Part shown: in pieces, positions 1 through 64,000 of the stretch | How the letters are laid out: every line of letters starts with the position of its first letter | Numbering within the stretch: position 1 is the first letter of the stretch | NCBI GenBank assembly: GCA_027486795.1 | Contig: JAIXOI010000023.1 | Location: 322,076-386,075 of the forward strand | From: Sphingobacteriales bacterium | GTDB lineage: Bacteria; Bacteroidota; Bacteroidia; Chitinophagales; CAIOSU01 | DNA: 64,000 bases | Reading direction: 5' to 3' | Notes under the pieces: model-generated | What the model was told of the DNA's origin: nothing | Seen by the model: the letters and a program-made list of their open reading frames with translations, nothing else | Database searches by the model: none | Translations under genes and position numbers: made by a program

Positions 1-621
1 TTCTTTGATTTTGGCATTCTCAGCCAACTCGGCTGCTTTGGCATTAAAATCGGGCAACGCGAATTCTTCCAACAAACCTTTAGGATCATAAACGTAAGCT
101 GGGATAAAGATGAACTGGCCACTCATTTCAAGGTTGATGTGGTACACCTTGTTGCAAACAATAGTGTATTTGCGTTCATTTTCTGGGTACAAAATCACGT
201 TGTCAATCGACTCAAAGTAGGGTTTAATTTGCTCATTATCCACGCGAGGGCATTTGTACACCTTCAAGCTGAACAGCGCATCTTTAGCGGTAATAGGGGT
301 GCCATTGTCCCATTTAGCCTCCGGGCGAATTTCGTAGGTATAGCTCGTAAAACCAGTGGTTGAGTCGTAGCCCACAACCGGCAACTCGGTAACCAATAAT
401 GGCACCAACTCCAAGGTTACTGGGTCAACGGTAAGTGCTGTCGAAAACAATTTGCCTAGATAATACCCAGCTTCTGCGCTTTGGTAATTGGTAGGGTTCA
501 ACATGTCGGTATCCGAGAGTTCGTGCACCACCACATTGGTTCTTACTTTGGGTTTGCAACCCGCTACAAAAATGGCAAAAGCCATCAGTAAGGTATATTT
601 GGCAACTTGTTTAATTGACAT
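1..621 (-). CDS. ABC-type peptide/nickel family-5 substrate-binding lipoprotein, N-terminal part (3' end lies outside the window)
   Basis: Not in the ORF track because it runs off the edge. Manual reverse-strand translation from ATG at 621 gives MSIKQVAKYTLLMAFAIFVAGCKPKVRTNVVVHELSDTDMLNPTNYQSAEAGYYLGKLFSTALTVDP... The frame stays open to position 1. It has a lipobox (FVAGC) and an N-terminus resembling SBP_bac_5. Confidence 0.55.
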   Translation of the reverse strand, partial: MSIKQVAKYTLLMAFAIFVAGCKPKVRTNVVVHELSDTDMLNPTNYQSAEAGYYLGKLFSTALTVDPVTLELVPLLVTELPVVGYDSTTGFTSYTYEIRPEAKWDNGTPITAKDALFSLKVYKCPRVDNEQIKPYFESIDNVILYPENERKYTIVCNKVYHINLEMSGQFIFIPAYVYDPKGLLEEFALPDFNAKAAELAENAKIKE

Positions 622-799
622 GGCGATATGTGGTTTTATACAGGTTTTACAAGGTTAAGAGTCAAATTGGGCCTCGACCTTAAAAAGCAACTCTTGGATT
701 TGTTAAGTTTTGCTAATAAGTTTAATGGCTTGATAAGACAGAGAGCAAATATAAGACTTCTACCCTTAAATTGAATAGCTTTACAAAATAACCAATACA

Positions 800-1729
800 A
801 TGGTAAGTATGAGCACTAAAGAGACAGTATTAATAACTGGTGGATCGGGCTTAGTTGGTACTCGTTTGAGCCAATTATTGTTGGACGCAGGCTACCAAGT
901 GATACACTTGGGGCGCAAAAAATCTCGCAGTGGCAGCATACTTACCTACCAGTGGGATTTGAAAAAAGGTACCATTGAAGTAGAGGCCCTTTTGCGCGCC
1001 GACCATATTATTCACCTTGCCGGGGCGGGCGTGGTTGACTCGCGCTGGACCGATGAGCGTAAAAAAGAAATTTTGAGCAGCCGTGTTGATAGTGCCAATT
1101 TGCTATTGGCCGAGCTTAAAAAAATGCAACTAAAACCCATAACCTTTGTGTCATCGTCGGCAGTGGGGTATTATGGCAATACAGGTTCGGCCTTAGTAGC
1201 CGAAGATGCCGAGCCGGGCAATGATTTTTTGGCGGAGGTATGTACTGCTTGGGAAAACGCTGCCAAACAGTTCGAAGAAATTGGCTCGCGGGTGGTTATG
1301 CTGCGCACTGGCATTGTGCTATCAACCAAAGGCGGTGCACTGCCTAAAACCGCTGCACCGGTTAAGTTTGGCATTGGCGCTACCCTTGGCGATGGTACCC
1401 AATATGTGCCTTGGATACACATTGACGACCTCTGCCGCCAATACATATATGCCATACAGAACGAAAAAATGAAGGGCGTATACAATGCCGCAGCACCGCA
1501 ACCGGTTACCAATAAAGAGTTTACCGATAGTATTGGCGATGCCCTGGGTAAAAAGACCATTAACACCCCTGCGCCAGCTTTTGTATTGAAACTAGCCATG
1601 GGCGAAATGGCCATTGCCGTATTGGGCGGCCAGCGCACCAGTAGTAAGAAAATACAAGATGCAGGCTTTGCCTTCCATTTTGCGCAATTGGTACCAGCGC
1701 TGAAGGATGTTTTTGAGCGTGGGGTGTAG
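800..1729 (+). CDS. TIGR01777/YfcH-like NAD-dependent epimerase family protein (SDR fold plus DUF1731 C-terminus)
   Basis: 309 aa. It has the Rossmann motif LITGGSGLVGTRL, the SRV..T..L motif and a C-terminal DUF1731-like tail. The start may instead be the ATG at 809. Confidence 0.8.
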   Translation: MVSMSTKETVLITGGSGLVGTRLSQLLLDAGYQVIHLGRKKSRSGSILTYQWDLKKGTIEVEALLRADHIIHLAGAGVVDSRWTDERKKEILSSRVDSANLLLAELKKMQLKPITFVSSSAVGYYGNTGSALVAEDAEPGNDFLAEVCTAWENAAKQFEEIGSRVVMLRTGIVLSTKGGALPKTAAPVKFGIGATLGDGTQYVPWIHIDDLCRQYIYAIQNEKMKGVYNAAAPQPVTNKEFTDSIGDALGKKTINTPAPAFVLKLAMGEMAIAVLGGQRTSSKKIQDAGFAFHFAQLVPALKDVFERGV

Positions 1730-1809
1730 GTTTTTTGTGTAAACCTTGATTTTGCGTTGATTAGCGTGATGCAGTTTGCTATCATTTTTATTCTTGGTAT
1801 TTTTACCAT

Positions 1810-2055
1810 ATGCAACTGGTACACCCCAAATACAACCGCATAACAATTGACCCTGACATGTGCTTTGGGAAACCGTGCATTCGTGGTATGCGCATGCCCG
1901 TATCATCAATACTTGACTATTTGGCCAGCGGTATGGGATTAGATGAGATTCTCCTTGATTTTGACTTTCTGGAGCGGGAAGATATATACCAAGCCTTGGC
2001 TTTTGCCTCTGAAGCAATGCAGGAGCGATACATTCCTTTTGGCAAGGCATCATGA
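1810..2055 (+). CDS. DUF433 domain protein (putative antitoxin-like partner)
   Basis: 81 aa. The core ITIDPDMCFGKPCIRGMRMPVSSILDYLASG is typical of DUF433. Its stop overlaps the next start by 4 bp (ATGA). Confidence 0.75.
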   Translation: MQLVHPKYNRITIDPDMCFGKPCIRGMRMPVSSILDYLASGMGLDEILLDFDFLEREDIYQALAFASEAMQERYIPFGKAS

Positions 2056-2414
2056 AGTTTTTGCTAGATGTAAATATGCCTCCTCAATTAGCTGCATCTC
2101 TCTCAAAGATTGGGCACGAAGCAAGACATGCATCATTGGAGGGGTTTCCTAAAGCCAGCGACTTTGAGTTGCTTGAAATTGCTAAACTTGAAAATGAAGT
2201 TATATTAACACATGACTTAGATTTTGGCCAGTTACTTGCCTTCACGGGGTACAGGTATCCCTCTGTGGTCATCTTTCGCATCCACCAAATCAATGCTGGC
2301 ATGTTTGGGCGCCTGTTACTTTCCAATTGGCATCTGCTGGAGCAATCTTTGATTGATGGATCAGTTATAATTATTGAAGAAGAAAAAATTAGGATTAAGA
2401 AACTGCCAATATAA
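2052..2414 (+). CDS. DUF5615-type PIN-like domain protein (putative toxin partner of DUF433)
   Basis: 120 aa. It has the N-terminal MKFLLDVNMP and the ILTHDLDFG motif typical of Mut7-C/DUF5615 PIN-like proteins. It is translationally coupled to the upstream DUF433 gene. Confidence 0.7.
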   Translation: MKFLLDVNMPPQLAASLSKIGHEARHASLEGFPKASDFELLEIAKLENEVILTHDLDFGQLLAFTGYRYPSVVIFRIHQINAGMFGRLLLSNWHLLEQSLIDGSVIIIEEEKIRIKKLPI

Positions 2415-2546
2415 AGCCGCGTGCTCTACCTTGCATAAGTATCAAAACTGCATTCACAAACAGTTTTTAGGGTGCAACTATCATCAAACCATTGTCATAT
2501 TGGATCTCGCCTTAGGCGAGAAAGTACGCAACCCGCAACCAAATTG

Positions 2547-5516
2547 CTACTTCTCATGCTCCATGGCCACGTTATCTACATTGGCCTTGCGCACGGCATC
2601 GTATATGGCGTCGTGTATGTTGGTGCGGATACCGCTGGTAAGTAACTTGCGGTTTTCGGCATCTGGGTAAACGCGGTTAGAAAGGAACACGTAAATAAGG
2701 TCGTTTTCGGGGTCGGCCCACACGCCAGTGCCCGTAAAGCCGGTATGCCCAAATGTGTATTTAGATGCCATATTGCTGGTAGGCCCCCCAACGCCCGATG
2801 GCTCGGGCTTGTCAAAGCCCAACCCACGGCGGCTTCGGGTATCCCATTGTTTCGTAAACTCCGATATGGTAGTTGGGTTAAGGTAGCGCACTCCCGCATA
2901 CTCGCCACGGTTAATCAGCATCTGAAACAGAATGGCTAAATCGTTGGCACTTGAAAACAAGCCCGCATGGCCTCCTACCCCGCCCATCATGGCGGCACCT
3001 TGGTCGTGCACGTAGCCGTGTACCAAGGTTTTACGGTAAACTTTGTCGTCTTCAGTAGGCGTAATACGCGACAGCGGGAAACGCTCAGTAGGCATATAGC
3101 CCATAGTTGGCAACCCTAGCTTGGCATAAAAAGTGGTGTCTAAAAAGTGTGGATAGTTATCCTGCACTTGGTCTTCAATCACATCCTTCATCAATATAAA
3201 ACCCAAATCGCTATATACATAAGTGGGGTCTTTGGTGAGCTTGGTTGTGTAAATGGTATTGATGATAGAATCTTTATAATCGACACGCATAAATAGCTTG
3301 TCGGTTACTTTCAAGCAATACACGCTATCGGCATTTACCCGGTAGCAAATAGCAAACATGCTATCCTTAAGGGTTTGCGCATAAAAAGGGATATATGGCC
3401 TCAATCCAGCATAATGTGTAAGCACATCGCGGGCATAAGCATTGCCCAGGTCTTGCCCCTCTAGCGCGGGTATAAACTCCGATAACCTGCGATTGATGAA
3501 AAACTTGTTCGCATCGTGCTGGTGCATCAACGCTATGGCAGTGGCCGCCACTTTGGTTATCGATGCCAAATCATACAAATCGGTGGTAAGCACCGGGTGC
3601 GTGGTATCGTAAGTGTGGTAACCGAAGGCTTTGTTGTATATTACCTTACCGTTTTTTACTACCAATACTTGGCATCCTGGGGTAGCGCCGTCTTTAATGG
3701 CCTGCAAGGCAAGGCTATCTACTTTCTCCAAATCGACACTAGCAATGCCCACGGCTTCGGGCAGGGTATATTGCAAGCGGCCAAGCGGGTTAGTGTTCAT
3801 GCCAATACCGTAAGCATATTTGGTACTAACTGTAACCGGCAATTTGCCCAAGGCCGGGCGCGCACCAAACAACACCTCGGCAGCCAAGTGCTGCGTATTG
3901 CTGTTTTCTTCATATGCTACCAACACCCAGTCTTGCCCTTCGAAATATTTTAAGCTGTAGGGGTTGCCAAATATCACCACTACCACTTGGGTTTTGGCAG
4001 ATAGTTCTTTTAAAAAATTCATGCTTGCTGGCTCAATACCAAAGTTTTTGCTGGCATACTGGCTCATATCATGAAAGCCAACCACCACTTTGGTGTACTT
4101 GCCCAACTTGGCCAACAATGTTTGATAGCCCGCCGCATCGGCTGCTTTGCTTATTTGGTAATGATCGAAACGATTATACAGCGACAAACTCTCTTGAAAC
4201 TTGGTTTGCTTGGTAGCACCTATTGAAACGGATGCAAACGAATCCTTATCCAAGGTCTTAAAAGGCAACAGGTTGCCTTTGTTGGCCACTAAAGTAAGGG
4301 CACTAGCGTAGAGGTCTTGTATAAGCTGTTTGGCAACAGGCGTGTTCAGTTCTTTTTGCAGGTTAGCTAGCGGTATGGGCCTCCAGTTGTACAAGCCCGC
4401 ATCGTATTTGGCGGCCAGCAGTAGCTTACAACGCTGCTCAAACTCCGCTTGGCTGATGTCGCCGTTTTTCAACGCAGTTTTAATCAACTCTATACTCTTG
4501 GGTATATCTTCGGCAAAAAGCAGCACATCGTTGCCTGCCAAAAACGCCATTAAGCAAACCTTACTTGGGTCGCCCGCACCTGCAGCACCTTTCATGTTCA
4601 GGGCATCCGAAAACACGAGACCCTTAAATCCCATTTCTTGTTTCAAAATACCCGTAACCACTTTCCTCGACAGCGAGGTGGGCATTTGGGGGGTATTGTC
4701 GAGGGCAGGTATAAACAAGTGCGCAGCCATGATGCTACCCACACCGTTTTCAATGAGTTTCTTAAACGGGTACATCTCCAACGAATCCAATCGTTTGCGG
4801 TTGTGATTGATAACCGGCAAACTTAAATGCGAATCGGAATCGGTATCGCCATGGCCAGGAAAGTGCTTAGCACAGGCCATTACACCTTCGTTTTGCATGC
4901 CCTTCATGTAGGCCACGCCCTTATCGGCTACGTTGTGTATGTCCTCGCCAAACGAACGGAAATTGATAACCGGGTTCTTGGGGTTGTTGTTTACGTCCAC
5001 ATCGGGCGCAAAGTTTACGTGTATGCCCAAGCGGCGGCACTGCTTGGCCACCTCATTGCCCATGCGCTCAATCAGTTTATTGTCTTGTATCGCACCTAGC
5101 GTAAGTTGGTACGGGAAGGTAAGGGTACTATCCTTCAATCGCATGGCCACGCCCCACTCGCCGTCAATGGCTATCAGTAGTTTTGTTTTGGCAAGGGCTT
5201 GGTAGCGGTTGGTCAGTATCAATTCCCTAGCTGGGCCGCCTTGCATAAAAATGAGCCCGCCAATTTTATAGTCTATTATTAGGCGCTCAATTTCTTTAAC
5301 GTGGGCCTCGTCTTTGTTGCTGTAAGCAGCCACCATAAAAAACTGCCCGATGCGCTCGTTTATGTTTAGTGAATTGTACACCGAATCAATCCAGACTTGC
5401 TTGTTGGGTACCGGCTGCACCGACAAAGCACTATCAACCACCGGGTTGTTTTGGGCAACCACCGGAGCCAATGTGCTCACAATCAATAACAACAGTAGTA
5501 CTATACGCATCTTCAT
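2547..5516 (-). CDS. Secreted glycoside hydrolase family 3 (NagZ-like) fused to a beta-lactamase-fold serine hydrolase domain
   Basis: 989 aa with a signal peptide. It carries the GH3 motif KHFPGHGDTDSDSH in the N-terminal half. The C-terminal half has an SxxK motif (ASITKVA) and a YSD-type context, as in class C beta-lactamase/PBP4-like proteins. Confidence 0.8.
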   Translation of the reverse strand: MKMRIVLLLLLIVSTLAPVVAQNNPVVDSALSVQPVPNKQVWIDSVYNSLNINERIGQFFMVAAYSNKDEAHVKEIERLIIDYKIGGLIFMQGGPARELILTNRYQALAKTKLLIAIDGEWGVAMRLKDSTLTFPYQLTLGAIQDNKLIERMGNEVAKQCRRLGIHVNFAPDVDVNNNPKNPVINFRSFGEDIHNVADKGVAYMKGMQNEGVMACAKHFPGHGDTDSDSHLSLPVINHNRKRLDSLEMYPFKKLIENGVGSIMAAHLFIPALDNTPQMPTSLSRKVVTGILKQEMGFKGLVFSDALNMKGAAGAGDPSKVCLMAFLAGNDVLLFAEDIPKSIELIKTALKNGDISQAEFEQRCKLLLAAKYDAGLYNWRPIPLANLQKELNTPVAKQLIQDLYASALTLVANKGNLLPFKTLDKDSFASVSIGATKQTKFQESLSLYNRFDHYQISKAADAAGYQTLLAKLGKYTKVVVGFHDMSQYASKNFGIEPASMNFLKELSAKTQVVVVIFGNPYSLKYFEGQDWVLVAYEENSNTQHLAAEVLFGARPALGKLPVTVSTKYAYGIGMNTNPLGRLQYTLPEAVGIASVDLEKVDSLALQAIKDGATPGCQVLVVKNGKVIYNKAFGYHTYDTTHPVLTTDLYDLASITKVAATAIALMHQHDANKFFINRRLSEFIPALEGQDLGNAYARDVLTHYAGLRPYIPFYAQTLKDSMFAICYRVNADSVYCLKVTDKLFMRVDYKDSIINTIYTTKLTKDPTYVYSDLGFILMKDVIEDQVQDNYPHFLDTTFYAKLGLPTMGYMPTERFPLSRITPTEDDKVYRKTLVHGYVHDQGAAMMGGVGGHAGLFSSANDLAILFQMLINRGEYAGVRYLNPTTISEFTKQWDTRSRRGLGFDKPEPSGVGGPTSNMASKYTFGHTGFTGTGVWADPENDLIYVFLSNRVYPDAENRKLLTSGIRTNIHDAIYDAVRKANVDNVAMEHEK

Positions 5517-5788
5517 TGGTATAAATCTATTCCCTTATTGTGGTAATAGTGTAATAATGGTGCCAATTTGTGTTAACGCTGCATTGTTGATACCTGTATT
5601 TGTACGTACCAACGCGGTAACCGACCGTTAAAAGAGCACTAATTATTACGCAATTAGTGCATAGCCCTAAATCCAAACTATGCAACCATCAAGAACAACA
5701 ACGGATTATATAGCCAGATTAGTGCCACAATCGGCGTAAAAAGATTTTGATTTAACAGGATTTTAATTGGGGCGGTGAAACCTGCAAG

Positions 5789-6304
5789 CTACTTATCATC
5801 AAAGGTTTTAAAACCTATTTTTTTGCGTTCTTGTTGCGCTTTGGTCTGTGTGTCTTTATCCAATAAATAGGAAAGCGCTTCATAAACGTCTTCAAATTTT
5901 TTGTTGAATTTACTCTCTAGCTCTCTTAACTTTAAAGTTAAATCATTGTGAGTGAGGGCATACTGCCGCAGAAACACAAAAGCCCTGATTATTTGTATGT
6001 TTATCTCAATGGCTTTGGCACTGCTTAGCACACTAGATAACATAGCTACGCCTTGCTCCGTAAAAGCAAATGGCACATACCTAGTTCCACCTCTGTTTGA
6101 GGTCACAATCTGTGATCTCAAAGTTTCAAACTCCTCCTTACTTAATTCGAACATGAAGTCAGCAGGAAAGCGATCAAGGTTCCTTCTTACTGCTTGCTTC
6201 AAAGTGCGTGTTTCAACTTCATACAAATCGGCAAGATCGAAGTCAAACATTACTTTCTGACCCCGTATTTCGTAAATTTTACTTTGAATTGCCTGCAGTT
6301 GCAT
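5789..6304 (-). CDS. ORF6N (KilA-N-like) DNA-binding domain protein
   Basis: 171 aa. The N-terminus IYEIRGQKVMFDFDLADLYEVETRTLKQAVRRNLDRFPADFMFEL matches the ORF6N domain pattern. Confidence 0.7.
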   Translation of the reverse strand: MQLQAIQSKIYEIRGQKVMFDFDLADLYEVETRTLKQAVRRNLDRFPADFMFELSKEEFETLRSQIVTSNRGGTRYVPFAFTEQGVAMLSSVLSSAKAIEINIQIIRAFVFLRQYALTHNDLTLKLRELESKFNKKFEDVYEALSYLLDKDTQTKAQQERKKIGFKTFDDK

Positions 6305-6384
6305 CTTTCAAGCTTTAAGTCAGTTAATTCCCTATTAAATATTCATTTGGCGAAATATTAACATTGCTTTCGATTATCCTTATC

Positions 6385-8475
6385 CTACTTCGCAGCGCCT
6401 AACTGGTTCAGCTTGGTTTGGTACTCTTGTACCTTATTGGCTTGGCCCAGGGCGGTGTAGCTATTTACTAGGTTCTGATAGAATGGCCTATACTTAGGGT
6501 CGATTGCCAAGCCCTTCAAACAGGTTTTTATGGCGTTATCATAGTCCTGCATTAAGCCGTAGGCCACCCCAAGGTCTTCGTAATAGTATACCGTGCCGGG
6601 GTTTATTTTAATAGCCTCGTTTATTTTTTCAATAGCCAGGGGCAGGTTGTTCTGCTGCTGGCCTGCAAATTTACCCCAACGATAATACACCTCCCCGCGG
6701 TTTTGGCGCACGCTTTCCGCTTTTTCGGGTTTTAGCTGCAGGGCCAAATCCAAGTATAGCAGGGCATCCTTGTACTTGTTCATATCGCGGTAGGCAATAG
6801 CCAAGTTATAGTGGGCATCAAACGAGTTAGGGTTAAACTCCTTGGCTTTTGAGTAGCACTCCATAGCCTTGGTAAAATCGGTATCGCGCTTATAGTACAC
6901 GTTGCCTAGCAACAACCACGCATTGCTATACTGAGGGTAAATTTCTAAGGCACGCTTTAGGGTCTTCTCTGCGTCATTCAAATACTCCTTTTGCTGGGCT
7001 GGCGTAGCGGCGGTATCAGCGGCGGTAGCCAACTCGCCACCATAGGCATTGGCCACTTTGGCGCTATTAGGCGATAGTTTCACATCGGTACTGAACAGGG
7101 TCATGTCGTTTTTCCAAACTGGGTTGCGCGAAATGGTTTTTACCGAATAGCCCAACATGATTACGCCCAGCACTATCAACAACGTTTTTGAATTGAGCAC
7201 CTTGGCGTAGCCCCAATTTTTGGTTTTGGCATAGTTGGTAACCTTTACCAGCAATATGGCGGCAATGATGGCAAAGCCCAACGATGGCATAAACACAAAA
7301 CGCTCGTTCATGGCTATGCCTACGCTAAACAATATATTGCTTACAATGGAAATGGTGATAAAGAAGTACAGCACCGCAAAGGCTATCGGGTCTTTTTTGA
7401 AAATGCCGAAAATGGTATAGGCCCCAACACCTAGATAGAATACGGTAGGCAACAAGGCCTGCCAATTGCTCCATTTGTAAATGGGCACTTGCCAAGGGTA
7501 GTAATCGTGGGTAAGCGGGTGCGGAAACAGCAATAATTGCAGGTACTTGCCAAACGTAAACGCTACTGTGGCCAGCCTATCGGCTTGGTTGCTAAAGGCA
7601 AATGGGTCGTTGAGTATTTCGTAGGTTTTGCCGCCTATTTCGGGCGCCGAAAGATAGTGCGTGCGGATAGCAAAATACAAACCTGCCGAAACCACTAATA
7701 CCAAGCCGCTAACCAGTCCTTTCACCAAACCCTTGTCGCTATAAAAGAAGTAATAAACCAGCGGTATAATGGCTAAAAAAGTTATGGCGTTCTCTTTGCT
7801 CAATATGGCCAATACAAAAACCGGCAAGGCCAACAAAACATAGCCCAGCTTGCTGGTTTCGAAATAGCGGATGCAAAGGTACAGCGTGCCTATGGCGCCC
7901 ATCATGCCCATTATCTCATCGCGGCCTTTAATGTTGGCTACCGCCTCGGTGTGTATGGGGTGGGCAGCATATATCAAGGCGGCTATAAAGGGCACCGTAA
8001 GCCACGGGTATTCACCTTCAAACTTAGCCTTAAATAGCTTTTGTAACGTGAGCAATATAAGCACACAGGTAAGCCCGTAAAGCACAATGTTGTTGAAATG
8101 GTATATCCATGGGTGCTCCAGCCCAAAAAGCTCATACTCAATGGCAAAAGTGGCAATTGATAGGGGCCTGTACCTACCACCCACCACAAAAGCAAAGTTT
8201 TTGCCAAAAAAACCTTCAAAAGCATCGGTGGTCATTATCTCGTCAATGCCCGCAATGCCCTGTTGGGTAAAGGTGTTTTTAGTGAGCACGATCATATCAT
8301 CCAAGGCGTAGGCATTGCCTAGAGTGTTGGCATACAATACAAAGACGGTTAAGAAAATACCTAGACATTGAATCTTCAACCAATTCTTACTGCCTGCCAC
8401 TTGGTTTAGCGGCAACGTAGCGGCCTTAACTGGTTCGGTTTCGGTAGGTCGTTTTTGTGCACTCTTCTTTCCCAT
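6385..8475 (-). CDS. Polytopic membrane protein with C-terminal TPR repeats (TMTC/PMT_2-like GT-C glycosyltransferase candidate)
   Basis: 696 aa. The first ~460 aa contain about 10 hydrophobic helices. These are followed by TPR-like repeats (AWLLLGNVYY, AHYNLAIAY, YYEDLGVAY). Confidence 0.55.
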   Translation of the reverse strand: MGKKSAQKRPTETEPVKAATLPLNQVAGSKNWLKIQCLGIFLTVFVLYANTLGNAYALDDMIVLTKNTFTQQGIAGIDEIMTTDAFEGFFGKNFAFVVGGRYRPLSIATFAIEYELFGLEHPWIYHFNNIVLYGLTCVLILLTLQKLFKAKFEGEYPWLTVPFIAALIYAAHPIHTEAVANIKGRDEIMGMMGAIGTLYLCIRYFETSKLGYVLLALPVFVLAILSKENAITFLAIIPLVYYFFYSDKGLVKGLVSGLVLVVSAGLYFAIRTHYLSAPEIGGKTYEILNDPFAFSNQADRLATVAFTFGKYLQLLLFPHPLTHDYYPWQVPIYKWSNWQALLPTVFYLGVGAYTIFGIFKKDPIAFAVLYFFITISIVSNILFSVGIAMNERFVFMPSLGFAIIAAILLVKVTNYAKTKNWGYAKVLNSKTLLIVLGVIMLGYSVKTISRNPVWKNDMTLFSTDVKLSPNSAKVANAYGGELATAADTAATPAQQKEYLNDAEKTLKRALEIYPQYSNAWLLLGNVYYKRDTDFTKAMECYSKAKEFNPNSFDAHYNLAIAYRDMNKYKDALLYLDLALQLKPEKAESVRQNRGEVYYRWGKFAGQQQNNLPLAIEKINEAIKINPGTVYYYEDLGVAYGLMQDYDNAIKTCLKGLAIDPKYRPFYQNLVNSYTALGQANKVQEYQTKLNQLGAAK

Positions 8476-8594
8476 GGCAGTAGTTGGTGTGCTAGTATGT
8501 AGCTCACATACAAATTAAACCCCAATTTGGCAGACTGGCAACTTTACAGGGTTATAAGTGTAAGATGTCGCCGTGTAAAATAGACAACTATATT

Positions 8595-11500
8595 TTACAA
8601 CGTAAACCTCAAAGTGATGCCTGCACGAGTATTGGTAATAGGGAACGATGCCGAAGTGGCCGGTATGGAGCGGGTGCGATCCAAGAAAATACGGATGTTC
8701 AAGCGCTGGCTGATGATATAATCGATGGATGGCGCTACACGGATGGTTTTCATACCGGCCGTTGGCTCGCTTATGTCCTGGTCAAGTCGATTGTTCAGTG
8801 TCACGTTGTCGCGGTAACTCACATCTACCCTAAAGTTGATGTCGTTCTTCAGCTTCATCTTTTTCTTCTTGTTAAAAGGGTTCGGTATGGTAAGGCCCTT
8901 CAAACGGTACCCGAAACCAAACGTAAACTCCTCGGTGCGGCTTTCGCTCAACTGGTAGCTTACAAAGCTCATGCTCAGGTTCCTCGATTTTTTGTAATCG
9001 AACTTGGTAGTGATGCCGTTCTTCCAAGTAATATCTACCCCTATGAGTGGTGCAAACTGCTCCGAAATAACAATAACCGGTATGTTTTTTTGTGGGTAGT
9101 AGTTGTTGGTAAGCGTATCGGTACGCGATGGTTGGAAATAGCCGCCACCCTCAAAGTTCAGGTTGCTGATGTAGCCGCTCATGGTAAAGGTAGAGCTGTA
9201 GGCGTGGGTAATAGTAAAGTTGTCGAAAATCTTATCCATTCCCTTCATTTTACTGAAACCGTTGTAGGTTATGCGCCAGTTTGGCAATGGTACCAACTTA
9301 AACGGATTCAGCGTAACGCTATTGAGGTCTTTGCCCGTATAGGCTGCTATAAAGGCTGGTATCATTACATCTTGCGAGTAAGGTCCATAGCCTTCGCGGT
9401 AGTTAAACAACGTATCGCCTTGTTCCGTGTTCTGCACAAAATATGGCAAGCCAGAGTTAGGGTTGCCGTTGGCCAAGCGCTGCGCAATGGTTTCCCTGCC
9501 GTTTTCGAAATCGGTAAACGCCTGGGTAATACCAATATCGTTCGGCTTTTGGAAGAACGTTTTAATCGTAATAAACGAGATACTGTAGCTACCGGTAGTT
9601 ATAGGGCTCAGGTGCAAGTGCTGACCGCCATCGGTTATCACTTTAAAGAACTCGCTATAGTTTTCAGAGGTAGTTTTGGTAAGCGTCAAATCGACCCTAA
9701 AATCGCGGAAAGGCTCTACTACGCCTCTTATGTTTAGGTTTTTAGAGGTGGTTTGCAAAAACTGGTAGTTGAGCAACGTATCGCTGCTTATCCAGCCGTT
9801 CTCGGCATATCTATCCAAATCTTTGCTAGTTGGTTGTTGGCCAAAGGCAAACTTCAAACCAGGGGTGTCAAAGCCCTTATCCTGACCAAAGAAACGGGTA
9901 TTGGGCAAGTAGCCAGGCAAGGTAGTGGTCCGGCTCTCAGTATAGTTTACCGATAGGCGCTTAATACTTATCAGTGGTCTGATTAATGGGCTCAATGCAG
10001 GGTTCTCCGGGCTCTGAATGCGCTCTCTGTCGGCCTTCAGTTTATTGATGCGCTCTTTAATGCTCTTCTTGAGCTGCTTCAATTGTTTCAGCTTCTCCTT
10101 CTTCTGTTCATCATCGCCGGCCTTCATTTCTTTCATGTCGGCCTTAGTTTTCACCATTTCCTCTTTTTGGCGCTTAATATCATCTTCTATTTTATCTAAC
10201 CTTTTCTGGTTGCTGGCAATAGTAGAAGCCCGTTTCTCTTTAGTATCGCCTTGGCGAGAGCGGTTGCTATTATACGGTTTTAAGAACTTAACCTTGTCGT
10301 ACAGGTTCTTGATGTTAAACTCCCCGTTAATGCGGATGTTATTGGAGTTGTTAATAGTATTACCAAGCGGGTTGCTTGTAAACCTGCCAGCGTCATCGAG
10401 AACCAACGGCGCTGCCACCCAGCTATAAGTGGTGCCGTAGCCAGTGCGCACCTGCATCCAATCAAAAATCGGGATTTTATCAATAGGCAAGTTGTAGCTG
10501 GCATTAAAGCTATGCTGGTAGCGGGTAGTACGGCCAAAATCGAGAATATTATCCCATAGGGTATCTTTCTCGGCAGCAGTATTCAAGCGCCCAGTTGGCT
10601 CGTCGATACGGGCATTGTTTATGGCGCTAAAATCAAGGTTAACCGATTTGAACGGGTTCCACTTAATGCCATACATCCTATCCCAGGTAAAGAATTTATT
10701 GAAGGTAGCCGGCACTTCGTACTCATCGGTGCCTAGCCTGCGCTGCTGCACTTCGCCATACTGCCTGTTAAAGTCGGTATTAAAGCTGAGGCTGTTGGGT
10801 ACTGGGTTAAAGTTAATGTCCTTTATTATTGCCAAATACTTACTTCGGCTCTTAATGATGTTCTTAAACGGATAGAGGCTCTTCTCCTGCGGGGCAAAAT
10901 TGTAGCCCAACGATGCGCGATAGCGTTTGGTAAAGTCGCTCTCAATAAACGGATCACTTCTTAGTATTTCAGAGTAAGCCCAAGTAGCATTCAGGTTGTA
11001 AACATCCCATACCCTCGGCTTCTTTTCTGTGTTTTGGTTTATCACCCTTACATTGCTAAAGTTATAGCCCTTAATGGTACTTAACGTCTGCGATCTACGC
11101 TTATAGTCGCGCTTATCCTTACCGCTCAGCAATTCTAGCTGCTTTTCAAGCGGCACATCGAGTTGGTAAGGGTCGTATTGTGGGGTACTGAAGGTTTGCG
11201 ATACGCCACCATAAAAAGGGATGCGCAGCCCCCATTTCTTAGGGAAAAACTTGCTCAACTCTAGGTTTGCCGAAAAGTCGTATTGCCACAACTGGTCTCT
11301 AAAACGTTGGTCGTTTTTCATTTCTATCTGCCCGAAACCAATGGTATGCATATTGGCCGAGAACACCAGGTTTCCTAAATCGGCCAGGCGGGTTTCCATT
11401 CGCATCATGGCGGCCCAACCGCCCTCTTCGGCAAAGCCCTCCAATCGTAACTCATTGAACCATACCTCAACGCACTTGGGCTTGGCATCATCTGCCGACT

Positions 11501-14500
11501 CAATGTTTACCTTCTTCGGATTCCGGATACCCAACATTACGGTGCGCACCACGCCCAAATCGGGGTTACCCACTATGGTAAGTTGGTTGCCCTTGGCATC
11601 AATTATTTTATATGGGTTGGTCAGGTTTCCGGTGTTGGCGTTGCGTTCCAGCTTCAAGTCTATCAAGCTGTCCAGGTTTAGGTTCAGCTCGTTCAGTTGC
11701 TGCCAAATTTCGGCAGTATCAGTAAAGGTAGTGGGGGTAAGAATAAGGGGTATTTCGTACTCGTAATAGTTCTGTGTAAAATCTGAGCCAATACGGATAA
11801 ACGCCGTTACATCGCCATCGTTTATAGGCTCGGCACCCACCAACGACTCAGCATGGATGAACATGCGCATGCGTTTGTATTGCCTTATATCGAGGTTCAG
11901 GTTTTTGTATATGGCCCTAGCATCGCCGTCTTGCAACCCGCATACCTGCACGCTCACCGATTGCTCGTTTTGTACCGCATTGGAGTTTTGGGTGTTCAGG
12001 TTTTGCTCCCTGATAATGCCCGGTGGCAACACATACGGTATCGGTTGGCGCTTGCCATTCTCTTCAATGTTTACGGCAATTACGTTAAAAAATGTACTCG
12101 ATACGTTGTCTTCGGGTATATACTCGCCCGGCTCTTGCAACGATTGCAAATACCTGCGCCACTGGTTGCGCACCAACTCAAAACGGCCCAAACGTACCAC
12201 CACTGGGTCGTCCCAGCCGGTAAGGAACATGCGTATAAAACGGATGGATTTGAAATCGGGAATATTGCCCACCCGTGATTCGAACTCGTTGATAGGTATT
12301 TTCATCTGGTACCACTTCACGGTTTCGTCGGTACCATTGGCCAGTTTTACGGTAGGCTCTTGTATGTTTACAATATAACTTTCACCCACTTGCATGTTAG
12401 GGCGCAACGCCAAACGGTATTGAAAATACTGTTCGTTTTCGTTTACTGTATTGTCGCGGTTCAAATCCTCCGAATCGGGTTGGTTGGTACCCGACGACGA
12501 TTGTGCGTTGCCAGTTTGCGCAGGCGAGTTGCCCTGCGGGCTGTTGTATTTTTTATAGCGGTCAATTACGCCCAGCTCAATATCATCATAGTCGCTACCC
12601 AGGTAGTAGTGGTAGTTGTCTGATGCCGGATCTTCCTGCAAAGCCGCAAAAGCAGCCGGGTCAAGATACCCTTGTAGGTTGCTCAAGAAAGTGTCATTGG
12701 CAATACGTTCCTCTTCGTCGTTGTAACCATCCAACCCAATATCCTGCACACCGCGCACGGCTGGGTCGTTGTCAAAGGCATTTACAATGGGCGGTACGCG
12801 CGGCACTTTGCCCCACGCCGACACATCCACTTGCACGGGGCTTCCTGGAGGCGGCAAACCGTTTTCATAGAAGAAACGAGAGTCCTTCAATATATCCTCC
12901 GATATGTTGCCCAGGTTTATGTACATATCGCCACCGTTCGAGTTTTGGTTGTAGATGAAGGGGTCCATCATCCAAATCTCAATAAACTCAATATTGGCAG
13001 CCTCAAAGTTGTTATTGTCAATTGACCGCATGATGCCACCCCAGCGGCTGCGAGGGTTTTTAAGGGTACCATTGGGGTTTACACCACTCGAAACGCCCGG
13101 TAGGCCGTTTGGCTGAAACTCAAAGTTGTATTGCCCACGTTCGCTCGGGAAATAAGCAAGATCAAACGTTACGAGGTTTTGCTGGAAGTTGGAAACCGTA
13201 GGCGTGCGGTTAGGGAAAACCTCTTGCTCAATAACTACCCTTACGTAGTGGTTGCTCTTGTCGTCGTTGGTAAGGTGACTTGGGGTGCTTTGTATGTTGC
13301 TTGAAAAAACGGGGTCGAGGTTGTACCAGGCAAATTTGGCGCGGTTGTATCCATATGCCAAATCGTTGAATAATCGTGCTTCTGGAAAAAGATCGCTCTC
13401 AAAGTTGTTGCTGGCGCCCAACGGCGTGCTACTCAGGCGCCAGTTGATAGCAGGAAACTTCAAATCGTAGCTGCTGCTGCTGCCCTCAAAATCATCGATG
13501 TATACTAAGCCAGCAGCACCAATTGCCTTGGAGTGGCCTGGTTTCAGGTGGGCCATTTCGCCAGTAATACTAAAGCTGGAAACCTCTTTGGTACTGTAAA
13601 ACGGCAACTTATCAACCAACCATGTAAGAAACTGCGACTCGGTGTTGTATTTAAAATCGAGCCCGAATATGTTGTTGGCAATCGGGTCGTCGCCAATGTT
13701 TACTTTTTGCGTAAAAGGGCGTTCTTTCAGGAACATGTGGGTAGCACCGATAGAAAACTTATCGGACACCCAGTAATCTAAACGGGTACCAAACAAGGTG
13801 CGCTGCTGGAAACCAAACAAGGTATTGTTCTCAAACGATACGTTGATAGGCACCCCAGAGTTTAGCACGCCTTCGTTTATAATTTTTACCCTGCCCAGCG
13901 AATAATCGACCGTGTAATCTTGCCCCTCGACCAAGCGCTGACCACCGGCGGTTACCACCACCGAGCCCTGTGGCACGTTGAATGCCCCTAACGAAATTTC
14001 GGACGAAACCGACGATTTGTACTGCCCCTTAAGCACAAAACGGTTGTATTGTGGGTATTGCTGGGCTATTACTTTTATGGAGTCGTAAAGCTCATCATAA
14101 ATAACGTTATCGGCTACCGTGGTTTGCTCATCGGCCGGAAACTGCCCTCTCAAATCTTGCCCGAAAGGCTCCAAAACCGGGAAAATAATACGCCCATTGA
14201 GCGGATTGATGGTAATACCAGACCTGAAATCGAATACCCCATCGGGTTGCGGGTCGCCTTGGTTGTTAAACTTATCTAACCCTACCACACGCACCAATGG
14301 CTGCCCTTGCAGGCTTCCCACTGGCAAATAACGCTTCAATCCGCCACCCGGGTCTTGATAAAAAACCTCCAGCCTAAAATCTTCTTGGTTTACTTGGAAG
14401 GCCCCAATGGAGTAGATGTTTTTCATCATCAAATCCCAAATAGGCACGGTAGGCCTAATGGACGTGGCCTTCAACATTTTAAGGAACAATACCTTACTGG

Positions 14501-16052
14501 CCGAAATGGAATCGGGCGGAATGTCTTGTGCAAACTCACCTACCTTATATAGCTCGCCATTAAAGGTGTACTCAAATGCTACGGCTAATACCTCATCAGG
14601 ATACAAAGCTTGGTTGAGCGATACATAACCCAGCACGGGGTTATAGGTATACTCCGATGCGGTTAACTGCCTAGCGTAAACCTTTTCATAGTCTACAGTT
14701 GGTTCTAGGCCCGCGCTTATTAGGTTGGGACTTACTTGGTCAATGTTTCTGAAACCCGGTGCCTGGGTAAGGGTGCCATAAAGGGTGTTAGAGTTGTTGT
14801 TGGGCTGCCCGCTACCGGCATTGGGCAGCACCAATGGGTTGAAAATGCGGGTAGGCTCCGCCAAATCTTGGAAAGCCACAATATCTCTTACGTTTTGGGT
14901 GGCCCCGGTGCGGTTGGTTACCCAAACCTCTAAACGGGTTACTTGTACTTGAGAGCTAATGTTGGGCAGCGTGGCCAAAGCCGCGTTGTAGTTTTCTCGG
15001 AAAGATTGAGCTAAGAAATAGTGGCGGTTTTCGTCATACTCGTCGCTGAACACCTCAAAGTTTTGAACCTGCGCCCCGTTTTGTATCTGTAAATTCTGCG
15101 AGCGCGATTTTTGTTGCGAGAATACGTTGCTGATGGTTAAGCGGCCAAACTGGAATTTGGTAGCCACCCCAAACAAGCTTTGTGTGCCCTGTATCAAAGA
15201 TGTTGGCAACGACCAACTTACGTTACCCGCCTCAATGCTCCTGATAATGTCATCTTCCTCACCTTCGTATTTCAGCTTTATTTGGTTCTCAAAATCGAAG
15301 GTGGCACCAGTGTTGTAGTTCAGGTTTATTTTCAAGAGGTCGGCAATGTTGCCCGTAACGCTCATGTTAATGTTCATGTCAAAATCGAAACCACCTTGCT
15401 TCCGGGCCTGTTGGGTAAGTATGGGGTTATCAATTTTCTGCACGTTGCCGCCTAGGGTAATGTCTACGTTTCCGCTTGGCTTAATTTCTATGGGTCCGAA
15501 ACCGAAACCTTTTTTGTCCTTGTTCGGGATGATTTTCGGGATAATGCCGTCCTTCTCTACCAACTGAATGGAGTTAACCCTTTCGCGATAGTATTCGCGG
15601 CGGGTTTGCTCTTCTTCATATTTCAAGTACTCTTCAAAGGTCATGTACACCGGTGGGCGAACCGCAATGCCGTTTACGGTTTCGGTAATGATAAACCTAT
15701 CCGTTTCGGTGTCGTACTCCACATTCTTTTCTATGGCCGCAGGGTCGTTCAACAAAAACGGGTTTGGGTTGTTCCCTGTTAGGTGGTCGCCTTGGCGGTC
15801 GTCGATGGGGTAAACCAAGTCAATGGGTTTGCTGGTATCGCCAGGGGCGGCGGCAGGGGCTATTGGGTCGTTAGGCACTACCGGGGCTACTGGGTCGGGG
15901 CTATCAACAGCAAAAGTTATCCATTGATTGGGGAATAAGTACTCGTTGGGCCCGGGAGGGTCCAATAACAATACAGCACCTCCGGCGCCAATGGCCGCTG
16001 TGGCAAATAAAAGCACTGCACCGAGTGAAAGTATGTAGCTTCTTCTTATCAC
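8595..16052 (-). CDS. sprA: Cell-surface protein SprA (T9SS translocon / gliding motility)
   Basis: 2485 aa giant ORF with a signal peptide. Size and conserved blocks are typical of SprA. It sits next to ruvA, as in many Bacteroidota. Confidence 0.9.
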   Translation of the reverse strand: MIRRSYILSLGAVLLFATAAIGAGGAVLLLDPPGPNEYLFPNQWITFAVDSPDPVAPVVPNDPIAPAAAPGDTSKPIDLVYPIDDRQGDHLTGNNPNPFLLNDPAAIEKNVEYDTETDRFIITETVNGIAVRPPVYMTFEEYLKYEEEQTRREYYRERVNSIQLVEKDGIIPKIIPNKDKKGFGFGPIEIKPSGNVDITLGGNVQKIDNPILTQQARKQGGFDFDMNINMSVTGNIADLLKINLNYNTGATFDFENQIKLKYEGEEDDIIRSIEAGNVSWSLPTSLIQGTQSLFGVATKFQFGRLTISNVFSQQKSRSQNLQIQNGAQVQNFEVFSDEYDENRHYFLAQSFRENYNAALATLPNISSQVQVTRLEVWVTNRTGATQNVRDIVAFQDLAEPTRIFNPLVLPNAGSGQPNNNSNTLYGTLTQAPGFRNIDQVSPNLISAGLEPTVDYEKVYARQLTASEYTYNPVLGYVSLNQALYPDEVLAVAFEYTFNGELYKVGEFAQDIPPDSISASKVLFLKMLKATSIRPTVPIWDLMMKNIYSIGAFQVNQEDFRLEVFYQDPGGGLKRYLPVGSLQGQPLVRVVGLDKFNNQGDPQPDGVFDFRSGITINPLNGRIIFPVLEPFGQDLRGQFPADEQTTVADNVIYDELYDSIKVIAQQYPQYNRFVLKGQYKSSVSSEISLGAFNVPQGSVVVTAGGQRLVEGQDYTVDYSLGRVKIINEGVLNSGVPINVSFENNTLFGFQQRTLFGTRLDYWVSDKFSIGATHMFLKERPFTQKVNIGDDPIANNIFGLDFKYNTESQFLTWLVDKLPFYSTKEVSSFSITGEMAHLKPGHSKAIGAAGLVYIDDFEGSSSSYDLKFPAINWRLSSTPLGASNNFESDLFPEARLFNDLAYGYNRAKFAWYNLDPVFSSNIQSTPSHLTNDDKSNHYVRVVIEQEVFPNRTPTVSNFQQNLVTFDLAYFPSERGQYNFEFQPNGLPGVSSGVNPNGTLKNPRSRWGGIMRSIDNNNFEAANIEFIEIWMMDPFIYNQNSNGGDMYINLGNISEDILKDSRFFYENGLPPPGSPVQVDVSAWGKVPRVPPIVNAFDNDPAVRGVQDIGLDGYNDEEERIANDTFLSNLQGYLDPAAFAALQEDPASDNYHYYLGSDYDDIELGVIDRYKKYNSPQGNSPAQTGNAQSSSGTNQPDSEDLNRDNTVNENEQYFQYRLALRPNMQVGESYIVNIQEPTVKLANGTDETVKWYQMKIPINEFESRVGNIPDFKSIRFIRMFLTGWDDPVVVRLGRFELVRNQWRRYLQSLQEPGEYIPEDNVSSTFFNVIAVNIEENGKRQPIPYVLPPGIIREQNLNTQNSNAVQNEQSVSVQVCGLQDGDARAIYKNLNLDIRQYKRMRMFIHAESLVGAEPINDGDVTAFIRIGSDFTQNYYEYEIPLILTPTTFTDTAEIWQQLNELNLNLDSLIDLKLERNANTGNLTNPYKIIDAKGNQLTIVGNPDLGVVRTVMLGIRNPKKVNIESADDAKPKCVEVWFNELRLEGFAEEGGWAAMMRMETRLADLGNLVFSANMHTIGFGQIEMKNDQRFRDQLWQYDFSANLELSKFFPKKWGLRIPFYGGVSQTFSTPQYDPYQLDVPLEKQLELLSGKDKRDYKRRSQTLSTIKGYNFSNVRVINQNTEKKPRVWDVYNLNATWAYSEILRSDPFIESDFTKRYRASLGYNFAPQEKSLYPFKNIIKSRSKYLAIIKDINFNPVPNSLSFNTDFNRQYGEVQQRRLGTDEYEVPATFNKFFTWDRMYGIKWNPFKSVNLDFSAINNARIDEPTGRLNTAAEKDTLWDNILDFGRTTRYQHSFNASYNLPIDKIPIFDWMQVRTGYGTTYSWVAAPLVLDDAGRFTSNPLGNTINNSNNIRINGEFNIKNLYDKVKFLKPYNSNRSRQGDTKEKRASTIASNQKRLDKIEDDIKRQKEEMVKTKADMKEMKAGDDEQKKEKLKQLKQLKKSIKERINKLKADRERIQSPENPALSPLIRPLISIKRLSVNYTESRTTTLPGYLPNTRFFGQDKGFDTPGLKFAFGQQPTSKDLDRYAENGWISSDTLLNYQFLQTTSKNLNIRGVVEPFRDFRVDLTLTKTTSENYSEFFKVITDGGQHLHLSPITTGSYSISFITIKTFFQKPNDIGITQAFTDFENGRETIAQRLANGNPNSGLPYFVQNTEQGDTLFNYREGYGPYSQDVMIPAFIAAYTGKDLNSVTLNPFKLVPLPNWRITYNGFSKMKGMDKIFDNFTITHAYSSTFTMSGYISNLNFEGGGYFQPSRTDTLTNNYYPQKNIPVIVISEQFAPLIGVDITWKNGITTKFDYKKSRNLSMSFVSYQLSESRTEEFTFGFGYRLKGLTIPNPFNKKKKMKLKNDINFRVDVSYRDNVTLNNRLDQDISEPTAGMKTIRVAPSIDYIISQRLNIRIFLDRTRSIPATSASFPITNTRAGITLRFTL

Positions 16053-16069
16053 TTATCCCTTCCTGATTC

Positions 16070-16657
16070 CTATAAAGCCTTTAGTGCTAGTTTAATGATA
16101 ACTTCTACGGCAGCGTCTTTTCCCTCCGCTGCTATTACTTTATCTATTGCTTTTTCGGCTTGGTTGCGCTGGAAACCTAGTGCGACCAAGGCAGATAACG
16201 CCTCATCTCTATTGGTATTGCCTACACTGGTCATTAAAATTTCGGCCCCATCAACGGTTTTTATCATCTTGTCTTTGAGTTCCAAGATAATACGTTGTGC
16301 AGACTTGGCCCCAACGCCTTTTATTTTTTGCAACTGTACCACATTGCCCTGCATTATGGCCTTCTGCACCTCGCCCGGCACCATTGACGACAATGCCAGC
16401 CTAGCGGTAGACGGGCCAATGCCCGATACCGAAATTAAGTGGGTAAACACCTGCTTCTCCAATTCGTCGGCAAAACCATACAGGGTATGGCTTGTTTCGG
16501 TAATATGGAGGTACGTATGCACCAATGCTTCGTCTTTGTCTTGCAACTGGCCGAAGGTATTAAGGCTTATAAATACCTGATAACCAATTCCGCCAGACTC
16601 AACAATGAGGTATACGGGTGTTTTTACAGTAAGCTTACCTTTTATGTAAGCAATCAT
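16070..16657 (-). CDS. ruvA: Holliday junction branch migration complex subunit RuvA
   Basis: The track ORF (16070..16810) is N-terminally over-extended. The conserved RuvA N-terminus MIAYIKGKLTVKTPVYLIVESGGIGYQV starts at residue 52 (ATG at 16657). HhH motifs (SVSGIGPSTA, IKGVGAKSAQRI) are present. Confidence 0.9.
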   Translation of the reverse strand: MIAYIKGKLTVKTPVYLIVESGGIGYQVFISLNTFGQLQDKDEALVHTYLHITETSHTLYGFADELEKQVFTHLISVSGIGPSTARLALSSMVPGEVQKAIMQGNVVQLQKIKGVGAKSAQRIILELKDKMIKTVDGAEILMTSVGNTNRDEALSALVALGFQRNQAEKAIDKVIAAEGKDAAVEVIIKLALKAL

Positions 16658-16680
16658 TGGCAGTTTGGAGTTAGACAGGG

Positions 16681-16688
16681 CAAAGGTA
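16681..16688 (-). promoter_or_regulatory. Candidate Bacteroidota -7 promoter box (TACCTTTG) for ruvA
   Basis: The minus-strand sequence TACCTTTG fits TAnnTTTG and lies 23 nt upstream of the ruvA ATG. No clear -33 element was seen. Confidence 0.3.
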
Positions 16689-16858
16689 AAATTTTGATAA
16701 CACATTTTAACAGTGCACTGCAACGTAATATTGCACACAAGGATAATAAATTGGACAGACGGCAGATTGTAGGCCCAAGGTGATGCCATAATTATATACC
16801 ATAGAAGCATTTATGGTGGTTAATGCTGTGCCGTTTTAGGTTTCTTTGTCCATTTAGG

Positions 16859-18040
16859 CTACCCCGAGTGCCCATAAATAGTAGGTTTCCGTTTGCCCAG
16901 GTGCGAGTAAATTGCATAGCGTATGGCATCGCAGGCGTGGTCGTTGTCCTTAACGGGGTCGTCGAGCAAGTTGCCTTCGGCATCGGTCTTCCAGGTGTAA
17001 TTATCCAGTTCATTCAGCACGTTCACACTATTTTGCACCACATGTATGCGGTACTCCTTCACCTTACCGATACCACTAAACACGCTTTTTTCGGCACCCT
17101 TTACGTGGTATCCGGCCTGTTGTATCTCCTTTATTTTTTCGGGGCTGGCACTATCCGCATATATGTTGTCGGTTTTGCTTATCTCTAGCCTATCCATTAA
17201 ATCAATCATTGCCGGTGTGGTAAGGCGGCGCTTGTAAAAAACCTCCTCTAGGTAAATGTCTTTTTCGTAGTAAGCCACCCGTACCATAGCGCAAGGGTTG
17301 TTGTAGCCAAAATCGAGGCCATACAGCGTTTCGGTGACGTTTTCGGGTATCCTGCTAATGATTTTGTAGTCGTAAATAATGGCATTGCTGTTTTCGCCCC
17401 ACTCGGCAAGCGCGTATATTTTGTAGTATTCGGGGTCAAGTTCCTTCATTTCGGCCAGCATTTCGCCAAATGCCGCACCAACTTTGGTGTTATCAGAATG
17501 AACAGTTATCAACTTAAAGGTATTTATGGGTTCGCGTGCATAAAACTGTTGGTAGACAAAATTCTTTTTGCTGATGGGGTTGAAGGTGCAGATAATTTGC
17601 AAATAAGTTTCCGTTTCGCCCCGAAGCCTTAAATCAAGCTGCCTGAAATCCCTTGCGCTCAACTCAGTGGCCTCCTCTACCCACATACCTGTAGGTTGTG
17701 CCAGACTTTTCAGTTTTTCGGGGTCGTCTACGCCTGTAGTTATAAGGGTATTGCCGTTTTTCAAACATTCAATTTCTAGCCTGCTTTCCGAAAATTTAAA
17801 CTCGTCTTGCCAGCCATGGAAATAAATCACATCCTTTAATTGCTGATACACGCTATTGCGAATGGTCCGGGCCACCTTGCGCACCACCACAAACCGATGG
17901 CCGGTTTCGGCCTTCATGCGGTAGAGTATTTTTTGGGCTGCGAAAAAACTTTTGCCACTACCCGCTCCGCCCATTAACATTAGGTAGCGGCTTTGATTGG
18001 TAAAAGCTGGGTGATATATGGTAAGAATATGATCGGTCAT
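16859..18040 (-). CDS. Phage terminase large subunit (PBSX/TIGR01547-like)
   Basis: Walker A motif MLMGGAGSGKSFFAAQK. C-terminal RNaseH-like nuclease motifs (GLDFGYNNP, IYADSASPEKIKEIQQAGYHVKGAEK, HACDAIRY). The start was trimmed to MTDHILTIY (ATG at 18040). Confidence 0.85.
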   Translation of the reverse strand: MTDHILTIYHPAFTNQSRYLMLMGGAGSGKSFFAAQKILYRMKAETGHRFVVVRKVARTIRNSVYQQLKDVIYFHGWQDEFKFSESRLEIECLKNGNTLITTGVDDPEKLKSLAQPTGMWVEEATELSARDFRQLDLRLRGETETYLQIICTFNPISKKNFVYQQFYAREPINTFKLITVHSDNTKVGAAFGEMLAEMKELDPEYYKIYALAEWGENSNAIIYDYKIISRIPENVTETLYGLDFGYNNPCAMVRVAYYEKDIYLEEVFYKRRLTTPAMIDLMDRLEISKTDNIYADSASPEKIKEIQQAGYHVKGAEKSVFSGIGKVKEYRIHVVQNSVNVLNELDNYTWKTDAEGNLLDDPVKDNDHACDAIRYAIYSHLGKRKPTIYGHSG

Positions 18041-18155
18041 GATAAGGCAAATTGGTTTTGGGGATAGGGACAATACACAGGCCGATGGCTGCAAAAACGC
18101 GCCAAAAGGTGAGTATGAAAATGTAAGATTTTTGGGTGCCTAAGCGGCTATTGCA

Positions 18156-18680
18156 TTATACCGAAGCCTTAGGCTCCATAACTGCTAAGTAAGGGAAAAT
18201 CCAGGTGGGGTCGGTGTCTTCGGCCTCAATACGGTACCATTTGCTGCCAAGTTTCAGAAAACCTTTCAGCACAAATATTTTCCCATTAAACAATTGCTCG
18301 TAATGGAATGGGCGGCCATTGAGTTTTACTTTGGTTTTGCCATCGGTTATGGGTATGCCCTTAAACTCGGCCATGGTAAAGCACTTGGCATCTTTTACCA
18401 CTTCGCTATCGCATACCAGCAGAAAGGTTTCCAGGTCTTCCACCTTCATGCCGGGCGTGGTGGTTACTATCAATTCTAGGCTAGCTACTTCTTCTTGTTT
18501 AGTTTTAGAAAGCTTAGCAACTGGCAGCTCGTTTGGTTCGTTTGTGCCTGCACCGCTGCCTTTAGCTGCCGCAGTATCCGTTTGGTTGGTTGCACCCGGC
18601 GCATCGGCGCCATTGCCACCAAAGTTGCACGCCGCAAAAGCCATAACCAGTATGACAAAAGTATAAAGTAGAGTTTTCAT
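18156..18680 (-). CDS. Hypothetical lipoprotein
   Basis: 174 aa. It has a signal peptide with a lipobox (MAFAACN), followed by a low-complexity G/A/T linker. Confidence 0.6.
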   Translation of the reverse strand: MKTLLYTFVILVMAFAACNFGGNGADAPGATNQTDTAAAKGSGAGTNEPNELPVAKLSKTKQEEVASLELIVTTTPGMKVEDLETFLLVCDSEVVKDAKCFTMAEFKGIPITDGKTKVKLNGRPFHYEQLFNGKIFVLKGFLKLGSKWYRIEAEDTDPTWIFPYLAVMEPKASV

Positions 18681-18720
18681 AGCAGGGTGGGTTCAAATCC
18701 AGAATTGTTGAGCAAATCGC

Positions 18721-19344
18721 TTATATCATTACAAATTTGCTTTCCTTAAATAGCTCTCGCAAATCGGGTGGCATACCGGTTATGCGGTCTTTAAAGTCGT
18801 TTAGCTCATCCAAGCTTTTGTTAGATAGTAGCTGCACCATCTCGTCCAAGGCCTTCATGCCCAAAATCAAAGGCATCAAGGTATAGGCCATTTTATCGCC
18901 GTTAAACGATGCCACCATTTGGTATTCGGTAAGCTCGGCGCGTGGCACACTGGTAACGGCGCATTGCCCTATCCAGCTATTCACGTCAAAGTCTTCGCGG
19001 GCGTAAAAATCATTGGCTCTGGCTTCTAAATCGGCATGGGTGCGCATATACTCCTGCCTATTGCGTTTCGATTCCGTGGAGAGACGCGCTTCCATTTCGG
19101 CATGGCACTCCATACAAATGGCGTACTCAAAAATAATGTCCTGCACGTTGTACTTCACATAGCGTTTCACAGCCTTCTCAACCATATACCAGGTTTCGGG
19201 CTGCAGCAAACCCTTCTCGCAAACGCTGCAGCGCTCAAATGGCTTGCCCGTGGCCTCCGAATAAAACTCTTTCGGTATTGCTACCAGCTTCGGGAACTCC
19301 TCTGCTTCTTGCTCTTCATCAAAATCTTCAAAATCATTATTCAT
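18721..19344 (-). CDS. Hypothetical protein with acidic N-terminus and CxxC...CxxC zinc-ribbon-like motif
   Basis: 207 aa. Motifs are CSVCEKG ... CMECHAEM. No family was recognised. Confidence 0.5.
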   Translation of the reverse strand: MNNDFEDFDEEQEAEEFPKLVAIPKEFYSEATGKPFERCSVCEKGLLQPETWYMVEKAVKRYVKYNVQDIIFEYAICMECHAEMEARLSTESKRNRQEYMRTHADLEARANDFYAREDFDVNSWIGQCAVTSVPRAELTEYQMVASFNGDKMAYTLMPLILGMKALDEMVQLLSNKSLDELNDFKDRITGMPPDLRELFKESKFVMI

Positions 19345-19423
19345 AGTTGCACGCTTATAGCATAAAAGTAAGGCAAAAGGGCGATTAGTAAAAACAATAA
19401 ACTAAAACCCGTTGTTTGCGTAT

Positions 19424-19876
19424 ATGTTAAAGACAAACCCGATGGCTATGGAAAACGTTTCGCGCATTGAAGTATTGCTTGAGTTTGGCCGCATTTGGCT
19501 ACGCGACGATGGCATTGTACAAGTAACCATTGACAACGGAGCCCATATTCGGTACCGCGAAGCCCAAAAATTGATGGAGACCATCAGTGGCCTCTCACGG
19601 TATACCAGCCGCCCTATAGTGGTTGACCTAACCAAAATAGCCAGTATTGAAACCAGCGCCAAGCTGCATTTCATCAGCACCCGAACCGACAACCATAACC
19701 TTTGCATGGCCATGATTATTGCCTCGCCATATGGCAAAATGGTGGCCAACCTATCACTTTTGTTCCAACATCCAGGTTGCCCAACTCGCTATTTCAATTC
19801 GCCAGAGGGCGCTTTGCATTGGAGCGGGCGTTTCCAACCGAGCCAAACAGAGGCTGTACATACCTTTGCAGCCTAA
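19424..19876 (+). CDS. STAS/SpoIIAA-like domain protein
   Basis: The track ORF starts at TTG 19412; the first ATG is at 19424. The pattern (IVQVTI..., RPIVVDLTKI..., FNSPEGALHW) resembles STAS/SEC14-like (DUF3478-type) proteins. Confidence 0.45.
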   Translation: MLKTNPMAMENVSRIEVLLEFGRIWLRDDGIVQVTIDNGAHIRYREAQKLMETISGLSRYTSRPIVVDLTKIASIETSAKLHFISTRTDNHNLCMAMIIASPYGKMVANLSLLFQHPGCPTRYFNSPEGALHWSGRFQPSQTEAVHTFAA

Positions 19877-19977
19877 ACTGTATAAAATACCCTACACTTT
19901 AACGAAAAACCCATGCCACCCGTTGGCATCTACTGCGAGCAAAGCTTGCATGTACGCCATTTGTATAGCGATATTTG

Positions 19978-20562
19978 ATGCAACTGAACCCCTATACAGT
20001 TATGTTGCGATTGATGAGTTTGGCTATTATCAGCACTTTGGCATTGCTTATTGCTTCGTTTGCGCCGCAAAACAAGCCAGCACCTAAAACCATACAAATT
20101 GGCAACCAGCTTTGGCTTGCCGAAAACGTAAACGTGCCTTACGCTGGCTCGTGGTGCTACAACAACGACCCCCTGAACTGCAAAAAATATGGCCGCTTGT
20201 ATAATTACGAGCTGGCCACGCTTGCCTGCTCGCGCATTGGCGAAGGCTGGCTCTTGCCCACTAACGCCGATTGGGAGACTATGGTTGCCACCCTGGGCAG
20301 CGTAAAACTTGCCGCACTAAAATTAAAACCTGGCGGCGATATTGGTTTTAATGCTGTGTACGGTGGTTTTAAAGTTGAAAACTCAGAAGAGTTTAAGGCC
20401 GAAGGCAGCGAAACCGCTTACTGGACCTCGAGCCCAATGAACCCAAAACAAGTGTTTATAAGAGAAATAAAGAGCTTTAGCCCCATGGTGATAGAAGGCT
20501 ATGCGGCAGTTGACCGTGGCTTGAGCTGTAGATGCGTTAAAGACCTGCCCAAAGGAGAATAA
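19978..20562 (+). CDS. FISUMP domain protein (Fibrobacter succinogenes major paralogous domain, TIGR02145), secreted
   Basis: It has a signal peptide. Motifs are IGNQLWLAENVNV, CKKYGRLYNY, GWLLPTNADWETM and YWTSS. Confidence 0.75.
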   Translation: MQLNPYTVMLRLMSLAIISTLALLIASFAPQNKPAPKTIQIGNQLWLAENVNVPYAGSWCYNNDPLNCKKYGRLYNYELATLACSRIGEGWLLPTNADWETMVATLGSVKLAALKLKPGGDIGFNAVYGGFKVENSEEFKAEGSETAYWTSSPMNPKQVFIREIKSFSPMVIEGYAAVDRGLSCRCVKDLPKGE

Positions 20563-20617
20563 GACCACTCCGGCGAGCACACCTTCATATCTGGTTTCAT
20601 TACGTTTGGTTGTTTGC

Positions 20618-20650
20618 ACCGGCGCGATTGGTCATCGCGCCGGTTTTTTT
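20618..20650 (+). terminator. Rho-independent terminator after the FISUMP gene
   Basis: The stem is an 11-bp GC-rich perfect pair, ACCGGCGCGAT (20618-20628) with ATCGCGCCGGT (20634-20644). The loop is 5 nt and the stem is followed by T7. The stop codon of the convergent holin gene lies in the T tract. Confidence 0.8.
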
Positions 20651-21116
20651 ATGGCTTGCTTTGCTCTTGCCTGCGGCGTTGCCGCCTCGTCATTTTAGAC
20701 AAATCCAAGTTACCGGTAACGGTAGTTGCTACTTTCTCAATAGAGCGGCCTATAACGTAACCACCAAGGCCCAGCTCAAGCAAGCCCCAAAAGCGCTCGG
20801 GCAACTCAATGGTGGGCATGTCAAACCAAAACCCCAACACGGGCTGTATAAAGTAATGAAACACGATAATAAACGCAAACGCCAACATGACCAAAGGGCG
20901 CCAATTCCGTTGCAGTTTGGTACCTTGCAGCTCGGTGTTTAGCACATCGCGCTGGTAGCTGGCCAGTTCGCCCAGGTTTTTCAATATCACCTCGCTTATC
21001 TCCTTTCGGGCGGCAAGGCGTTCGGGTTCGTTAGTGATGAGTTTATCTAGTGCCTTGCCAGTGGCATCTACCAATTCGGTAGCGGCCCCAGCTATCAGTT
21101 TGGGTATAATAGACAT
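20649..21116 (-). CDS. Phage holin, 3-TM type (PF11351 GTA_holin_3TM-like)
   Basis: 155 aa. An N-terminal amphipathic helix is followed by a WRP motif entering TM helices (NWRPLVMLAFAFIIVFHYFIQPVLGF). A GLGGYVIGRSIEKV motif and a basic C-terminus are present. Confidence 0.6.
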   Translation of the reverse strand: MSIIPKLIAGAATELVDATGKALDKLITNEPERLAARKEISEVILKNLGELASYQRDVLNTELQGTKLQRNWRPLVMLAFAFIIVFHYFIQPVLGFWFDMPTIELPERFWGLLELGLGGYVIGRSIEKVATTVTGNLDLSKMTRRQRRRQEQSKP

Positions 21117-21120
21117 GTTT

Positions 21121-21163
21121 GGTTATGGGTTGCGAGTTACGAGTTGCGGGTTGAGTTGCGGCG
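21121..21163. repeat. Heptamer tandem repeat array (RGTTRCG x ~6)
   Basis: The units read GGTTATG GGTTGCG AGTTACG AGTTGCG GGTTGAG TTGCGGC. The array lies immediately 5' of the holin ATG. It shares an identical 17-mer, GTTACGAGTTGCGGGTT (21136-21152), with 40956-40972. Confidence 0.85.
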
Positions 21164-21337
21164 GAGCTCTTTGATTTTGGTAATCAAAGTAATGACGCCA
21201 ATACCGATACCGATAATAAGCGCCAAGTATTGCAATACGGGGGTGGAAGTATCCATAAGCGTTTGCAGCGCCCCACCCACCGACGAAAACATCCCCCACC
21301 CCGGATGCTCCCGGAGAAAAATAGTGAGTTTGTGCAT
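21137..21337 (-). CDS. Small single-TM membrane protein (possible holin partner/lysis accessory)
   Basis: 66 aa with TM helix VLQYLALIIGIGIGVITLI. It starts 24 nt after the fiber gene stop. I preferred it over the overlapping 87-aa ORF 21123..21386. Confidence 0.45.
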   Translation of the reverse strand: MHKLTIFLREHPGWGMFSSVGGALQTLMDTSTPVLQYLALIIGIGIGVITLITKIKELRRNSTRNS

Positions 21338-21360
21338 TTGGATTTTTGGGGTTTAGGGGG

Positions 21361-24021
21361 TTATCCAGGATATAACTGTGTAACAACTAATGATGCACCT
21401 TTTTGAAAAACAACAAACCCTCCATTAATGCCATCTATCGGCTGATTTACAATTCCTGAAGCGAACTTAATTTGGGTGCTGGTTCCACTTAATGTTAATG
21501 TCTGGCCAGAAATTGGGCGAAGCGTAATGGTATTAGGCGAATGTGCGAGGCTGTGAATTTCTTCCAAGGTCTCAGTATTGCTTATCCAAATACTTCCAGA
21601 ATATGCGGCATCAAACGTTCCTAAATCAAGAACTCCACTGGAGTCAATCGATAAAGATGATTCTAAAGTGCTTTCATTGAAATTATAGAACCTTGAAATT
21701 TGATTTTCCGTGAGAAAAATGGTCTTTGATGGGGTCTTAAACAAACAATCGTAAAGCAAATTGGATTGATTTGACACATCCAGTTTGGTGTCCTCTCCAA
21801 TTATGATGCCGCCAATTGTTGAAGTATTGTTACTTGCTATCAACTTAGATCCGCTATCAATCTTATTTATCGTGATTCCAGCCCCCAAATACCCATCCAA
21901 ATCATAAGTAGAATAAAAGCTGGCGCGGTTGGAAGAGAATTGGCCATTGGTGTTGGAGAGGTTGACGGTGCTTTTGTCGATGTGGTTGTTGTCAATTTCG
22001 CTGCCCGAATCGTTGCTGGTAATGGTGGCTTCGCTAAAGACGTTTTGATTGCAATTGCCCATGCGGCGCTGCATGGTAATAGTACTGTTTTGCACCTTGT
22101 TTCGCGTGAACTCTCCCGTGCTATCGGTCAAGTTAAGGGCGGTAGCAGATAGGGTATTACCCAAAAATTGCCCACCTGTATAATTATTAAGGGTTAGCTC
22201 GCTTTGGTTGTTAATCTGGTTGTTTTGAAAAAAAACGTTGGTATCATTGGCATGCAATTGCGAGTTGGCAATAACATTATTTGCAAATTGCCCTTGCGTG
22301 CGCTGCAAGTCAATTTCGCTGCTGCCTGAAATGTGGTTATTTGAAAAAATATAACCTGCGGCGGCCTCGCTTATATCTAATACCGTTCCCGAAATCTGAT
22401 TTTCAGAAAGCTGAAACGAAGCATTGGTGGCAGTTACATCGGTGGTGGTCAAGTTGTTGTTGTTCATAGTAACCGTAGCGCCACTAAACAGGTATTCGCC
22501 ATCGGTAAGGTTGTTTTGCGCCATGCTATTCAGGGTGGCATTGGACAAAAACAGATTGACCCCGCTGAAATGATTCATGACCAGGTTGTTGCAAACCACA
22601 TTTTTCCCAACCAAATTAGAGGCAACGATACTATTGGCAGCCATTTCGCCGCTTGCGAGGTGCAAATCGAAACCGGATAAAGAAATGGCGTTGCCCTGCA
22701 ACGAGCAGTTGCCCGTGGCAACAACCTTCACAAAGCTTTGATTACCAATGTTGTTCTCGGCTATACTATCGGTTTCGGTGAGGCTGCAAACCATAAAAGT
22801 GCGGCCCGAAATAGTATTGCTGGCAATAGTGCCGCCATTGGGGTAGGCAATGAAAACGCTATCGGTAACCTTAGTGCCAGTAACCGCATCGTACGCCCAA
22901 GGGAATGCTTGATATGGGTTGATGCCTACCAAATCAATCAGCTCGGGCTGGCAACTCACCATATTGCCTTTGCTATCAGCCATTTCAGCTATCCAATCGT
23001 CGGCAAAGCGGTACTTAACTTTAAACCAATGCGCGCCCTTGTTGGTGCCCATGGCTAGTGAACCCGTGCTAACCCCAATGCCAGTGGCAGCAACGGTTAT
23101 GGCACCGCCATTTAAAACCGCACCGCGGCCATTGGCATCGGTGAGGTACACAAATGAGCCAATATTGATGGCTCCAAAGCCGTGCACGGGCGTGCCATCA
23201 TTAATGGCATCGGAAACCAAGGCTGCCATATTGATGAGGTTGGAAGCGTAACCAATGGGCGATGGCAGCAATTGCTCGCCATTAACAGTAACCGCATCAA
23301 TGCTACCGGCGGTACCCGATGTAAGCTGCAGATAACCATGTGCAGGCAAAGCTTGGGTATAATCGCCCTCGATGCTGAATGCCGATACCGAGGTGGCCGT
23401 AAGAATCATACCCCTATCGGTAACCAAATACCTTTGCCCTGGCACCAAAGCAGCGGTGGCAATCATTTCAGAAAGCTCTGCATAGGTGGCTGCTACTTGC
23501 GGCATGGTAGGTTGGGCGGCTTGCCTTACCCAATTTGCGCCAGAAAAGTAGTAGGTATGCCTGTCGGCCAGGTTGAATATCTGATAGCCCGATTGCGGGG
23601 TAACGGCCCGCCACTCAAATACCGATTGGCCTTGGCTATTGGTTCTAAAATACTCGGCAATTTCGCCCACGGCCACATCGCCCCAAGCGGGATGCACGGT
23701 TGTGTCGGGTTCCGGAAAAACCACCTCGCCCGAAGTATCCATACTGGTATCTATAGAAGCATCCATTGACGTATCAATCGCCGTAGAACCGATGCTGGTG
23801 CTGCCAAAAAGGATATATCTATCGCCTTGCTGCAGCGTTCGTGGCGGAAAAGTGGCATCGGCAAAATCCAGCACAGGCCGCTGCCAGTAGGTATCGTACC
23901 ATTGAATGTCGCCCAATGGGTTTTTGGATAAAAGCGTATCGTTTTCTGCCAAGCTAAAATCGCGCGGCGGGTGCAGTTCGCTATTTTCTAGCTCAGCGTG
24001 AACATTTGAGAAGGTTGGCAT
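21361..24021 (-). CDS. Tail fiber / tailspike-like protein with a long beta-solenoid repeat region
   Basis: 886 aa. Residues ~420-760 consist of ~19-22 aa degenerate repeats rich in N/S/T (..F.NN.I..S.L.L.N..G.), typical of parallel beta-helix receptor-binding proteins. It lies just upstream of the lysis genes. Confidence 0.6.
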   Translation of the reverse strand: MPTFSNVHAELENSELHPPRDFSLAENDTLLSKNPLGDIQWYDTYWQRPVLDFADATFPPRTLQQGDRYILFGSTSIGSTAIDTSMDASIDTSMDTSGEVVFPEPDTTVHPAWGDVAVGEIAEYFRTNSQGQSVFEWRAVTPQSGYQIFNLADRHTYYFSGANWVRQAAQPTMPQVAATYAELSEMIATAALVPGQRYLVTDRGMILTATSVSAFSIEGDYTQALPAHGYLQLTSGTAGSIDAVTVNGEQLLPSPIGYASNLINMAALVSDAINDGTPVHGFGAINIGSFVYLTDANGRGAVLNGGAITVAATGIGVSTGSLAMGTNKGAHWFKVKYRFADDWIAEMADSKGNMVSCQPELIDLVGINPYQAFPWAYDAVTGTKVTDSVFIAYPNGGTIASNTISGRTFMVCSLTETDSIAENNIGNQSFVKVVATGNCSLQGNAISLSGFDLHLASGEMAANSIVASNLVGKNVVCNNLVMNHFSGVNLFLSNATLNSMAQNNLTDGEYLFSGATVTMNNNNLTTTDVTATNASFQLSENQISGTVLDISEAAAGYIFSNNHISGSSEIDLQRTQGQFANNVIANSQLHANDTNVFFQNNQINNQSELTLNNYTGGQFLGNTLSATALNLTDSTGEFTRNKVQNSTITMQRRMGNCNQNVFSEATITSNDSGSEIDNNHIDKSTVNLSNTNGQFSSNRASFYSTYDLDGYLGAGITINKIDSGSKLIASNNTSTIGGIIIGEDTKLDVSNQSNLLYDCLFKTPSKTIFLTENQISRFYNFNESTLESSLSIDSSGVLDLGTFDAAYSGSIWISNTETLEEIHSLAHSPNTITLRPISGQTLTLSGTSTQIKFASGIVNQPIDGINGGFVVFQKGASLVVTQLYPG

Positions 24022-24122
24022 AGGGTTAATTTGAAAATGAGGGAAAATAAATTTGCTGATGTGCCAATTACTGATTAGCGGTGACGATTAATGGGCATAA
24101 TCTAAATTACAATGCAATAATT

Positions 24123-24154
24123 AGCACATTGGTATATCAGCACATTATTACATT
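24123..24154. repeat. 8-nt tandem array AGCACATT-type (x4)
   Basis: The units read AGCACATT GGTATATC AGCACATT ATTACATT. The array directly abuts the stop codon of the 158-aa gene. An inverted partial copy, TGCTGATGTGCC, is at 24054-24065. Confidence 0.75.
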
Positions 24155-24631
24155 TTAATAAACATACGGTAAGCTGCTATGCGAGCTGTCGTTGGGGCAG
24201 GTGGGGTAATCGGGGAAGGAGGTGCGGTTGCTTTTGATATAATCCGTCATTTCGGTAGCCAACAGCTCGGCATCACTCAACATTTTGTTGCGCAGCATGG
24301 CAAAGTCGGTATTGTTTACCGGCAAGTGGTAGTCAATGCTCGGGGTTTGGATGCCGTTGGAGGTTATCTCGGCCTTTATGAGCGGCAATGCCTCGTACAA
24401 CACAAAACGAGCCAGGGCATCTTTGAGATAATCGTTAACGAGCGTTTGGTTAAGGCCCGTAAAGGTTTGCGCCACCGATTCGGCCATGAGGGTATTGTAT
24501 AGCGCAATGCCCAACAAGGGCTTGATGTATTTAAGCGAAGCGATAGGAATGCTATCGGCTACGAGGGTCGTGTCGAGGTTTTTACCAGGCATAGCAAGGG
24601 CTATCACCTCGGCAGGGGTGAGTAGGGACAT
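24155..24631 (-). CDS. Hypothetical phage structural protein (possible head-tail adaptor)
   Basis: 158 aa. It is encoded directly after the portal gene. No motif was recognised and the function is guessed from position only. Confidence 0.3.
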   Translation of the reverse strand: MSLLTPAEVIALAMPGKNLDTTLVADSIPIASLKYIKPLLGIALYNTLMAESVAQTFTGLNQTLVNDYLKDALARFVLYEALPLIKAEITSNGIQTPSIDYHLPVNNTDFAMLRNKMLSDAELLATEMTDYIKSNRTSFPDYPTCPNDSSHSSLPYVY

Positions 24632-24638
24632 GGGGCGG

Positions 24639-24672
24639 AATTAAAAATTGAAGATTTAAAATTGAAAATTGA
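24639..24672. repeat. A/T-rich short tandem repeat leader (TTGAAAAT/TTTAAAAT units)
   Basis: The spacer between the portal stop and the 158-aa start contains AATTAAAAATTGAAGATTTAAAATTGAAAATTGA. On the sense strand it has a single G. Confidence 0.75.
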
Positions 24673-25941
24673 TTATACCCTAGCGGTGGCAATAACCTTC
24701 CCTTCCAACTCTGGCAGCGCTTCCAGGCCCAGCTCTTTGCGGGCTTCGTTGGCTTGTATTACGGCATTTACATCAACACTGCCTATAAAACTGATGGGCA
24801 CTACGTTGCTTATGGCCAGTTCGTAGTCGGCAAAGCCGGCATAGGCTAAGAGCTTGTTTAGGGGTTTGAGCAGCGTATTTTGGTAGTTTACAATTACGGT
24901 GTTCATGTAAATTTCAAACAACGTGCGCACCTCGCTGCTGCTGCTTAGTTTGCCGCTAGTTTCAACCAACAGGGCCGGATGCGTGCGGTGGGCGCGCAAT
25001 AGGTTTTGCACCGCAAGCTCTTGCAGCTCGCGGAAAATGCCCTCAGGTTCGTCGTTTACCTGCACATATTGCGGCGCTTGGGTCTCGTTGCTTACTATTT
25101 GGGCTATAAGCTTGCTGTTGTTGCCCTCGCCCGTAAAACTGCGGATGAAGCTATTGAGGTAATCGTCCGTTTTTAAGCCCTTTGGTGGTTCGCCAAACAA
25201 AGTCAACAAGCCCGATGGAACAAACTTATTCTCCATCCGATCCAAGTTAAAGGCCGGTATTTTGTACTCAATATTTACCCATTTCATGCCGCCCAAGGTG
25301 TAATAGTCGGGCAGGCCGTAAAAGCGGCGGCCCGTGCGATAATCGCGCACATATAGTAGGGCATGTTCTTGCGGGGCATCGAACTGGAAGATGGGTATTT
25401 CCTTTACCTCATACTTACTGCTTGCGTTGCGACCATTGAGTACCAGCCCCCAATGTTGGCTAAGGTATGCTTTCTTAATGCTCGCACCAGTCGGTTTGCC
25501 AAGTCGCACCTCGGTTACATCGCGGTGGTAAAGGTTCAATCGGCTGCCTTCTTCGGCTGTTTCGATGGCAAAGTTACCCGTGAGGATATAATCTAATGCC
25601 CAACGGCCAAACAGTTCTTGCAGGCTTTCGCTCTCGGCATTTACTTCGGCCAGCCAATGCTCCAGCTTCTCGTCCTTTTGGTAGGGCTGGCCATCTTTTC
25701 GGTTTACCATAAATCCATCGCCAACGGTATATACCAGTTTGGTATTGATGGCGGTTCGGTGTGTGCTGCTGTTTTCGTAGTGGTATACCAATTGATTGAT
25801 AAACAGGTTGTTGCTGTCATCAAAAAACGGAATCCACGGGGTCCGGATGTCGGGCACGGCACTTTCAACTGACTTGGCAGGCCGCTTGGGGTTCAGCACT
25901 TGATAGCCCAGTATTTGCCCAGGTTTTTTGGGTGGTTGCAT
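24673..25941 (-). CDS. Phage portal protein
   Basis: 422 aa. The size and blocks (YGLPDYY, FVPSGLLTLFG, RTHPALL) resemble HK97/SPP1-type portal families. It lies in a head module with the protease and MCP. Confidence 0.65.
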   Translation of the reverse strand: MQPPKKPGQILGYQVLNPKRPAKSVESAVPDIRTPWIPFFDDSNNLFINQLVYHYENSSTHRTAINTKLVYTVGDGFMVNRKDGQPYQKDEKLEHWLAEVNAESESLQELFGRWALDYILTGNFAIETAEEGSRLNLYHRDVTEVRLGKPTGASIKKAYLSQHWGLVLNGRNASSKYEVKEIPIFQFDAPQEHALLYVRDYRTGRRFYGLPDYYTLGGMKWVNIEYKIPAFNLDRMENKFVPSGLLTLFGEPPKGLKTDDYLNSFIRSFTGEGNNSKLIAQIVSNETQAPQYVQVNDEPEGIFRELQELAVQNLLRAHRTHPALLVETSGKLSSSSEVRTLFEIYMNTVIVNYQNTLLKPLNKLLAYAGFADYELAISNVVPISFIGSVDVNAVIQANEARKELGLEALPELEGKVIATARV

Positions 25942-25944
25942 GGT

Positions 25945-25984
25945 GGGAATTTGAAAATTTGGGAATTTGAAAATTTGAAAATTA
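25945..25984. repeat. Perfectly phased 8-nt tandem repeat (GGGAATTT GAAAATTT GGGAATTT GAAAATTT GAAAATTA)
   Basis: Five units begin 4 nt upstream of the portal ATG. The sense strand has no G. Confidence 0.9.
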
Positions 25985-26098
25985 ATGTGCGGATACGAAA
26001 TGGATGTATCAATGTACTGACGAATTTGTAAAATCTATTCGATTAAACTTGCACATAGATTTTCCCAATGATTAGTACCTTTTAGCACTTTGGATATC

Positions 26099-26138
26099 GG
26101 TACATCTGCACATCGATACATCAGCACATTAGCACATC
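26099..26138. repeat. Perfectly phased 8-nt tandem array NRYACATY x5
   Basis: The units read GGTACATC TGCACATC GATACATC AGCACATT AGCACATC. The array ends 2 nt from the ATPase stop codon. Inverted copies (AATGTGC, AATGTAC) are at 25984-26017. Confidence 0.85.
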
Positions 26139-26140
26139 AA

Positions 26141-27295
26141 CTATAATAGCTCCAAAAACGCAGCAAGACTTATTGCTTCGGTGTTTTCGTTAATGGCATA
26201 GCGCTCTGTGCCGGGGTAGATGATGAAGTTTTTGGCAGTGTTTAATTCGTTGGCCGAGATAGCGTACCCTTTCGAAAATTTTGGAGCCATGCTGCGTTTA
26301 ACTTCTACGGCCCATATTTCTTTGTTCGGGCGCTCCACTAGCAAATCAATCTCATTGCCCGACGAGGTACGGTAGAAATAAACGCCAGATTGGTTTTCGT
26401 CGAGTAAGCTGCAAATATTCTCTATCACAAAACCTTCCCAGCTCATACCAACAATGGGGTGCGACAATAACGCCTCTTTGTTTTCGATACCCAGCAAGGC
26501 GTGCAGTAATCCGCTATCGCGCACATATACTTTTGGAGATTTAATGAGGCGTTTGCCGTGGTTGCCATGGTAAGGCCGCAGTTTGCGCACCAACAGCAAA
26601 TCAACCAACAAATCAAGATAGCTCATTACCGTTTTGCCATCTACGCCCAATGAGCCCGCCAATTGCGATGCATTGAGCGTAGTGCCTTGCAGGTGGGCCA
26701 GCATGGTCCAGAACCGGCGCAGTGTTTCGGCAGGTATGCGCGGACCCAATTGGGGTATATCGCGCTCAAGGTAGGTGCGTATAAAGTTTTTGCGCCACAA
26801 CATGCTTTTAACATCGCTTGCAGCCATCACGCTATCCGGAAAGCCACCCCGAACCCATAGCTTATCCATATCCTTGGGGTACTCGGTAAGGTTCAAGGGA
26901 AACAATTCGCAATAAGCGATGCGGCCGGCCAAGCTCTCGCCCGACTGTTTCAATAAATCCATGGAGGCAGAGCCCAACAACAGGAACTGACCGGTTTTGC
27001 GGCCCGCCCTGCGGTTTTTGTCAATAATGCCCCTAAGCTCTTGAAAAAGTTGCGGCATGCGTTGCACTTCGTCCATTATCACCAACTTATCTTGGTGGCT
27101 GGCTAGGTAGTAGGCAGGGTTTGCCAACTTTGCCCGGTCTTCCTCGCTTTCCAAATCCAGATAAAGCGTATTATGCGTGCGCGCTAGATCCATAGCCAAG
27201 GTGGTTTTGCCCACTTGGCGTGGCCCAAGCAAAGCCACTGCCGGAAAAGTATCCAGCAATTCGCTTACTTCTTCATATTTTTTACGCTCAATCAT
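26141..27295 (-). CDS. AAA ATPase with DUF4143 and C-terminal PD-(D/E)xK-like nuclease motif (COG1373 family); moron inside the head module
   Basis: 384 aa. It has Walker A (LLGPRQVGKTT), Walker B (VIMDEVQ), a central wHTH-like DUF4143 region, and a C-terminal EIDLLVE...AVEVK motif. Confidence 0.8.
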   Translation of the reverse strand: MIERKKYEEVSELLDTFPAVALLGPRQVGKTTLAMDLARTHNTLYLDLESEEDRAKLANPAYYLASHQDKLVIMDEVQRMPQLFQELRGIIDKNRRAGRKTGQFLLLGSASMDLLKQSGESLAGRIAYCELFPLNLTEYPKDMDKLWVRGGFPDSVMAASDVKSMLWRKNFIRTYLERDIPQLGPRIPAETLRRFWTMLAHLQGTTLNASQLAGSLGVDGKTVMSYLDLLVDLLLVRKLRPYHGNHGKRLIKSPKVYVRDSGLLHALLGIENKEALLSHPIVGMSWEGFVIENICSLLDENQSGVYFYRTSSGNEIDLLVERPNKEIWAVEVKRSMAPKFSKGYAISANELNTAKNFIIYPGTERYAINENTEAISLAAFLELL

Positions 27296-27315
27296 GTTTG
27301 TAAATTAGGAGTTTA

Positions 27316-27421
27316 GTTCCGAATATGCAAAGTTATTTTCGTACTAATGTACGTTAAACAGATAGCAAAGTTACACATTTTACTTTGCATATTCGGAATT
27401 GAATTCCGAATATGCAAAGTT
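27316..27421. promoter_or_regulatory. Triple repeat (direct-inverted-direct) of TTCCGAATATGCAAAGT including a 39-bp perfect palindrome
   Basis: Copy 1 is at 27317-27334 (+). Copy 2 is inverted at 27382-27398. Copy 3 is at 27404-27421 (+). Positions 27382-27420 form ACTTTGCATATTCGGAATT-G-AATTCCGAATATGCAAAGT. The element lies between the 187-aa gene stop and the ATPase start. Confidence 0.85.
27328..27335 (-). promoter_or_regulatory. Candidate -7 promoter box TAACTTTG for the ATPase moron
   Basis: The minus-strand sequence TAACTTTG fits TAnnTTTG and lies 32 nt upstream of the ATG at 27295. A second identical box is at 27366-27373. Confidence 0.4.
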
Positions 27422-27457
27422 GAAAAGCCGATAAACACTCAAAAATAGGGTTCTGGA

Positions 27458-28021
27458 TTACACAAATGTTAGCACTACACCTCCGGTAGCTACAATATCG
27501 CCCACATATTGGCGCGGGATATCGCTGCCCCGGCCTTCGAGGCGAAACTCATAGCCGTTGCGGTCGGCCAGGTCGGCGCCGGTTTCGCCATTGGCGGCGG
27601 CGCGCAGAGCGGCACTGGTTTTTAGGCGTTCATCGTAACCATATACAAAGGCCTCGCCTTGGTTATTCTCTACAATGGCAATCAGCTTGCACGATTTTAT
27701 GGCCTTCTGCAAGCGGTCGGCTTTCACCTTCTCTTGGCGCGGCACAAAGCCCGTAATGGTGTACGAAACGAAGTTGGTACCGTTGTCTTCCAACGAGTTC
27801 TGGAATGTAGCGTTCAAGCTATAGTCGGCAAACTCAAACTGGTGCCATTGGCTTTCGGCATCGGCGGTATTATCAACGGTTACGTCGGTATAGGAGTGAT
27901 CGGCAGTGGAGGCTAAGAAGCTATCCACTTTATCACGGTTTACTAAAAACAGCCTGCGCACACCACCAATGGTGCTATTATCGTCGCAGGTAAGGGCATA
28001 GCCTTGGGTGAGAAATGACAT
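27458..28021 (-). CDS. Hypothetical phage structural protein (candidate major tail/tube or head-decoration protein)
   Basis: 187 aa. It is encoded directly after the MCP gene and preceded by a repeat leader. No motif was recognised. Confidence 0.3.
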   Translation of the reverse strand: MSFLTQGYALTCDDNSTIGGVRRLFLVNRDKVDSFLASTADHSYTDVTVDNTADAESQWHQFEFADYSLNATFQNSLEDNGTNFVSYTITGFVPRQEKVKADRLQKAIKSCKLIAIVENNQGEAFVYGYDERLKTSAALRAAANGETGADLADRNGYEFRLEGRGSDIPRQYVGDIVATGGVVLTFV

Positions 28022-28110
28022 GGTGAATTAATTTAAAATTTAAGATTAAAAATTGAAAATTGTCGTGGTTGAAAAATTTTGAATTTTGAATTTTCCAATT
28101 TTCAATTCGA
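28022..28110. repeat. A/T-rich repeat spacer with a 12-bp inverted repeat (AATTGAAAATTG 28051-28062 / CAATTTTCAATT 28096-28107)
   Basis: This is the whole MCP-to-187aa spacer. It is built from GAAAATT/GAATTTT units in both orientations. It could form a weak AU hairpin after the MCP stop. Confidence 0.75.
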
Positions 28111-29064
28111 TTAACGCGCATACACCACGTACTCATCGAACAAGTACTGCACGCCTAGGTCGAAGTTGGCTTTGAAATAGAACTTCTCTTCCAATTCGTC
28201 CAAGAAAAGCTTGGCATCGCTACCTGGGGTTTTCACATCGGTACCAATAATCAGGTTCTCTTTTTTGGTATACACCACGCGGTGCGGGTCGGGCAGGGTT
28301 TGTGAGGCAATGGAGGCATCCCAAACCAATTGCGGCTCAACGGCAATACCACGGAACGTAAGCGGACCGCCATCGGCTAAGCGAGATAAGCCAGTATCAG
28401 TATCCATGTTTTCGTAAGTCTCAATCAAGTTGCAATATACGGTGTCGGTTACCAAGAAAACCTTGTCGGTGGGTTTTACGGCGCGCAACGGGGCAGAGCC
28501 TTTGTACATTTGGCGCAGTATATCAATGGCCTCATCGGGGGCCAACTCACCAGTGGTGCTTATGTCTACCTTAGTGCAGCTACCTGCTTCCAAAAGCTTA
28601 AACCAGCCGTCGAAGGTTTTGAAAAAGTTGGTGCTGTGGGCCGTATTGCCAAACCAGCAAAGCTCGAAAATGTCGTTGGTAATAGCAGTGTTGATACGAT
28701 CAACCATAGCCTTCTCAAGCACGGTGCCGCCTAGGTCGTAAATATCGCTGCCGCGTTTGAGGTTTTGTTTGAAAATGGTGTCATAAAAATCGACAGCGCA
28801 TTGTTCTAAGTTTATAACGCAAGGCTCGGTGCGGATGGTTTTCTCACCGAGCGCAAAAGTACCCACTGGGTTAAAGCCACAACTTTCTTTTTTCTGGATA
28901 ATGCGCTTCAACTCATTAGCTAGGGTAATGGTTTTAGAGCGGTTTACGGTAGGGTCTACCGAATAAGTGTCCACAATGTTTTCGGCCGTGAACACGGGTT
29001 TAAGAAAAATTTCGGCTACGTGCTCCGTAGCCCAAGTTTCCACAATAGTAATAGCGTTTGCCAT
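28111..29064 (-). CDS. Major capsid protein (HK97-fold candidate)
   Basis: 317 aa. It lies immediately downstream of the ClpP-type prohead protease/scaffold gene. Size and composition are typical of an MCP. No database comparison was possible. Confidence 0.65.
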   Translation of the reverse strand: MANAITIVETWATEHVAEIFLKPVFTAENIVDTYSVDPTVNRSKTITLANELKRIIQKKESCGFNPVGTFALGEKTIRTEPCVINLEQCAVDFYDTIFKQNLKRGSDIYDLGGTVLEKAMVDRINTAITNDIFELCWFGNTAHSTNFFKTFDGWFKLLEAGSCTKVDISTTGELAPDEAIDILRQMYKGSAPLRAVKPTDKVFLVTDTVYCNLIETYENMDTDTGLSRLADGGPLTFRGIAVEPQLVWDASIASQTLPDPHRVVYTKKENLIIGTDVKTPGSDAKLFLDELEEKFYFKANFDLGVQYLFDEYVVYAR

Positions 29065-29068
29065 GGGT

Positions 29069-29104
29069 TGATTGAAAATTTAAAAAATTGAAAATTTAAA
29101 ATTG
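29069..29104. repeat. A/T-rich tandem repeat leader (ATTGAAAATTTAAAAA ATTGAAAATTTAAA ATTG)
   Basis: The repeat starts 5 nt upstream of the MCP ATG. The sense strand has no G. Confidence 0.85.
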
Positions 29105-29176
29105 CCGCGTCAATAAGTTAAAGCCATCGGATCTAACCCAATTGCAGCAGTCTTGTGTCTTGATACTTGTGTCTAG

Positions 29177-30235
29177 TTAAAAACGGTTCTGCAAGTAGCT
29201 GCTCACATAGTTCCAGCCGTTTTTTCGGTCGCGCTCGGTGCGGGCTGGGTCGGTGTCGGCACCGGGGTTGCCGGTATCAATACGGCGAGCTTTTAGGCGC
29301 TGCAACTCACGCTCCAAGTTCTCTACGGTTTTTTCTGGCTCAGCCTTACCTTGTGCCGATTGAGGGGTTTCTTTGGCAGGGCTTGCCAGTTGAGCGATCA
29401 GTTCGTTTAGCTGTTGGATAAGGTCCGCTAGCTGCTGCTCCAATGCTTGGATGTTCTCCATGTTTGGTTTGGGTTTTGATTGTTTAGAAATATTAGAATT
29501 GAAAGTATTTTGCGGGTAAAGGCGCTGTTTGATATGCTGGTCTAGTATGCCAATGGCATCCACAGCCCTATCGATTAGTTTAGTTGACGCCTGTGGCTGC
29601 ACCTGCCCCAGCCCTAGGCGGAAGGCCAAACGATTGGCCACGGCAGCATCGGGTATGCGCTTCAGGCTTTCATCGAGTAACAGGGCCGCAACTTGCAGTT
29701 CACGCACAATGCCATCTACAAAGCCCATTTCAAGGGCCTCCTCGGCATTCAAGAGGGTTTCGGCATCCATCATGGCGCTTATGCGCTTTTTGTCGAGGCC
29801 CGTTTTGCGGTGGTAAATGTCCAACAGATCATTTTTCATCTTATCCAAGTCGGTTTGTACACCGCTTTTACCCCCTGCGTAATAGGGGTTGTGAATGAAA
29901 AAATAGCTGTGCTCGCCAATAAAACTCTCTTTAGCCGCTGCCGCCACCACGGTAGCCGCGCTGGCCGCTATGCCACTGATATAGGCGCTCAGGTGGTAGC
30001 CTTGCAGTTTCACAAAATCGTAAATAGCAAATGCATCGATTAGGCTGCCACCCGGGCTATTGATGTGCAGGCGCACTGGTTTGCCCGCGTGCGGCTTAAG
30101 CTCGTTGAGAAACTGGCGCGCCGAGATGCCAAACTCGCCTATTTCGTTATCGATGTACACTTCAACTGGCCCGGTTTCGGGCAGACTGCTTTTAATGTTG
30201 TACCAACTTTTGTTGGCTGATGGCGTTTGGTCCAT
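29177..30235 (-). CDS. Prohead (head maturation) serine protease, ClpP/S14 family, with C-terminal coiled-coil scaffold-like region
   Basis: It has ClpP-like motifs INSPGGSLIDAFAIYD and ISGIAASAATVVAAAA. The C-terminus is coiled-coil (ALEQQLADLIQQLNELIAQL). The track start at 30262 is TTG; the first ATG (MDQTPS) is at 30235. Confidence 0.8.
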   Translation of the reverse strand: MDQTPSANKSWYNIKSSLPETGPVEVYIDNEIGEFGISARQFLNELKPHAGKPVRLHINSPGGSLIDAFAIYDFVKLQGYHLSAYISGIAASAATVVAAAAKESFIGEHSYFFIHNPYYAGGKSGVQTDLDKMKNDLLDIYHRKTGLDKKRISAMMDAETLLNAEEALEMGFVDGIVRELQVAALLLDESLKRIPDAAVANRLAFRLGLGQVQPQASTKLIDRAVDAIGILDQHIKQRLYPQNTFNSNISKQSKPKPNMENIQALEQQLADLIQQLNELIAQLASPAKETPQSAQGKAEPEKTVENLERELQRLKARRIDTGNPGADTDPARTERDRKNGWNYVSSYLQNRF

Positions 30236-30342
30236 GTGGTTGTTTGTTTGGGGATGATTCAATTTTAAAGTTTGGCATGGTTGTTTCAGTCTTTCATAAT
30301 ATTCATCAAGTCTTGCGTCTAATTCTTAACTTTGCAGCACCC

Positions 30343-30873
30343 ATGAAAAACTTGCCCATATTATTGCTGTTGCTGCTGTCTAGCACTGGCATTTTTGCCC
30401 AAACGGATAGTTGCAACTTGCTCATACACAAGAGCATCAAAGACGAGTTTGTAAAATCGACCCGCCGAGAAACTATCTACAATGTGCCCAATCGCACCTT
30501 CGGCATCTTTGTGCAAAACCGCAACGGCTCCATGCAAATGGTATTCGATTGGACCATCGGGCTGAAGGCATTGGATGCCACCGAAAAATTCGAGCCTAAG
30601 AAACCAATCTTGCTTACCTTCTTTTTTAAGGATGGCAGCAGCCACATTATTACCGTGGAAGAGTACATACCGGGCAGTGGGGCCAAACAGGTGCGTTATG
30701 CCTATAAATACACCATTGGCGGCTCGGCATTTGTAACTGCAGAGGATATGGCAATACTCACCAAATCGCCGATAGTGAACATCCGCGAGAGCATATACGG
30801 TATACCTTTCGACGATACCACACCCCTTAGGGCCGACTATTTGATACGCGCCTTTAAGTGCGTTCAGCCGTAG
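30343..30873 (+). CDS. Secreted hypothetical protein (opposite-strand moron)
   Basis: The track ORF was trimmed to MKNLPILLLLLLSSTGIFAQ (signal peptide, ATG at 30343). A TAACTTTG box at 30327-30334 lies 8 nt upstream of the ATG. Confidence 0.6.
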   Translation: MKNLPILLLLLLSSTGIFAQTDSCNLLIHKSIKDEFVKSTRRETIYNVPNRTFGIFVQNRNGSMQMVFDWTIGLKALDATEKFEPKKPILLTFFFKDGSSHIITVEEYIPGSGAKQVRYAYKYTIGGSAFVTAEDMAILTKSPIVNIRESIYGIPFDDTTPLRADYLIRAFKCVQP

Positions 30874-30883
30874 GTTAGTTTAC

Positions 30884-30937
30884 TGGTTTATTGGTTTATT
30901 GGTTGATTAGTTGATTGGTTATTAGTTGATTGGTTTT
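30884..30937. repeat. 8-nt tandem repeat TGGTTKAT x7
   Basis: The units read TGGTTTAT TGGTTTAT TGGTTGAT TAGTTGAT TGGTTAT TAGTTGAT TGGTTTT. The array lies between two convergent genes and runs into the last codons of the 91-aa ORF. Confidence 0.85.
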
Positions 30938-31197
30938 GGACTCCGCTCCCATTGGACAATTACGCCTTTCCAATAGTCGAACACAAACTGCACACAGCTT
31001 GGGCAAGCCATATCGCTAGGGCTTTTGTAGATGTATTCGTGGTACTTGGCAAATAAGGTTTTCACATCCTCTTTGTTGGGCTGGTGCCTATTTTGCTGCC
31101 ATCGGGCGAAGCAATTCTGTATCTGCTTTTGGTCTTCGGCCGAAATGTTTTCCAGGCCTTTGTATTGTTTGTTCATCACCATTTTGCTAGTGGGCAT
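30922..31197 (-). CDS. Small hypothetical protein with CxxC motif
   Basis: 91 aa (CPSC motif). The alternative ATG at 31176 overlaps the upstream stop as TGATG, which suggests translational coupling and an 84-aa product. Confidence 0.45.
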   Translation of the reverse strand: MPTSKMVMNKQYKGLENISAEDQKQIQNCFARWQQNRHQPNKEDVKTLFAKYHEYIYKSPSDMACPSCVQFVFDYWKGVIVQWERSPKPIN

Positions 31198-31367
31198 TTC
31201 ATGGGTTTAAGGGCAATTTTTGCTTTTAAGAAACAACCGCACATGCCGCAACGCGCAAGGGGTTTAAAAATCCACAAGTGCAATAGCTTGTTTTTGAGGT
31301 GCGGGCAGGCTTGGCATTGCTGCCAACGATGTTGCTTCAGTTCTGGGGTGGAGAGCAGCGTTTCCAT
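31176..31367 (-). CDS. Small Cys-rich (zinc-ribbon-like) protein
   Basis: 63 aa with CQAC...CGMCGC...KCP. Its ATG overlaps the TMP stop as TAATG. Confidence 0.45.
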   Translation of the reverse strand: METLLSTPELKQHRWQQCQACPHLKNKLLHLWIFKPLARCGMCGCFLKAKIALKPMKCPLAKW

Positions 31368-32653
31368 TAAAAGCTAGCCTCCGATTGAATATTCAGTAGC
31401 CGTTGTTGCTGGCTAGTGGTATCTACCACGTTATTTACAATTTTCAGGCTACCCACCTCATCGGCTATTACCCCACGAAGGCCTTTTACCAGCGCTTCGC
31501 TATCCATTCCATCAATTGGCGCAGTTGCCGTGTTGTAGTACACTGGCGGCGCAACAGTAGGAACCACGCCGCCCGAGGCAAAAAATCGTTTGCCACCCGT
31601 AACGGCGTTCATTTCAGAAATGCTTTTTACAAAATCAGGCCTGCTCCAAATATTGCGGTTCACTATCAGCTCGCCACCCTCGGCTTCCATCAAGTTGCCA
31701 CCCGATAGAAACGGCACACCACCTTGACTATGCGCCGCACCTTCTACCAAACCACCCGTCTCGAAAGGTAAGTAGCCGCCTTTGGCAAACTTTTGCTTGG
31801 CTATTAAGGCCACTTGGGCGGCGGTGGTTACGGCAGCGGCCGCAATGGCGGCTATACCTGCCGGGCTGGGTGGCGGACCAAATTGGGCAATGCCTTGCAC
31901 TACGGCTTGGGCGCCTGCAATGATGGCTTTGGTAATGGCAAAAGCCTTTTCGCGCTTGGCGGCGGCCTTTTTCTTTTCTTCGGCCTCCTTATCATACTTG
32001 GCATTGATGCTATCCAACTGAGCCTTTTTACCCTCTTCAGAAAGCACACGTTCATTTACGGCATCAATCTCGGCTTGGCGTTTCTGATCAATTCGTGCCA
32101 GCTCGTTTTGCAGCCGCACCTCGCTAAGTTGGTCGGCAAGGTTCAAGGCATCGTTCATGGCCATAAAGGCACTTGAGGCGGCCTGTGCCTTACCTTGCAA
32201 TGCCTCAGCTACAGCAACCTTATCGTTGCCATCATCGGATGCGCCAGTGGTTGTTGGTTTTACGGAGTTGTTAATCGTCTCCATGCCTTTGGCCAGTACA
32301 TCTAGCCCCACCAAGTCGGCTGCTTGTTTCAGCTCGTTCAATACGGTGGCTGTTTGCATTGCCGTGTTTTGCAGGCCCTTTAAAGCGCTGTTAAAACTTA
32401 CTTCAAACCTATCGGCACTCTCCGTTGCAGTGTTCAAGGTCGCGGCTATGGCTTCGCTTTGCTCTTGAACGATTTGCCGTTCCAGCTTCAAGATTTTCTG
32501 TTGCGTAGCAGCCAACTGGTTGCTTGCGCCGCTTAACGTAGCTTGGCTCTTGGCCAGCTTGTCGTAAAGGGTCAACATTGCTCCAAGGTCTTTGAGCAAT
32601 TGCTGCAGTTCGGCATTCTCCACCGATATTTGAAGTGCTATTTCCTTTGCCAT
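31367..32653 (-). CDS. Tape-measure-like protein (short)
   Basis: 428 aa. It is mostly alpha-helical/coiled-coil. It has a hydrophobic G/A-rich segment (ITKAIIAGAQAVVQGIAQFGPPPSPAGIAAIAAAAVTTAAQVALIA) and a G-rich C-terminal block (GGYLPFETGGLVEGAAHSQGG). Both are common in TMPs. Confidence 0.6.
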   Translation of the reverse strand: MAKEIALQISVENAELQQLLKDLGAMLTLYDKLAKSQATLSGASNQLAATQQKILKLERQIVQEQSEAIAATLNTATESADRFEVSFNSALKGLQNTAMQTATVLNELKQAADLVGLDVLAKGMETINNSVKPTTTGASDDGNDKVAVAEALQGKAQAASSAFMAMNDALNLADQLSEVRLQNELARIDQKRQAEIDAVNERVLSEEGKKAQLDSINAKYDKEAEEKKKAAAKREKAFAITKAIIAGAQAVVQGIAQFGPPPSPAGIAAIAAAAVTTAAQVALIAKQKFAKGGYLPFETGGLVEGAAHSQGGVPFLSGGNLMEAEGGELIVNRNIWSRPDFVKSISEMNAVTGGKRFFASGGVVPTVAPPVYYNTATAPIDGMDSEALVKGLRGVIADEVGSLKIVNNVVDTTSQQQRLLNIQSEASF

Positions 32654-32657
32654 GTTC

Positions 32658-35285
32658 TTATTGGTTTCCTTTTAAATGCAGCTTATCAAATCGTTTTGGT
32701 CGGCCCTGTTCGTTTCGCTGCGATGCGAACATTATTTCGCGGCCATCGGTGGTATACAGGTAGCCACCTTGCACCAAAAAATTACCATCTTGGGTGAAGG
32801 TAAAGGCCCTATATCGGTCGGTATTGGAGGTGCCGCCACCCACTTGTATTATATCGTCGCGGCTAACCACATTATAAGCACCCAGCACGGTTTGGTTGCG
32901 GGCCGCAGCAATAGCGCCTTGCCCCAAGGCCACCGAAGCAGTGCCTGCTGCCGCCCAGTTGCCAGTGCCGTTGTGCAGCACTGTCGAGGGCGTATCGGAA
33001 AGCGACCCTAAATGTTCATTGCCATATTGCGAAGCCCTACCCGTGCCACGCCCCAGTGTGGGTGCCATTTGGCTAATGGAGCTATAGTTGGCTTGGGTGG
33101 TTAAATCGAGCTCGATGTTGTTCGATGCCAGCACGGGCAGCAGCGTAACCTTTACCGGCAAACACAATGCTGGCCTATAATCGGCAATGGTGGTGATGTA
33201 ATAATAACCCTTGATAGTTGGGTGGTTGATGTAAATGGGCCGTTGCAAATTGAGTTGCAAAACATCCGTTAAATCGAGCTTGAAATAGGCGATAACCTGC
33301 CTGCCATCCTCAATTTGGGCTATGGTGTTTTTGTAATAATTGTTTACCAAACCCTGCACGCCACTATAAGCCAAAACATCGCTACTCAATACCGGGTATT
33401 TTAACCTAAAAGAAGGGTTACGGCCAAACAGCCAAGCCGAGGTTTTGGGTTGCCCCAATCTGTTGGGCAACGTTTTAGCTTTATAGCCCTCGTAGTATAG
33501 TACCCGTGGCACAAAGTCATAACTCGCATCGGGGTATGGTGCAAGGTCTTTCCACAACCGCGGTATCTCTGGGGCGGCGTTTGATTGATTGAAAGGATTG
33601 AAAATGTTCCAATCTTGGAACGTAAGGGTATAGGCAAAGTTTTTAGTGCCCAACTCTTGGTTGCCGGGGTTGTATTTTATGGGCAACTTATGCGCCAACG
33701 AACCCGGTTGTTTATTGGTGGTTTCGGCACGCTCTTTCAAAAAAGCATCTTTAGTATCGAGCTTATATTGAAACGTTACATCCCGCTTATAATCGTCTAT
33801 ATACTGTATTTCGGCTTCTCTAGACAAATCAAACTTACCCGTCCAATCGTGCGCTTCTGTGAGCGGCATTAAGAACAGATCCCTAGGCTCACAATAAACC
33901 TTCTTGGCAATGGTATCGGTGCGAAAGTATAAGTTGAACATGTTCATAATGCCCGTGAGCACATCAATCAACTTTACATCCGGTAGCACTTGCGAAACCT
34001 CATAGGTGGCCCCTTCCACAATATCGCCCGTTATGGCATTACTAAACTCCAATTGCTGTATTTCGAAACGAGGGCTTTTGTTTTGCAAATTGAAGTTTGA
34101 TAAGCCCCAATTGTGGGTCTTTACGATGGTATACACACCCAATTGCTCGCCTTGGGCAAAGGGTAATAGTTGGGTATCGACGGTTACATTTACGGTTTGC
34201 CCATTGCTGGTAAACACTACGGCCTCCTCGGTTATGGGCACTAAATTGCCGCCCACCAACCTGCCCACACCAATGCCCAGATACTTCAGGTTTTGATGCC
34301 AATGGGTGCTTTTAATTCTCGCAGCAATTACAAATTGTTGCATACTGCTGCTAGGCACGGTATAAACTTGCGTATTGTAGTTATTGCCGTTGTCAAAATA
34401 CCCGGCACAGTCGTTCACAAGCAATATAGTTGGGCCAATGGTGCTGTTTTTGGGAAGGTTGGCAAATGCCTTTGGCTGGCATAGTACCGACTTAAAAAGC
34501 ATTGCATCGTTGGCATTGGCTGCTTTGGTAAAAGCATCGCCAGTAAAAGCCAAAACCAGTTTTTTAAAGAAAATCGATTCACAAAAGTCGCTCTCAAGGT
34601 TATAGCCAGCCTTGCTAAAAGCCTCGCGCAGTATGTGGGCAATAGAAACATCGGGTCGCAAATCTTCCATCACCACTTTGTTGCCCGATTTCCAAGCACC
34701 GTAGCTTTTTAGGCCGTATACAAAATCAAACTTATCAGGGAAGTTAGCCCAACTGGCCAACGCATATGCCTCGGTATAGGGGTGCGATTTGGTGGTTGCC
34801 GCCACTTGCAGCGGGTTGTAGCCAAAGCCTTCTGAGAGTTCATCGTTATAGTAAGTAGCCGTGCGGTTGCCATAGTCAATATCACGTATGGTATGGTCTT
34901 TCATGTATTCAATCCAATCGAGGTTATCGCCAATCAGCTCTAAGTCGTATTCGGCAGGGCGGCTGTGTTGCGATACATTATTGATTTTGAGTTTGCCGCT
35001 AAAAAACGGAATACCATTGCACAATACCTCAGCCCTGCACGATGCATGCTTTTGGTAAAAGTTGATGCCGATTTGATAGATGTATTCCAGCAAACGATTG
35101 TTGAGCTTACTTGCCGGCACCTTAAAGGTTTTGGAGAAGCTACCACTTCGTTTGGTGATATCGGTAAAATCACCGGTAGACCAGGTTAACGCCAGCGGGA
35201 AATCGGCATGGTCAGTAAGTTCCAAAGTACCCAAAGGCTGGGTAAAATCTTCGGAGTATATGTTGAGGCTGATTTGCGGGTTCAT
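32658..35285 (-). CDS. Large phage tail/baseplate structural protein
   Basis: 875 aa, adjacent to the TMP-like gene (4-nt spacer). No enzymatic motif was recognised. Confidence 0.5.
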   Translation of the reverse strand: MNPQISLNIYSEDFTQPLGTLELTDHADFPLALTWSTGDFTDITKRSGSFSKTFKVPASKLNNRLLEYIYQIGINFYQKHASCRAEVLCNGIPFFSGKLKINNVSQHSRPAEYDLELIGDNLDWIEYMKDHTIRDIDYGNRTATYYNDELSEGFGYNPLQVAATTKSHPYTEAYALASWANFPDKFDFVYGLKSYGAWKSGNKVVMEDLRPDVSIAHILREAFSKAGYNLESDFCESIFFKKLVLAFTGDAFTKAANANDAMLFKSVLCQPKAFANLPKNSTIGPTILLVNDCAGYFDNGNNYNTQVYTVPSSSMQQFVIAARIKSTHWHQNLKYLGIGVGRLVGGNLVPITEEAVVFTSNGQTVNVTVDTQLLPFAQGEQLGVYTIVKTHNWGLSNFNLQNKSPRFEIQQLEFSNAITGDIVEGATYEVSQVLPDVKLIDVLTGIMNMFNLYFRTDTIAKKVYCEPRDLFLMPLTEAHDWTGKFDLSREAEIQYIDDYKRDVTFQYKLDTKDAFLKERAETTNKQPGSLAHKLPIKYNPGNQELGTKNFAYTLTFQDWNIFNPFNQSNAAPEIPRLWKDLAPYPDASYDFVPRVLYYEGYKAKTLPNRLGQPKTSAWLFGRNPSFRLKYPVLSSDVLAYSGVQGLVNNYYKNTIAQIEDGRQVIAYFKLDLTDVLQLNLQRPIYINHPTIKGYYYITTIADYRPALCLPVKVTLLPVLASNNIELDLTTQANYSSISQMAPTLGRGTGRASQYGNEHLGSLSDTPSTVLHNGTGNWAAAGTASVALGQGAIAAARNQTVLGAYNVVSRDDIIQVGGGTSNTDRYRAFTFTQDGNFLVQGGYLYTTDGREIMFASQRNEQGRPKRFDKLHLKGNQ

Positions 35286-35293
35286 GGTTCAGT

Positions 35294-35494
35294 TTATTTT
35301 GCAGCGTAGCCTGCAATTTTCATGGTGTCTTTTAAGTAGTAATACTCTTGCCTGGCAATAACCTTAAAGCGAAAGCCACGGCCGCGCAAGGCATTCAATA
35401 GGTCCAGAAAATCATCAATCTCGGCCTCCAAGTGCAGCAGCATTTGTTCTTGCCCACGGGTTATGTGCAGGTATTCGTTGAGTTTAGTTTCCAT
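35294..35494 (-). CDS. Small hypothetical protein
   Basis: The track start at 35509 is TTG; the first ATG (METKLNEY) is at 35494, giving 66 aa. Confidence 0.4.
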   Translation of the reverse strand: METKLNEYLHITRGQEQMLLHLEAEIDDFLDLLNALRGRGFRFKVIARQEYYYLKDTMKIAGYAAK

Positions 35495-35505
35495 TTGGTT
35501 GGGTA

Positions 35506-37128
35506 TCAATTGCGCTGCAAAATCATATCGTTGGCATATTCCAGTTCAACCCTAAGGCGCAGTATATTTTTAACTGGGTCGAGTATTTCAAACTCCCCAT
35601 CGCGGAGCAACACGGGCAGCAGCTTATCGCCTTGCTGCACATACACGGCAGGGCTGGTAAGCAATTCCTGCAGCCACACCATTTCGTCGGGCCGCAATGC
35701 ATCGCTGGAGCACGATAGCCGCACAGCTCCTTGCTTATGCAACACCTGCCTACCCCGGTTGGTAGCATTAAACCAAGTAGGCTTCAGTTTTTCAAAACTG
35801 CTGCTTTCGGTCTTTATGCTGCTTTTTTCGGCACCGGCAAACGTGTAGCTATCCATGCCGCCCAAGCGGTTCAAGAAATGCACGCGGGTAGCGTGGCAGT
35901 TGGATTTGGTTAGGCGATAGCGCTTGGTTTCACTAAAAACTCGAATGCCCGAAACGTTGACATCATCAAAATAAACCGTTAGCCCCGACCACGCACCAGC
36001 CTTATCAACCACCAATCTTGCGGCAGTATCTTGCCCAGTAACTACTTGCGTGGTCATTAGCACCCATTGATTTAAAGTGCCTGCATTCCAAGTGTTAGTG
36101 TACGTTACGCTGGCATCGGTTAATCCCTCCACCCCAATGCGCATGCTGGGCGGTTGGATGGTCGATTTAGTGCCCGTGCAATACACCCAGCACGAGAAAG
36201 TGTAGGTAGTATATTGCGCCAAGGGCAACACGGATGCTGATTTCCAGCCATTGTGAAAACTACCACTGCTTGGCCCATCGGAAAAATTGACTTTCAACGA
36301 TTTCGTTCCCGTATGGGCAAACGCATTGCTTTGCTGGCCCGAGGTGAAGCCTGGCCCAGCCAAAAACCCATTGATACTGGCTTCCATAGTGCCGCCATCC
36401 ATATCCAAAAAGAAATTCTCATTACCGCTAGAGGTAATAGTCACATCATAGTGGCTGTGGGCCTCGGTAACGGTTAAGGCTTGCACCAAATTCAAACTGT
36501 TCGGGCCAACGGCTATGTCAAAGCGCTTTTTGCCCACTATTCCTGATGATAAGGCAATATTGATAATAGTTGGTACTGGATTGCCCGGCTCATAGGTTTT
36601 AATGTTAGCCACTAGGCTAGTTGTCGTATCTGCAACTATGGCTAGTGTTTCGTATTCGTCAATCTGTACTTCTTTTTCGGGCATGGAGCTGGTAAGAAAG
36701 CGCTTAGCGCCGTTGCCATCCATAATATAAGGCGACAAGCTGGGCTCAACATCTGGCTGCAAACCGCCGTTAATAGCAGTTATAGGCGTGCTGATTTGAA
36801 ACGCTGTTTGGTCGTCGTTCAAAAACACACAAAACACCTTTACACTAGCATCCGGGGCTTCGAGCGCACCAAATTCGATGGGCTGGTGCAGGTTATAGGC
36901 CAGTTTGTCTTGCAATACTTGCTCTAGCCTAAAGGTAAACGTGTCCGCACTTCCAAAATCTATTTGCTGGCTCCATTGGGCAATAAGCGTGGTGGTATCG
37001 GCATGATACAGCGCTATACCCACCGTTTGCGAAGCGCCGATGGGCGAAACGCGTATTTTATACTCAATGGGGTTGTAGGCCGCCACTATGCTAGCCGGTT
37101 GGCCAACTATTGATAAGGTAATAGCCAT
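35506..37128 (-). CDS. Phage structural protein with a central jelly-roll/CBM-like insert
   Basis: 540 aa. Residues ~235-390 resemble CBM4/9/22-type lectin modules (GNENFFLDMDGG..., HTGTKSLKV, YTFSCWVY, VYFDDVNV). Confidence 0.45.
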   Translation of the reverse strand: MAITLSIVGQPASIVAAYNPIEYKIRVSPIGASQTVGIALYHADTTTLIAQWSQQIDFGSADTFTFRLEQVLQDKLAYNLHQPIEFGALEAPDASVKVFCVFLNDDQTAFQISTPITAINGGLQPDVEPSLSPYIMDGNGAKRFLTSSMPEKEVQIDEYETLAIVADTTTSLVANIKTYEPGNPVPTIINIALSSGIVGKKRFDIAVGPNSLNLVQALTVTEAHSHYDVTITSSGNENFFLDMDGGTMEASINGFLAGPGFTSGQQSNAFAHTGTKSLKVNFSDGPSSGSFHNGWKSASVLPLAQYTTYTFSCWVYCTGTKSTIQPPSMRIGVEGLTDASVTYTNTWNAGTLNQWVLMTTQVVTGQDTAARLVVDKAGAWSGLTVYFDDVNVSGIRVFSETKRYRLTKSNCHATRVHFLNRLGGMDSYTFAGAEKSSIKTESSSFEKLKPTWFNATNRGRQVLHKQGAVRLSCSSDALRPDEMVWLQELLTSPAVYVQQGDKLLPVLLRDGEFEILDPVKNILRLRVELEYANDMILQRN

Positions 37129-37134
37129 GTTGGG

Positions 37135-37437
37135 TTATAATTCTTGATCCAAAAAATCGTTCAAATCTCGCTGCACAGCCGCTTCAATCATTCGGTTGAT
37201 GGCTGCTTCCTCGCTGCTGATGGCAGCATCTAAAAACCCGCTACGGTCGTTCACTTTGCGACCATAATCTTCCATACGGGTGCTCAGCTGGTATTCATTA
37301 GGTGCACTGTTCAATTCGGTTTGCACCGAGCCGCTCAGCTTGCCCGTTTTGTTGTGTTGGCGCAGATCCAATTCGCGTTTTATGGCCGCATCCAATCGGG
37401 CGGCGGCTTCTTGTAGGGCTAGTTCTAGATTTTTCAT
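37135..37437 (-). CDS. Hypothetical phage protein
   Basis: 100 aa. It has a 4-bp overlap with the upstream gene. Confidence 0.45.
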   Translation of the reverse strand: MKNLELALQEAAARLDAAIKRELDLRQHNKTGKLSGSVQTELNSAPNEYQLSTRMEDYGRKVNDRSGFLDAAISSEEAAINRMIEAAVQRDLNDFLDQEL

Positions 37438-37907
37438 AGCGTTGGGTAGTTAAAAGTTCCTGCTAGGCAATCGCCTTGGCAGCGTATTTGCAGGGTGTAG
37501 GTGAGTTCAATCAATCGGTCTTGATGTTTTCGGTACTGCCAGTTGCCGACCACTTTCTCCTCGTTTTCTATTTTCCAAGGGAAGCCATTGGCTTTGTAGC
37601 GGGCTTTAAATTCAAACAGAAATTGCTCGGCCAATACTTCCAGGTCGCGCTGCTTGGTTTGGCTAGCAGTGGCCATCTCTTCGGGCCTTGGGTACCTATC
37701 GAAAAACGACAATTTGAGCTGATACACCCGTTGTCGGGTTTTCATGTTCATGCCCTCAATGCGCACATTACGGTCAATAAATAGCAGCGGATAGTCCTTG
37801 TTGCGTTGGTTGTTAATTTCAAAAGGCTCGCCATACATCAGGCCATTGAGCCCTGCTTGTGCCTGGGCAATGGTTTCTATTTCGCTTATCAGTTGGGTTA
37901 TAGTCAT
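37434..37907 (-). CDS. Hypothetical phage protein
   Basis: 157 aa with operon-like packing. No motif was recognised. Confidence 0.45.
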   Translation of the reverse strand: MTITQLISEIETIAQAQAGLNGLMYGEPFEINNQRNKDYPLLFIDRNVRIEGMNMKTRQRVYQLKLSFFDRYPRPEEMATASQTKQRDLEVLAEQFLFEFKARYKANGFPWKIENEEKVVGNWQYRKHQDRLIELTYTLQIRCQGDCLAGTFNYPTL

Positions 37908-37969
37908 TGTTTAGGTCGATGGTCCATGGACCACAGTCCATAGATAGTTATTGAAGGGTTTTAAGTTTA

Positions 37970-38728
37970 TTAGCTATTCAGGTCAAAAAGGTCGGGCACT
38001 TCTACTATGCCGTAATTGCTAAAGTGAACCAACGGCTGCCCGGGTTGCCAAGCATTAAACTGCTCAACCTTTTGGGCAATGTTGCCAAAGTTTCGGGCGG
38101 CGCTGCTATTGCGCAGCTTTCGGCCAATATCCTTTCGAACGTAGCTAAAGTGGTGCATCATCAGTTCGTGCTCGGCAAACAAATAGCACCGTTCAATAGG
38201 CTTTACGCCCCTAGTTGGGTCCACCAGCACCGGGAATTTGCCCCCTGCCTTCATTCCTGTCTTTAGCCTGCCCATAAAAGGCACCCAGTAGTTTTCCATG
38301 GGCTGCAACCGATAGGTAGGCTGCTTAAAGTAGGTGTACAGCCTGCAGGCAGATGCATCGTATTCGCCCAGCTCCAATTTGGCCTTAGCGGCAGCAAAGG
38401 CCTGGGTGTCGTAATATTCATCGTTGTCTAAAAACAAATAGTGGGTGCAGCCCAACTCCATTGCCCAATCGAGGCCAATCTGTCTTTTCATGCGCTCGTT
38501 ATTGCTCGGGGTGAGGTTAAGGTCCGGCTCGTACTTGCGCAATCGTACCTTCTGCCAGCGTTGTTTAATGGCAGCTAGCGTGGTCAATAATTCGGGGTAG
38601 TACTCTCCAATGTTCGATTGCAATTGGTACACAATCAGCACCTCGTCCACCTGGTCAACTATCTGGGCAATGCTACCTTCCAATAGTTCTTCCCCATCAA
38701 AAGTGTTGTATATAGCGGCTAAAGACAT
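37970..38728 (-). CDS. Glycosyltransferase, GT-A fold (family 2-like)
   Basis: 252 aa. The N-terminus has AAIYNTFDGEELLEGSI. A DxD-type motif (FLDNDEYY) is present. Confidence 0.55.
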   Translation of the reverse strand: MSLAAIYNTFDGEELLEGSIAQIVDQVDEVLIVYQLQSNIGEYYPELLTTLAAIKQRWQKVRLRKYEPDLNLTPSNNERMKRQIGLDWAMELGCTHYLFLDNDEYYDTQAFAAAKAKLELGEYDASACRLYTYFKQPTYRLQPMENYWVPFMGRLKTGMKAGGKFPVLVDPTRGVKPIERCYLFAEHELMMHHFSYVRKDIGRKLRNSSAARNFGNIAQKVEQFNAWQPGQPLVHFSNYGIVEVPDLFDLNS

Positions 38729-38733
38729 AATTG

Positions 38734-38768
38734 GGTTACGGGTTATCAGTTACGGGATTCGAGTTGGT
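38734..38768. repeat. Heptamer tandem repeat array (GGTTACG GGTTATC AGTTACG GGATTCG AGTTGGT)
   Basis: The array begins 6 nt 5' of the GT ATG at 38728. It overlaps the last codons of the upstream GT gene. It belongs to the same RGTTRCG family as 21121-21163 and 40955-40979. Confidence 0.75.
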
Positions 38769-39666
38769 AATAATTTGAAGTCAGTGCTTCTAGCCGGTTT
38801 TGCCAAGTGAGTTGGCTATGGGCGAGGTCGCAGCCGTTGGCAGCTATGCGCATGCGTGCCATATCGTTGCGCAAGTAATACCTAATCATTTCCAATAGCT
38901 CCGGTATGCTTCTAAAAGTATCAAGGTGTGTTCCTACCCTAAAATCGTCTTCTATGCTTTGGTAGTGATGCGATAGGCAAAGTGCACCCGCACCAAGAAT
39001 ATTGAACATGCGGCCGCTGCTGTACCTTGGGTAATCGAAATGACTGAGGTTAATGGCCATTTTGGCGCCGCGGTATATGTCGGCTTCGCGCGCTGGTTTT
39101 TTGTTCAGGTTTTCGGTGGCATAGGGCCAACCTGTGCCACATACGGCAAACGAAAAGTCGCGCTGTTGGTGCAAGGTTTTCACCAACTCCATCCGGTAGC
39201 TGCTTAGCGGAAAAGTGCTGCCATAGTTATTCGCCATAAAAACCACATCCGCCAAGTGTTCGGCTGGGCCGCTGGGTACAAATATTTCGTCCTCAAAACC
39301 CATGGGCAAATAGCCCGCATTCAAGCCTTGCTTGCGAAGTACTGCGACATCGTACTCGTTGGTAAACAAGGTAATATCAAAGTGCGGCGCCATATCCAAG
39401 TACCATTTCGGTGTCGGGAAACGCACATCGCCGGTCCAGTTTACCTTGTATCCACTCAACCCTTTTAAGGTCTCGATGCGAATAATACCGGGTGTTTGCA
39501 ATTGAAAAAAGCACAAATCGAATTGCTGTTGGTGTGCCAGTTTTTGCAAGGTGGCATTTACGTTAGGGTCTTTGCGCCAATTTACTTCCGTGAGTTGCCC
39601 AAGGCCCGCAAGTGCTTTACGCAGTGCATGCTGGTGGTCACCCAGGCTTACATATAGCACGTTCAT
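38746..39666 (-). CDS. Glycosyltransferase, CgeB/Glyco_trans_1_2-like (GT-B C-terminal domain)
   Basis: 306 aa. The C-terminal half (YRGAKMAINLSH...SGRMFNILGAGALCLSHH...FRSIPELLEMIRYYLRNDMARMRIAANG) matches the PF13524-type pattern. Confidence 0.6.
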   Translation of the reverse strand: MNVLYVSLGDHQHALRKALAGLGQLTEVNWRKDPNVNATLQKLAHQQQFDLCFFQLQTPGIIRIETLKGLSGYKVNWTGDVRFPTPKWYLDMAPHFDITLFTNEYDVAVLRKQGLNAGYLPMGFEDEIFVPSGPAEHLADVVFMANNYGSTFPLSSYRMELVKTLHQQRDFSFAVCGTGWPYATENLNKKPAREADIYRGAKMAINLSHFDYPRYSSGRMFNILGAGALCLSHHYQSIEDDFRVGTHLDTFRSIPELLEMIRYYLRNDMARMRIAANGCDLAHSQLTWQNRLEALTSNYYQLESRN

Positions 39667-40277
39667 AGCAGTGTAGGGTTAATGGTTAAATAAGGTCCAG
39701 GAACGGTTTCGTGGCGGCTATAGCTGCGCAAGTTGGTAAGATGCAAATGGCAAGCCTTAATGGTTTTTGATGGGTTGGTAACCCTCATACCCGCTTCGGT
39801 CAGTTCATATGCCAAGCGGTTGTCACACCCAGGCTTACCTGGGCAATAGTTACCTTCAATACCCCTCAACTTAGGCCAGTATATCCAAGCATCTTGGCTG
39901 CAGTCTTTATTGTAAAACTTCAGACCTCTTGCTTTAGTCACATCCCAGCGCGTTAGGGCATAGCAATCGTTAGGTTTCAGGTATTGCGCCTCCGCCAGCG
40001 ACTCGTCAAAGTAAATGTCGGTATTGGCCAGTATAACAATGCCTTGCAACTCGTTGCCAAGTTTTATCAAGTCTTTAAACAAAGCCCTGCGCCCTACTTG
40101 CCTCACCTTTATTTTCGGGTGGTAGGGTATATCTGGCTCGCCATCTACCACAAGCCACCCTTTTTTAATCAATGGGTGCTCTAGGTTGCGGGCCAAGCAA
40201 TACAAAAGCTCAGCCCTGCGCCCGGCATCGGGCTCGTGGTACCAACTGGTAATAAGTGTAAACATGGGGTTGGGCAA
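39663..40277 (-). CDS. Putative glycosyltransferase-like protein (GT-A-like; weak call)
   Basis: 204 aa. Motifs are ITSWYHEP, ILANTDIYFDESL (DxD-like), SQDAWIY and PGCDNRLAYEL. Confidence 0.35.
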   Translation of the reverse strand: MPNPMFTLITSWYHEPDAGRRAELLYCLARNLEHPLIKKGWLVVDGEPDIPYHPKIKVRQVGRRALFKDLIKLGNELQGIVILANTDIYFDESLAEAQYLKPNDCYALTRWDVTKARGLKFYNKDCSQDAWIYWPKLRGIEGNYCPGKPGCDNRLAYELTEAGMRVTNPSKTIKACHLHLTNLRSYSRHETVPGPYLTINPTLL

Positions 40278-40748
40278 TTACTTGTTGTGCAATAGGTTCA
40301 CCAATTCCCTGAAGCGCATTAGGCGCTCTTCATCGGTGGTAAATTGGTCTCTGATAAATAGATCGCGCAAAGCTTTTAGCTGAACACGCTCTGGCTCGGG
40401 CAATTGGCCGTTTTTTAACCGGTCTTTGGCCACTTCAAGGACCTGCTGCTTATGCTCTTTTAAATGGGCCAATTGCTTTTGCCGCAGCGCCTGTTGTTGC
40501 TTGAGGTCGTTCTCAAATTCGGTAAGGTACACTTGCTGCGAGCGCCATTGCTCGGTATACACCATCAGTTCCTCACGCTTTTTGCTGGCTTGCTCTCGGT
40601 AGTTATAGTTCTTCGCTGGGTCGGTTTCTTGCTGGGCCAGTGTATCATATAGCTCAATGCCTTCGGCAATCAGTTTTATGCGTTGGTCTAGCAGAGCTAT
40701 TTTGGCCCGTATGTCGTCCAGCGCTTGGGGTAGTTCAAGTTTTTGCAT
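40278..40748 (-). CDS. Coiled-coil hypothetical protein
   Basis: 156 aa, rich in Q/E/K/L with heptad character. Confidence 0.45.
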   Translation of the reverse strand: MQKLELPQALDDIRAKIALLDQRIKLIAEGIELYDTLAQQETDPAKNYNYREQASKKREELMVYTEQWRSQQVYLTEFENDLKQQQALRQKQLAHLKEHKQQVLEVAKDRLKNGQLPEPERVQLKALRDLFIRDQFTTDEERLMRFRELVNLLHNK

Positions 40749-40755
40749 GGTGCGT

Positions 40756-40938
40756 TTAGGCGTTTCTGGTTTTCTGGGTAAAATTTATCCAGGCATAAAA
40801 GGCGCCTACGCCATAGCCAAAAATGAAATTCCAGAGTTGTGGCCAACCCCCTTTAGCAGCCAAGGCAAAGGCAATAATGAGTAATAAGGGTACCGATAGC
40901 ACCAACAATAGGGGCTTTAATTTGGAAAGGGTAATCAT
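40756..40938 (-). CDS. Small two-TM membrane protein
   Basis: 60 aa with two hydrophobic helices. Confidence 0.4.
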   Translation of the reverse strand: MITLSKLKPLLLVLSVPLLLIIAFALAAKGGWPQLWNFIFGYGVGAFYAWINFTQKTRNA

Positions 40939-40954
40939 GTTAAAAATGGTTTTA

Positions 40955-40979
40955 GGTTACGAGTTGCGGGTTACGGGTT
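40955..40979. repeat. Heptamer tandem repeat array (GGTTACG AGTTGCG GGTTACG GGTT)
   Basis: The array lies 17 nt 5' of the ATG at 40938. The 17-mer at 40956-40972 is identical to 21136-21152. An inverted partial copy, AACTCGCAAC, is at ~41005-41014. Confidence 0.85.
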
Positions 40980-41027
40980 TTAATTCAATAGTCATAAGGG
41001 CAAGTTTTTAACTCGCAACCTCAATTT

Positions 41028-41813
41028 TTAAAGGTCTTTGCTGTATTTCCAGGTAAAACGGTGGTGCTCGCATAGCACGCCCATGTGCACCAGGGGCTTA
41101 ATGCCTATAAGGTTGCTATCCATGTGCCAGAAGCTATCGCTAAAGGCCATGGGGTTGCTGGCATCAACCCTAAACTGCAGGCGCTGCATCAATCGCCGAC
41201 TAAATAGCGAGCACCCAATTGAAGGGGCGAAATACCGTTTCACGCGCCCATCAAATGCCGCAATACTCTCGTAGGGTGCCATTACTTTGTTGGCGCACCA
41301 ACCTTGGTAATTAATAACCGATAGCTGCACCCCTAGCGTGGTATGGGCCCCTTGTTTCAAAAAATAGGGTACGTTAATGTTTTCGGCCCTATAACTCAGC
41401 AATAGCTCAATAATATTCAATGGCGGAAAATTATCGCACTCCAAACTGAAGTAGTAATCATAATCGTTTTGCAGAAAATGCTCGCGTAGCATATTCTGGC
41501 TTTCGGCAATAAATGCTGGGGCACGCATACCCTTTGGTGGGCAATAGCCGCACTTATACCCCCACGACCATACTTCCTGGTGGAAACCCTCGTCGGGGCT
41601 ATTGTCCACCAGAAAGATGTCATAAGCCGGGTAAGTAAGCCCGGAAATGTGCTGCAGCCAATCGCGGAGAATGTACTCCTTGTTTCGGGAAATAGGAGCG
41701 GCCAACAGCACACGAGGAAGGGTAGTATTAAAATGTGAGACATGAAATGGGAAACTTGAAACCGCGTTGGCTTGGTTGTATGTTGTTTGAGGGTTTGCTA
41801 TTTCGCATTTCAT
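41028..41813 (-). CDS. Glycosyltransferase-like protein, GT-A fold
   Basis: 261 aa. VLLAAPISRNKEYILRDWLQHISGLTYPAYDIFLVDNSPDEG resembles a GT2 N-terminal nucleotide-sugar-binding region. Confidence 0.45.
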   Translation of the reverse strand: MKCEIANPQTTYNQANAVSSFPFHVSHFNTTLPRVLLAAPISRNKEYILRDWLQHISGLTYPAYDIFLVDNSPDEGFHQEVWSWGYKCGYCPPKGMRAPAFIAESQNMLREHFLQNDYDYYFSLECDNFPPLNIIELLLSYRAENINVPYFLKQGAHTTLGVQLSVINYQGWCANKVMAPYESIAAFDGRVKRYFAPSIGCSLFSRRLMQRLQFRVDASNPMAFSDSFWHMDSNLIGIKPLVHMGVLCEHHRFTWKYSKDL

Positions 41814-41825
41814 ATCTCACACTTT

Positions 41826-42116
41826 TTATTTTCTCCGTTTTGCCTTTGCCTCATCGGCATATACTTTTTGCAAGCGCTCATTAAAGCACTGCTCTTCGCG
41901 TTGCCGCGTGAGGAACTGGAAAACGGTATGTACGTTCAGGTTTTTAATATGCGCTAGCTGCCATAACTGGCCGGCAGCGGCAGTATACAGTAGGTTGTAC
42001 CACCCAAATTGATTTAGTGCACCAACTCCGGCTTTGCTGGCCTGGGCATTACTTTCGCCTCTAAATAGCGGTTGATACGTTTTAACCAAGTACTCGCGGA
42101 ACGAGCCAAAAAAAAA
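41826..42116 (-). CDS. -1 frame extension ORF (downstream half of a candidate frameshifted gene)
   Basis: The track ORF 41826..42089 starts at TTG. The same frame is open upstream through the T9 run (A9 on the plus strand, 42108-42116). It overlaps the 3' end of 42014..42649 in the -1 frame. Confidence 0.45.
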   Translation of the reverse strand, partial: FFFGSFREYLVKTYQPLFRGESNAQASKAGVGALNQFGWYNLLYTAAAGQLWQLAHIKNLNVHTVFQFLTRQREEQCFNERLQKVYADEAKAKRRK

Positions 42117-42649
42117 TAGGCATTCATGGCCTGGGTAAGCGGCAACCTGCCCATGGTAGCAGCCCGCTCGCTTATATCAATATCATCTAGGGTTTCGCCT
42201 TCTTTCAAAAACAGGGTAGCCAATACATAAGGTATCATTTCATACTTGCCGTGCATCAACTGCTCAATTTGCAGGGCTTCCAGAGCTTGCCCAAAGGTAG
42301 CTTTGCCCATGGGAGCCAGTTTGTTCAACAATTGCAAATCGGCAGGGGCATTGTAAAACGCGCCTTCGTGCTCAAAAGCTTTCAACTCCATGGGCTCTGG
42401 AAGCACGGTTAGTTTATCGGCCACGGCAAATATGCCCAGCACCAAATCGGGGTCTTTGTCTTTTACGGTATCCCAACCGGTCCAAAACTTTACAACCGCC
42501 TCTACATATTCTGGATAACGGGTAAATAAATCGAGTCCAGTAATTTTCGCCTTATCATCAAAACGCTTATCTAACTCTGGCTGAAGGGTCTCTAATAGCT
42601 TGCAATAATCAATGAATTGGGCAATGGATATTTTAGTTACGTCTATCAT
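42014..42649 (-). CDS. Hypothetical phage protein, first gene of the cluster (0-frame product; possible chaperone-like G/GT pair)
   Basis: 211 aa. It contains the sense-strand run TAT TTT TTT TTG at codons 178-181. Confidence 0.55.
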   Translation of the reverse strand: MIDVTKISIAQFIDYCKLLETLQPELDKRFDDKAKITGLDLFTRYPEYVEAVVKFWTGWDTVKDKDPDLVLGIFAVADKLTVLPEPMELKAFEHEGAFYNAPADLQLLNKLAPMGKATFGQALEALQIEQLMHGKYEMIPYVLATLFLKEGETLDDIDISERAATMGRLPLTQAMNAYFFLARSASTWLKRINRYLEAKVMPRPAKPELVH

Positions 42650-42949
42650 CTTTTATACTGGTCGGTTCAATTATCAACCGAACAATGCTAAGATATAAGT
42701 GTATTTTATTTTTAGCAAACAATTTTGACTTAAAAATAAGCATTGCTTATTTATTTAATTGCAAATTATTGATTTGCAAGTAATTAAATTTTTATCAAAA
42801 TTTATCCGTACTATTTACCCAAGAAAAAACAGAGGAATATTTGACCGTTCAGTGCAGTCGTGTTATTATTGCGCCCGTAATTGATGAGGTAAAAGTGATT
42901 TTACTGCTTCTTTTTTTCGGGGAAATAACTTTTTTCATATCTTACCGCC

Positions 42950-43903
42950 ATGTTCAAAATTCAGGAAGATTCTTTTGGGAACCTTACACAGTTAGAGATA
43001 AACAACGTTCTATCGGGTGAGTACGTGACCATAATACACGACTATGGCACCAACACCAACGAATTGGTGCTGCAAGCCAACAAGAAAAATATTCCTTTGT
43101 TGCGCGGTACCAACGATAGTAAGGACATGTCGAAAAAGCAGTGGTTCAAAGGAGCTAAGCTTGCGCCGTTTCCGAACCGAATAAAAGATGGCAAGTATAG
43201 TTTCAATGGTAAAGACTACGTGCTGCCTAGAAACGAAGCAAACAAGAAAAACTCGTTGCATGGTTTTATGTTCAACAAGCCATTCGACCTTATAAGCCAC
43301 TCAGAAAGTAGCACCGAAGGCAATGTTGAGTTTGAATATACCCACAATGGCAAGCACGATGGTTATCCGTTCCCTTTCCGCATGAATATTATTTATGCGC
43401 TTTCGGAGGATGGGTTTGAGTGCGTAACTACCATTAAAAATATCGGCCTTGAGCCTATGCCAGTTGGCGATGGCTGGCATCCATACTTTAAAACCGGTAC
43501 CTTGGTTGATAGGCTTCAGCTTATTTTACCCGACTGCGAAGAACTTGAAGTAGACGAAAACCTGATACCAACCGGAAAACGCAAGCCCTACACCCGATTT
43601 ACTGAGCTGGAAACCATAGGCAAAACAGAATTTGATACGCCATTTGCGATAAAAGTAAACGCCCGCGAAGACACTGCCTACGTGCAGCTTTACGATGCCG
43701 ACCGTAATTTCCAGATTACACTGTGGCAAGAAATTGGCAAAGAAAAATACAATTACTTCCAATTGTACATACCCGAAGACCGCCAATCAATAGCCATAGA
43801 GCCAATGACCTGCGCCCCCGATGCGTTTAACAACGGCATGGGCCTCATTACCCTAAAACCTGGCGAAAGTTTTACAGGCACTTATGGTGTTACAGTAAAG
43901 TAA
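42950..43903 (+). CDS. Aldose 1-epimerase (galactose mutarotase-like) family protein
   Basis: 317 aa. Motifs are NSLHGF, GYPFPF and GWHPYF, with a C-terminal IEPMT block. Confidence 0.75.
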   Translation: MFKIQEDSFGNLTQLEINNVLSGEYVTIIHDYGTNTNELVLQANKKNIPLLRGTNDSKDMSKKQWFKGAKLAPFPNRIKDGKYSFNGKDYVLPRNEANKKNSLHGFMFNKPFDLISHSESSTEGNVEFEYTHNGKHDGYPFPFRMNIIYALSEDGFECVTTIKNIGLEPMPVGDGWHPYFKTGTLVDRLQLILPDCEELEVDENLIPTGKRKPYTRFTELETIGKTEFDTPFAIKVNAREDTAYVQLYDADRNFQITLWQEIGKEKYNYFQLYIPEDRQSIAIEPMTCAPDAFNNGMGLITLKPGESFTGTYGVTVK

Positions 43904-44006
43904 CAAGCCCTTTATCAATTAGCAACTTAGACACATCCTAATCAGGGTGCGGGTAATAATGTGTAAGATTTTGATTATGAAATAGCTAAAACGCCATAAA
44001 TAGTAT

Positions 44007-44014
44007 TATTTTTG
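44007..44014 (+). promoter_or_regulatory. Candidate -7 promoter box TATTTTTG
   Basis: It fits TAnnTTTG and lies 39 nt upstream of the lipoprotein ATG at 44054. Confidence 0.3.
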
Positions 44015-44053
44015 CAATCTGTAAAAACTCAAAAACACCCAAAGGGATTGAAA

Positions 44054-45772
44054 ATGAAAACATTACGCCACTTTTTGATCATTGCTGTTTGCGCCATACT
44101 GATGGCATCGTGCGGATATCCTGATCACTTGAAAACCCTGCCCAAAGAAACTGTGGCTGTGGTAAGTTTTGACCTAGCAGGTATGGCCGCCAAAGGCGAT
44201 TTGGACCAACTCCAAAATGCCGAGTTCTACAAGAAGCTGCAGGCTAAAATGGGCGAAAAGGATGCCGAAACGGCCAAACAAACCGACGAGTTTATGAAAA
44301 ACCCGTTGAACTATGGTATCAACTTTCTAGAACCGGTTTATCTTTTTGTAACCTACAAAGGCGCTGGTGAGGATCCCAATGTGGGCCTTAGCATAGCCTT
44401 AGGAGATGCCGATAAGTTTAAAACCTTTATAACCAAGGTATTGAAGGCCGAAGAAAACGGATACGCCGTTGAAACTGCCACCGGATATAACTATCTAAAA
44501 ACCCCGGAGGCCAGTTTTGGCTGGAGCGAGGGAACGTTGATTGTTTTACCTGCTTTAAGCAAAGATTCGCTTAACGACCCTACCAAGGTGTTTGCAAGCA
44601 TTTTTGCTGAGAAAGAAGATGGAGGCTCGGTGGTTGACATGCCCGGCTTTAAATCTTACTACAAAAAGAGCCAGGATATAAGTGGTTGGATAAGCATGGA
44701 TGTAATAGCCACCATAATGGATGCCGCTAAAGAGTTTTCGCCAGATTTGGCCGACGATCCAACTTTAAAAAACTACAATGAGCAAATGGAGAAATTGAAA
44801 GGCTCGAGCTTTCAGTTTCACGTTACCTTCAACGATGATGAGATATATACCGAGTATATAACCGATTTACCTAGCGATTTGCAAAAAATGTACAGCGATG
44901 AGATTCTTCGCTCTGGCTTACCAACTAAAATGTCGGATTTGATTAAGAGCACCGATTTGGGCGTTGTTTCAATGTCGTTGAACTTGAAAAACTACTTGAA
45001 GTTGATGAGCGACAACCCAGCATTTGACGACAAGACCAAAGAAACAATGAAACAATACGTTGCCGCCGCGCAGCAGTTTACGGCTCCTTTCGATGGCGAT
45101 TTGTTGATTACTTTGGCCGATGTAAGGGTTACTGAAAAGACCGTAACCGAACAGGTACCAGTATCGAAAATTGCGGAAGACGACAACCTATATGCCGGTG
45201 CAGACGATTATGAGTTTGATTGGGACGTAGAATACCAAGATACTACTTATACCAAAAGTGTAACTACCCCCATATTTTTGGCAGCAACTACCGTAAATGA
45301 TGAGACGTTTGGCTTTTTGGGCTTGATGTTGGGCGACGACAAACCAAAAGTAGACAAACTCACCACTACCAGCTTGGGCGATTATGAAATTTACACCACT
45401 ATTAAAGACAAAATGCTAGTAGTAGGCAACGATAAAGCCAGCATTGAAGCAATAGTAGGCGGCACGTATAAAGGCGATAACGATTGTGCTATGGCCAAAG
45501 GTGCCGCAAGCCACGGTGTATATGTTTATGCCAACCTAGATATGACCAAGTACCCAAAAGCGGTTCAAGATGTTATTGACGAAAGCGACGATACTGAAGA
45601 GACGGCAGCGGCTAAGAAACTGTTTGGCATTTTCGACAAAATTGAAATGTACAACAAGGAAAATTACACTGCAGTGGTTTCGGTTAAGCTAAAACCGAAC
45701 GGCCACAATAGCCTTTATACCCTTATTGAGCAATTTGGCAATATAGCCTACGATATGAGCGAATCGAAATAA
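44054..45772 (+). CDS. Large hypothetical lipoprotein (possibly DUF4836-like)
   Basis: The track ORF was trimmed to MKTLRHFLIIAVCAILMASCGYPD (lipobox). Confidence 0.6.
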   Translation: MKTLRHFLIIAVCAILMASCGYPDHLKTLPKETVAVVSFDLAGMAAKGDLDQLQNAEFYKKLQAKMGEKDAETAKQTDEFMKNPLNYGINFLEPVYLFVTYKGAGEDPNVGLSIALGDADKFKTFITKVLKAEENGYAVETATGYNYLKTPEASFGWSEGTLIVLPALSKDSLNDPTKVFASIFAEKEDGGSVVDMPGFKSYYKKSQDISGWISMDVIATIMDAAKEFSPDLADDPTLKNYNEQMEKLKGSSFQFHVTFNDDEIYTEYITDLPSDLQKMYSDEILRSGLPTKMSDLIKSTDLGVVSMSLNLKNYLKLMSDNPAFDDKTKETMKQYVAAAQQFTAPFDGDLLITLADVRVTEKTVTEQVPVSKIAEDDNLYAGADDYEFDWDVEYQDTTYTKSVTTPIFLAATTVNDETFGFLGLMLGDDKPKVDKLTTTSLGDYEIYTTIKDKMLVVGNDKASIEAIVGGTYKGDNDCAMAKGAASHGVYVYANLDMTKYPKAVQDVIDESDDTEETAAAKKLFGIFDKIEMYNKENYTAVVSVKLKPNGHNSLYTLIEQFGNIAYDMSESK

Positions 45773-45793
45773 ACACAACAGCTCATTTAAAAA

Positions 45794-45835
45794 ACGAAGG
45801 CCCGATTTGGAATACCAAATCGGGCCTTCGTTTTT
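45794..45835. terminator. Bidirectional rho-independent terminator
   Basis: A 17-bp perfect stem pairs ACGAAGGCCCGATTTGG (45794-45810) with CCAAATCGGGCCTTCGT (45815-45831). The loop is AATA. The stem is flanked by A4 and T5, and it lies between two convergent genes. Confidence 0.9.
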
Positions 45836-45848
45836 ATGCGAATTGTGC

Positions 45849-46454
45849 TTACAAGGTAGCCTCGTAATATGCCGCTACTTGTTTCCAATTAACCACGTTC
45901 CAGAACGCGCCTACATAATCGGGGCGGCGGTTTTGATAGTTAAGGTAATAGGCGTGCTCCCACACATCCAAACCTAGCACTGGGGTGCCTTTTACTTCGG
46001 CAATATCCATTAAAGGATTATCCTGGTTTGGGGTGCTAGTTATCTTTAATTTTCCATCAGCAACGATAAGCCAAGCCCAACCTGAGCCAAAGCGAGTAGC
46101 CGCTGCTGCAGCAAACTCTTCTTTAAACTTATCGAAAGAGCCAAAAGCTTGATTAATAGCTTCGGCAAGCGCGCCTGTTGGGGCTCCGCCAGCATTTGGG
46201 GCCATAACGGTCCAAAACAAATTGTGGTTGTAAAAGCCACCGCCATTGTTGCGAACAGCCGCACCAAACTTTGAAATATTGGCAAGAATTTCTTCGATAG
46301 TCTTATCGGCATCGGCAGTTCCTTCCAAAGCTTTGTTTAAGTTGGTGGTGTATGCCGCGTGGTGCTTTCCGTGGTGAATTTCCATGGTACGAGCATCAAT
46401 ATGAGGCTCAAGGGCATTAAAATCGTATGGTAAATCTGGTAATGTAAAAGCCAT
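45849..46454 (-). CDS. Fe/Mn superoxide dismutase
   Basis: 201 aa. Motifs are HHGKHH and [18 protein letters not shown]. Confidence 0.9.
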
Positions 46455-46579
46455 AATGTCAGGTTTTTTGTAAGTAAACAGAATTCATTCAAGTTTCAAA
46501 TATAGGGTATTGAGTTAACTTCAGTGGTCTTAAAAATGTTCAGTAAGCTTATGTCTTTGTAAATTCTTGTTAAAGAAAG

Positions 46580-47473
46580 TTACATACCGCTGCGCAATAT
46601 GAGCTCAATTTCGGCTTGGTTTTGCAAAGGCACAAAGCCCGCTGCTATGGCTTTACTACTATCCAAGGTTACATCTTTGGGCCTTGGTGCGGGCATGGGC
46701 ACTTCGGCTTGCAGTATAGCCTTAATGTTGGGTTGGGCTATACCAGCTGCTTGAGCCATTAACTTGCCTAATGTATACCTGTTGGTTTTTTCGGGGCCAC
46801 CCAAATGATAGGTTCCATTAAATGCGGAAACTGCCAGCAACAAACCTTTGGCGGCTGAGATGGCTCCTAAAGCCGAACGATATTCATCGGTAAACAGGCC
46901 AATTTCGTCATTGGCTCTTATCTTTTGCAAAAGGGGTAAAAAGAAGTTTTTTGACCCTTCCCCACCTACCCCAAACATAAGCGGCATTCGGCAAATGGCC
47001 GCTCGCGGATAAGCTATTCTAATACCCTCCTCGGCCTTTACTTTTTGCTCACCGTAGTGGTTTATGGGGTTTACGGCATCGGTCTCAAAGTACCCACCTT
47101 TTTCTCCATCAAACACCAAATCGGTAGAGGTGAAAACGTATGGTATCTGCATCTCAGCAGCTAGTTTAGCCAAGTATATGCTAGTGCTTACGTTCAATAT
47201 CTCTGTTTCCGCAGGAAATTGCTCACACCTATTTATATCGCCAATTGCAGCGGTGTGTATTATGGCATCGGCCTGCACTTCGCGCACTATGTTGCGCAGG
47301 GCAATATGGTCGGTAATGTCCATTTGTACCAACTGCAAACCAGATAAGTTTACGGTATGCTTTTGTGCGATGCCTATTATTTGATAATGCTGCTGGGCCT
47401 GCTGAATAACATTATGGCCTAAAAAACCACTAGCCCCGGTAAGCAATAAACGCGGCTTGAGTGAGGTTTTCAT
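46580..47473 (-). CDS. SDR-family sugar-nucleotide reductase (RmlD substrate-binding domain-like)
   Basis: 297 aa. Motifs are LLTGASGFLG, STDLVFDG and YGEQKVKAE. Confidence 0.7.
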   Translation of the reverse strand: MKTSLKPRLLLTGASGFLGHNVIQQAQQHYQIIGIAQKHTVNLSGLQLVQMDITDHIALRNIVREVQADAIIHTAAIGDINRCEQFPAETEILNVSTSIYLAKLAAEMQIPYVFTSTDLVFDGEKGGYFETDAVNPINHYGEQKVKAEEGIRIAYPRAAICRMPLMFGVGGEGSKNFFLPLLQKIRANDEIGLFTDEYRSALGAISAAKGLLLAVSAFNGTYHLGGPEKTNRYTLGKLMAQAAGIAQPNIKAILQAEVPMPAPRPKDVTLDSSKAIAAGFVPLQNQAEIELILRSGM

Positions 47474-48024
47474 TATTTCCCAGCGTCTAAAATTTGGTTA
47501 TTGTGCAGATGGAAATTACCGCCGTCTTTGGTATTGTATTGCACTACTCCTAAACCCTTTGCAAAATACACTTCACTAATTTTGCTATCGGTATTGGTGC
47601 TATCTTCTTTAAAAACGTACACTTCCTTATAAACGATGTCGCCTACCTTATACTCAGCCAACGGCTCAATCAAATCGAAGGCACGGTATACTTCGCCAAA
47701 TTTCAGATAACGTTTAAATTCCAACTCATCTTTCAAAAGATACACCTTAAAATATTCACCTTTTTCGGGGTTGCCAACCGTTACCTCGGCCTCTATAGGA
47801 TAGTAGTTTCGCAATTTGGCAGGGTCTTTATGGCCCGAAATAAACAAGGTTACCTCGTCGCCAATAGAGTCGGGGTTTTGAAAAAGTATGTTGTCGCCGT
47901 CCTTGTAAACCAACCAACTCAACTCCTCTTCGGTAAACGACCCCTCCACCTTGCGATTGTTGCCGCACGAGAACCAAAAAAAAGACCAAAAAACAATGCC
48001 AAGTAACGGCAAACTCAATTTCAT
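47473..48024 (-). CDS. Hypothetical lipoprotein
   Basis: 183 aa with a lipobox (WFSCG). Confidence 0.55.
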   Translation of the reverse strand: MKLSLPLLGIVFWSFFWFSCGNNRKVEGSFTEEELSWLVYKDGDNILFQNPDSIGDEVTLFISGHKDPAKLRNYYPIEAEVTVGNPEKGEYFKVYLLKDELEFKRYLKFGEVYRAFDLIEPLAEYKVGDIVYKEVYVFKEDSTNTDSKISEVYFAKGLGVVQYNTKDGGNFHLHNNQILDAGK

Positions 48025-48152
48025 GGGGCAAAGATAAATAAAACGACCCGCTTACCATGATAGTGTTTGGGTTATTATTCACGTTTCAATTTATGGCCAA
48101 CAACCTAGTAATCGGAGCTTGTTTTGCTATATTTGCAGCAAAACGACTAACT

Positions 48153-48467
48153 ATGTTCGGAGATTTAATGGGTAAGCTGGGCGAGATGCAGCAGCGTATG
48201 GAAGACATGAAAAAGCGCTTGGATACCATTACCGTAATTGGCGAAGCTGGCAGTGGCTTGGTAAAAGCTACCGTAACCGGTAACCGTAAATTGGTTAACC
48301 TTCAGATATCTCCCGAACTGATTAAAGACAACGACACCGAAGCTATAGAAGACTTGGTAACCGTGGCCGTAAACCGCGCACTAGAGCAAGCCGAGAAAGT
48401 AGCCGAAGCAGAAAGTACCGCAATGGGCAAAGACATGCTACCGGGTTTCCCTGGCCTAGGTATGTAA
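48153..48467 (+). CDS. YbaB/EbfC family nucleoid-associated protein
   Basis: The track ORF was trimmed to MFGDLMGKLGEMQQRMEDMKKRL (ATG at 48153). The product is 104 aa, typical in length and motif. Confidence 0.85.
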   Translation: MFGDLMGKLGEMQQRMEDMKKRLDTITVIGEAGSGLVKATVTGNRKLVNLQISPELIKDNDTEAIEDLVTVAVNRALEQAEKVAEAESTAMGKDMLPGFPGLGM

Positions 48468-48468
48468 C

Positions 48469-49320
48469 TCAACCGCCTTTTTGAAAAAACTGCTTAGCCA
48501 AAAACTTGATGCTTTGGCTGTAAGCATCGGTTGCTGCTGTTACATCAAAATTAGGATTGCTAGGGTTTGCAAACGCATGCACCGCATCATACGATTTAAC
48601 GGTTAGGACTTTACCAGCGCTTTTCATATCGGCCTCAAACTCAGTAACCAGTTCTGGCGTTATCCATTCATCCTTTTGGGCTAGCACAAACAGCACTTCG
48701 GCCTGTAAGGTTCTTAGTTTCTCTAAATCCTTTTCGGGCATACCGTAATACATTACCGCCCCAGCGGCTTGTTTACCCGCCATTATTGTTGCCTGCAACG
48801 ACCAACCGCCGCCAAAGCACCAACCTACAGTGCCAATAATTGCTTGTTTGCCTACGTAGCTTATTGCGCCTTGTATAATGCTGCGCGCACGGGCATCTTC
48901 AATAGCGCCCATAAATTTAGCGGCATCTTCTCTAGTGGTGGCAAGGTTACCATCGTATAGGTCAATAACCAATACGTTTACATCTTTCAACGACTCGAAG
49001 TATTTTACAGCCTCTTTCTTGATATGGTCGTTTAGGCCCCACCACTCATGGAATACAAATAACCACTTGTTGGTTTTGTATGGGGTAAGTATTTGAAACG
49101 CCTGCGATTTGCGCCCATCGGGGGTCTTGAAACCTACCATTTGGCCAATATCATCGCTAAACACATAGGGTAATGGTTCGGCATGCGACGAGTTGAAACC
49201 GGCATCGGCAGTAAGCGTAGAAAATTCTTGTGTGGCAGTCATGCTGCAGCACGACATTTTATTTTGTGCCATAAGGGCAACATTTGAAAAAGCGAAAATG
49301 ATAAAAAGGATGGTTCTCAT
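48469..49320 (-). CDS. Dienelactone hydrolase family protein (secreted)
   Basis: 283 aa. It has a signal peptide, the motif HEWWGLN and a GWCFGG nucleophile elbow. Confidence 0.75.
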   Translation of the reverse strand: MRTILFIIFAFSNVALMAQNKMSCCSMTATQEFSTLTADAGFNSSHAEPLPYVFSDDIGQMVGFKTPDGRKSQAFQILTPYKTNKWLFVFHEWWGLNDHIKKEAVKYFESLKDVNVLVIDLYDGNLATTREDAAKFMGAIEDARARSIIQGAISYVGKQAIIGTVGWCFGGGWSLQATIMAGKQAAGAVMYYGMPEKDLEKLRTLQAEVLFVLAQKDEWITPELVTEFEADMKSAGKVLTVKSYDAVHAFANPSNPNFDVTAATDAYSQSIKFLAKQFFQKGG

Positions 49321-49362
49321 TGTGAATGTTTTGTTCTATAAACAACAAATCAAAATTATGGT

Positions 49363-49662
49363 TTATACACCAATATCTGTTAGCTCAGTTCGGGTATCGT
49401 GAAATGTTACTATTTCGACAAAATTATTTTTAACTCTGTAAAAAATAACGGTTTCCTTAGTTAATACACATTTGCGTAAATCAGCAAACTCAACTGAAAC
49501 AGGAAACATTTCAGGCATCCGTGAAATCAATCGTATTACTTTGTAAAGCTTTTTTAGAAACGTTTTTCTAACCGCTGGCGGAAATTCTGTATCAAGATAT
49601 TGAAGAATCTCATCTAGGCGATATTCGGCTCTTTCAGAAATTATTACTTCCAGATTTCTCAT
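49363..49662 (-). CDS. RelE/ParE-family type II toxin
   Basis: 99 aa. The pattern is ParE-like, and the gene has a 4-bp overlap with the upstream small gene. Confidence 0.65.
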   Translation of the reverse strand: MRNLEVIISERAEYRLDEILQYLDTEFPPAVRKTFLKKLYKVIRLISRMPEMFPVSVEFADLRKCVLTKETVIFYRVKNNFVEIVTFHDTRTELTDIGV

Positions 49663-49871
49663 AACAAGCGCCGAAGTACTTCTTCAAATTTCTTTGACCG
49701 GCCTGCATCTAAATCATTTATTCCAGCCTGAATATCCTTTTTTTGTGGCTCAGTCAACTCACTCCAAAAATCATGCTCTTCTTTTGCAAAATCAAGCAAC
49801 TGCTCAATCTGATTTAAAAGCTCATCGTCATCTGTTTCCGATATTCTTTTCAAAATTGCTTCCTTATCCAT
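49659..49871 (-). CDS. Putative antitoxin of the ParE-like toxin
   Basis: The track ORF was trimmed to MDKEAILKRISE (ATG at 49871), giving a 70-aa acidic helical protein. Confidence 0.55.
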   Translation of the reverse strand: MDKEAILKRISETDDDELLNQIEQLLDFAKEEHDFWSELTEPQKKDIQAGINDLDAGRSKKFEEVLRRLL

Positions 49872-49912
49872 AACCTTAATTCTTACCCCAAGATAATTAT
49901 AATCAACTAAAA

Positions 49913-50554
49913 TTACCACTCCACTTTTTTCAATACCGCGTTCAGTTCACTTATCATCATGGCAGTAGCGCCCCAGATAATGCGCCCTCCAATGTCAAAC
50001 GACGGCGAATCGACCTCGATACCCTCACGGATAACAATGCGTCGAGTAGCTGCTATAGCTGGGTCGGATAGCAGTTGTATGTCAATTTCCAATATCTCGG
50101 CCACTTCGGTCAACTGGGGCACAAAAGAGGGCCGCTCATAGCTTATGCCCATCACCGGGGTTACTAAAAAATTACTTGGCGGAATATACAGCTCACTCAA
50201 GGGCCTAATAACTTCCACCTGTTCAGGCTTTATACCTACTTCCTCCCAAGCTTCGCGCAGTGCGGTTTGTATCAAATCGGCATCGTCATCTTCTTTTTTG
50301 CCCCCGGGGAAAGCTACTTGGCCACTATGCACCCCTTCATACTTTGGCCGTTGAATAAAAACTGTGTGCACTAAATCATTATGAGGGTAAAACAATATCA
50401 AAACAGCTCCCAAGCGCGCATTCTGGTAATACTCGGCCCAAGTTTCAGGTTTCATGCGCTGTGCTGGGGCCATTTGTTGCTGCGCCTGCCACCCTGGCAA
50501 CTCATCTTTGGCTGTTTTTTTCAAGCCTTTTACAAAACTTTCAAACCGCTCCAT
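49913..50554 (-). CDS. NUDIX hydrolase (CoA pyrophosphatase-like)
   Basis: The Nudix box is GGKKEDDDADLIQTALREAWEEVGI. It is preceded by QVAFPGG. Confidence 0.8.
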   Translation of the reverse strand: MERFESFVKGLKKTAKDELPGWQAQQQMAPAQRMKPETWAEYYQNARLGAVLILFYPHNDLVHTVFIQRPKYEGVHSGQVAFPGGKKEDDDADLIQTALREAWEEVGIKPEQVEVIRPLSELYIPPSNFLVTPVMGISYERPSFVPQLTEVAEILEIDIQLLSDPAIAATRRIVIREGIEVDSPSFDIGGRIIWGATAMMISELNAVLKKVEW

Positions 50555-51921
50555 TAATATCTGCTTTCAATTTCGTCCACCCAAGCATCAATCAACGCCT
50601 GAGAAACCTCCGTATCGGGCGCTGAGGCCACCATAAGCATGTTAGCTTGCTCGGCTTCAATAAAGAAGCTATCGTGCACCTGTGCCCTCCTGAGGGCCTC
50701 TGCATAAGGCAGATTGCTAAAAGTTACCATAGTATACAAAGGCACATACCTTTCGGGATGTTTACGGTGTAATTGTTTCTCTACCTGCTTTTGCAATTGA
50801 AAAAATGGATCGGACACCAAATCGCGCATTTCGATAAAATTGCGCACTGCCAGTTCCGCTATGCCATCGGCATTGGGTTTGCGGCTTCGCTGATATGCCT
50901 CCAATACTACTGGCCAATCTTCACTGAGCTCGGTAGCAAGCTCATCTAGCACCGAGCAATCTTCAAAGCCAGCATTCATGCCTTGGCCATAAAACGGTAC
51001 AATGGCGTGGGCGGCATCACCCATCAGGGCTATTTTGTTGCCAAATACCCAAGGGTAGCACTTAACCGTAACCAACGACGAGGTAGGATTTGAAAAGAAC
51101 TCCTCCACATAATTGGGCATCAACGTTACCACATCCGGAAAAAAAAAAAAAAAAAATGCCTTTACCTGTTCTTCGGATTTCAGGTTTTCAAAGGCTACTT
51201 CGCCCTCAAAGGCCAAGAAAAGTGTGCAAGTAAAACTGCCATCCAAATTGGGCAATGCAATAAGCATAAAGCTTTTGCGGGGCCATATATGAAGTGCGCT
51301 AGGGTCCATGCGAAAGCCGCCGCCATCTGCAGGGGGTATGCTCAGCTCTTTGTAGCCATGGGGTAAGTAGTACTGACTATAATCAAACCTATCGGTTTTT
51401 TCCATGCTGCCCCGTATTGCAGAGAAGGCCCCATCAGTGGCAAATATCACCTCGCTTTGGGTGGTAAACTGCTCGCCCGTTTTGGTATTCTCTAGCAGCA
51501 CTTCGCTGTTTCCTTTGTCAATATCAAGGCTGCGGGTATTGAAATGGAAGGTAACATTGCCCTGTTGTTCGGCTTCGTTCATGAGCAGTTCGTTTAACCC
51601 GCCCCGCGAAATGGAATTGATATATTGCCCATGCTCGCCATAGGGTTGCAACCCACCAAGGCTGCCATCGGGCAAATGGATAAGCCTACCGTGCATAGGT
51701 ATGGCCATATCCCTTATTTTCGACTCCAACCCTAATGTCTTCAGTGCCTTTAAGCCCCTATCGCTCAAGGCAAGGTTAATAGAGCGGCCACCGCCAGTAT
51801 TCAACTTGCGCATATCGGGGCGGCGCTCGTACACGTTTACCTCGTAGCCACGCTTAGCCATAAACAATGCCCAAAGCGAGCCTACTAGCCCTGCACCAAT
51901 GATTGTTGCTCGTTTCACCAC
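50554..51921 (-). CDS. kmo: Kynurenine 3-monooxygenase (FAD-dependent)
   Basis: 455 aa. It has the GxGxxG motif IIGAGLVGS, a YERRPD motif and the C-terminal GDAAHAIVPFYGQGMN block. Confidence 0.85.
   Translation of the reverse strand: MVKRATIIGAGLVGSLWALFMAKRGYEVNVYERRPDMRKLNTGGGRSINLALSDRGLKALKTLGLESKIRDMAIPMHGRLIHLPDGSLGGLQPYGEHGQYINSISRGGLNELLMNEAEQQGNVTFHFNTRSLDIDKGNSEVLLENTKTGEQFTTQSEVIFATDGAFSAIRGSMEKTDRFDYSQYYLPHGYKELSIPPADGGGFRMDPSALHIWPRKSFMLIALPNLDGSFTCTLFLAFEGEVAFENLKSEEQVKAFFFFFFPDVVTLMPNYVEEFFSNPTSSLVTVKCYPWVFGNKIALMGDAAHAIVPFYGQGMNAGFEDCSVLDELATELSEDWPVVLEAYQRSRKPNADGIAELAVRNFIEMRDLVSDPFFQLQKQVEKQLHRKHPERYVPLYTMVTFSNLPYAEALRRAQVHDSFFIEAEQANMLMVASAPDTEVSQALIDAWVDEIESRY
51139..51156. 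repeat. 18-nt homopolymer (A18 on plus, T18 in sense) inside kmo
   Basis: The run reads ggAAAAAAAAAAAAAAAAAAtgcc. It encodes FFFFFF at residues 256-261 and keeps the frame. Confidence 0.95.
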
Positions 51922-52032
51922 CTTACCAATTTGATTGGTTGCAAATTACGATTTTGTAGAGAGAAATAGGATAGGAAATAAGCTTGTATGGGTAATAATA
52001 AAACGAGCAAGATAGCGGGTAAACTATCTAGA

Positions 52033-52752
52033 TTACATACTTGTTCGGGTATCTTCGTTGTTAGTAACAACTACCCCAAGATCTTCAACAACTTCAGTAT
52101 CTGCTTTATTATTCAATGTCGCTCCATCCAATTCTTCGTCTTCCTTAAAGAAACGTTTCTGGAAAATGAGTATCAATATTACCCCTCCCGTAATGGCGGC
52201 ATCAGCGATGTTAAAAATAGGGCCAAAAAAAGTAAATGATTTACCACCTAGAAAGGGAATAGCATGGGGAATATTAACTGTAAATAAATTGAATGAAAGC
52301 ATATCAACCACCTTACCGTGCAACCAAGGAGCATAACCACCTTCGGCAGGGAAAAGCTGCGCCAGTTCGGTAGTGGTGTGTGAGCTGGCAGAGAAAATAA
52401 CGCCATAAAATACGCTATCAATAATATTGCCTAGCGCACCAGCCAATATCAGCGAGATGCTGACAATCAAACCCCTTGCAGCCTTTTTGTTGGTGAGGAC
52501 GTATAAGTAATAGCCTATAAAACAAACTGCGGCAATGCGAAAGGTAGTAAGAATAATTTTGCCATACACCCCGTCCAGTTTCCAACCGAAAGCCATACCT
52601 TCATTCTCAACAAAATAGAGCTTGAAGGCTTCGCCAAAAACCTCATACTCCTCCCCATGATAAAAATTAAGTTTTATATAAAACTTTAGGGCCTGGTCGA
52701 AAAACAGTACCAAGAATGCAATAATGATGGGTAAACGGTACTTGTACAACAC
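52033..52752 (-). CDS. lspA: Lipoprotein signal peptidase II
   Basis: 239 aa. Motifs are GALGNIIDSVFYG, VVDMLSF and FNIADAAI. It has a C-terminal extension. Confidence 0.85.
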   Translation of the reverse strand: MLYKYRLPIIIAFLVLFFDQALKFYIKLNFYHGEEYEVFGEAFKLYFVENEGMAFGWKLDGVYGKIILTTFRIAAVCFIGYYLYVLTNKKAARGLIVSISLILAGALGNIIDSVFYGVIFSASSHTTTELAQLFPAEGGYAPWLHGKVVDMLSFNLFTVNIPHAIPFLGGKSFTFFGPIFNIADAAITGGVILILIFQKRFFKEDEELDGATLNNKADTEVVEDLGVVVTNNEDTRTSM

Positions 52753-52753
52753 G

Positions 52754-53140
52754 TTATTTATTCTGCGCTTTTTTGGCTTCGATACTTAGCGTAGCATGTG
52801 GCACAGCACGCAAACGCTCTGCACTGATAAGCTTACCTGTATCGCGGCAAATGCCGTATGTTTTGTTCTCAATACGAATCAATGCCTTCTCTAAATGTTG
52901 AATGTATTGAATTTGGCGGCTGGCCATTTGATTCAAATACTCGCGCTCCATAGTGGCCGAACCATCCTCCAAGCCCGAAAACCGGGTGTCTGAATCGTCG
53001 CCCATATCGCCAGAACGGTTTATTTGCTCTTGCAAATATTTCAGTTCGCTACGTGAGTTTTCCAACTTATCGGTAATCAACTCCTTGAACTCTTGGAGTT
53101 CGGCGTCGCTGTAACGAGATTTTTCCTTGTTGTCAGACAT
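52754..53140 (-). CDS. TraR/DksA-family protein
   Basis: 128 aa. A coiled-coil region is followed by a C-terminal zinc-finger-like region. It sits in the conserved position between ileS and lspA. Confidence 0.7.
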   Translation of the reverse strand: MSDNKEKSRYSDAELQEFKELITDKLENSRSELKYLQEQINRSGDMGDDSDTRFSGLEDGSATMEREYLNQMASRQIQYIQHLEKALIRIENKTYGICRDTGKLISAERLRAVPHATLSIEAKKAQNK

Positions 53141-53142
53141 TT

Positions 53143-56100
53143 TTACCTTATTTTTTCAATCAGCACTTTAAGTTCTATGCCATTTACCTCTACGGTGTCG
53201 GCATCAGAAAGGTTACTGCCCAAAGAAAGTTCCTCGGCCAAAACTTCCGTGCAAATATAATCTTTAAAATTAACTATGGCATTATCGATTTCGGCTTGGC
53301 TTTCAACCACAACCTTAATGCGGTCAGTGACATTAAAATCCTTGTCTTTACGGAGGTTCTGTATCCGGTTTACCAACTCACGGGCATTACCTTCGTTGCG
53401 CAAATCATCGGTTATGGTAATGTCTAAAGCTACCGTAATATTACCCTGCGAAGCTACCAACCAACCCGGAATGTCTTCGCTGCTTATTTCCACATCGGCA
53501 AGCAACAAATCAAACATTTCGTCGCCAACAGGCAAGGTGTATTTACCGTCGCGCTCAATTTTCGAGATATCTTCTTGGGTAAAGGCATTTACCGCATTGC
53601 TTACGTCCTTCATTTTAGGACCCAGCTTGCTGCCCAATGACTTGAAGTTGGGTTTAATTCTCTTTTTGATGAATCCATCCGTATCGCGGATGTATTGTAC
53701 CTCTTTGATGTTCACTTCGGCCAATACCAAACTCTCAATGCGCTTGAAGTGTTCTTCAAAAGCATCGTTTAATACCGGCACCAATATGCGTTGTAATGGC
53801 TGGCGTACCCGGATGTTCTCCTTTTTGCGCAATGAAAGTACCAACGACGAAGCATCTTGAGCCATTTGCATCGAGGTCTCTAAGTCCAAGTCCAATACAT
53901 CAGCATCTGGAGTGATGAATGTAGTTAGGTGCACCGAATCGAATTGCAACGCACTACCTAATGCCTTCGCTTTTTCACGGATGCTATCGGTAAGGTTCTT
54001 ATACAGCCACTCGCCAAAGAAAGGCGCAATGGGGCTTATCAATTGAGCAGTAACCAATAGGCACTCAAACAAAGTCTCGTAAGCGGCTTTTTTATCGGCG
54101 CTCATTTCGCCACGCCAGAAACGTTTGCGACACAACCGCACGTACCAGTTGCTTAAGTGCTGGTCTACAAAATCTTGTATCAACCTAGCAGCTTTGGTAG
54201 GCTCGTAATCGGCATAGTTGGTATCTACTTCGCGCACCAAACTGTGCAGTTTAGATATAATCCAACGGTCAATTTCTTTGCGGTCTTTTACTGGGGTTAC
54301 ATTTTGCTCGTCCAGCACAAAGCCATCAATATTGGCGTACAGGCTGAAGAATGCATAAGTGTTGTATAGCGTTCCGAAGAATTTGCGTTGCGTTTCGCCA
54401 ATTCCAGCAATGTCAAACTTCAGGTTGTCCCAAGGTTGGGCATTGCTCATCATGTACCAGCGGGTAGCATCGGCGCCATATTGCTCAATAGTAGCAAATG
54501 GGTCGATGGTATTGCCCAAGCGCTTGCTCATTTTATTACCTTCCTTATCAAGCACCAAACCGTTAGAAACCACGTTTTTGTAAGCAACCGAATCGAACAA
54601 TAACGTACCCAATACATGCAGGGTAAAAAACCAGCCACGGGTTTGGTCAACGCCTTCACTGATGAAATCGGCAGGGAAGCTGTTTTTAAAGGTGTCCAAA
54701 TTCTCGAATGGATAGTGCCATTGCGCATACGGCATAGCGCCGCTCTCAAACCACACGTCAATTAAATCAGCCTCGCGGTGCATCGGCTTACCATTTGGCG
54801 ATACCAGTACAACCTCGTCAACATAGGGCTTATGCAAGTCAAGCTCAGCGGGCAATGTTTTATCCATAAAACCGGCAGCAACGGCTTTGTCAGCTTCTGC
54901 GCGTAATTCTGCTACCGAACCGATGCACATTTCCTCGGTGCCATCCTCGGTGCGCCAAATAGGCAATGGGGTACCCCAGTAGCGGCTTCGGCTCAAGTTC
55001 CAGTCAACCAAGTTTTCTAGCCAATTACCAAAACGACCTGTACCAGTGGCAGCAGGCTTCCAGTTGATGGTTTTATTTAGCTCCACCAAGCGGTCTTTCA
55101 CAGCCGTGGTGCGAATGAACCAACTATCTAATGGGTAATATAGAACAGGCTTATCGGTGCGCCAGCAGTGTGGGTAGTTGTGCTCGTATTTTTCTACTTT
55201 GAAGGCCTTGTTGTCCAGCTTCAAGCGATAAGTAATCTGTTCGTCGGCGCTCATGTATTTGGTAAGCGCTATTTCGCTATACTTAGCTTTTTGGCGTGCA
55301 AGCTCTTGCTCTAGTTCTTCGGCGGTATAGTAGTCTGCCTTTACATATTCGCCAGCAAGGTCGGTTACCTCGGCGGTAAATCGGCCTTGTTTGTTTACCA
55401 AAGTAAGGCTGCCAATGCCATTTTGCTTGGCCACACGCATATCGTCGGCACCAAAGCTAGGGGCTATATGCACTATACCCGTTCCGTCTTCGGTGGTTAC
55501 AAAGTCGCCAATAATAACCCGGAATGCATCGCCATCGGTAGGCTGGGCATAGGGCAATAGCTGCTCGTAGCGTATGCCTGCGAGGTCTTTGCCAGTCAAC
55601 TCCAGTGCTATCTCATGAGGCAGTTCTTTTTGCCCCGCCTCGTAGCTATCCAATGTTAGACTGGCATTATCGGCCTTAAAGTATTTACCAAAAAGCTCTT
55701 TAGCTAAAACAACCGAAACGGGCTGGTACGTATAAGGATTAAAGGTTTTAACCTTCACATAAGTCACGTTTCCGCCAACGGCCAAAGCGGTATTGCTTGG
55801 GAGGGTCCAAGGCGTGGTAGTCCATGCCAAAAAGTATAGTTGTTCGTTGGCAGCACTAAACAAACGCTCCGAATTTTCATTCCTTACTACCTTAAACTGC
55901 GCAACAGCCGAGGTGTCTTTCACATTCTTATAACAACCAGGCAAGTTCAGCTCATGCGAGCTAAGTCCCGTGCCAGCCGCAGGGCTGTATGGCTGTATGG
56001 TGTAACCTTTGTATAGCAGGTCTTTTTTGTAAAGCTCCTTCAGAATCCACCAAAGGGTCTCCATGTAATCGGGCTTGTAGGTAATGTATGGGTCATCCAA

Positions 56101-56532
56101 ATCTACCCAATAGCCCATGTTTTGGGTCAGTCGGTCCCACGATTCGGTAAACTTCATTACATCTTTGCGGCAAGCATCGTTGTAGTCGGCCACCGATATT
56201 TTTACCCCGATATCGTCTTTAGTAATGCCCAATTGTTTCTCCACGCCCAACTCAACTGGCAAGCCATGGGTATCCCATCCACCTTTGCGGTCTACTTTGT
56301 AGCCTTTCAGGGTTTTGTAACGGCAAAACAAATCCTTAATAGTGCGCGACATTACGTGGTGGATGCCCGGCATACCGTTGGCCGATGGCGGTCCTTCGTA
56401 AAACACAAAGTTGGGCGAACCCTCTCGATTGGTTATGCTGCGTTCAAAAACCTTCTCGTCTTGCCAAAATTTAAGGATGGCTTTATCTATCTCGGGCAGG
56501 TTAAGGCCCTTATGTTCGGGGTAATTTTTCAT
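53143..56532 (-). CDS. ileS: Isoleucine--tRNA ligase (type 2)
   Basis: It has a HIGH-type motif (PSANGMPGIHH) and a KMSKR motif. The start was trimmed to MKNYPEHKG (ATG at 56532). Confidence 0.95.
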   Translation of the reverse strand: MKNYPEHKGLNLPEIDKAILKFWQDEKVFERSITNREGSPNFVFYEGPPSANGMPGIHHVMSRTIKDLFCRYKTLKGYKVDRKGGWDTHGLPVELGVEKQLGITKDDIGVKISVADYNDACRKDVMKFTESWDRLTQNMGYWVDLDDPYITYKPDYMETLWWILKELYKKDLLYKGYTIQPYSPAAGTGLSSHELNLPGCYKNVKDTSAVAQFKVVRNENSERLFSAANEQLYFLAWTTTPWTLPSNTALAVGGNVTYVKVKTFNPYTYQPVSVVLAKELFGKYFKADNASLTLDSYEAGQKELPHEIALELTGKDLAGIRYEQLLPYAQPTDGDAFRVIIGDFVTTEDGTGIVHIAPSFGADDMRVAKQNGIGSLTLVNKQGRFTAEVTDLAGEYVKADYYTAEELEQELARQKAKYSEIALTKYMSADEQITYRLKLDNKAFKVEKYEHNYPHCWRTDKPVLYYPLDSWFIRTTAVKDRLVELNKTINWKPAATGTGRFGNWLENLVDWNLSRSRYWGTPLPIWRTEDGTEEMCIGSVAELRAEADKAVAAGFMDKTLPAELDLHKPYVDEVVLVSPNGKPMHREADLIDVWFESGAMPYAQWHYPFENLDTFKNSFPADFISEGVDQTRGWFFTLHVLGTLLFDSVAYKNVVSNGLVLDKEGNKMSKRLGNTIDPFATIEQYGADATRWYMMSNAQPWDNLKFDIAGIGETQRKFFGTLYNTYAFFSLYANIDGFVLDEQNVTPVKDRKEIDRWIISKLHSLVREVDTNYADYEPTKAARLIQDFVDQHLSNWYVRLCRKRFWRGEMSADKKAAYETLFECLLVTAQLISPIAPFFGEWLYKNLTDSIREKAKALGSALQFDSVHLTTFITPDADVLDLDLETSMQMAQDASSLVLSLRKKENIRVRQPLQRILVPVLNDAFEEHFKRIESLVLAEVNIKEVQYIRDTDGFIKKRIKPNFKSLGSKLGPKMKDVSNAVNAFTQEDISKIERDGKYTLPVGDEMFDLLLADVEISSEDIPGWLVASQGNITVALDITITDDLRNEGNARELVNRIQNLRKDKDFNVTDRIKVVVESQAEIDNAIVNFKDYICTEVLAEELSLGSNLSDADTVEVNGIELKVLIEKIR

Positions 56533-56698
56533 TGGAATGGATGGAATGAATTGCGAAAATATGAAACACACGGGAAATGGGCGAGACGTTTTTTAGATAA
56601 ACGCCTCTCAGCTAATTCGTATGAAGGAGAATATGGATACTTGGGGTTTCATGTGGTGTAAAGATAACGCTGCTTAGGGAGATATGAAAGGGGTGTAA

Positions 56699-57844
56699 TT
56701 AAAGGTTTCTCCAGTTTTTTACTTCGATGCCTTGTTTAGAAGTAAACTCCATTTCGCCGTCATATATAACCCAACCATTTTGCGCGCCAGAAAAAACTTT
56801 GAATTTTTCTATTGCCTTTAAAAAATCCATATTGAAAGTACTGGCGGACTTAATTTCTACGGGAATAAAGGTGTTCCCTTTATCGATAATCAAATCTACT
56901 TCAACATCATTACTATCCCGCCAAAAGTATAGAGCATCAGTGCTGCCTGTATTTGCAACTTGCTTTACAATTTCCATTACCATAAAATTCTCGACCAACG
57001 AGCCGCGGAAATGGGAGTAAGCTAGTTCGTTGGTATCTTTAATATTCAATAAAGAACAGGCTAAACCTGTATCGTAAAAATATAGCTTTGGCGATTTAAC
57101 AATCCTTTTATTAAAACTGCTATGATATGGTAGCAAAAGCTTAACAACATAACTACTTTCAAGCACTGAAAGCCAAGAATTCACCGTCCTACTGTCAATA
57201 CCACACTCATTACTAATGGCCGAAATATTCAATAGCTGACCTGTTCTTCCGGCGCATATCCTCAGAAATTTCGTAAACAACAGGGTATCCTCTATATTCT
57301 TTATCTGCCGTACGTCTCGCTCTATATAAGTGCGTATGTAAGAGGCGTACCAAAGGTTTGCTTTTCGCTTTTTGTGATATATCTCAGGATAGGTGCCCTG
57401 AAACACAAAATCATTGAGCGTAATGGGAACAGCATCGAAACGATTGATTTCTTTTACACTCAGCGGCAGCAAATCAAGTATGCCTACCCTACCTGCCAAC
57501 GATTGACTGATGTTGTTTTGAAGCATAAAGTTATTGCTACCGGTAAGTATAAAAAGCCCATCGGTATCGGCATCATCAATAATTTGTTGCAGATAATTAA
57601 ACAAGTGTGGCACTCGCTGTACTTCATCCAATATTGCCCCCTTTGGAAATCTATTCAAGAATGCAAGCGGATCGGCATCAGCCAATTGTCTCTCATCAGG
57701 ATTTTCAAGAGAAACATAAGGTTTTTTATCAAATACCTTCTTTACAAGCGTGGATTTCCCGCTTTGCCTAGGGCCAAGAACTACTAATGAGCGAAACTGG
57801 GTGGCACACTCCAACAAGAGTTTTTCAATATCTCTGTCAATCAT
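56699..57844 (-). CDS. AAA ATPase with DUF4143 and C-terminal PD-(D/E)xK-like motif (paralog of 26141..27295)
   Basis: 381 aa. Motifs are VLGPRQSGKST, ILDEVQ and VEVDLIID...PVEIK. Confidence 0.8.
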   Translation of the reverse strand: MIDRDIEKLLLECATQFRSLVVLGPRQSGKSTLVKKVFDKKPYVSLENPDERQLADADPLAFLNRFPKGAILDEVQRVPHLFNYLQQIIDDADTDGLFILTGSNNFMLQNNISQSLAGRVGILDLLPLSVKEINRFDAVPITLNDFVFQGTYPEIYHKKRKANLWYASYIRTYIERDVRQIKNIEDTLLFTKFLRICAGRTGQLLNISAISNECGIDSRTVNSWLSVLESSYVVKLLLPYHSSFNKRIVKSPKLYFYDTGLACSLLNIKDTNELAYSHFRGSLVENFMVMEIVKQVANTGSTDALYFWRDSNDVEVDLIIDKGNTFIPVEIKSASTFNMDFLKAIEKFKVFSGAQNGWVIYDGEMEFTSKQGIEVKNWRNL

Positions 57845-57905
57845 AACTATGCAAATTTAGCATTTCAATGCACAATTTACATAACAATCATCAATTTCCA
57901 TCAAT

Positions 57906-60266
57906 CTACTTTCCCACCTTATCTATCAAATGCCGCTTTCTCTTTGGCACCCTATCAAATGTGAGCAACAGTGCGGGTAATAGCAGCAGGTTGGCAAACA
58001 AGGAGGCTATTAAAGTAATGGAGATAAGCAACCCCATATACTTGGTACCATCGAAATTGGAGGCAATAAACGTACTGAAGCCAAAGAATAGAATAAGTGA
58101 AGTGTAAATAATACTTACGCCACTTTCTCGAAGGGTATAGGATACTGTGTGTGGTATGTTCCATAAGTGCCGCTCCAAATCAAGACGATACTTAGCAAGG
58201 AAATGGATAGTGTTATCTACCGAAATACCAAAAGCTACGCTAAATACTAGCACGGTAGAAGGTTTGAGTGGAATATTCCAGTAACCCATTAGCCCAGCAG
58301 TAAATAGCAACGGAATAAGGTTGGGCACCAATGCAATAATCAACATCAGGGGCGTGCGGAACATAAAAGCCATAATAGCTGCAATAAGCGCCAAAGCGCC
58401 AATAACACTACTTACCAAACCTTGAGTAAGATAGGCGTTGCCTTCCATAACCACTATGCTGGTGCCCGTATAGCTTACTGTATAATCCTCTTCCGGGAAA
58501 ATAGGCAAGAAGATGCTATCTAAGGCAGCATATAGCTCCGGTAAACGATTGGAACCAATATCCGGTATCTGTACGCTAATGCGTGCAATACTGCGGGTAC
58601 TATCCATAAAGTTATTAATGATGTCACCCTGTCCATTGCCAGTTGTGTCCTTCCCTGTATTCTGAAGGTAAGTAAGAATGAAGGTGCCTTCAGGCGCTAG
58701 GCCGCTTGTTTTTGGCAGGCGATAACGATCAGGGTTGCCGTTATAATAAGCTTGAGTAATAAACTTTAACCCATTAACTACCGACATTGGTTTACCAAAA
58801 AACTCGCTTTGCCCCATTGAGTCCTGTGCCTCTTCAATCTTCCTAAGGTTAGAAGGCTTCATTACGCCACCTTTTTCCTTCGTATCTATCAATATCTCCA
58901 AAGGCATAACGCCAGTATAGTGCTCTTCTAAGAATTTTAAATCGCGGTAAGCCGCCGATGACTTAGGCACATCATCTAAAATGTATCCTCGCGTTTCTAA
59001 TAGCGTCACTCCAAATGACGACAATAAAATGATTACAATAGAAACGGCAAAGATGACCTTAGGGTATTTTTGTGTTGCATTATCTAGCTGGTTGAGCGTG
59101 CCCTGCAGTGCTTTTCTATCCAAATGTTTGATGTGCCGATCTTTTGGCACCGCTAGAAAACTAAAAATTACAGGAATGGCAATGATTGAAATAAAAAACA
59201 GCAATGCTGTCATAATGCCTGCTATCAAACCAAACTCTTCCAGCATTTTGCTACCGGTAAAACAGAACACCCAAAACCCAATAGCCGTGGTTAGGTTTAC
59301 GAAGAACGTTGTATACCCGATGCGTTGAATCATATTGGCTAAAGCACGCACCTTATTGCCATGCTTGGCAAACTCACTATGATACTTGTTGATGAGGTAG
59401 ATACAGTTGGGTATGCCCGTGATGATGATTAGGTTGGGAATAAGCGCCGTAAGGATGTTGATTTTATAACCGAATATTACCAAGAAACCCATTGTCCAAA
59501 CTACACCAATACCCACCACCACCATGGAGAAAAACACCACTGTAACCGACCTAAAGAGAAACAGAAGTACCGCGATCAGCACAATTACTGCAACAATCAG
59601 CACTTGAACCAGCTCGCGCTGGATGAGTTCTAGCCTAAAAGTGCGTATTACTGGCAACCCACTTCGGTGAACGGTGGTTTTGGTGCGAACCTCAAAACCA
59701 TCGGCCATAGCCTCAATTCGCTTTTCCAATGCCAGTTTGGCATTCAGTTCCAGTTTTTTCTCTTGCAGCGGTATTATCATTACCGTTACATCCGAACCCT
59801 CGTTGTAAACCAAACCATGGTAGAAAGGCATGCGTTTCCATTCTTCTTCAATAGCGGCTACTTCCGCATCGGTTGTAGGTGCCTGGGCGGGAAACTTCTG
59901 TACCACAAACTTCCTGGCCGCTGTATCTTTACCCAATGTAATGCCATGCGCAACGCTCAATAACTGTCCTACCCCAGGTAATAATTGGATGCTATCGCCT
60001 AATGTTTTCCATTGATTGTAAAACTTTAAGTCGAACAATGGCTTGTGCTCAACAGCCAACACCATGAGGTTGCCTTGTTGGCCAAATTCGGCCAAAAAAC
60101 TACGCAAATCCTTCATGCTCTGGTGGTCCTCGGGTATTACCCGGCTTATCTCATAGTCGGTCTGTATCTTTGTGCCAAGCACCCCCATAACTACCGTTGA
60201 CAATACCAGCAGTATTGCCAAAACTATACGGTAACGGAGAATATATTTAGCTATAGGGTACCACAT
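57906..60266 (-). CDS. RND-superfamily exporter (COG1033/MMPL-like, 12 TM)
   Basis: It contains two 6-TM bundles, each with a large periplasmic loop. The start was trimmed to MWYPIAKYIL (ATG at 60266). Confidence 0.7.
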   Translation of the reverse strand: MWYPIAKYILRYRIVLAILLVLSTVVMGVLGTKIQTDYEISRVIPEDHQSMKDLRSFLAEFGQQGNLMVLAVEHKPLFDLKFYNQWKTLGDSIQLLPGVGQLLSVAHGITLGKDTAARKFVVQKFPAQAPTTDAEVAAIEEEWKRMPFYHGLVYNEGSDVTVMIIPLQEKKLELNAKLALEKRIEAMADGFEVRTKTTVHRSGLPVIRTFRLELIQRELVQVLIVAVIVLIAVLLFLFRSVTVVFFSMVVVGIGVVWTMGFLVIFGYKINILTALIPNLIIITGIPNCIYLINKYHSEFAKHGNKVRALANMIQRIGYTTFFVNLTTAIGFWVFCFTGSKMLEEFGLIAGIMTALLFFISIIAIPVIFSFLAVPKDRHIKHLDRKALQGTLNQLDNATQKYPKVIFAVSIVIILLSSFGVTLLETRGYILDDVPKSSAAYRDLKFLEEHYTGVMPLEILIDTKEKGGVMKPSNLRKIEEAQDSMGQSEFFGKPMSVVNGLKFITQAYYNGNPDRYRLPKTSGLAPEGTFILTYLQNTGKDTTGNGQGDIINNFMDSTRSIARISVQIPDIGSNRLPELYAALDSIFLPIFPEEDYTVSYTGTSIVVMEGNAYLTQGLVSSVIGALALIAAIMAFMFRTPLMLIIALVPNLIPLLFTAGLMGYWNIPLKPSTVLVFSVAFGISVDNTIHFLAKYRLDLERHLWNIPHTVSYTLRESGVSIIYTSLILFFGFSTFIASNFDGTKYMGLLISITLIASLFANLLLLPALLLTFDRVPKRKRHLIDKVGK

Positions 60267-60420
60267 GGCATCATAGAAGAGCGCTAAAGTTAGTACTTTG
60301 TATAAGAAATACCGCAAACGCATTATTATCTTTGCAAATAACGGTTCTATTTTGGCTTGTAATAATAAGCACCTAAGTACGAGCGTTTATAGCGCGACCA
60401 TTAAATTTTTGAACTCCAAC

Positions 60421-62727
60421 ATGAGGTATAGCATTCTTTTTCTGCTTATTGTAACATTGGGTACAAGCCAAGCATGGTCGCAAAAGCTTGCCATTGGCCA
60501 ATGGTACACACATTTACCTCAACGCAATGCTAGGCAGTTGGTTGATACCGGAGATGAAATTTTTACCCTTACCGATGTATACTATTTTTCGGTGGACAAA
60601 AATTCTGGGGAAGTGAACCTGTACGACAAGGTTTGGGGCCTGAGCGATGTGCAAGTTGACCACATAGCTTACGCAGCAAATAACAAAGCCCTGCTTGTAG
60701 CTTATCGCAATACAAATATCGACTTGATTTTAGAAGGCAACACCATCATCAACGTATCCGATATTTTAAGAAAGAGCATTAGCGGTATCAAAGAAATAAA
60801 CCAAATAGTAATAGCTGGCAACACGGCATACTTTGCCACAACCTTTGGCATTGTAGTGTTCAATATAGAGAAGGAAGAGTTTAGCGACACTTATATTATT
60901 GGCGATAATGGGGGCCAAGTATCGGTAATAGATTTAGCCCTTACCACCGATAGCATTTATGCTATTTCTTCGGAAGGCTTAAAAGTAGCCACCCTTTCGG
61001 GTGTAAATCTAGCCAACTACCAAAACTGGCAGAACATAGGTACCCCCAGCGGAATGCCTACCGCAAACGGCAAAAATATTGAGATGCTGAATGACTCCAT
61101 TTTTGCCTTGTTTGGCAACAAGGTTTATAAAGGATTGAACGGCGTTTGGAACGAATATTTTGTGGATACCAACTTTACCATAACCGCTATAAAAAGCACC
61201 GGCAACCACCTAATGGTTTTGCAAACCAACCCAAACCTTCAGGGTAGGCTTAGTTATAAAAACGAATCGGGTGTTTGGCAAAACATTACCGCCCCCAATT
61301 TCAATATCCCTTCGGATGTAGTGTGGGATGCGGATGGAACACTTTGGGTATCTGACGAATTCCAAGGCCTAGTAAAGTATGTTTCGGCGGCCGATATAAA
61401 GCCTATTGTGCCCAATGGCCCCAACTCTTTCTCTATAACCGGCATGAGCTACAAAGGCGGCGTGCTTTGGGCGGCACCGGGTGGCGCTGATGCCAACTGG
61501 GATTATAACTATAACAATGGCGGTTTTCTCTCGTTAGAGAACAATTTTTGGGGACAGTATAATCAGTTTTTTATTCCACAGTTGGCGGGGGTACTCAATA
61601 TATTTACCGTTGAAACGGACCCAAGCACCAGTAACGTGTATTTTGGTTCGTTTTGGGATGGCTTATTAGTATGGGACGGAACAACGCTTACAAAATACAA
61701 CCAAACTAATAGCACCCTCGAAGGGGCCGTTGGCGATGAACAGCGCACCCGCATAAGCGCCTTGAAATTAGATGAGGCCGGCAATTTATGGATTGCAAAC
61801 CATGGTGCGGTTTCGCCGCTGCATGTGTTGTCGCCTGATGGTGTAATGACCAAGTTGAGAACGCCGCAAATTTCCTTGGGTTCGGTTTCGGATATTGTGA
61901 TTGACGATTTTGGCCGCAAATGGGTGGCCTTGCCCCAAAGCAGCGCCCAAGGCATTTTGGTTTACGATCACGGAGCTGATGTAGCCAATACCTCAGACGA
62001 CCAAACGAAAATATTAACTAGCCAAGTAGGCAACGGCGCCTTGCCCAACAACGATGTAATAGCCCTAGCCAATGATAAGTCTGGCCAAATATGGGTTGGT
62101 ACTACCGAGGGTATTGCCGTATTTTATTGCGCTGGTTCAGTACTTACACAAGGTTGCGATGCACAAAGGATAATAGTAAGCCGAGATGGGTTTAATGGCT
62201 ATTTGCTTGAAAACGAACGGATAAACGACATATTGGTAGATGGTGCCGACAGAAAATGGGTAGCCACCAACAGCGGCCTGTGGGTGTTCTCGCCCGACGG
62301 AACTGAAGAGCTTGCCTACTATAACGAAGAAAACAGCCCACTGCTATCAAACAACGTTATAAAGCTGGGATACGATGGCGAGCATGGCATTATGTATATC
62401 AGCACTGGCAGGGGCCTTATGTCGTTGCGCACCGAAGCTACCGAAGCAACCGATGCCTATCTTGATCCGATTGAAGTTTACCCAAATCCCGTGCGTGAAA
62501 CCTACAATGGCACCATTGCCATAAAAGGATTGCCCGCCAATGCCGAAGTAAGGATAACTGATATAACAGGCGAGTTGGTATACCAAACAACTGCCCTGGG
62601 CGGCCAAGCCGTATGGGACGGAAAAGACTACACGGGCCGTAAGCCTAAAACCGGTGTTTACCTGGTGTTCTCCGTCAACGAGGAGGGTACCGCATCGCAA
62701 CCCACCAAGTTGCTATTTATCAAGTAG
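60421..62727 (+). CDS. Beta-propeller protein with T9SS C-terminal sorting domain (PorZ-like candidate)
   Basis: The start was trimmed to MRYSILFLLIVTLGTSQAWSQ (signal peptide). It has repeated Reg_prop-like blades (WVGT/WVAT...GL). The C-terminus is a T9SS CTD (YPNPV...ITDITGELVY...GVYLV). Confidence 0.6.
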   Translation: MRYSILFLLIVTLGTSQAWSQKLAIGQWYTHLPQRNARQLVDTGDEIFTLTDVYYFSVDKNSGEVNLYDKVWGLSDVQVDHIAYAANNKALLVAYRNTNIDLILEGNTIINVSDILRKSISGIKEINQIVIAGNTAYFATTFGIVVFNIEKEEFSDTYIIGDNGGQVSVIDLALTTDSIYAISSEGLKVATLSGVNLANYQNWQNIGTPSGMPTANGKNIEMLNDSIFALFGNKVYKGLNGVWNEYFVDTNFTITAIKSTGNHLMVLQTNPNLQGRLSYKNESGVWQNITAPNFNIPSDVVWDADGTLWVSDEFQGLVKYVSAADIKPIVPNGPNSFSITGMSYKGGVLWAAPGGADANWDYNYNNGGFLSLENNFWGQYNQFFIPQLAGVLNIFTVETDPSTSNVYFGSFWDGLLVWDGTTLTKYNQTNSTLEGAVGDEQRTRISALKLDEAGNLWIANHGAVSPLHVLSPDGVMTKLRTPQISLGSVSDIVIDDFGRKWVALPQSSAQGILVYDHGADVANTSDDQTKILTSQVGNGALPNNDVIALANDKSGQIWVGTTEGIAVFYCAGSVLTQGCDAQRIIVSRDGFNGYLLENERINDILVDGADRKWVATNSGLWVFSPDGTEELAYYNEENSPLLSNNVIKLGYDGEHGIMYISTGRGLMSLRTEATEATDAYLDPIEVYPNPVRETYNGTIAIKGLPANAEVRITDITGELVYQTTALGGQAVWDGKDYTGRKPKTGVYLVFSVNEEGTASQPTKLLFIK

Positions 62728-62751
62728 CAAAACTAGTATCTTTAGGCTTGG

Positions 62752-63480
62752 ATGCTAGTAAAAACCCATGGTTTGGTATTGCACACGCTTAAATACTCCG
62801 AAACGAGTATCGTAAGCCGTATTTTCACTCGAGAACTGGGACTACAGTCGTATATGGTAAACGGTGTGCGCAGCACCAAGGGCAATAAAGCTGCATTATT
62901 TAGGCCAGGCAACATACTCGAGCTGGTTTCCTATTTCAAACGGGAGCACAAGGGCCTACAGCGATTGAAGGAGTTCAACTTTGGAGTTGTGTATCAGCAA
63001 TTACCGTTTCATATTATCAAAAGCTCATTGGCCCTGTTCATTATTGAGGTTTTGAATAAGGTATTGAGCGAAGAAGACCCCAACCCTGAACTGTATGACT
63101 TTATTGAAGGCTCCTTTATAGGGCTTGACACTACCGATGTTGATTTAGGCACTTTCCATTTACGGTTTCTTGGTATGTTAGCCATGCAGCTTGGTTTCCA
63201 TCCAGGCGGGAAATTTGAGCACAACACCCCTTATTTTGATTTGAAAGAAGGCCTTAGCTATGCACAAGCGCCTAACCACAGTAATTACTTAACCGCTAGG
63301 CAAACCGCATTTTTTTTCAATGAATATCTCAATAGCCCTTTAGACATTGCCGAAAGGCGGTCGTTGCTCGAAAAGCTACTGTACTTTTACACCCTCCACA
63401 TCGATAATTTTGGGGAAGTAAGGTCGTGGGAGATACTTAGGGAAGTGCTTAGCGCCGCCGCCAGCCCACCAAGGCCATAA
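62752..63480 (+). CDS. recO: DNA repair protein RecO
   Basis: 242 aa. The N-terminal OB-fold pattern is GLVLHTLKYSETSIVSRIFT. Confidence 0.85.
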   Translation: MLVKTHGLVLHTLKYSETSIVSRIFTRELGLQSYMVNGVRSTKGNKAALFRPGNILELVSYFKREHKGLQRLKEFNFGVVYQQLPFHIIKSSLALFIIEVLNKVLSEEDPNPELYDFIEGSFIGLDTTDVDLGTFHLRFLGMLAMQLGFHPGGKFEHNTPYFDLKEGLSYAQAPNHSNYLTARQTAFFFNEYLNSPLDIAERRSLLEKLLYFYTLHIDNFGEVRSWEILREVLSAAASPPRP

Positions 63481-64000
63481 TTACCCACAACCCAAAAGCG
63501 CCAAAGCCAAACCACGACAAATACCGTAATGCTGGCTTATTGAACATGAAACTAACCTGATGTTTACCAGGTGGTAAATTAACGGCAACCAACGTTTCAC
63601 AAAAAGGGACAATAGGCGCTTTGTTTCCGTCAACGGTAGCTTCCCAACCCAAAAAGTTAGCCTGGCTCAGCACCAGCTTCCCGCCTGCTTGGCTTTCAGC
63701 ATTGAGCAATGCACTGCCTGGCCCCCATTGCTGCCAGCTTACTTGACCATTGCCTGCTTCAAAAAACGCCAGCGGATTGGCCAAGGCCACCTCTAAACAA
63801 GCACTTTCGTTAAACAAAGCGGTTTGCTTTAACTGAAAAGGATTGAAACCCAAGTGCCCCACTTGCTTATGTAGCGTATGGTGATTGTAATAGGTAGGCC
63901 ACAATGCCGCTTCAACATCAAAAGCGCTACCCAGCAGCCTATCGGTTGGCAGCGGAAAACCCTCAGGCAGCTTGTACTCTTCGGCCAAATAACGATGCAT
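63449..64000 (-). CDS. YfhO-family membrane protein, C-terminal part (5' end outside window)
   Basis: The C-terminal pattern GWEATVDGNKAPIVPFCETLVAVNLPPGKHQVSF plus a terminal TM helix supports the call. The ORF reaches the window edge. Confidence 0.5.
   Translation of the reverse strand: MHRYLAEEYKLPEGFPLPTDRLLGSAFDVEAALWPTYYNHHTLHKQVGHLGFNPFQLKQTALFNESACLEVALANPLAFFEAGNGQVSWQQWGPGSALLNAESQAGGKLVLSQANFLGWEATVDGNKAPIVPFCETLVAVNLPPGKHQVSFMFNKPALRYLSWFGFGAFGLWVIMALVGWRRR

Follow-up and report, generated by a model that had tools for sequence, protein, structure and literature searches.

Known gene transfer agents and related particles

Gene transfer agents (GTAs) of the RcGTA type, found in Rhodobacter capsulatus, Caulobacter, and Dinoroseobacter, are encoded by chromosomally fixed clusters of head, tail, and packaging genes that lack integration, replication, and immunity genes, are inherited vertically under purifying selection, have a host-like base composition, and depend on a lysin encoded outside the cluster. 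The RcGTA cluster has a size of about 15 kb and contains a divergent TerS. In PBSX of Bacillus subtilis, a defective phage fixed in the chromosome, a repressor/regulatory module and TerS are still present and the tail is contractile. Independent domestications of unrelated phage lineages in non-alphaproteobacterial hosts are represented by FpGTA of Faecalibacterium, Dd1, VSH-1, VTA, and BaGTA, all of which have experimental evidence of host-DNA packaging; none stems from the Bacteroidota. PBSX packages 13.4-kb host fragments, and FpGTA is split into a 10.5-kb and a 5.5-kb operon (PMC12946183).

No report of a GTA-like system in Bacteroidota was found, in agreement with the first-pass annotation of the locus described here, which had assumed that none has been characterised in this phylum. 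The locus is a phage-particle cluster of 25.8 kb in an uncultured freshwater member of the Chitinophagales (positions 16859–42649 of the 64-kb stretch of DNA that was analysed, hereafter the window) and is a strong candidate for a domesticated, GTA-like particle of this unreported kind. It encodes TerL, a portal, a ClpP-type prohead protease, a capsid-type protein, a tape-measure-like protein, large tail and fibre proteins, a 3-TM holin, and a glycosyltransferase module.

With the RcGTA-type clusters the locus shares the set of head, tail, and packaging genes without integration, replication, and immunity genes, chromosomal fixation, vertical inheritance, purifying selection, host-like composition, the absence of a lysin from the cluster, and a holin of Pfam family PF11351; the family takes its name, “GTA holin”, from the RcGTA protein, and this name does not count as an argument for a GTA. 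Unlike RcGTA, it belongs to a different phage lineage, to which generic phage folds are the only detectable link in sequence, has TerL as last gene and tail genes before head genes, includes a glycosyltransferase module as well as cargo genes on the opposite strand, lacks the CtrA/GafA context and any detectable TerS, and has no experimental support. It resembles PBSX in its Terminase_3 (“PBSX family”) TerL, in the weak match of a distant relative of its capsid-type protein to a gene with the annotation “PBSX protein XkdG”, and in being a fixed defective phage, host-DNA packaging being a PBSX feature, but differs in phylum, gene order, and the lack of a recognised regulator, TerS, sheath, or tube. 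With FpGTA and similar GTAs from outside the Alphaproteobacteria it shares conservation among the species of a clade, and it would likewise be a separate domestication of an unrelated phage lineage.

Borders and gene content of the locus

The first-pass annotation had described a structural and lysis cluster without integration, regulation, or replication genes, 201 bp from ruvA and 300 bp from an aldose-epimerase gene. Both distances are exact: 201 bp lie between the TerL stop (16859) and the ruvA start (16657), and 300 bp (42650–42949) separate the epimerase gene from the first cluster gene. The gene content was confirmed by profile searches. Domains typical of an integrase, recombinase, repressor, or replication protein were not detected in any ORF across the 64 kb, and the cluster ORFs revealed no hidden integrase, regulator, or replication gene. 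Large ORFs were scanned directly, and a few flank ORFs were judged by the annotation of homologues in related contigs. As also described before, TerS and endolysin were not found in the profile searches of cluster and window ORFs, the 64-kb window contains no tRNA, and the two cluster borders share no direct repeats of at least 12 nt; furthermore, no att site was seen, Rfam gave no match in the window, and neither a tail tube nor a sheath could be recognised in the cluster. The suggested compositional check placed the cluster close to its flanks. All genomes compared are MAGs or metagenome contigs, and TerS, endolysin, and regulators could be encoded elsewhere; if they are instead truly missing, the locus may be unable to form functional particles.

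The region between the epimerase gene and the first cluster gene shows 82% mean column identity over four genomes with saturated synonymous sites:

42650..42949, no strand: divergent intergenic region, presumed control region, containing the hairpin TCGGTTGATAATTGAACCGA

Packaging, head, tail, and lysis genes

The packaging and head genes comprise:

16859..18040, minus strand: TerL, PBSX/Terminase_3 type, last cluster gene (Terminase_3 6.7e-39, Terminase_3C 2.4e-13)
24155..24631, minus strand: DUF6712 protein adjoining the portal (DUF6712 9.1e-20; syntenic in phages)
24673..25941, minus strand: portal (phrog_11226 1.3e-9)
27458..28021, minus strand: virion structural protein, 187 aa (phrog_19979 3.2e-5; syntenic in phage UViGs)
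28111..29064, minus strand: capsid-type protein, putative major capsid protein, 317 aa (phrog_1623 “virion structural protein” 3.7e-13)
29177..30235, minus strand: ClpP-type prohead protease (CLP_protease 1.3e-25)

TerL contains the Walker A/B and nuclease Asp motifs and has no TerS gene beside it. The portal of relatives has a precomputed weak Phage_portal match, and the DUF6712 protein is inferred to be a connector candidate. The protease sequence shows recognisable Ser and His motifs (GIAASAAT, IHNP) and has a coiled-coil, scaffold-like C-terminus. Profile matches support the assignments of TerL, portal, protease, and 3-TM holin made by the first-pass annotation. Its major capsid protein is backed by the PHROGs match and by synteny, the gene directly following the protease in all relatives, but the capsid fold is unconfirmed (AF2 model pLDDT 42) and the label remains putative on these two grounds only.

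The tail and lysis genes comprise:

20649..21116, minus strand: 3-TM holin (PF11351 1.4e-11; phrog_3427 1.2e-26)
21137..21337, minus strand: small gene, 66 aa, between fibre and holin (called in all related contigs)
21361..24021, minus strand: fibre, 886 aa, N-terminal anchor conserved, rest hypervariable
30922..31197, minus strand: small ORF, 91 aa (called in Logan contigs; 53% identical in SFW35)
31367..32653, minus strand: tape-measure-like protein, 428 aa (phrog_3336 8.6e-10)
32658..35285, minus strand: large tail protein, 875 aa (phrog_38559 2.8e-11)
35294..35494, minus strand: small conserved protein, 66 aa (called in Logan contigs; 77–92% identical)
35506..37128, minus strand: tail or receptor-binding protein, 540 aa (weak CBM_4_9 match, 5.7e-4)
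37135..37437, minus strand: conserved virion-module protein, 100 aa (69–76% identical in relatives)
37434..37907, minus strand: conserved virion-module protein, 157 aa (85–92% identical in window-type clusters)

The earlier tape-measure, large-tail, and fibre assignments hold for the proteins matching phrog_3336 and phrog_38559, but the 540-aa protein has only the weak CBM_4_9 match and the 886-aa fibre gave no significant family match in profile searches. The tape-measure-like protein is an internally deleted form of a protein of ~950–1030 aa in relatives; BLASTP against the 1028-aa SFW35 protein showed that both ends are retained, with a C-terminus 58% identical. The 875-aa protein is syntenic in phage UViGs at 30% identity, and the 157-aa protein occurs there at the same position (38%). 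The three receptor-binding-type proteins are only 38–69% identical between genomes, compared with about 80% for the rest of the cluster, while their anchor domains are kept: the first 60 aa of the fibre are 81–85% identical versus 13–68% for the remainder, and the C-terminal anchor (120 aa) of the 540-aa protein is 58–78% identical, the rest being hypervariable (overall 38–52%). An 87-aa ORF at 21123–21386 was rejected as a gene (wrong frame, dN/dS 1.7–2.8), the real small gene being 21137–21337.

Glycosyltransferase module and accessory genes

18156..18680, minus strand: lipoprotein, 174 aa (signal peptide and lipobox visible)
18721..19344, minus strand: 207-aa protein with CxxC...CxxC motifs (specific to window-type clusters by alignment)
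19412..20562, plus strand: two opposite-strand cargo genes, DUF7793 and Fib_succ_major lipoprotein (Pfam 3.5e-16, 6e-19)
26141..27295, minus strand: AAA_14/DUF4143 ATPase (DUF4143 1.6e-48)
30343..30873, plus strand: opposite-strand lipoprotein-like gene, 176 aa (same position in all close contigs)
37970..38728, minus strand: GT2-like, 252 aa, weak assignment (Glycos_transf_2 E 0.19)
38746..39666, minus strand: glycosyltransferase, 306 aa (Glyco_trans_1_2 2e-21)
39663..40277, minus strand: ~200-aa protein (conserved at 64–75%)
40278..40748, minus strand: coiled-coil protein, 156 aa (no family match; 49–80% in relatives)
41028..41813, minus strand: GT2-like, 261 aa, weak assignment (Glyco_tranf_2_4 E 0.021)

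Four putative glycosyltransferases had been proposed, of which one (38746–39666) is solid, two are weak, and the ~200-aa protein is unsupported, having no Pfam or PHROG match. The 261-aa protein is 66–83% identical in relatives (46% in a phage UViG), and the 252-aa gene starts a conserved tail block, with homologues in SFW35, L110, and a phage UViG at 44–55%. The 176-aa lipoprotein-like gene has a weak homologue at the equivalent place in SFW35. The cargo genes are conserved in window-type clusters and present in L013 and L016 at 53–82%, and the 174-aa lipoprotein is 49–63% identical in L010, L013, and L016. For the 207-aa protein no family or PDB match was obtained. The DUF4143 ATPase is absent in L016, SFW35, and the UViGs, and by this comparison is a lineage-specific insertion outside the ancestral module.

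Free phage relatives

Phage contigs of ~38–47 kb in IMG/VR (UViG_3300011339_000704, UViG_3300028044_000015) encode homologous proteins in the same unusual module order, with identities of 46–48% for the capsid protein, 38% for the portal, 41% for the protease, 44–46% for the glycosyltransferase-like proteins, and 36% for TerL. In the one phage contig that was followed along most of its sequence, TerS, TerL, the 211-aa gene, glycosyltransferases, tail, and tape measure are followed by protease, capsid, portal, fibre, lysis, and replication genes. The complete phage relative UViG 3300011339_000704 (43.8 kb) carries a methylase/helicase, a primase-DnaB helicase, a ParB-like protein, TerS, and TerL ahead of the structural genes, and a nucleotide kinase and an exonuclease after them. 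TerS, primase-DnaB helicase, ParB-like/methylase, nucleotide kinase, and exonuclease genes, found in the phage contig followed most fully, set it apart from the chromosomal cluster, whereas the holin_3TM, 207-aa, and 174-aa genes of the cluster are absent from these phages; the tape measure is full-length (about 1000 aa) in the phage-like contig L111 but shortened in the chromosome. Scans with TerL and the capsid protein found no close relatives in IMG/VR, and INPHARED yielded no capsid match. These comparisons show that the cluster's ancestor came from a phage lineage still represented by the ~38–47-kb contigs, and that the chromosomal version lost TerS, primase-helicase, exonuclease, and ParB/methylase genes and kept the head, tail, fibre, glycosyltransferase, holin, and TerL genes.

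Conservation, divergence, and selection

The cluster is colinear, with all ORFs intact and of near-identical length throughout, in at least four divergent genomes, between which synonymous substitutions have reached saturation (pS 0.6–0.8). In GCA_022076565.1 the whole cluster (27.2 kb) lies colinearly on one 159-kb contig, and it is also colinear in GCA_027483645.1/SRR16126832 and in SRR13704944. The full comparison is limited to about four window-type genomes, and no cluster-free related genome is available to date the gain of the cluster. The conservation across species at this locus raised by the first-pass annotation holds for the aldose-epimerase junction, kept in all four genomes, but the junction with ruvA is shared by near-identical MAGs alone, and the TerL-side flank varies (ruvA/sprA here; a collagen-like gene followed by AsnRS or PEMT elsewhere).

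Nine cluster genes have protein p-distances of 0.223/0.176/0.204, and 11 genes of the host flanks rank in the same way at 0.232/0.190/0.220; the cluster distance is about three times the epimerase distance in every pair of the four taxa. Between the window and L008/L009, dS is 0.08–0.50 in the cluster and 0.17 in sprA, and within-species dN/dS, predicted to be below 1, is well below it (TerL 0.038, portal 0.030, holin 0.046, fibre 0.18). An identical capsid protein occurs in 16 contigs and an identical epimerase in 19; among the latter, where long enough to check, no empty site was found and all carry the cluster. Observations that would have refuted the earlier proposal, namely an integrase or att site, presence/absence polymorphism, or disrupted cluster genes in relatives, were looked for and not found, and the closest complete phages reach only 46–48% identity in the capsid protein.

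In the distant relatives SFW35, L021, and L110, TerL is only 44–47% identical despite 70–77% capsid identity, and TerS-TerL lie in other positions and orientations. This mosaicism is phage-like and could reflect more than one acquisition. The L016 cluster contains an inserted HicA toxin module.

Evolutionary origin and possible function

Among a set of freshwater Chitinophagales, all uncultured, the locus is phage-derived, chromosomally fixed, vertically inherited, and selectively maintained, and probably represents a domesticated particle system, as inferred from sequence comparison without functional evidence. The data on conservation, selection, and divergence favour this candidate over the decayed remnant that the first-pass annotation had named as the alternative. 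The data are exclusively in silico; particle production, packaged DNA, and transfer are unobserved. A GTA- or PBSX-like type remains a candidate assignment, gene transfer being less certain than domestication. It is possible, though doubtful, that the same domesticated particle was selected for killing or competition as a PBSX-type defective phage or headed bacteriocin, whose particles would bind to and harm related strains, with packaged DNA being incidental. The PBSX/Terminase_3-type TerL, the XkdG match, and fast-diverging receptor-binding-type proteins with kept anchors, a pattern typical of strain-specific killing devices, fit this explanation, but a GTA is also expected to have fast-evolving fibres, and the strong purifying selection on portal, protease, capsid protein, and TerL shows that DNA packaging matters, which a device for killing alone, such as a tailocin, would not need. 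Sequence alone cannot separate killing from gene transfer.

More than 25 ORFs have remained intact and colinear across saturated synonymous divergence, a distance over which neutral decay would have destroyed most of them, and an ordinary defective (“grounded”) prophage remnant without organism-level function, kept by chance or for one or two useful genes, is therefore improbable. It is compatible with the missing TerS, endolysin, replication genes, and integrase, the gain of unrelated insertions (DUF4143 ATPase here, HicA in L016), and the rearranged TerL-side flank, but not readily with dN/dS values of 0.03–0.18 for TerL, portal, holin, fibre, and others, a divergence equal to that of host genes, and a conserved recoding signal. 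A still-mobile temperate phage or satellite that inserts beside the epimerase gene with a recombinase encoded elsewhere, or is mobilised by a helper phage supplying TerS and replication, could account for the epimerase-proximal position in four genomes next to a variable other flank, the mosaic TerL and capsid identities between window-type and distant relatives, and the differing TerS-TerL arrangement in L021, L110, and SFW35. Horizontal spread would, however, break the match in size and rank between cluster and host-flank distances; together with the conserved and continuous junction intergenic region, the lack of att repeats and of an integrase in 64 kb, of an empty site among contigs with identical epimerase, and of close relatives in IMG/VR or INPHARED, this makes such mobility very improbable.

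For a domesticated particle system, the following course is inferred. In response to a signal under host control, expression of the long minus-strand gene series would start at the conserved region that the cluster shares with the aldose-epimerase gene, and portal, protease-scaffold, and capsid protein would form procapsids. TerL, without a cognate sequence-specific small subunit, would pack any available DNA, mostly that of the host, and the heads would then receive tails, whose tape measure is shortened, and receptor-binding proteins that evolve fast. The holin and a lysin encoded elsewhere would release the particles from a lysing subpopulation, and these may deliver DNA to related cells (GTA) or act as PBSX-type killers.

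Predicted frameshift at the first cluster gene

42014..42649, minus strand: first cluster gene, 211 aa (27 homologues, 49–98% identity)
41826..42089, minus strand: -1-frame extension of the 211-aa gene (T9 slippery run at ~42108–42116)

The AF2 model of the 211-aa protein (pLDDT 69) gave no PDB fold match, and in phage relatives a homologue directly follows TerL (seen in UViG L118). Frameshifting is predicted to yield a fusion of ~273 aa, whose sequence is matched exactly by P0199 (273 aa). Six lineages conserve the T9 run and the -1 relation of the two frames, with both frames kept, and in L110 the 211-aa gene and its extension are fused in frame.

Gene content and genomic context of the cluster

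Nearly all ORFs of the cluster at 16859–42649 lie on the minus strand. Family searches confirmed the observation of the first-pass annotation that phage structural and lysis genes are located here between host genes, and the border gaps given there (201 and 300 bp) are exact.

Genes of the cluster in transcription order, with the host genes at its borders (aa, amino acids)
Right flank, host genes: aldose 1-epimerase, DUF4836, SOD, RmlD, YbaB, DLH, ParE toxin-antitoxin pair, NUDIX, monooxygenase, LspA, DksA, IleRS, MMPL, PorZ and RecO
42650–42949, 300-bp intergenic region between the epimerase and 211-aa genes
42014–42649, minus strand, 211-aa gene, first in transcription order
41826–42089, minus strand, 87-aa ORF
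Glycosyltransferase-like block (261, 156, about 200, 306 and 252 aa)
Small proteins of 157, 100 and 66 aa
35506–37128 and 32658–35285, tail proteins (540 and 875 aa)
31367–32653, tape-measure-like protein (428 aa)
30343–30873, plus strand, lipoprotein gene
ClpP-type protease with coiled-coil tail, 317-aa capsid-type protein, 187-aa virion protein
26141–27295, AAA_14/DUF4143 ATPase
Portal protein, DUF6712 protein
21361–24021, fibre (886 aa)
66-aa gene, holin with three transmembrane segments
19412–20562, plus strand, Fib_succ_major lipoprotein and DUF7793 genes
207-aa CxxC protein, 174-aa lipoprotein, TerL (last gene)
Left flank, host genes: ruvA and sprA (type IX secretion, T9SS)

Of the four glycosyltransferases proposed at first pass, only the 306-aa protein is solidly supported, two others being weak and one unsupported. 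An ORF at 21123–21386 (87 aa) was rejected as lying in the wrong frame. The family name 'GTA_holin' (PF11351) was not accepted as evidence for a gene transfer agent (GTA), because the same protein also matches the general phage holin family phrog_3427.

Searches of the cluster ORFs and flanks against Pfam, PHROGs and NCBIfam detected no recombinase, repressor, replication protein, small terminase subunit (TerS) or endolysin in the 64-kb window, which furthermore contains no tRNA gene, yields no match to Rfam, and has no direct repeats of at least 12 nt between the cluster borders. The absences listed in the first-pass annotation (integrase, regulator, replication gene, TerS, endolysin, tRNA and border repeats) were thus borne out. 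By these family searches the locus has the make-up that defines GTAs and domesticated particles, a head–tail–packaging cluster without genes for integration, replication or lysogeny control; the missing modules are carried by complete phage relatives. Homologues of the TerS candidates of two more distant chromosomal relatives (141 aa in L015, 137 aa in L021) were absent from the window and from the other window-type loci, that is, clusters colinear with that of the window and adjoining the epimerase gene.

The NCBIfam search added nothing to the annotation of the cluster proteins, and PDB profile searches with alignments of the 211-aa, 207-aa and capsid-type proteins found no match. The structural model of the 211-aa protein (pLDDT 69) had no PDB fold match better than E 0.66, and that of the capsid-type protein (pLDDT 42) was unusable, leaving the capsid fold unconfirmed. 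A promoter and terminator scan gave no result above chance. The only clues to release and regulation are the holin and a conserved upstream region, and no regulator was identified.

Conservation of the locus in related genomes

Sixteen metagenome contigs encode the identical capsid-type protein, and the arrangement of genes is the same on each. The population occurs in the Logan runs SRR30952xxx, SRR35819076 and SRR16126xxx. Scanning of genomes with TerL retrieved two near-identical metagenome-assembled genomes (MAGs) with the same ruvA/sprA flank, CAMDKI01 (99%, labelled Chitinophaga pinensis) and an uncultured bin (97%), and a Chitinophagales MAG at 74%. Homologue searches yielded about 40 relatives of the capsid-type protein (41–93% identity) and 27 of the 211-aa protein, and the TerL homologues formed a series from 73 to 96% followed by a gap down to at most 52%. 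All of these relatives are MAGs or contigs, and a full comparison of window-type loci was limited to about four genomes.

GCA_022076565.1 carries the complete cluster in colinear order (27.2 kb) on a 159-kb contig, where the right flank is that of the window from the epimerase gene through IleRS. SRR13704944 has the same right flank. In GCA_027483645.1/SRR16126832 the epimerase gene adjoins the 211-aa gene and the host genes past it differ. Orthologous ORFs in these genomes have near-identical lengths. Downstream of TerL, GCA_022076565.1 encodes a 1148-aa collagen-repeat protein, Vsr, AsnRS and a sigma-54 protein, with no ruvA, and GCA_027483645.1/SRR16126832 a collagen-like protein, PEMT and EPSP synthase. 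The conserved ruvA-proximal location envisaged at first pass was consequently rejected, as ruvA adjacency is limited to near-identical MAGs, but on the epimerase side the junction and the gene order are kept in four genomes, as expected for vertical inheritance, albeit in a small sample and at one flank only. The cluster was present on contigs with an identical epimerase gene wherever the contig extent allowed a check. A metagenome scan for empty epimerase sites was uninformative for close relatives, since it returned only distant homologues (at most 47% identity), none of which adjoins cluster genes.

The intergenic region between the epimerase and 211-aa genes is 82% identical across the four genomes, far above the value for synonymous sites, and possibly serves both genes as a control region. 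A conserved hairpin (TCGGTTGATAATTGAACCGA) lies within it, immediately upstream of the 211-aa gene. The epimerase gene is linked to the cluster even in locus L019, where the genes beyond it differ.

In four relatives TerL is followed by a gene for a collagen-repeat/PKD protein of 1136–1715 aa, whose N-terminal 250 aa are about 47% identical:

Collagen-repeat/PKD genes downstream of TerL
11976–15422, locus of GCA_022076565.1 (L013)
11441–14851, locus of GCA_027483645.1 (L016)
5967–9407, locus L010
13970–19117, locus of GCA_033762815.1 (L015)

Since this gene is absent from the window, where ruvA follows TerL, the comparison suggests that a deletion or rearrangement took place at the TerL end of the cluster in the window species.

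Divergence, selection and composition

Between window-type genomes, both cluster and host genes have reached saturation at synonymous sites (pS 0.6–0.8), and their dN ranges overlap. Concatenated protein p-distances were 0.223, 0.176 and 0.204 for nine cluster genes (leaving out two hypervariable tail proteins) vs 0.232, 0.190 and 0.220 for 11 host flank genes. Cluster distances were about three times the epimerase distances for every pair among four taxa, with the same outlier genome in both sets. Between the near-identical MAGs, dS in the cluster ranged from 0.08 to 0.50, bracketing the value for sprA (0.17), and dN/dS was 0.038 for TerL, 0.030 for the portal protein, 0.046 for the holin, 0.07–0.14 for the 207-aa and 174-aa proteins and 0.18 for the fibre. 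Purifying selection is indicated by these within-species ratios (0.03–0.18), the intact ORFs in relatives and a retained frameshift signal. Both comparisons proposed in the first-pass annotation thus agreed with its suggestion: dN/dS remained below 1, and the cluster (47.7% GC) is close in composition to its flanks (46.4 and 44.0%), also with respect to tetranucleotides. The pattern of divergence, selection and composition is that of a chromosomal gene set and not that of a prophage.

At its 3′ end, the 211-aa gene overlaps with the 87-aa ORF, which lies in the −1 frame. A run of nine T is located at about 42108–42116, and the slippery run TATTTTTTTTT(A/G) is kept in six lineages: the motif TAT TTT TTT TTR is identical in all six, and the −1 relationship and both reading frames are retained. 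In the more distant relative L110 both parts are fused in frame, and one assembly encodes exactly the 273-aa fusion (P0199). These features point to a candidate site of programmed −1 ribosomal frameshifting where the 211-aa gene ends (region 41826–42130, minus strand). Recoding of this kind is known from tail-assembly chaperones of phages and from some capsid genes. The conservation of the putative signal is further evidence that genes of the cluster are translated and functional.

Identity between genomes is only 37–69% for the fibre and both large tail proteins, compared to about 80% elsewhere in the cluster, and the anchor ends of these proteins are conserved (N-terminal 60 aa of the fibre, C-terminal 120 aa of the 540-aa protein). 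This is the pattern of putative receptor-binding proteins under diversifying pressure and implies that the particles would still engage cell surfaces with varying receptors. The tape-measure-like protein, 404–459 aa long in the other window-type clusters, has longer counterparts in GCA_033762815.1 (SFW35) and L021 (947–1028 aa) and in the phage-like contig L111 (1014 aa). Both ends are retained, indicating an internal loss of about 600 residues, and this deletion predicts a much shorter tail.

Phage relatives and proposed origin

Scans of IMG/VR for close relatives of TerL and the capsid-type protein found no match. An alignment-based scan recovered viral contigs with 46–48% capsid identity, the longer ones about 38–47 kb in size. 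They share with the window cluster an unusual gene order: glycosyltransferase-like, 157-aa, tail, tape measure, protease, capsid, 187-aa, portal, DUF6712 and fibre. INPHARED contained no match for the capsid-type protein of the window or for that of the uncultured virus contigs, and its portal matches were Streptomyces phages at only 26% identity.

The complete phage relative UViG_3300011339_000704 (43.8 kb) carries, in order, a methylase/helicase fragment, a primase–DnaB helicase, a ParB-like protein, TerS and TerL, followed by a homologue of the 211-aa gene, glycosyltransferase genes and structural genes, and then by DUF5675, a nucleotide kinase and an exonuclease. Exactly the gene order of the window would result from a circular genome of this type that had been linearised at the junction of TerL and the 211-aa gene and had then lost everything from the lysis genes through TerS.

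Nature of the locus

A functional temperate prophage would require modules that are not detectable here: no recombinase domain, tRNA gene or border repeat of at least 12 nt occurs in the 64 kb, and neither replication and immunity modules nor TerS were detected. Nor is the locus compatible with a mobile prophage or satellite, as the host and cluster distances match, the epimerase junction is conserved, and no att sites, integrase or, among the contigs that could be checked, empty sites were seen. The ordinary decayed prophage remnant, which the first-pass annotation had kept as its alternative, does not fit the conservation across genomes, the co-divergence and selection, or the conserved recoding signal.

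A tailocin (phage-tail-like bacteriocin) would consist of tail genes only, but this cluster also encodes a portal, a protease, a capsid-type protein and TerL, on all of which purifying selection acts. The strong constraint on these four indicates that DNA packaging is part of the selected function and places the locus with GTAs and PBSX-like elements. A PBSX-like defective prophage is defined by a PBSX-type terminase, portal, capsid, contractile tail and a repressor of its own. TerL is of the Terminase_3 type; the portal protein matches TIGR01540 only at E 0.013, far below the cutoff, and no sheath, tube or repressor was found in the cluster. The best reading is that of a domesticated phage-particle locus, inferred without observation of particles or expression; sequence does not allow a choice between gene transfer and killing as its outcome. 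A far more specific scenario can be offered only tentatively and may well not hold: the locus would be the first GTA of the Bacteroidota, an independent domestication of an undescribed phage lineage in freshwater Chitinophagales. In this scenario its particles would be glycosylated and short-tailed, would be filled with host DNA in the absence of a small terminase subunit, and would owe their recipient range to the fast-evolving fibres.

Full-text literature searches combining GTAs with Bacteroidota, Bacteroidetes, Chitinophaga- and Flavobacteri- found no description of such a system. Known hosts of GTAs or domesticated particles are Alphaproteobacteria, Desulfovibrio, Brachyspira, Methanococcus, Bacillus (PBSX) and recently Faecalibacterium (PMC12946183); this 2026 paper lists no Bacteroidota among GTA hosts and counts the Faecalibacterium element among very few outside the Alphaproteobacteria (PMC12946183). 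A well-supported candidate in the Bacteroidota would extend such systems from a handful of lineages to a major environmental phylum. As an independent domestication event it would allow a comparison of which parts are invariably lost, which are retained, and what becomes of TerS and the tape measure. It would further suggest that abundant freshwater bacteria exchange genes by means of capsids or compete by means of particles. The locus lends itself to direct tests, with the conserved −1 frameshift and the hypervariable fibres as concrete experimental handles.

Distant relatives, passengers and insertions

In the more distant chromosomal relatives SFW35, L021 and L110, host genes occur at every visible boundary, without an integrase there, and host-type genes are interspersed (aroC, DUF1295, thioredoxin, AhpC, Rrf2). 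These relatives keep a TerS candidate, with the TerS–TerL pair located elsewhere or differently oriented. Capsid identity is 70–77% in SFW35 and L110, where the gene was identified, and TerL identity only 44–47% in all three; it is chiefly this mosaicism that calls for caution in assuming a single ancient domestication. In SFW35 (GCA_033762815.1, JANRLF010000001.1, about 207–246 kb; L015/L020) the cluster homologues form two divergent blocks, and genes for chorismate synthase, DUF1295 and thioredoxin are located between or within these blocks; TerL (47%) accompanies the TerS candidate. This locus either is a rearranged form of the domesticated element seen in the window or was acquired separately.

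Of the three opposite-strand genes of the window cluster, the Fib_succ_major and DUF7793 genes are kept in GCA_022076565.1 and GCA_027483645.1, the genomes in which that part was seen, and the lipoprotein gene at 30343–30873 in all close contigs. Their conservation identifies them as long-standing passengers and not recent insertions.

Outside the cluster, three islets of low GC content (33–46%) are located at 5789–6304, 1810–2414 and 49363–49919; their genes encode an ORF6N/Rha-like DNA-binding protein, a DUF433/PIN-like pair and the ParE toxin pair, the last of which is missing from the syntenic flank in GCA_022076565.1 and SRR13704944. Inside the cluster, the window, a near-identical MAG (L008) and GCA_022076565.1 have the AAA_14/DUF4143 ATPase gene as an insertion that separates the genes for the 187-aa virion protein and the portal protein; it is absent from GCA_027483645.1, SFW35 and the phage contigs. 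The ATPase has a 32%-identical paralogue 30 kb away in the window, at 56699–57844. Another small lineage-specific insertion into the cluster is found in GCA_027483645.1 (8586–9202 of L016), where a 126-aa gene and a HicA-toxin gene lie between the homologues of the 207-aa and 174-aa genes.

Follow-up and report, generated by a model that had tools for sequence, protein, structure and literature searches.

Virion glycosylation has reportedly been found in mycobacteriophages of the Che8, Corndog and Myrna type, in which soluble phage glycosyltransferases (GTs), often accompanied by methyltransferases, lie within or beside the structural genes, and in which the gene sets differ between related phages. 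The glycans have been located on the capsid and on tail-tube C-termini (Freeman et al., 2023, Cell Host Microbe, as described in PMC12619734). The locus described here resembles these phages in having soluble GTs among structural genes and gene sets that differ between relatives, and its predicted glycan, too, would be made in the cytoplasm on particle proteins. It differs in that its host belongs to the Bacteroidota rather than the Actinobacteria, three of its four enzymes lack a curated family, and its carrier is a replication-less, vertically inherited element.

Two further systems offer partial parallels. The spore crust of Bacillus subtilis is glycosylated via CgeB/CgeD, of the Pfam family Glyco_trans_1_2. 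CgeB belongs to the same Pfam family as GT306 of our locus, and a cytoplasmic enzyme set would, by analogy, decorate an assembled protein shell in both. However, CgeB acts on the spore in the mother cell with unrelated partners and in an unrelated genomic context, and the comparison is one of family membership and analogy only. In giant viruses, capsid or fibril glycosylation involves chlorovirus A064R and A111/114R, and mimivirus R699 and PLOD-like GTs. These are likewise virus-encoded multi-enzyme GT sets independent of the host ER/Golgi or periplasmic machinery, and the best structural matches of GT261 include mimivirus R699 and collagen-type protein GTs. Nevertheless, these viruses infect eukaryotes and the likeness is at the fold level only, with 12-18% identity and a TM of ~0.6, which is generic for GT-A.

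Organization of the glycosyltransferase block

An ORF check of the window, i.e. the whole 64-kb stretch of DNA that was analysed, placed six same-direction ORFs in the block at 37970-41813 on the minus strand, four of which code for GTs (Table 1). All six were present with the motifs that the initial annotation had quoted, and its placement of the block after the first cluster gene and ahead of the tail genes, inside a phage structural operon, was likewise correct. The genes are tightly packed, as it had also claimed, but not with uniform distances of 0-4 nt: the successive intergenic values are 12, 89, 7, 0, -4, 17 and 62 nt. The spacer of 89 nt harbors an imperfect inverted repeat, GGTTGCGAGTT ... 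AACTCGTAACC, as well as YCGYAAC heptamer repeats. The six ORFs are not chance occurrences: relatives keep every one of them intact, in synteny and under purifying selection.

Table 1. Features of the block and its surroundings (positions in the window)
Feature	Position	Strand	Description
First cluster gene(s)	41826..42649	-	Overlapping 211-aa and 87-aa ORFs; conserved upstream neighbor of the cassette
GT261	41028..41813	-	261 aa, motif IFLVDNSPDEG; GT-A fold; conserved 5' bracket of the cassette
Spacer	40939..41027	-	89 nt, upstream of the 60-aa gene
Small membrane protein	40756..40938	-	60 aa
Charged, coiled-coil-like protein	40278..40748	-	156 aa
GT204	39663..40277	-	204 aa, contains ILANTDIYFDES; GT-A fold; 4-nt overlap with GT306
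GT306	38746..39666	-	306 aa; CgeB-like Glyco_trans_1_2
GT252	37970..38728	-	252 aa, motif YLFLDNDEYYD; GT2-like; conserved 3' bracket of the cassette
157-aa protein	37434..37907	-	Conserved downstream neighbor of the cassette; first gene of the tail-side module
Entire phage-derived cluster	16859..42649	-	Pfam and PHROGs matches; synteny in relatives

Identity of the enzymes

The proposal of four GTs held up, with three GT-A enzymes and one CgeB-like Glyco_trans_1_2 protein; their folds are supported by Pfam, by structural matches and by a homologue of GT252. GT306 matches PF13524 (Glyco_trans_1_2; E 2e-21, 76.9 bits against a cut-off of 25) over residues 160-295 and has 2857 representative relatives in full-length alignment. 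Sequence searches of Pfam, PHROGs, NCBIfam and PDB gave no significant family match for GT261 and GT204. The AF2 model of GT261 (pLDDT 84.4) recovered COLGALT1, the LH3 GT domain, mimivirus R699 and Mnn9 as its best Foldseek matches in PDB (E down to 3e-11), and its best match in BFVD has a TM of 0.80. Moreover, the Pfam profile Glyco_tranf_2_4, which is sub-threshold for GT261 itself (E 0.021), is matched by 14 of 24 homologues. In the homologue alignment, residues D70, N71, S72, E125 and D127 show little or no variation; the disordered extension at residues 1-33 is peculiar to this genus. For GT204 (AF2 pLDDT 94.5) the best Foldseek matches are the ppGalNAc-T2 catalytic domain (E 2e-7), B4GalT1 and hyaluronan synthase, with N85, D87, Q128, D129, C151 and D152 invariant. 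Its true start is probably the ATG at 40265, since the homologues begin there. One GT204 homologue (36% identical) resides in an ordinary chromosomal glycan cluster of Bacteroidota.

GT252 had no match in its own family search; PF00535 (Pfam GT2) is matched by 5 of 26 homologues, and P0018, which is 53% identical to GT252, passes with 27.6 bits against a cut-off of 23.3. The DxDE signature (D101-x-D103-E104) is invariant, and the 612 homologues found include members located within phage glycan clusters. Judged by its sequence, GT252 is a divergent GT2-like GT-A enzyme. A sequence scan detected no TM or signal-like segments in any of the four GTs.

In 48 of the best 150 relatives of GT306, a GT204-like domain is fused N-terminally to the GT306-like domain. 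Such fusions occur in other phage contigs beside a GT252 homologue, FkbM methyltransferases and a pyruvyl transferase. GT204 and GT306 are a Rosetta-stone pair, and as such predicted functional partners.

A replication-less carrier and its free relatives

The surrounding cluster spans 25.8 kb, from TerL to 42649, and codes for TerL, a holin, a portal, a ClpP-type protease, and MCP-like and tail proteins; it showed neither an integrase nor replication genes, and no integrase was detected across the contig. In this it parallels the RcGTA-type gene transfer agents (GTAs), which are domesticated phage clusters: its gene content is limited to head, tail, lysis and packaging functions, a PF11351 GTA-type holin included, and its divergence follows that of the host flanks, dS to L001 being similar in both. 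It differs from GTAs in having 47-kb free-phage relatives. We know of no GTA that has been described with a glycosyltransferase cassette. In the 18 family genomes the GTs occur only alongside the cluster, with GT261 in all seven cluster carriers and GTs in none of the 11 others; thus, the block was not found there as host polysaccharide genes separate from the phage cluster. The block genes have dN/dS values of 0.06-0.16, similar to those of the structural genes; their catalytic motifs do not vary, and at least five species have every ORF intact. The carrier is a vertically inherited, replication-less derivative in a genus of Chitinophagales and not an ordinary prophage.

Within this inheritance the composition of the block varies. 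GT252 has been deleted in one species (G003/L005) and GT204/GT306 are absent in another (G010), so only GT261 looks indispensable. Despite a rearrangement of the cluster in G008, all of its GTs are still found among structural genes: the TMP-like gene and the protease module flank GT261, and GT252 precedes the 157-aa gene.

The related uncultured free phages have genomes of ~47 kb with a primase-helicase and ERF, one of them essentially complete at ~47.1 kb. Their gene order runs TerL, the 211-aa gene, GT261, a coiled-coil gene, variable enzymes, GT252, the 157-aa gene and the tail genes. Homologues of the 211-aa/87-aa gene precede GT261 in L017-L025 and L032-L039, and those of the 157-aa protein come after GT252 in L017, L018, L022, L025 and L039. 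The variable part, which includes glycan-tailoring enzymes, comes in two versions: one combines GT204 and GT306 with pyruvyl- or methyltransferases, the other has GT2s plus an FkbM methyltransferase. Going by gene content and order, the slot is a conserved cassette of variable composition across this whole uncultured phage lineage of Bacteroidota.

The small interleaved proteins

The 60-aa protein had been called a two-TM protein; one strong hydrophobic segment (residues ~8-28; Kyte-Doolittle maximum of 2.92) stands, whereas the second is only weaker and aromatic. No other protein of the block is so well conserved; it is 88-95% identical to its copies in L002, L003 and L004, and is confined to genus-level copies, with no homologues detected in G008 or the viral relatives, though both keep the GTs. 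The presence of so well-conserved a membrane protein inside the block speaks against a target on the particle. The 156-aa protein is charged and Q/E/K/L-rich, without a hydrophobic segment, and evolves with a dN/dS of 0.12-0.13. Every free-phage relative has a protein of like size and character after GT261, and the pairwise similarity to the positional counterpart in L025 is weak (E 3e-4).

Proposed glycosylation of particle proteins and competing explanations

As real GTs lie among particle genes, and the same slot holds different enzymes in free phages, the particles are probably sugar-coated. We give an even chance to the block being a cytoplasmic cassette, expressed late, that adds glycans to particle proteins, and infer co-transcription with the structural genes, a stepwise pathway and the particle as target. 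Such a cassette would be part of the structural (late) module, kept in the replication-less derivative. The four soluble GTs would take nucleotide-sugars from the host and assemble a short glycan step by step, GT204 and GT306 working as a pair. GT261 and GT252 would provide the lineage-wide core, and the exchangeable enzymes between them would determine the glycan structure. The most likely acceptor would be a capsid, tail or fiber protein, or several such proteins, of particles put together in the cytoplasm. Support for such a target comes from the identity of the GTs, their lack of membrane segments, the position in the operon, strict co-occurrence with the cluster, purifying selection and the variable cassette of the free phages. 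Of the multi-sugar glycan on the particle or host surface that the initial annotation had proposed, the four-GT set stands and the acceptor is putative: the Bacteroidota O-glycosylation motif D(S/T)(A/I/L/V/M/T) is not enriched in the structural proteins, and neither Ser/Thr-rich tails nor an acceptor were identified in them.

The main rival is modification of the host surface, with LPS, capsule or surface glycoproteins altered via lipid-linked intermediates at the inner membrane, which would block superinfection, mask a receptor or stop released particles from sticking to debris. Seroconversion is a classic use of phage GTs (noted also in PMC12619734), and the block lies close to one end of the integrated element. 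The 60-aa protein could anchor a complex, and the chromosomal GT204 homologue is in keeping with such a role. Und-P-linked polysaccharide pathways, too, typically employ soluble cytoplasmic GTs, so that the missing TM segments are compatible with a lipid-linked acceptor. Nonetheless, we regard it as unlikely. Gtr-type O-antigen seroconversion cassettes (GtrA/GtrB/GtrC) are phage-borne GT sets that alter a glycan, but the block, with its TM-less GTs, has no GtrA-like or other flippase, membrane-anchored GtrB, GtrC or similar membrane protein, nor a polymerase, ligase or initiating phosphoglycosyl transferase. Neither is it a separately transcribed moron beside an attachment site: the scan found no Bacteroidota -7 box (TAnnTTTG) or convincing terminator inside the block, and no promoter or terminator of its own; the AAA moron of the same cluster has two TAnnTTTG boxes. 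Additionally, the slot of the free phages lies inside the structural module, right behind TerL, the GTs of the rearranged G008 are still scattered among structural genes, and the GTs persist in G008 and the viral relatives where the 60-aa protein is missing.

Alternatively, the enzymes might act on another cytoplasmic target, for instance a phage protein outside the structural set, a host protein in the course of takeover or a small molecule, or might produce a soluble or lipid glycoconjugate. Three of the four come from uncharacterized families, and homologues occur in very large phage genomes, in broad sugar-metabolism clusters with sulfotransferases, methyltransferases and NDP-sugar dehydratases. 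We consider this rather improbable, given that the position of the slot is fixed within the structural module across the lineage, and that it was kept by an element stripped to structural, lysis and GT genes.

Sugars might also be placed on hydroxymethylated bases of packaged DNA for restriction evasion. Phages with several GTs for assembling glycans on their DNA provide a precedent (Pyle et al., 2024, cited in PMC12619734), and a TAGT match, though very weak (E 0.089), was obtained for one GT252 homologue. We hold such DNA hypermodification to be very improbable: no thymidylate-synthase-like hydroxymethylase was found in the 47-kb free relative or three other viral contigs, in searches that detected their controls, and no hydroxymethylase in the 25.8-kb element; in the TET/JBP search the control itself was without a match. 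The replication-less element presumably packages host-made DNA, leaving no route to modified bases.

Finally, the deletion of GT252 in G003 and the absence of GT204/GT306 in G010 could point to a decaying cargo remnant, functionless today, a reading that is scarcely credible against ORFs intact in at least five species, the low dN/dS and the invariant catalytic motifs.

Four glycosyltransferases of distinct families in one cassette

We interpret the six minus-strand genes listed in the table as a genuine glycosyltransferase (GT) cassette that very probably belongs to the structural module of the phage-derived cluster in which it lies. The initial annotation had recognized four putative GTs here (GT261, GT204, GT306 and GT252, named by their length in residues) from short motifs. 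Those motifs are present in the ORFs, and all four calls stand: GT306 by a Pfam match, GT261 and GT204 by AF2 models compared with Foldseek, and GT252 by a DxDE motif together with the PF00535 matches of its homologues.

Positions of the cassette genes and of other features of the window discussed in the text
Feature	Position	Strand	Length and remarks
Phage-derived cluster	16859-42649		25.8 kb
TerL gene	16859-18094
AAA_14/DUF4143 gene	26141-27295
875-aa tail-side protein	32658-35285		875 aa
540-aa tail-side protein	35506-37128		540 aa
GT252	37970-38728	-	252 aa
GT306	38746-39666	-	306 aa
GT204	39663-40277	-	204 aa; ORF-finder TTG start at 40277
156-aa protein	40278-40748	-	156 aa
60-aa protein	40756-40938	-	60 aa
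Spacer ahead of the 60-aa gene	40939-41027		89 nt
GT261	41028-41813	-	261 aa

Only GT306 passes a curated sequence-family cut-off: its C-terminal Rossmann domain (residues 160-295) matches positions 4-142 of the 144-position PF13524 profile (Glyco_trans_1_2, CgeB-like) with 76.9 bits against a cut-off of 25 (E=2e-21). The other three retrieve nothing significant from Pfam, PHROGs, NCBIfam or the PDB sequences, either as single sequences or as profiles (phmmer and profile hmmsearch). Family alignments were built for them from metagenomic homologues (a word-indexed search returned 38 relatives of the 204-aa family, 33 of the 261-aa family and 612 of the 252-aa family), and GT261 and GT204 were folded with AF2. 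Structure prediction had been suggested as a check on the initial annotation, and both models are confidently of the GT-A type. The GT261 model (pLDDT 84.4, pTM 0.81) has 400 PDB matches at E<=1e-3, of which the top 50 are all GT-A enzymes; its neighbors include COLGALT1, the GT domain of LH3, mimivirus R699, Mnn9 and WrtF (E down to 3e-11), and its matches in the viral structure library BFVD are GT-A proteins of phages and giant viruses (best TM 0.80). The predicted structure of GT261 is that of a GT-A fold, and its alignment of 24 sequences displays invariant E125 and D127 (LECDNF) and invariant or nearly invariant D70/N71/S72 (VDNS), a family-conserved acidic motif of the DxD type predicted to engage metal and nucleotide-sugar. 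At the sequence level, GT261 falls below the Pfam GT2 cut-offs (PF00535 and PF13704; 15.7 bits versus 27.5 for the latter), and the 14 of 24 homologues that match Pfam GT2 families all do so below threshold.

The GT204 model (pLDDT 94.5, pTM 0.91) has as its top Foldseek matches the catalytic domains of ppGalNAc-Ts, B4GalT1, HAS and chondroitin synthase (E from 2e-7 to 1e-5), and likewise predicts a GT-A fold. In this family N85 and D87 are invariant and D91 nearly so (NTDIYFD), with further conservation at Q128-D129 and C151-D152-N153. A match of GT204 to CBL-C among the PDB sequences (E=8e-4) was set aside as spurious because it conflicts with this confident model. For GT252 the assignment comes from sequence: a D-x-D-E motif is invariant in the family and, while GT252 itself has no match to PF00535 and the family consensus stays under the cut-off (18.6 versus 23.3 bits), its 53% identical homologue P0018 exceeds it across the DxD region (27.6 bits), and 5 of 26 homologues match this profile. 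In this way three uncharacterized families gain a predicted GT-A assignment. An origin of the three as recent paralogues was rejected, since hhalign detects no relationship among them. The fold matches to enzymes that O-glycosylate proteins stay at the generic GT-A level (TM ~0.6, 10-18% identity) and hence carry no evidence about the acceptor.

The genes for GT204 and GT306 overlap by 4 nt, and this pairing extends well beyond the window. An exhaustive search recovered 2857 representative relatives of GT306; among the best 150 of these, 48 are fusions in which a full-length GT204-like domain lies N-terminal to the GT306-like domain. Two phage-like contigs illustrate the settings of such fusions: one of 68 kb encodes a ribonucleotide reductase, a GT252 homologue, two FkbM methyltransferases and a pyruvyl transferase, and the other, of 18.6 kb, encodes DnaB and an SU10-type major capsid protein (MCP). 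Several phage lineages unrelated to one another have the pair, often fused, which suggests a two-step glycosylation unit widespread among viruses.

The cassette lies, as initially described, between the 211-aa first gene of the cluster and the tail-side genes. Its tight packing was likewise borne out, but not the uniform spacing of 0-4 nt: counted from the 87-aa ORF upstream to the 157-aa gene downstream, successive gaps measure 12, 89, 7, 0, -4, 17 and 62 nt. The 89-nt spacer contains an imperfect inverted repeat and YCGYAAC heptamer repeats. All homologues of GT204 begin at the fifth residue of its ORF, for which reason the true start is probably the ATG at 40265, four codons past the TTG. 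Hydrophobic segments are lacking in all four GTs. The 60-aa protein, earlier called a two-TM protein, has one strong segment and a second that is weak; at 88-98% it is better conserved within the genus than any other protein of the block, and its homologues were undetectable in G008, a genome of another genus, and in the viral relatives. The 156-aa protein is putatively coiled-coil-like, judging from its composition and positional counterparts. Inside the block we found neither a promoter box of the Bacteroidota type nor a terminator, in contrast to the AAA_14/DUF4143 gene of the same cluster, which has two TAACTTTG boxes upstream. That gene, situated between the 187-aa gene and the portal gene, is absent from the G002 copy of the cluster (gap 233 nt), consistent with its being a recent moron.

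An exchangeable slot in free-phage relatives

Homologues of GT261 with 45-50% identity occur on IMG/VR and metagenome contigs that share a common order: TerL, the 211-aa homologue, a ~75-aa ORF, GT261, a ~155-aa charged protein, 3-5 kb of variable genes, GT252, the 157-aa homologue, 540-like and 875-like proteins and the tape measure protein. The same GT slot is found in at least 10 viral or metagenomic relatives. Two kinds of variable content are seen within it: GT204 and GT306 homologues with a pyruvyl transferase and methyltransferases (L023/L038, L025, L039), and two or three GT2s with an FkbM methyltransferase and unknown proteins (L017, L018, L019/L036, L022, L024). By comparison of gene orders, the slot is ancestral to the structural module of this lineage; GT261 and GT252 bracket it, and its content, predicted to be glycan-tailoring, is exchangeable. 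These uncultured Bacteroidota phages form a lineage whose structural module has a conserved slot and, within it, exchangeable content.

One of these phages appears on a 94-kb metagenome contig twice, in 100% identical copies 47,138 bp apart, which implies a genome of ~47.1 kb and a concatemeric assembly. A near-identical IMG/VR record of 46,951 bp (L019+L028+L029) has the head module in the order of the window, a Toprim-DnaB primase-helicase and an ERF recombinase; no tyrosine integrase was found in this record. The chromosomal cluster and the ~47.1-kb free phage (L019+L028+L029; L036/L041) have the same unusual order of TerL, 211-aa gene, GTs, tail, protease, MCP, portal, fibre and holin. The chromosomal copy resembles this phage genome with a break introduced between TerL and the 211-aa gene and with the replication genes removed. 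Insertions in the free phage (L019 15580-19496) separate GT252 from the 157-aa gene and comprise an IS1595-family transposase, an N6 DNA methylase and a 377-aa ORF, implying that the 3' edge of the cassette is an insertion hot spot.

Among GenBank phages, tblastn searches found no close relatives and nothing for GT261 or the MCP. They recovered Lak megaphages for GT252 (27%), cyanophage S-SKS1 and a 735-kb phage for GT204, and weak Streptomyces-phage matches for the portal protein. In S-SKS1 the GT204 homologues adjoin a nucleotide-sugar epimerase. Further afield, a 175-kb marine phage-like contig, which also encodes PhoH and dUTPase, has an 11-kb glycan cluster (L012 7538-18598) that combines a GT252 homologue with GT2, GT25 and GT10 enzymes, two sulfotransferases, methyltransferases and three NDP-sugar dehydratase/epimerase genes.

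Retention of the cassette in a vertically inherited cluster

The co-oriented cluster that carries the cassette lies between ruvA and an epimerase-like gene and encodes TerL, a PF11351 holin, portal, ClpP-type protease, MCP-like and TMP-like proteins and large tail proteins. Pfam and PHROGs searches found no integration or replication genes within it, and no integrase was found on the contig. Other species of the genus have this cluster too (65-97% protein identity), with the left junction unchanged (identical in four species), and the dS of the block genes to the closest relative is within the range of the flanking host genes. Structural genes devoid of integration and replication functions and inherited vertically are features that this cluster, as known from its genes, shares with gene transfer agents (GTAs).

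The initial annotation had reasoned that its reading would fail if the block turned up as host polysaccharide genes in relatives lacking the phage cluster. Across 18 genomes of the family there is no such case: portal and GT genes occur together in G000, G002, G003, G004, G008 and G010, in the fragmentary G005 only GTs are present, and none of the four GTs was found in the 11 genomes without the cluster. We reject an origin from a host polysaccharide locus because in this family the GTs never occur apart from the cluster. A distant GT204 homologue (36%) is present in a chromosomal Bacteroidota glycan cluster. The association also survives rearrangement. In G008 (205.9-238.5 kb of C1) the cluster is split, inverted and at a different chromosomal site, with the GTs still among structural genes: one arm has the 211/87, 156, GT204 and GT306 genes, with TerL 8.6 kb away, and the other strand has GT252, tail genes, GT261, protease, MCP and portal. 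Two natural variants depart from the full set. G010 has GT261 and GT252 and lacks GT204 and GT306; in G003, from one species of the genus, an internal deletion (L005 778-948, corresponding to window ~38031-38788) leaves the last 23 codons of GT252 and alters the C-terminus of GT306, providing a natural knockout for comparison.

The block falls within a kind already known, virus-encoded glycosylation in structural operons; it constitutes a conserved and modular slot for phage glycosylation, kept through domestication, and is broader than the initial annotation had envisaged.

Possible targets of the glycosyltransferases

Four soluble GTs occupy a fixed slot in the structural module and are kept in an element with only particle, lysis and GT genes. 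By analogy with known systems, we give about even chances to particle proteins being their target. The block would be expressed late, together with the structural genes, and host NDP-sugars would supply a glycan assembled in the cytoplasm, directly on the particle proteins. To our knowledge, self-encoded bacteriophage virion glycosylation has been shown experimentally only in actinobacteriophages. The CgeB-type decoration of the spore crust offers one analogy for the proposed glycosylation of the particle, and what is described of mycobacteriophage virions (PMC12619734) offers another. The block shares with the mycobacteriophage systems GT genes embedded in or adjoining structural genes; the glycan here is predicted from genes. 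An enrichment of Bacteroidota O-glycosylation motifs in the structural proteins, suggested earlier as a check, did not materialize: these proteins have no S/T-rich tails, and D(S/T)(A/I/L/V/M/T) is not in excess. The Bacteroidota O-glycosylation system is periplasmic.

Modification of the host surface, the other site contemplated for a multi-sugar glycan, we consider unlikely. A Gtr seroconversion cassette combines the GtrA flippase, the membrane-anchored bactoprenol GT GtrB and the polytopic GtrC; here the GTs are without TM segments, the sole membrane protein has 60 residues and no GtrA match, and no flippase, polymerase, ligase or initiating transferase was found with the block. That the same soluble enzymes act on another cytoplasmic target is quite improbable in our estimate. 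Glycosylation of DNA we rate as very improbable, because no hydroxymethylase was found: PF00303 (thymidylate-synthase fold) is absent from four viral relatives in searches that detected the positive controls, and a pyrimidine hydroxymethylase is absent from the element too. For the six block genes dN/dS is 0.06-0.30 in the comparison with the closest relative and 0.06-0.16 with more distant ones, like the structural genes, and an inert remnant is scarcely credible; the slot was kept under purifying selection as the phage shrank to a vertically inherited particle-making cluster.

Returning to particle proteins as the acceptor, we tentatively raise the possibility that a domesticated GTA-like particle of the Chitinophagales (Bacteroidota) makes its own glycan coat through its four-enzyme cassette, in which the exchangeable middle part acts as a ‘glycotype’ switch. 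If so, such a switch would diversify the particle surface, so as to serve recognition or stability or to escape the defences of hosts or predators. The particle would also be the first phage-like one to glycosylate itself outside the phages of Actinobacteria and giant viruses, as well as the first GTA-like element to be glycosylated. Were the particles glycosylated, the natural variants (cassette types A and B, the GT252 deletion and the species with only GT261 and GT252) could tie glycan structure to the function of the particle.

Two proteins on the tail side of the cassette, of 540 and 875 residues, show only 36-37% identity between species of the genus (for the 875-aa protein, in G002), as against 65-90% for their neighbors, and the 540-aa protein has a weak CBM_4_9 match. 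From their sequences they look like diversifying receptor-binding proteins, and this divergence suggests that the particles may still bind cells.
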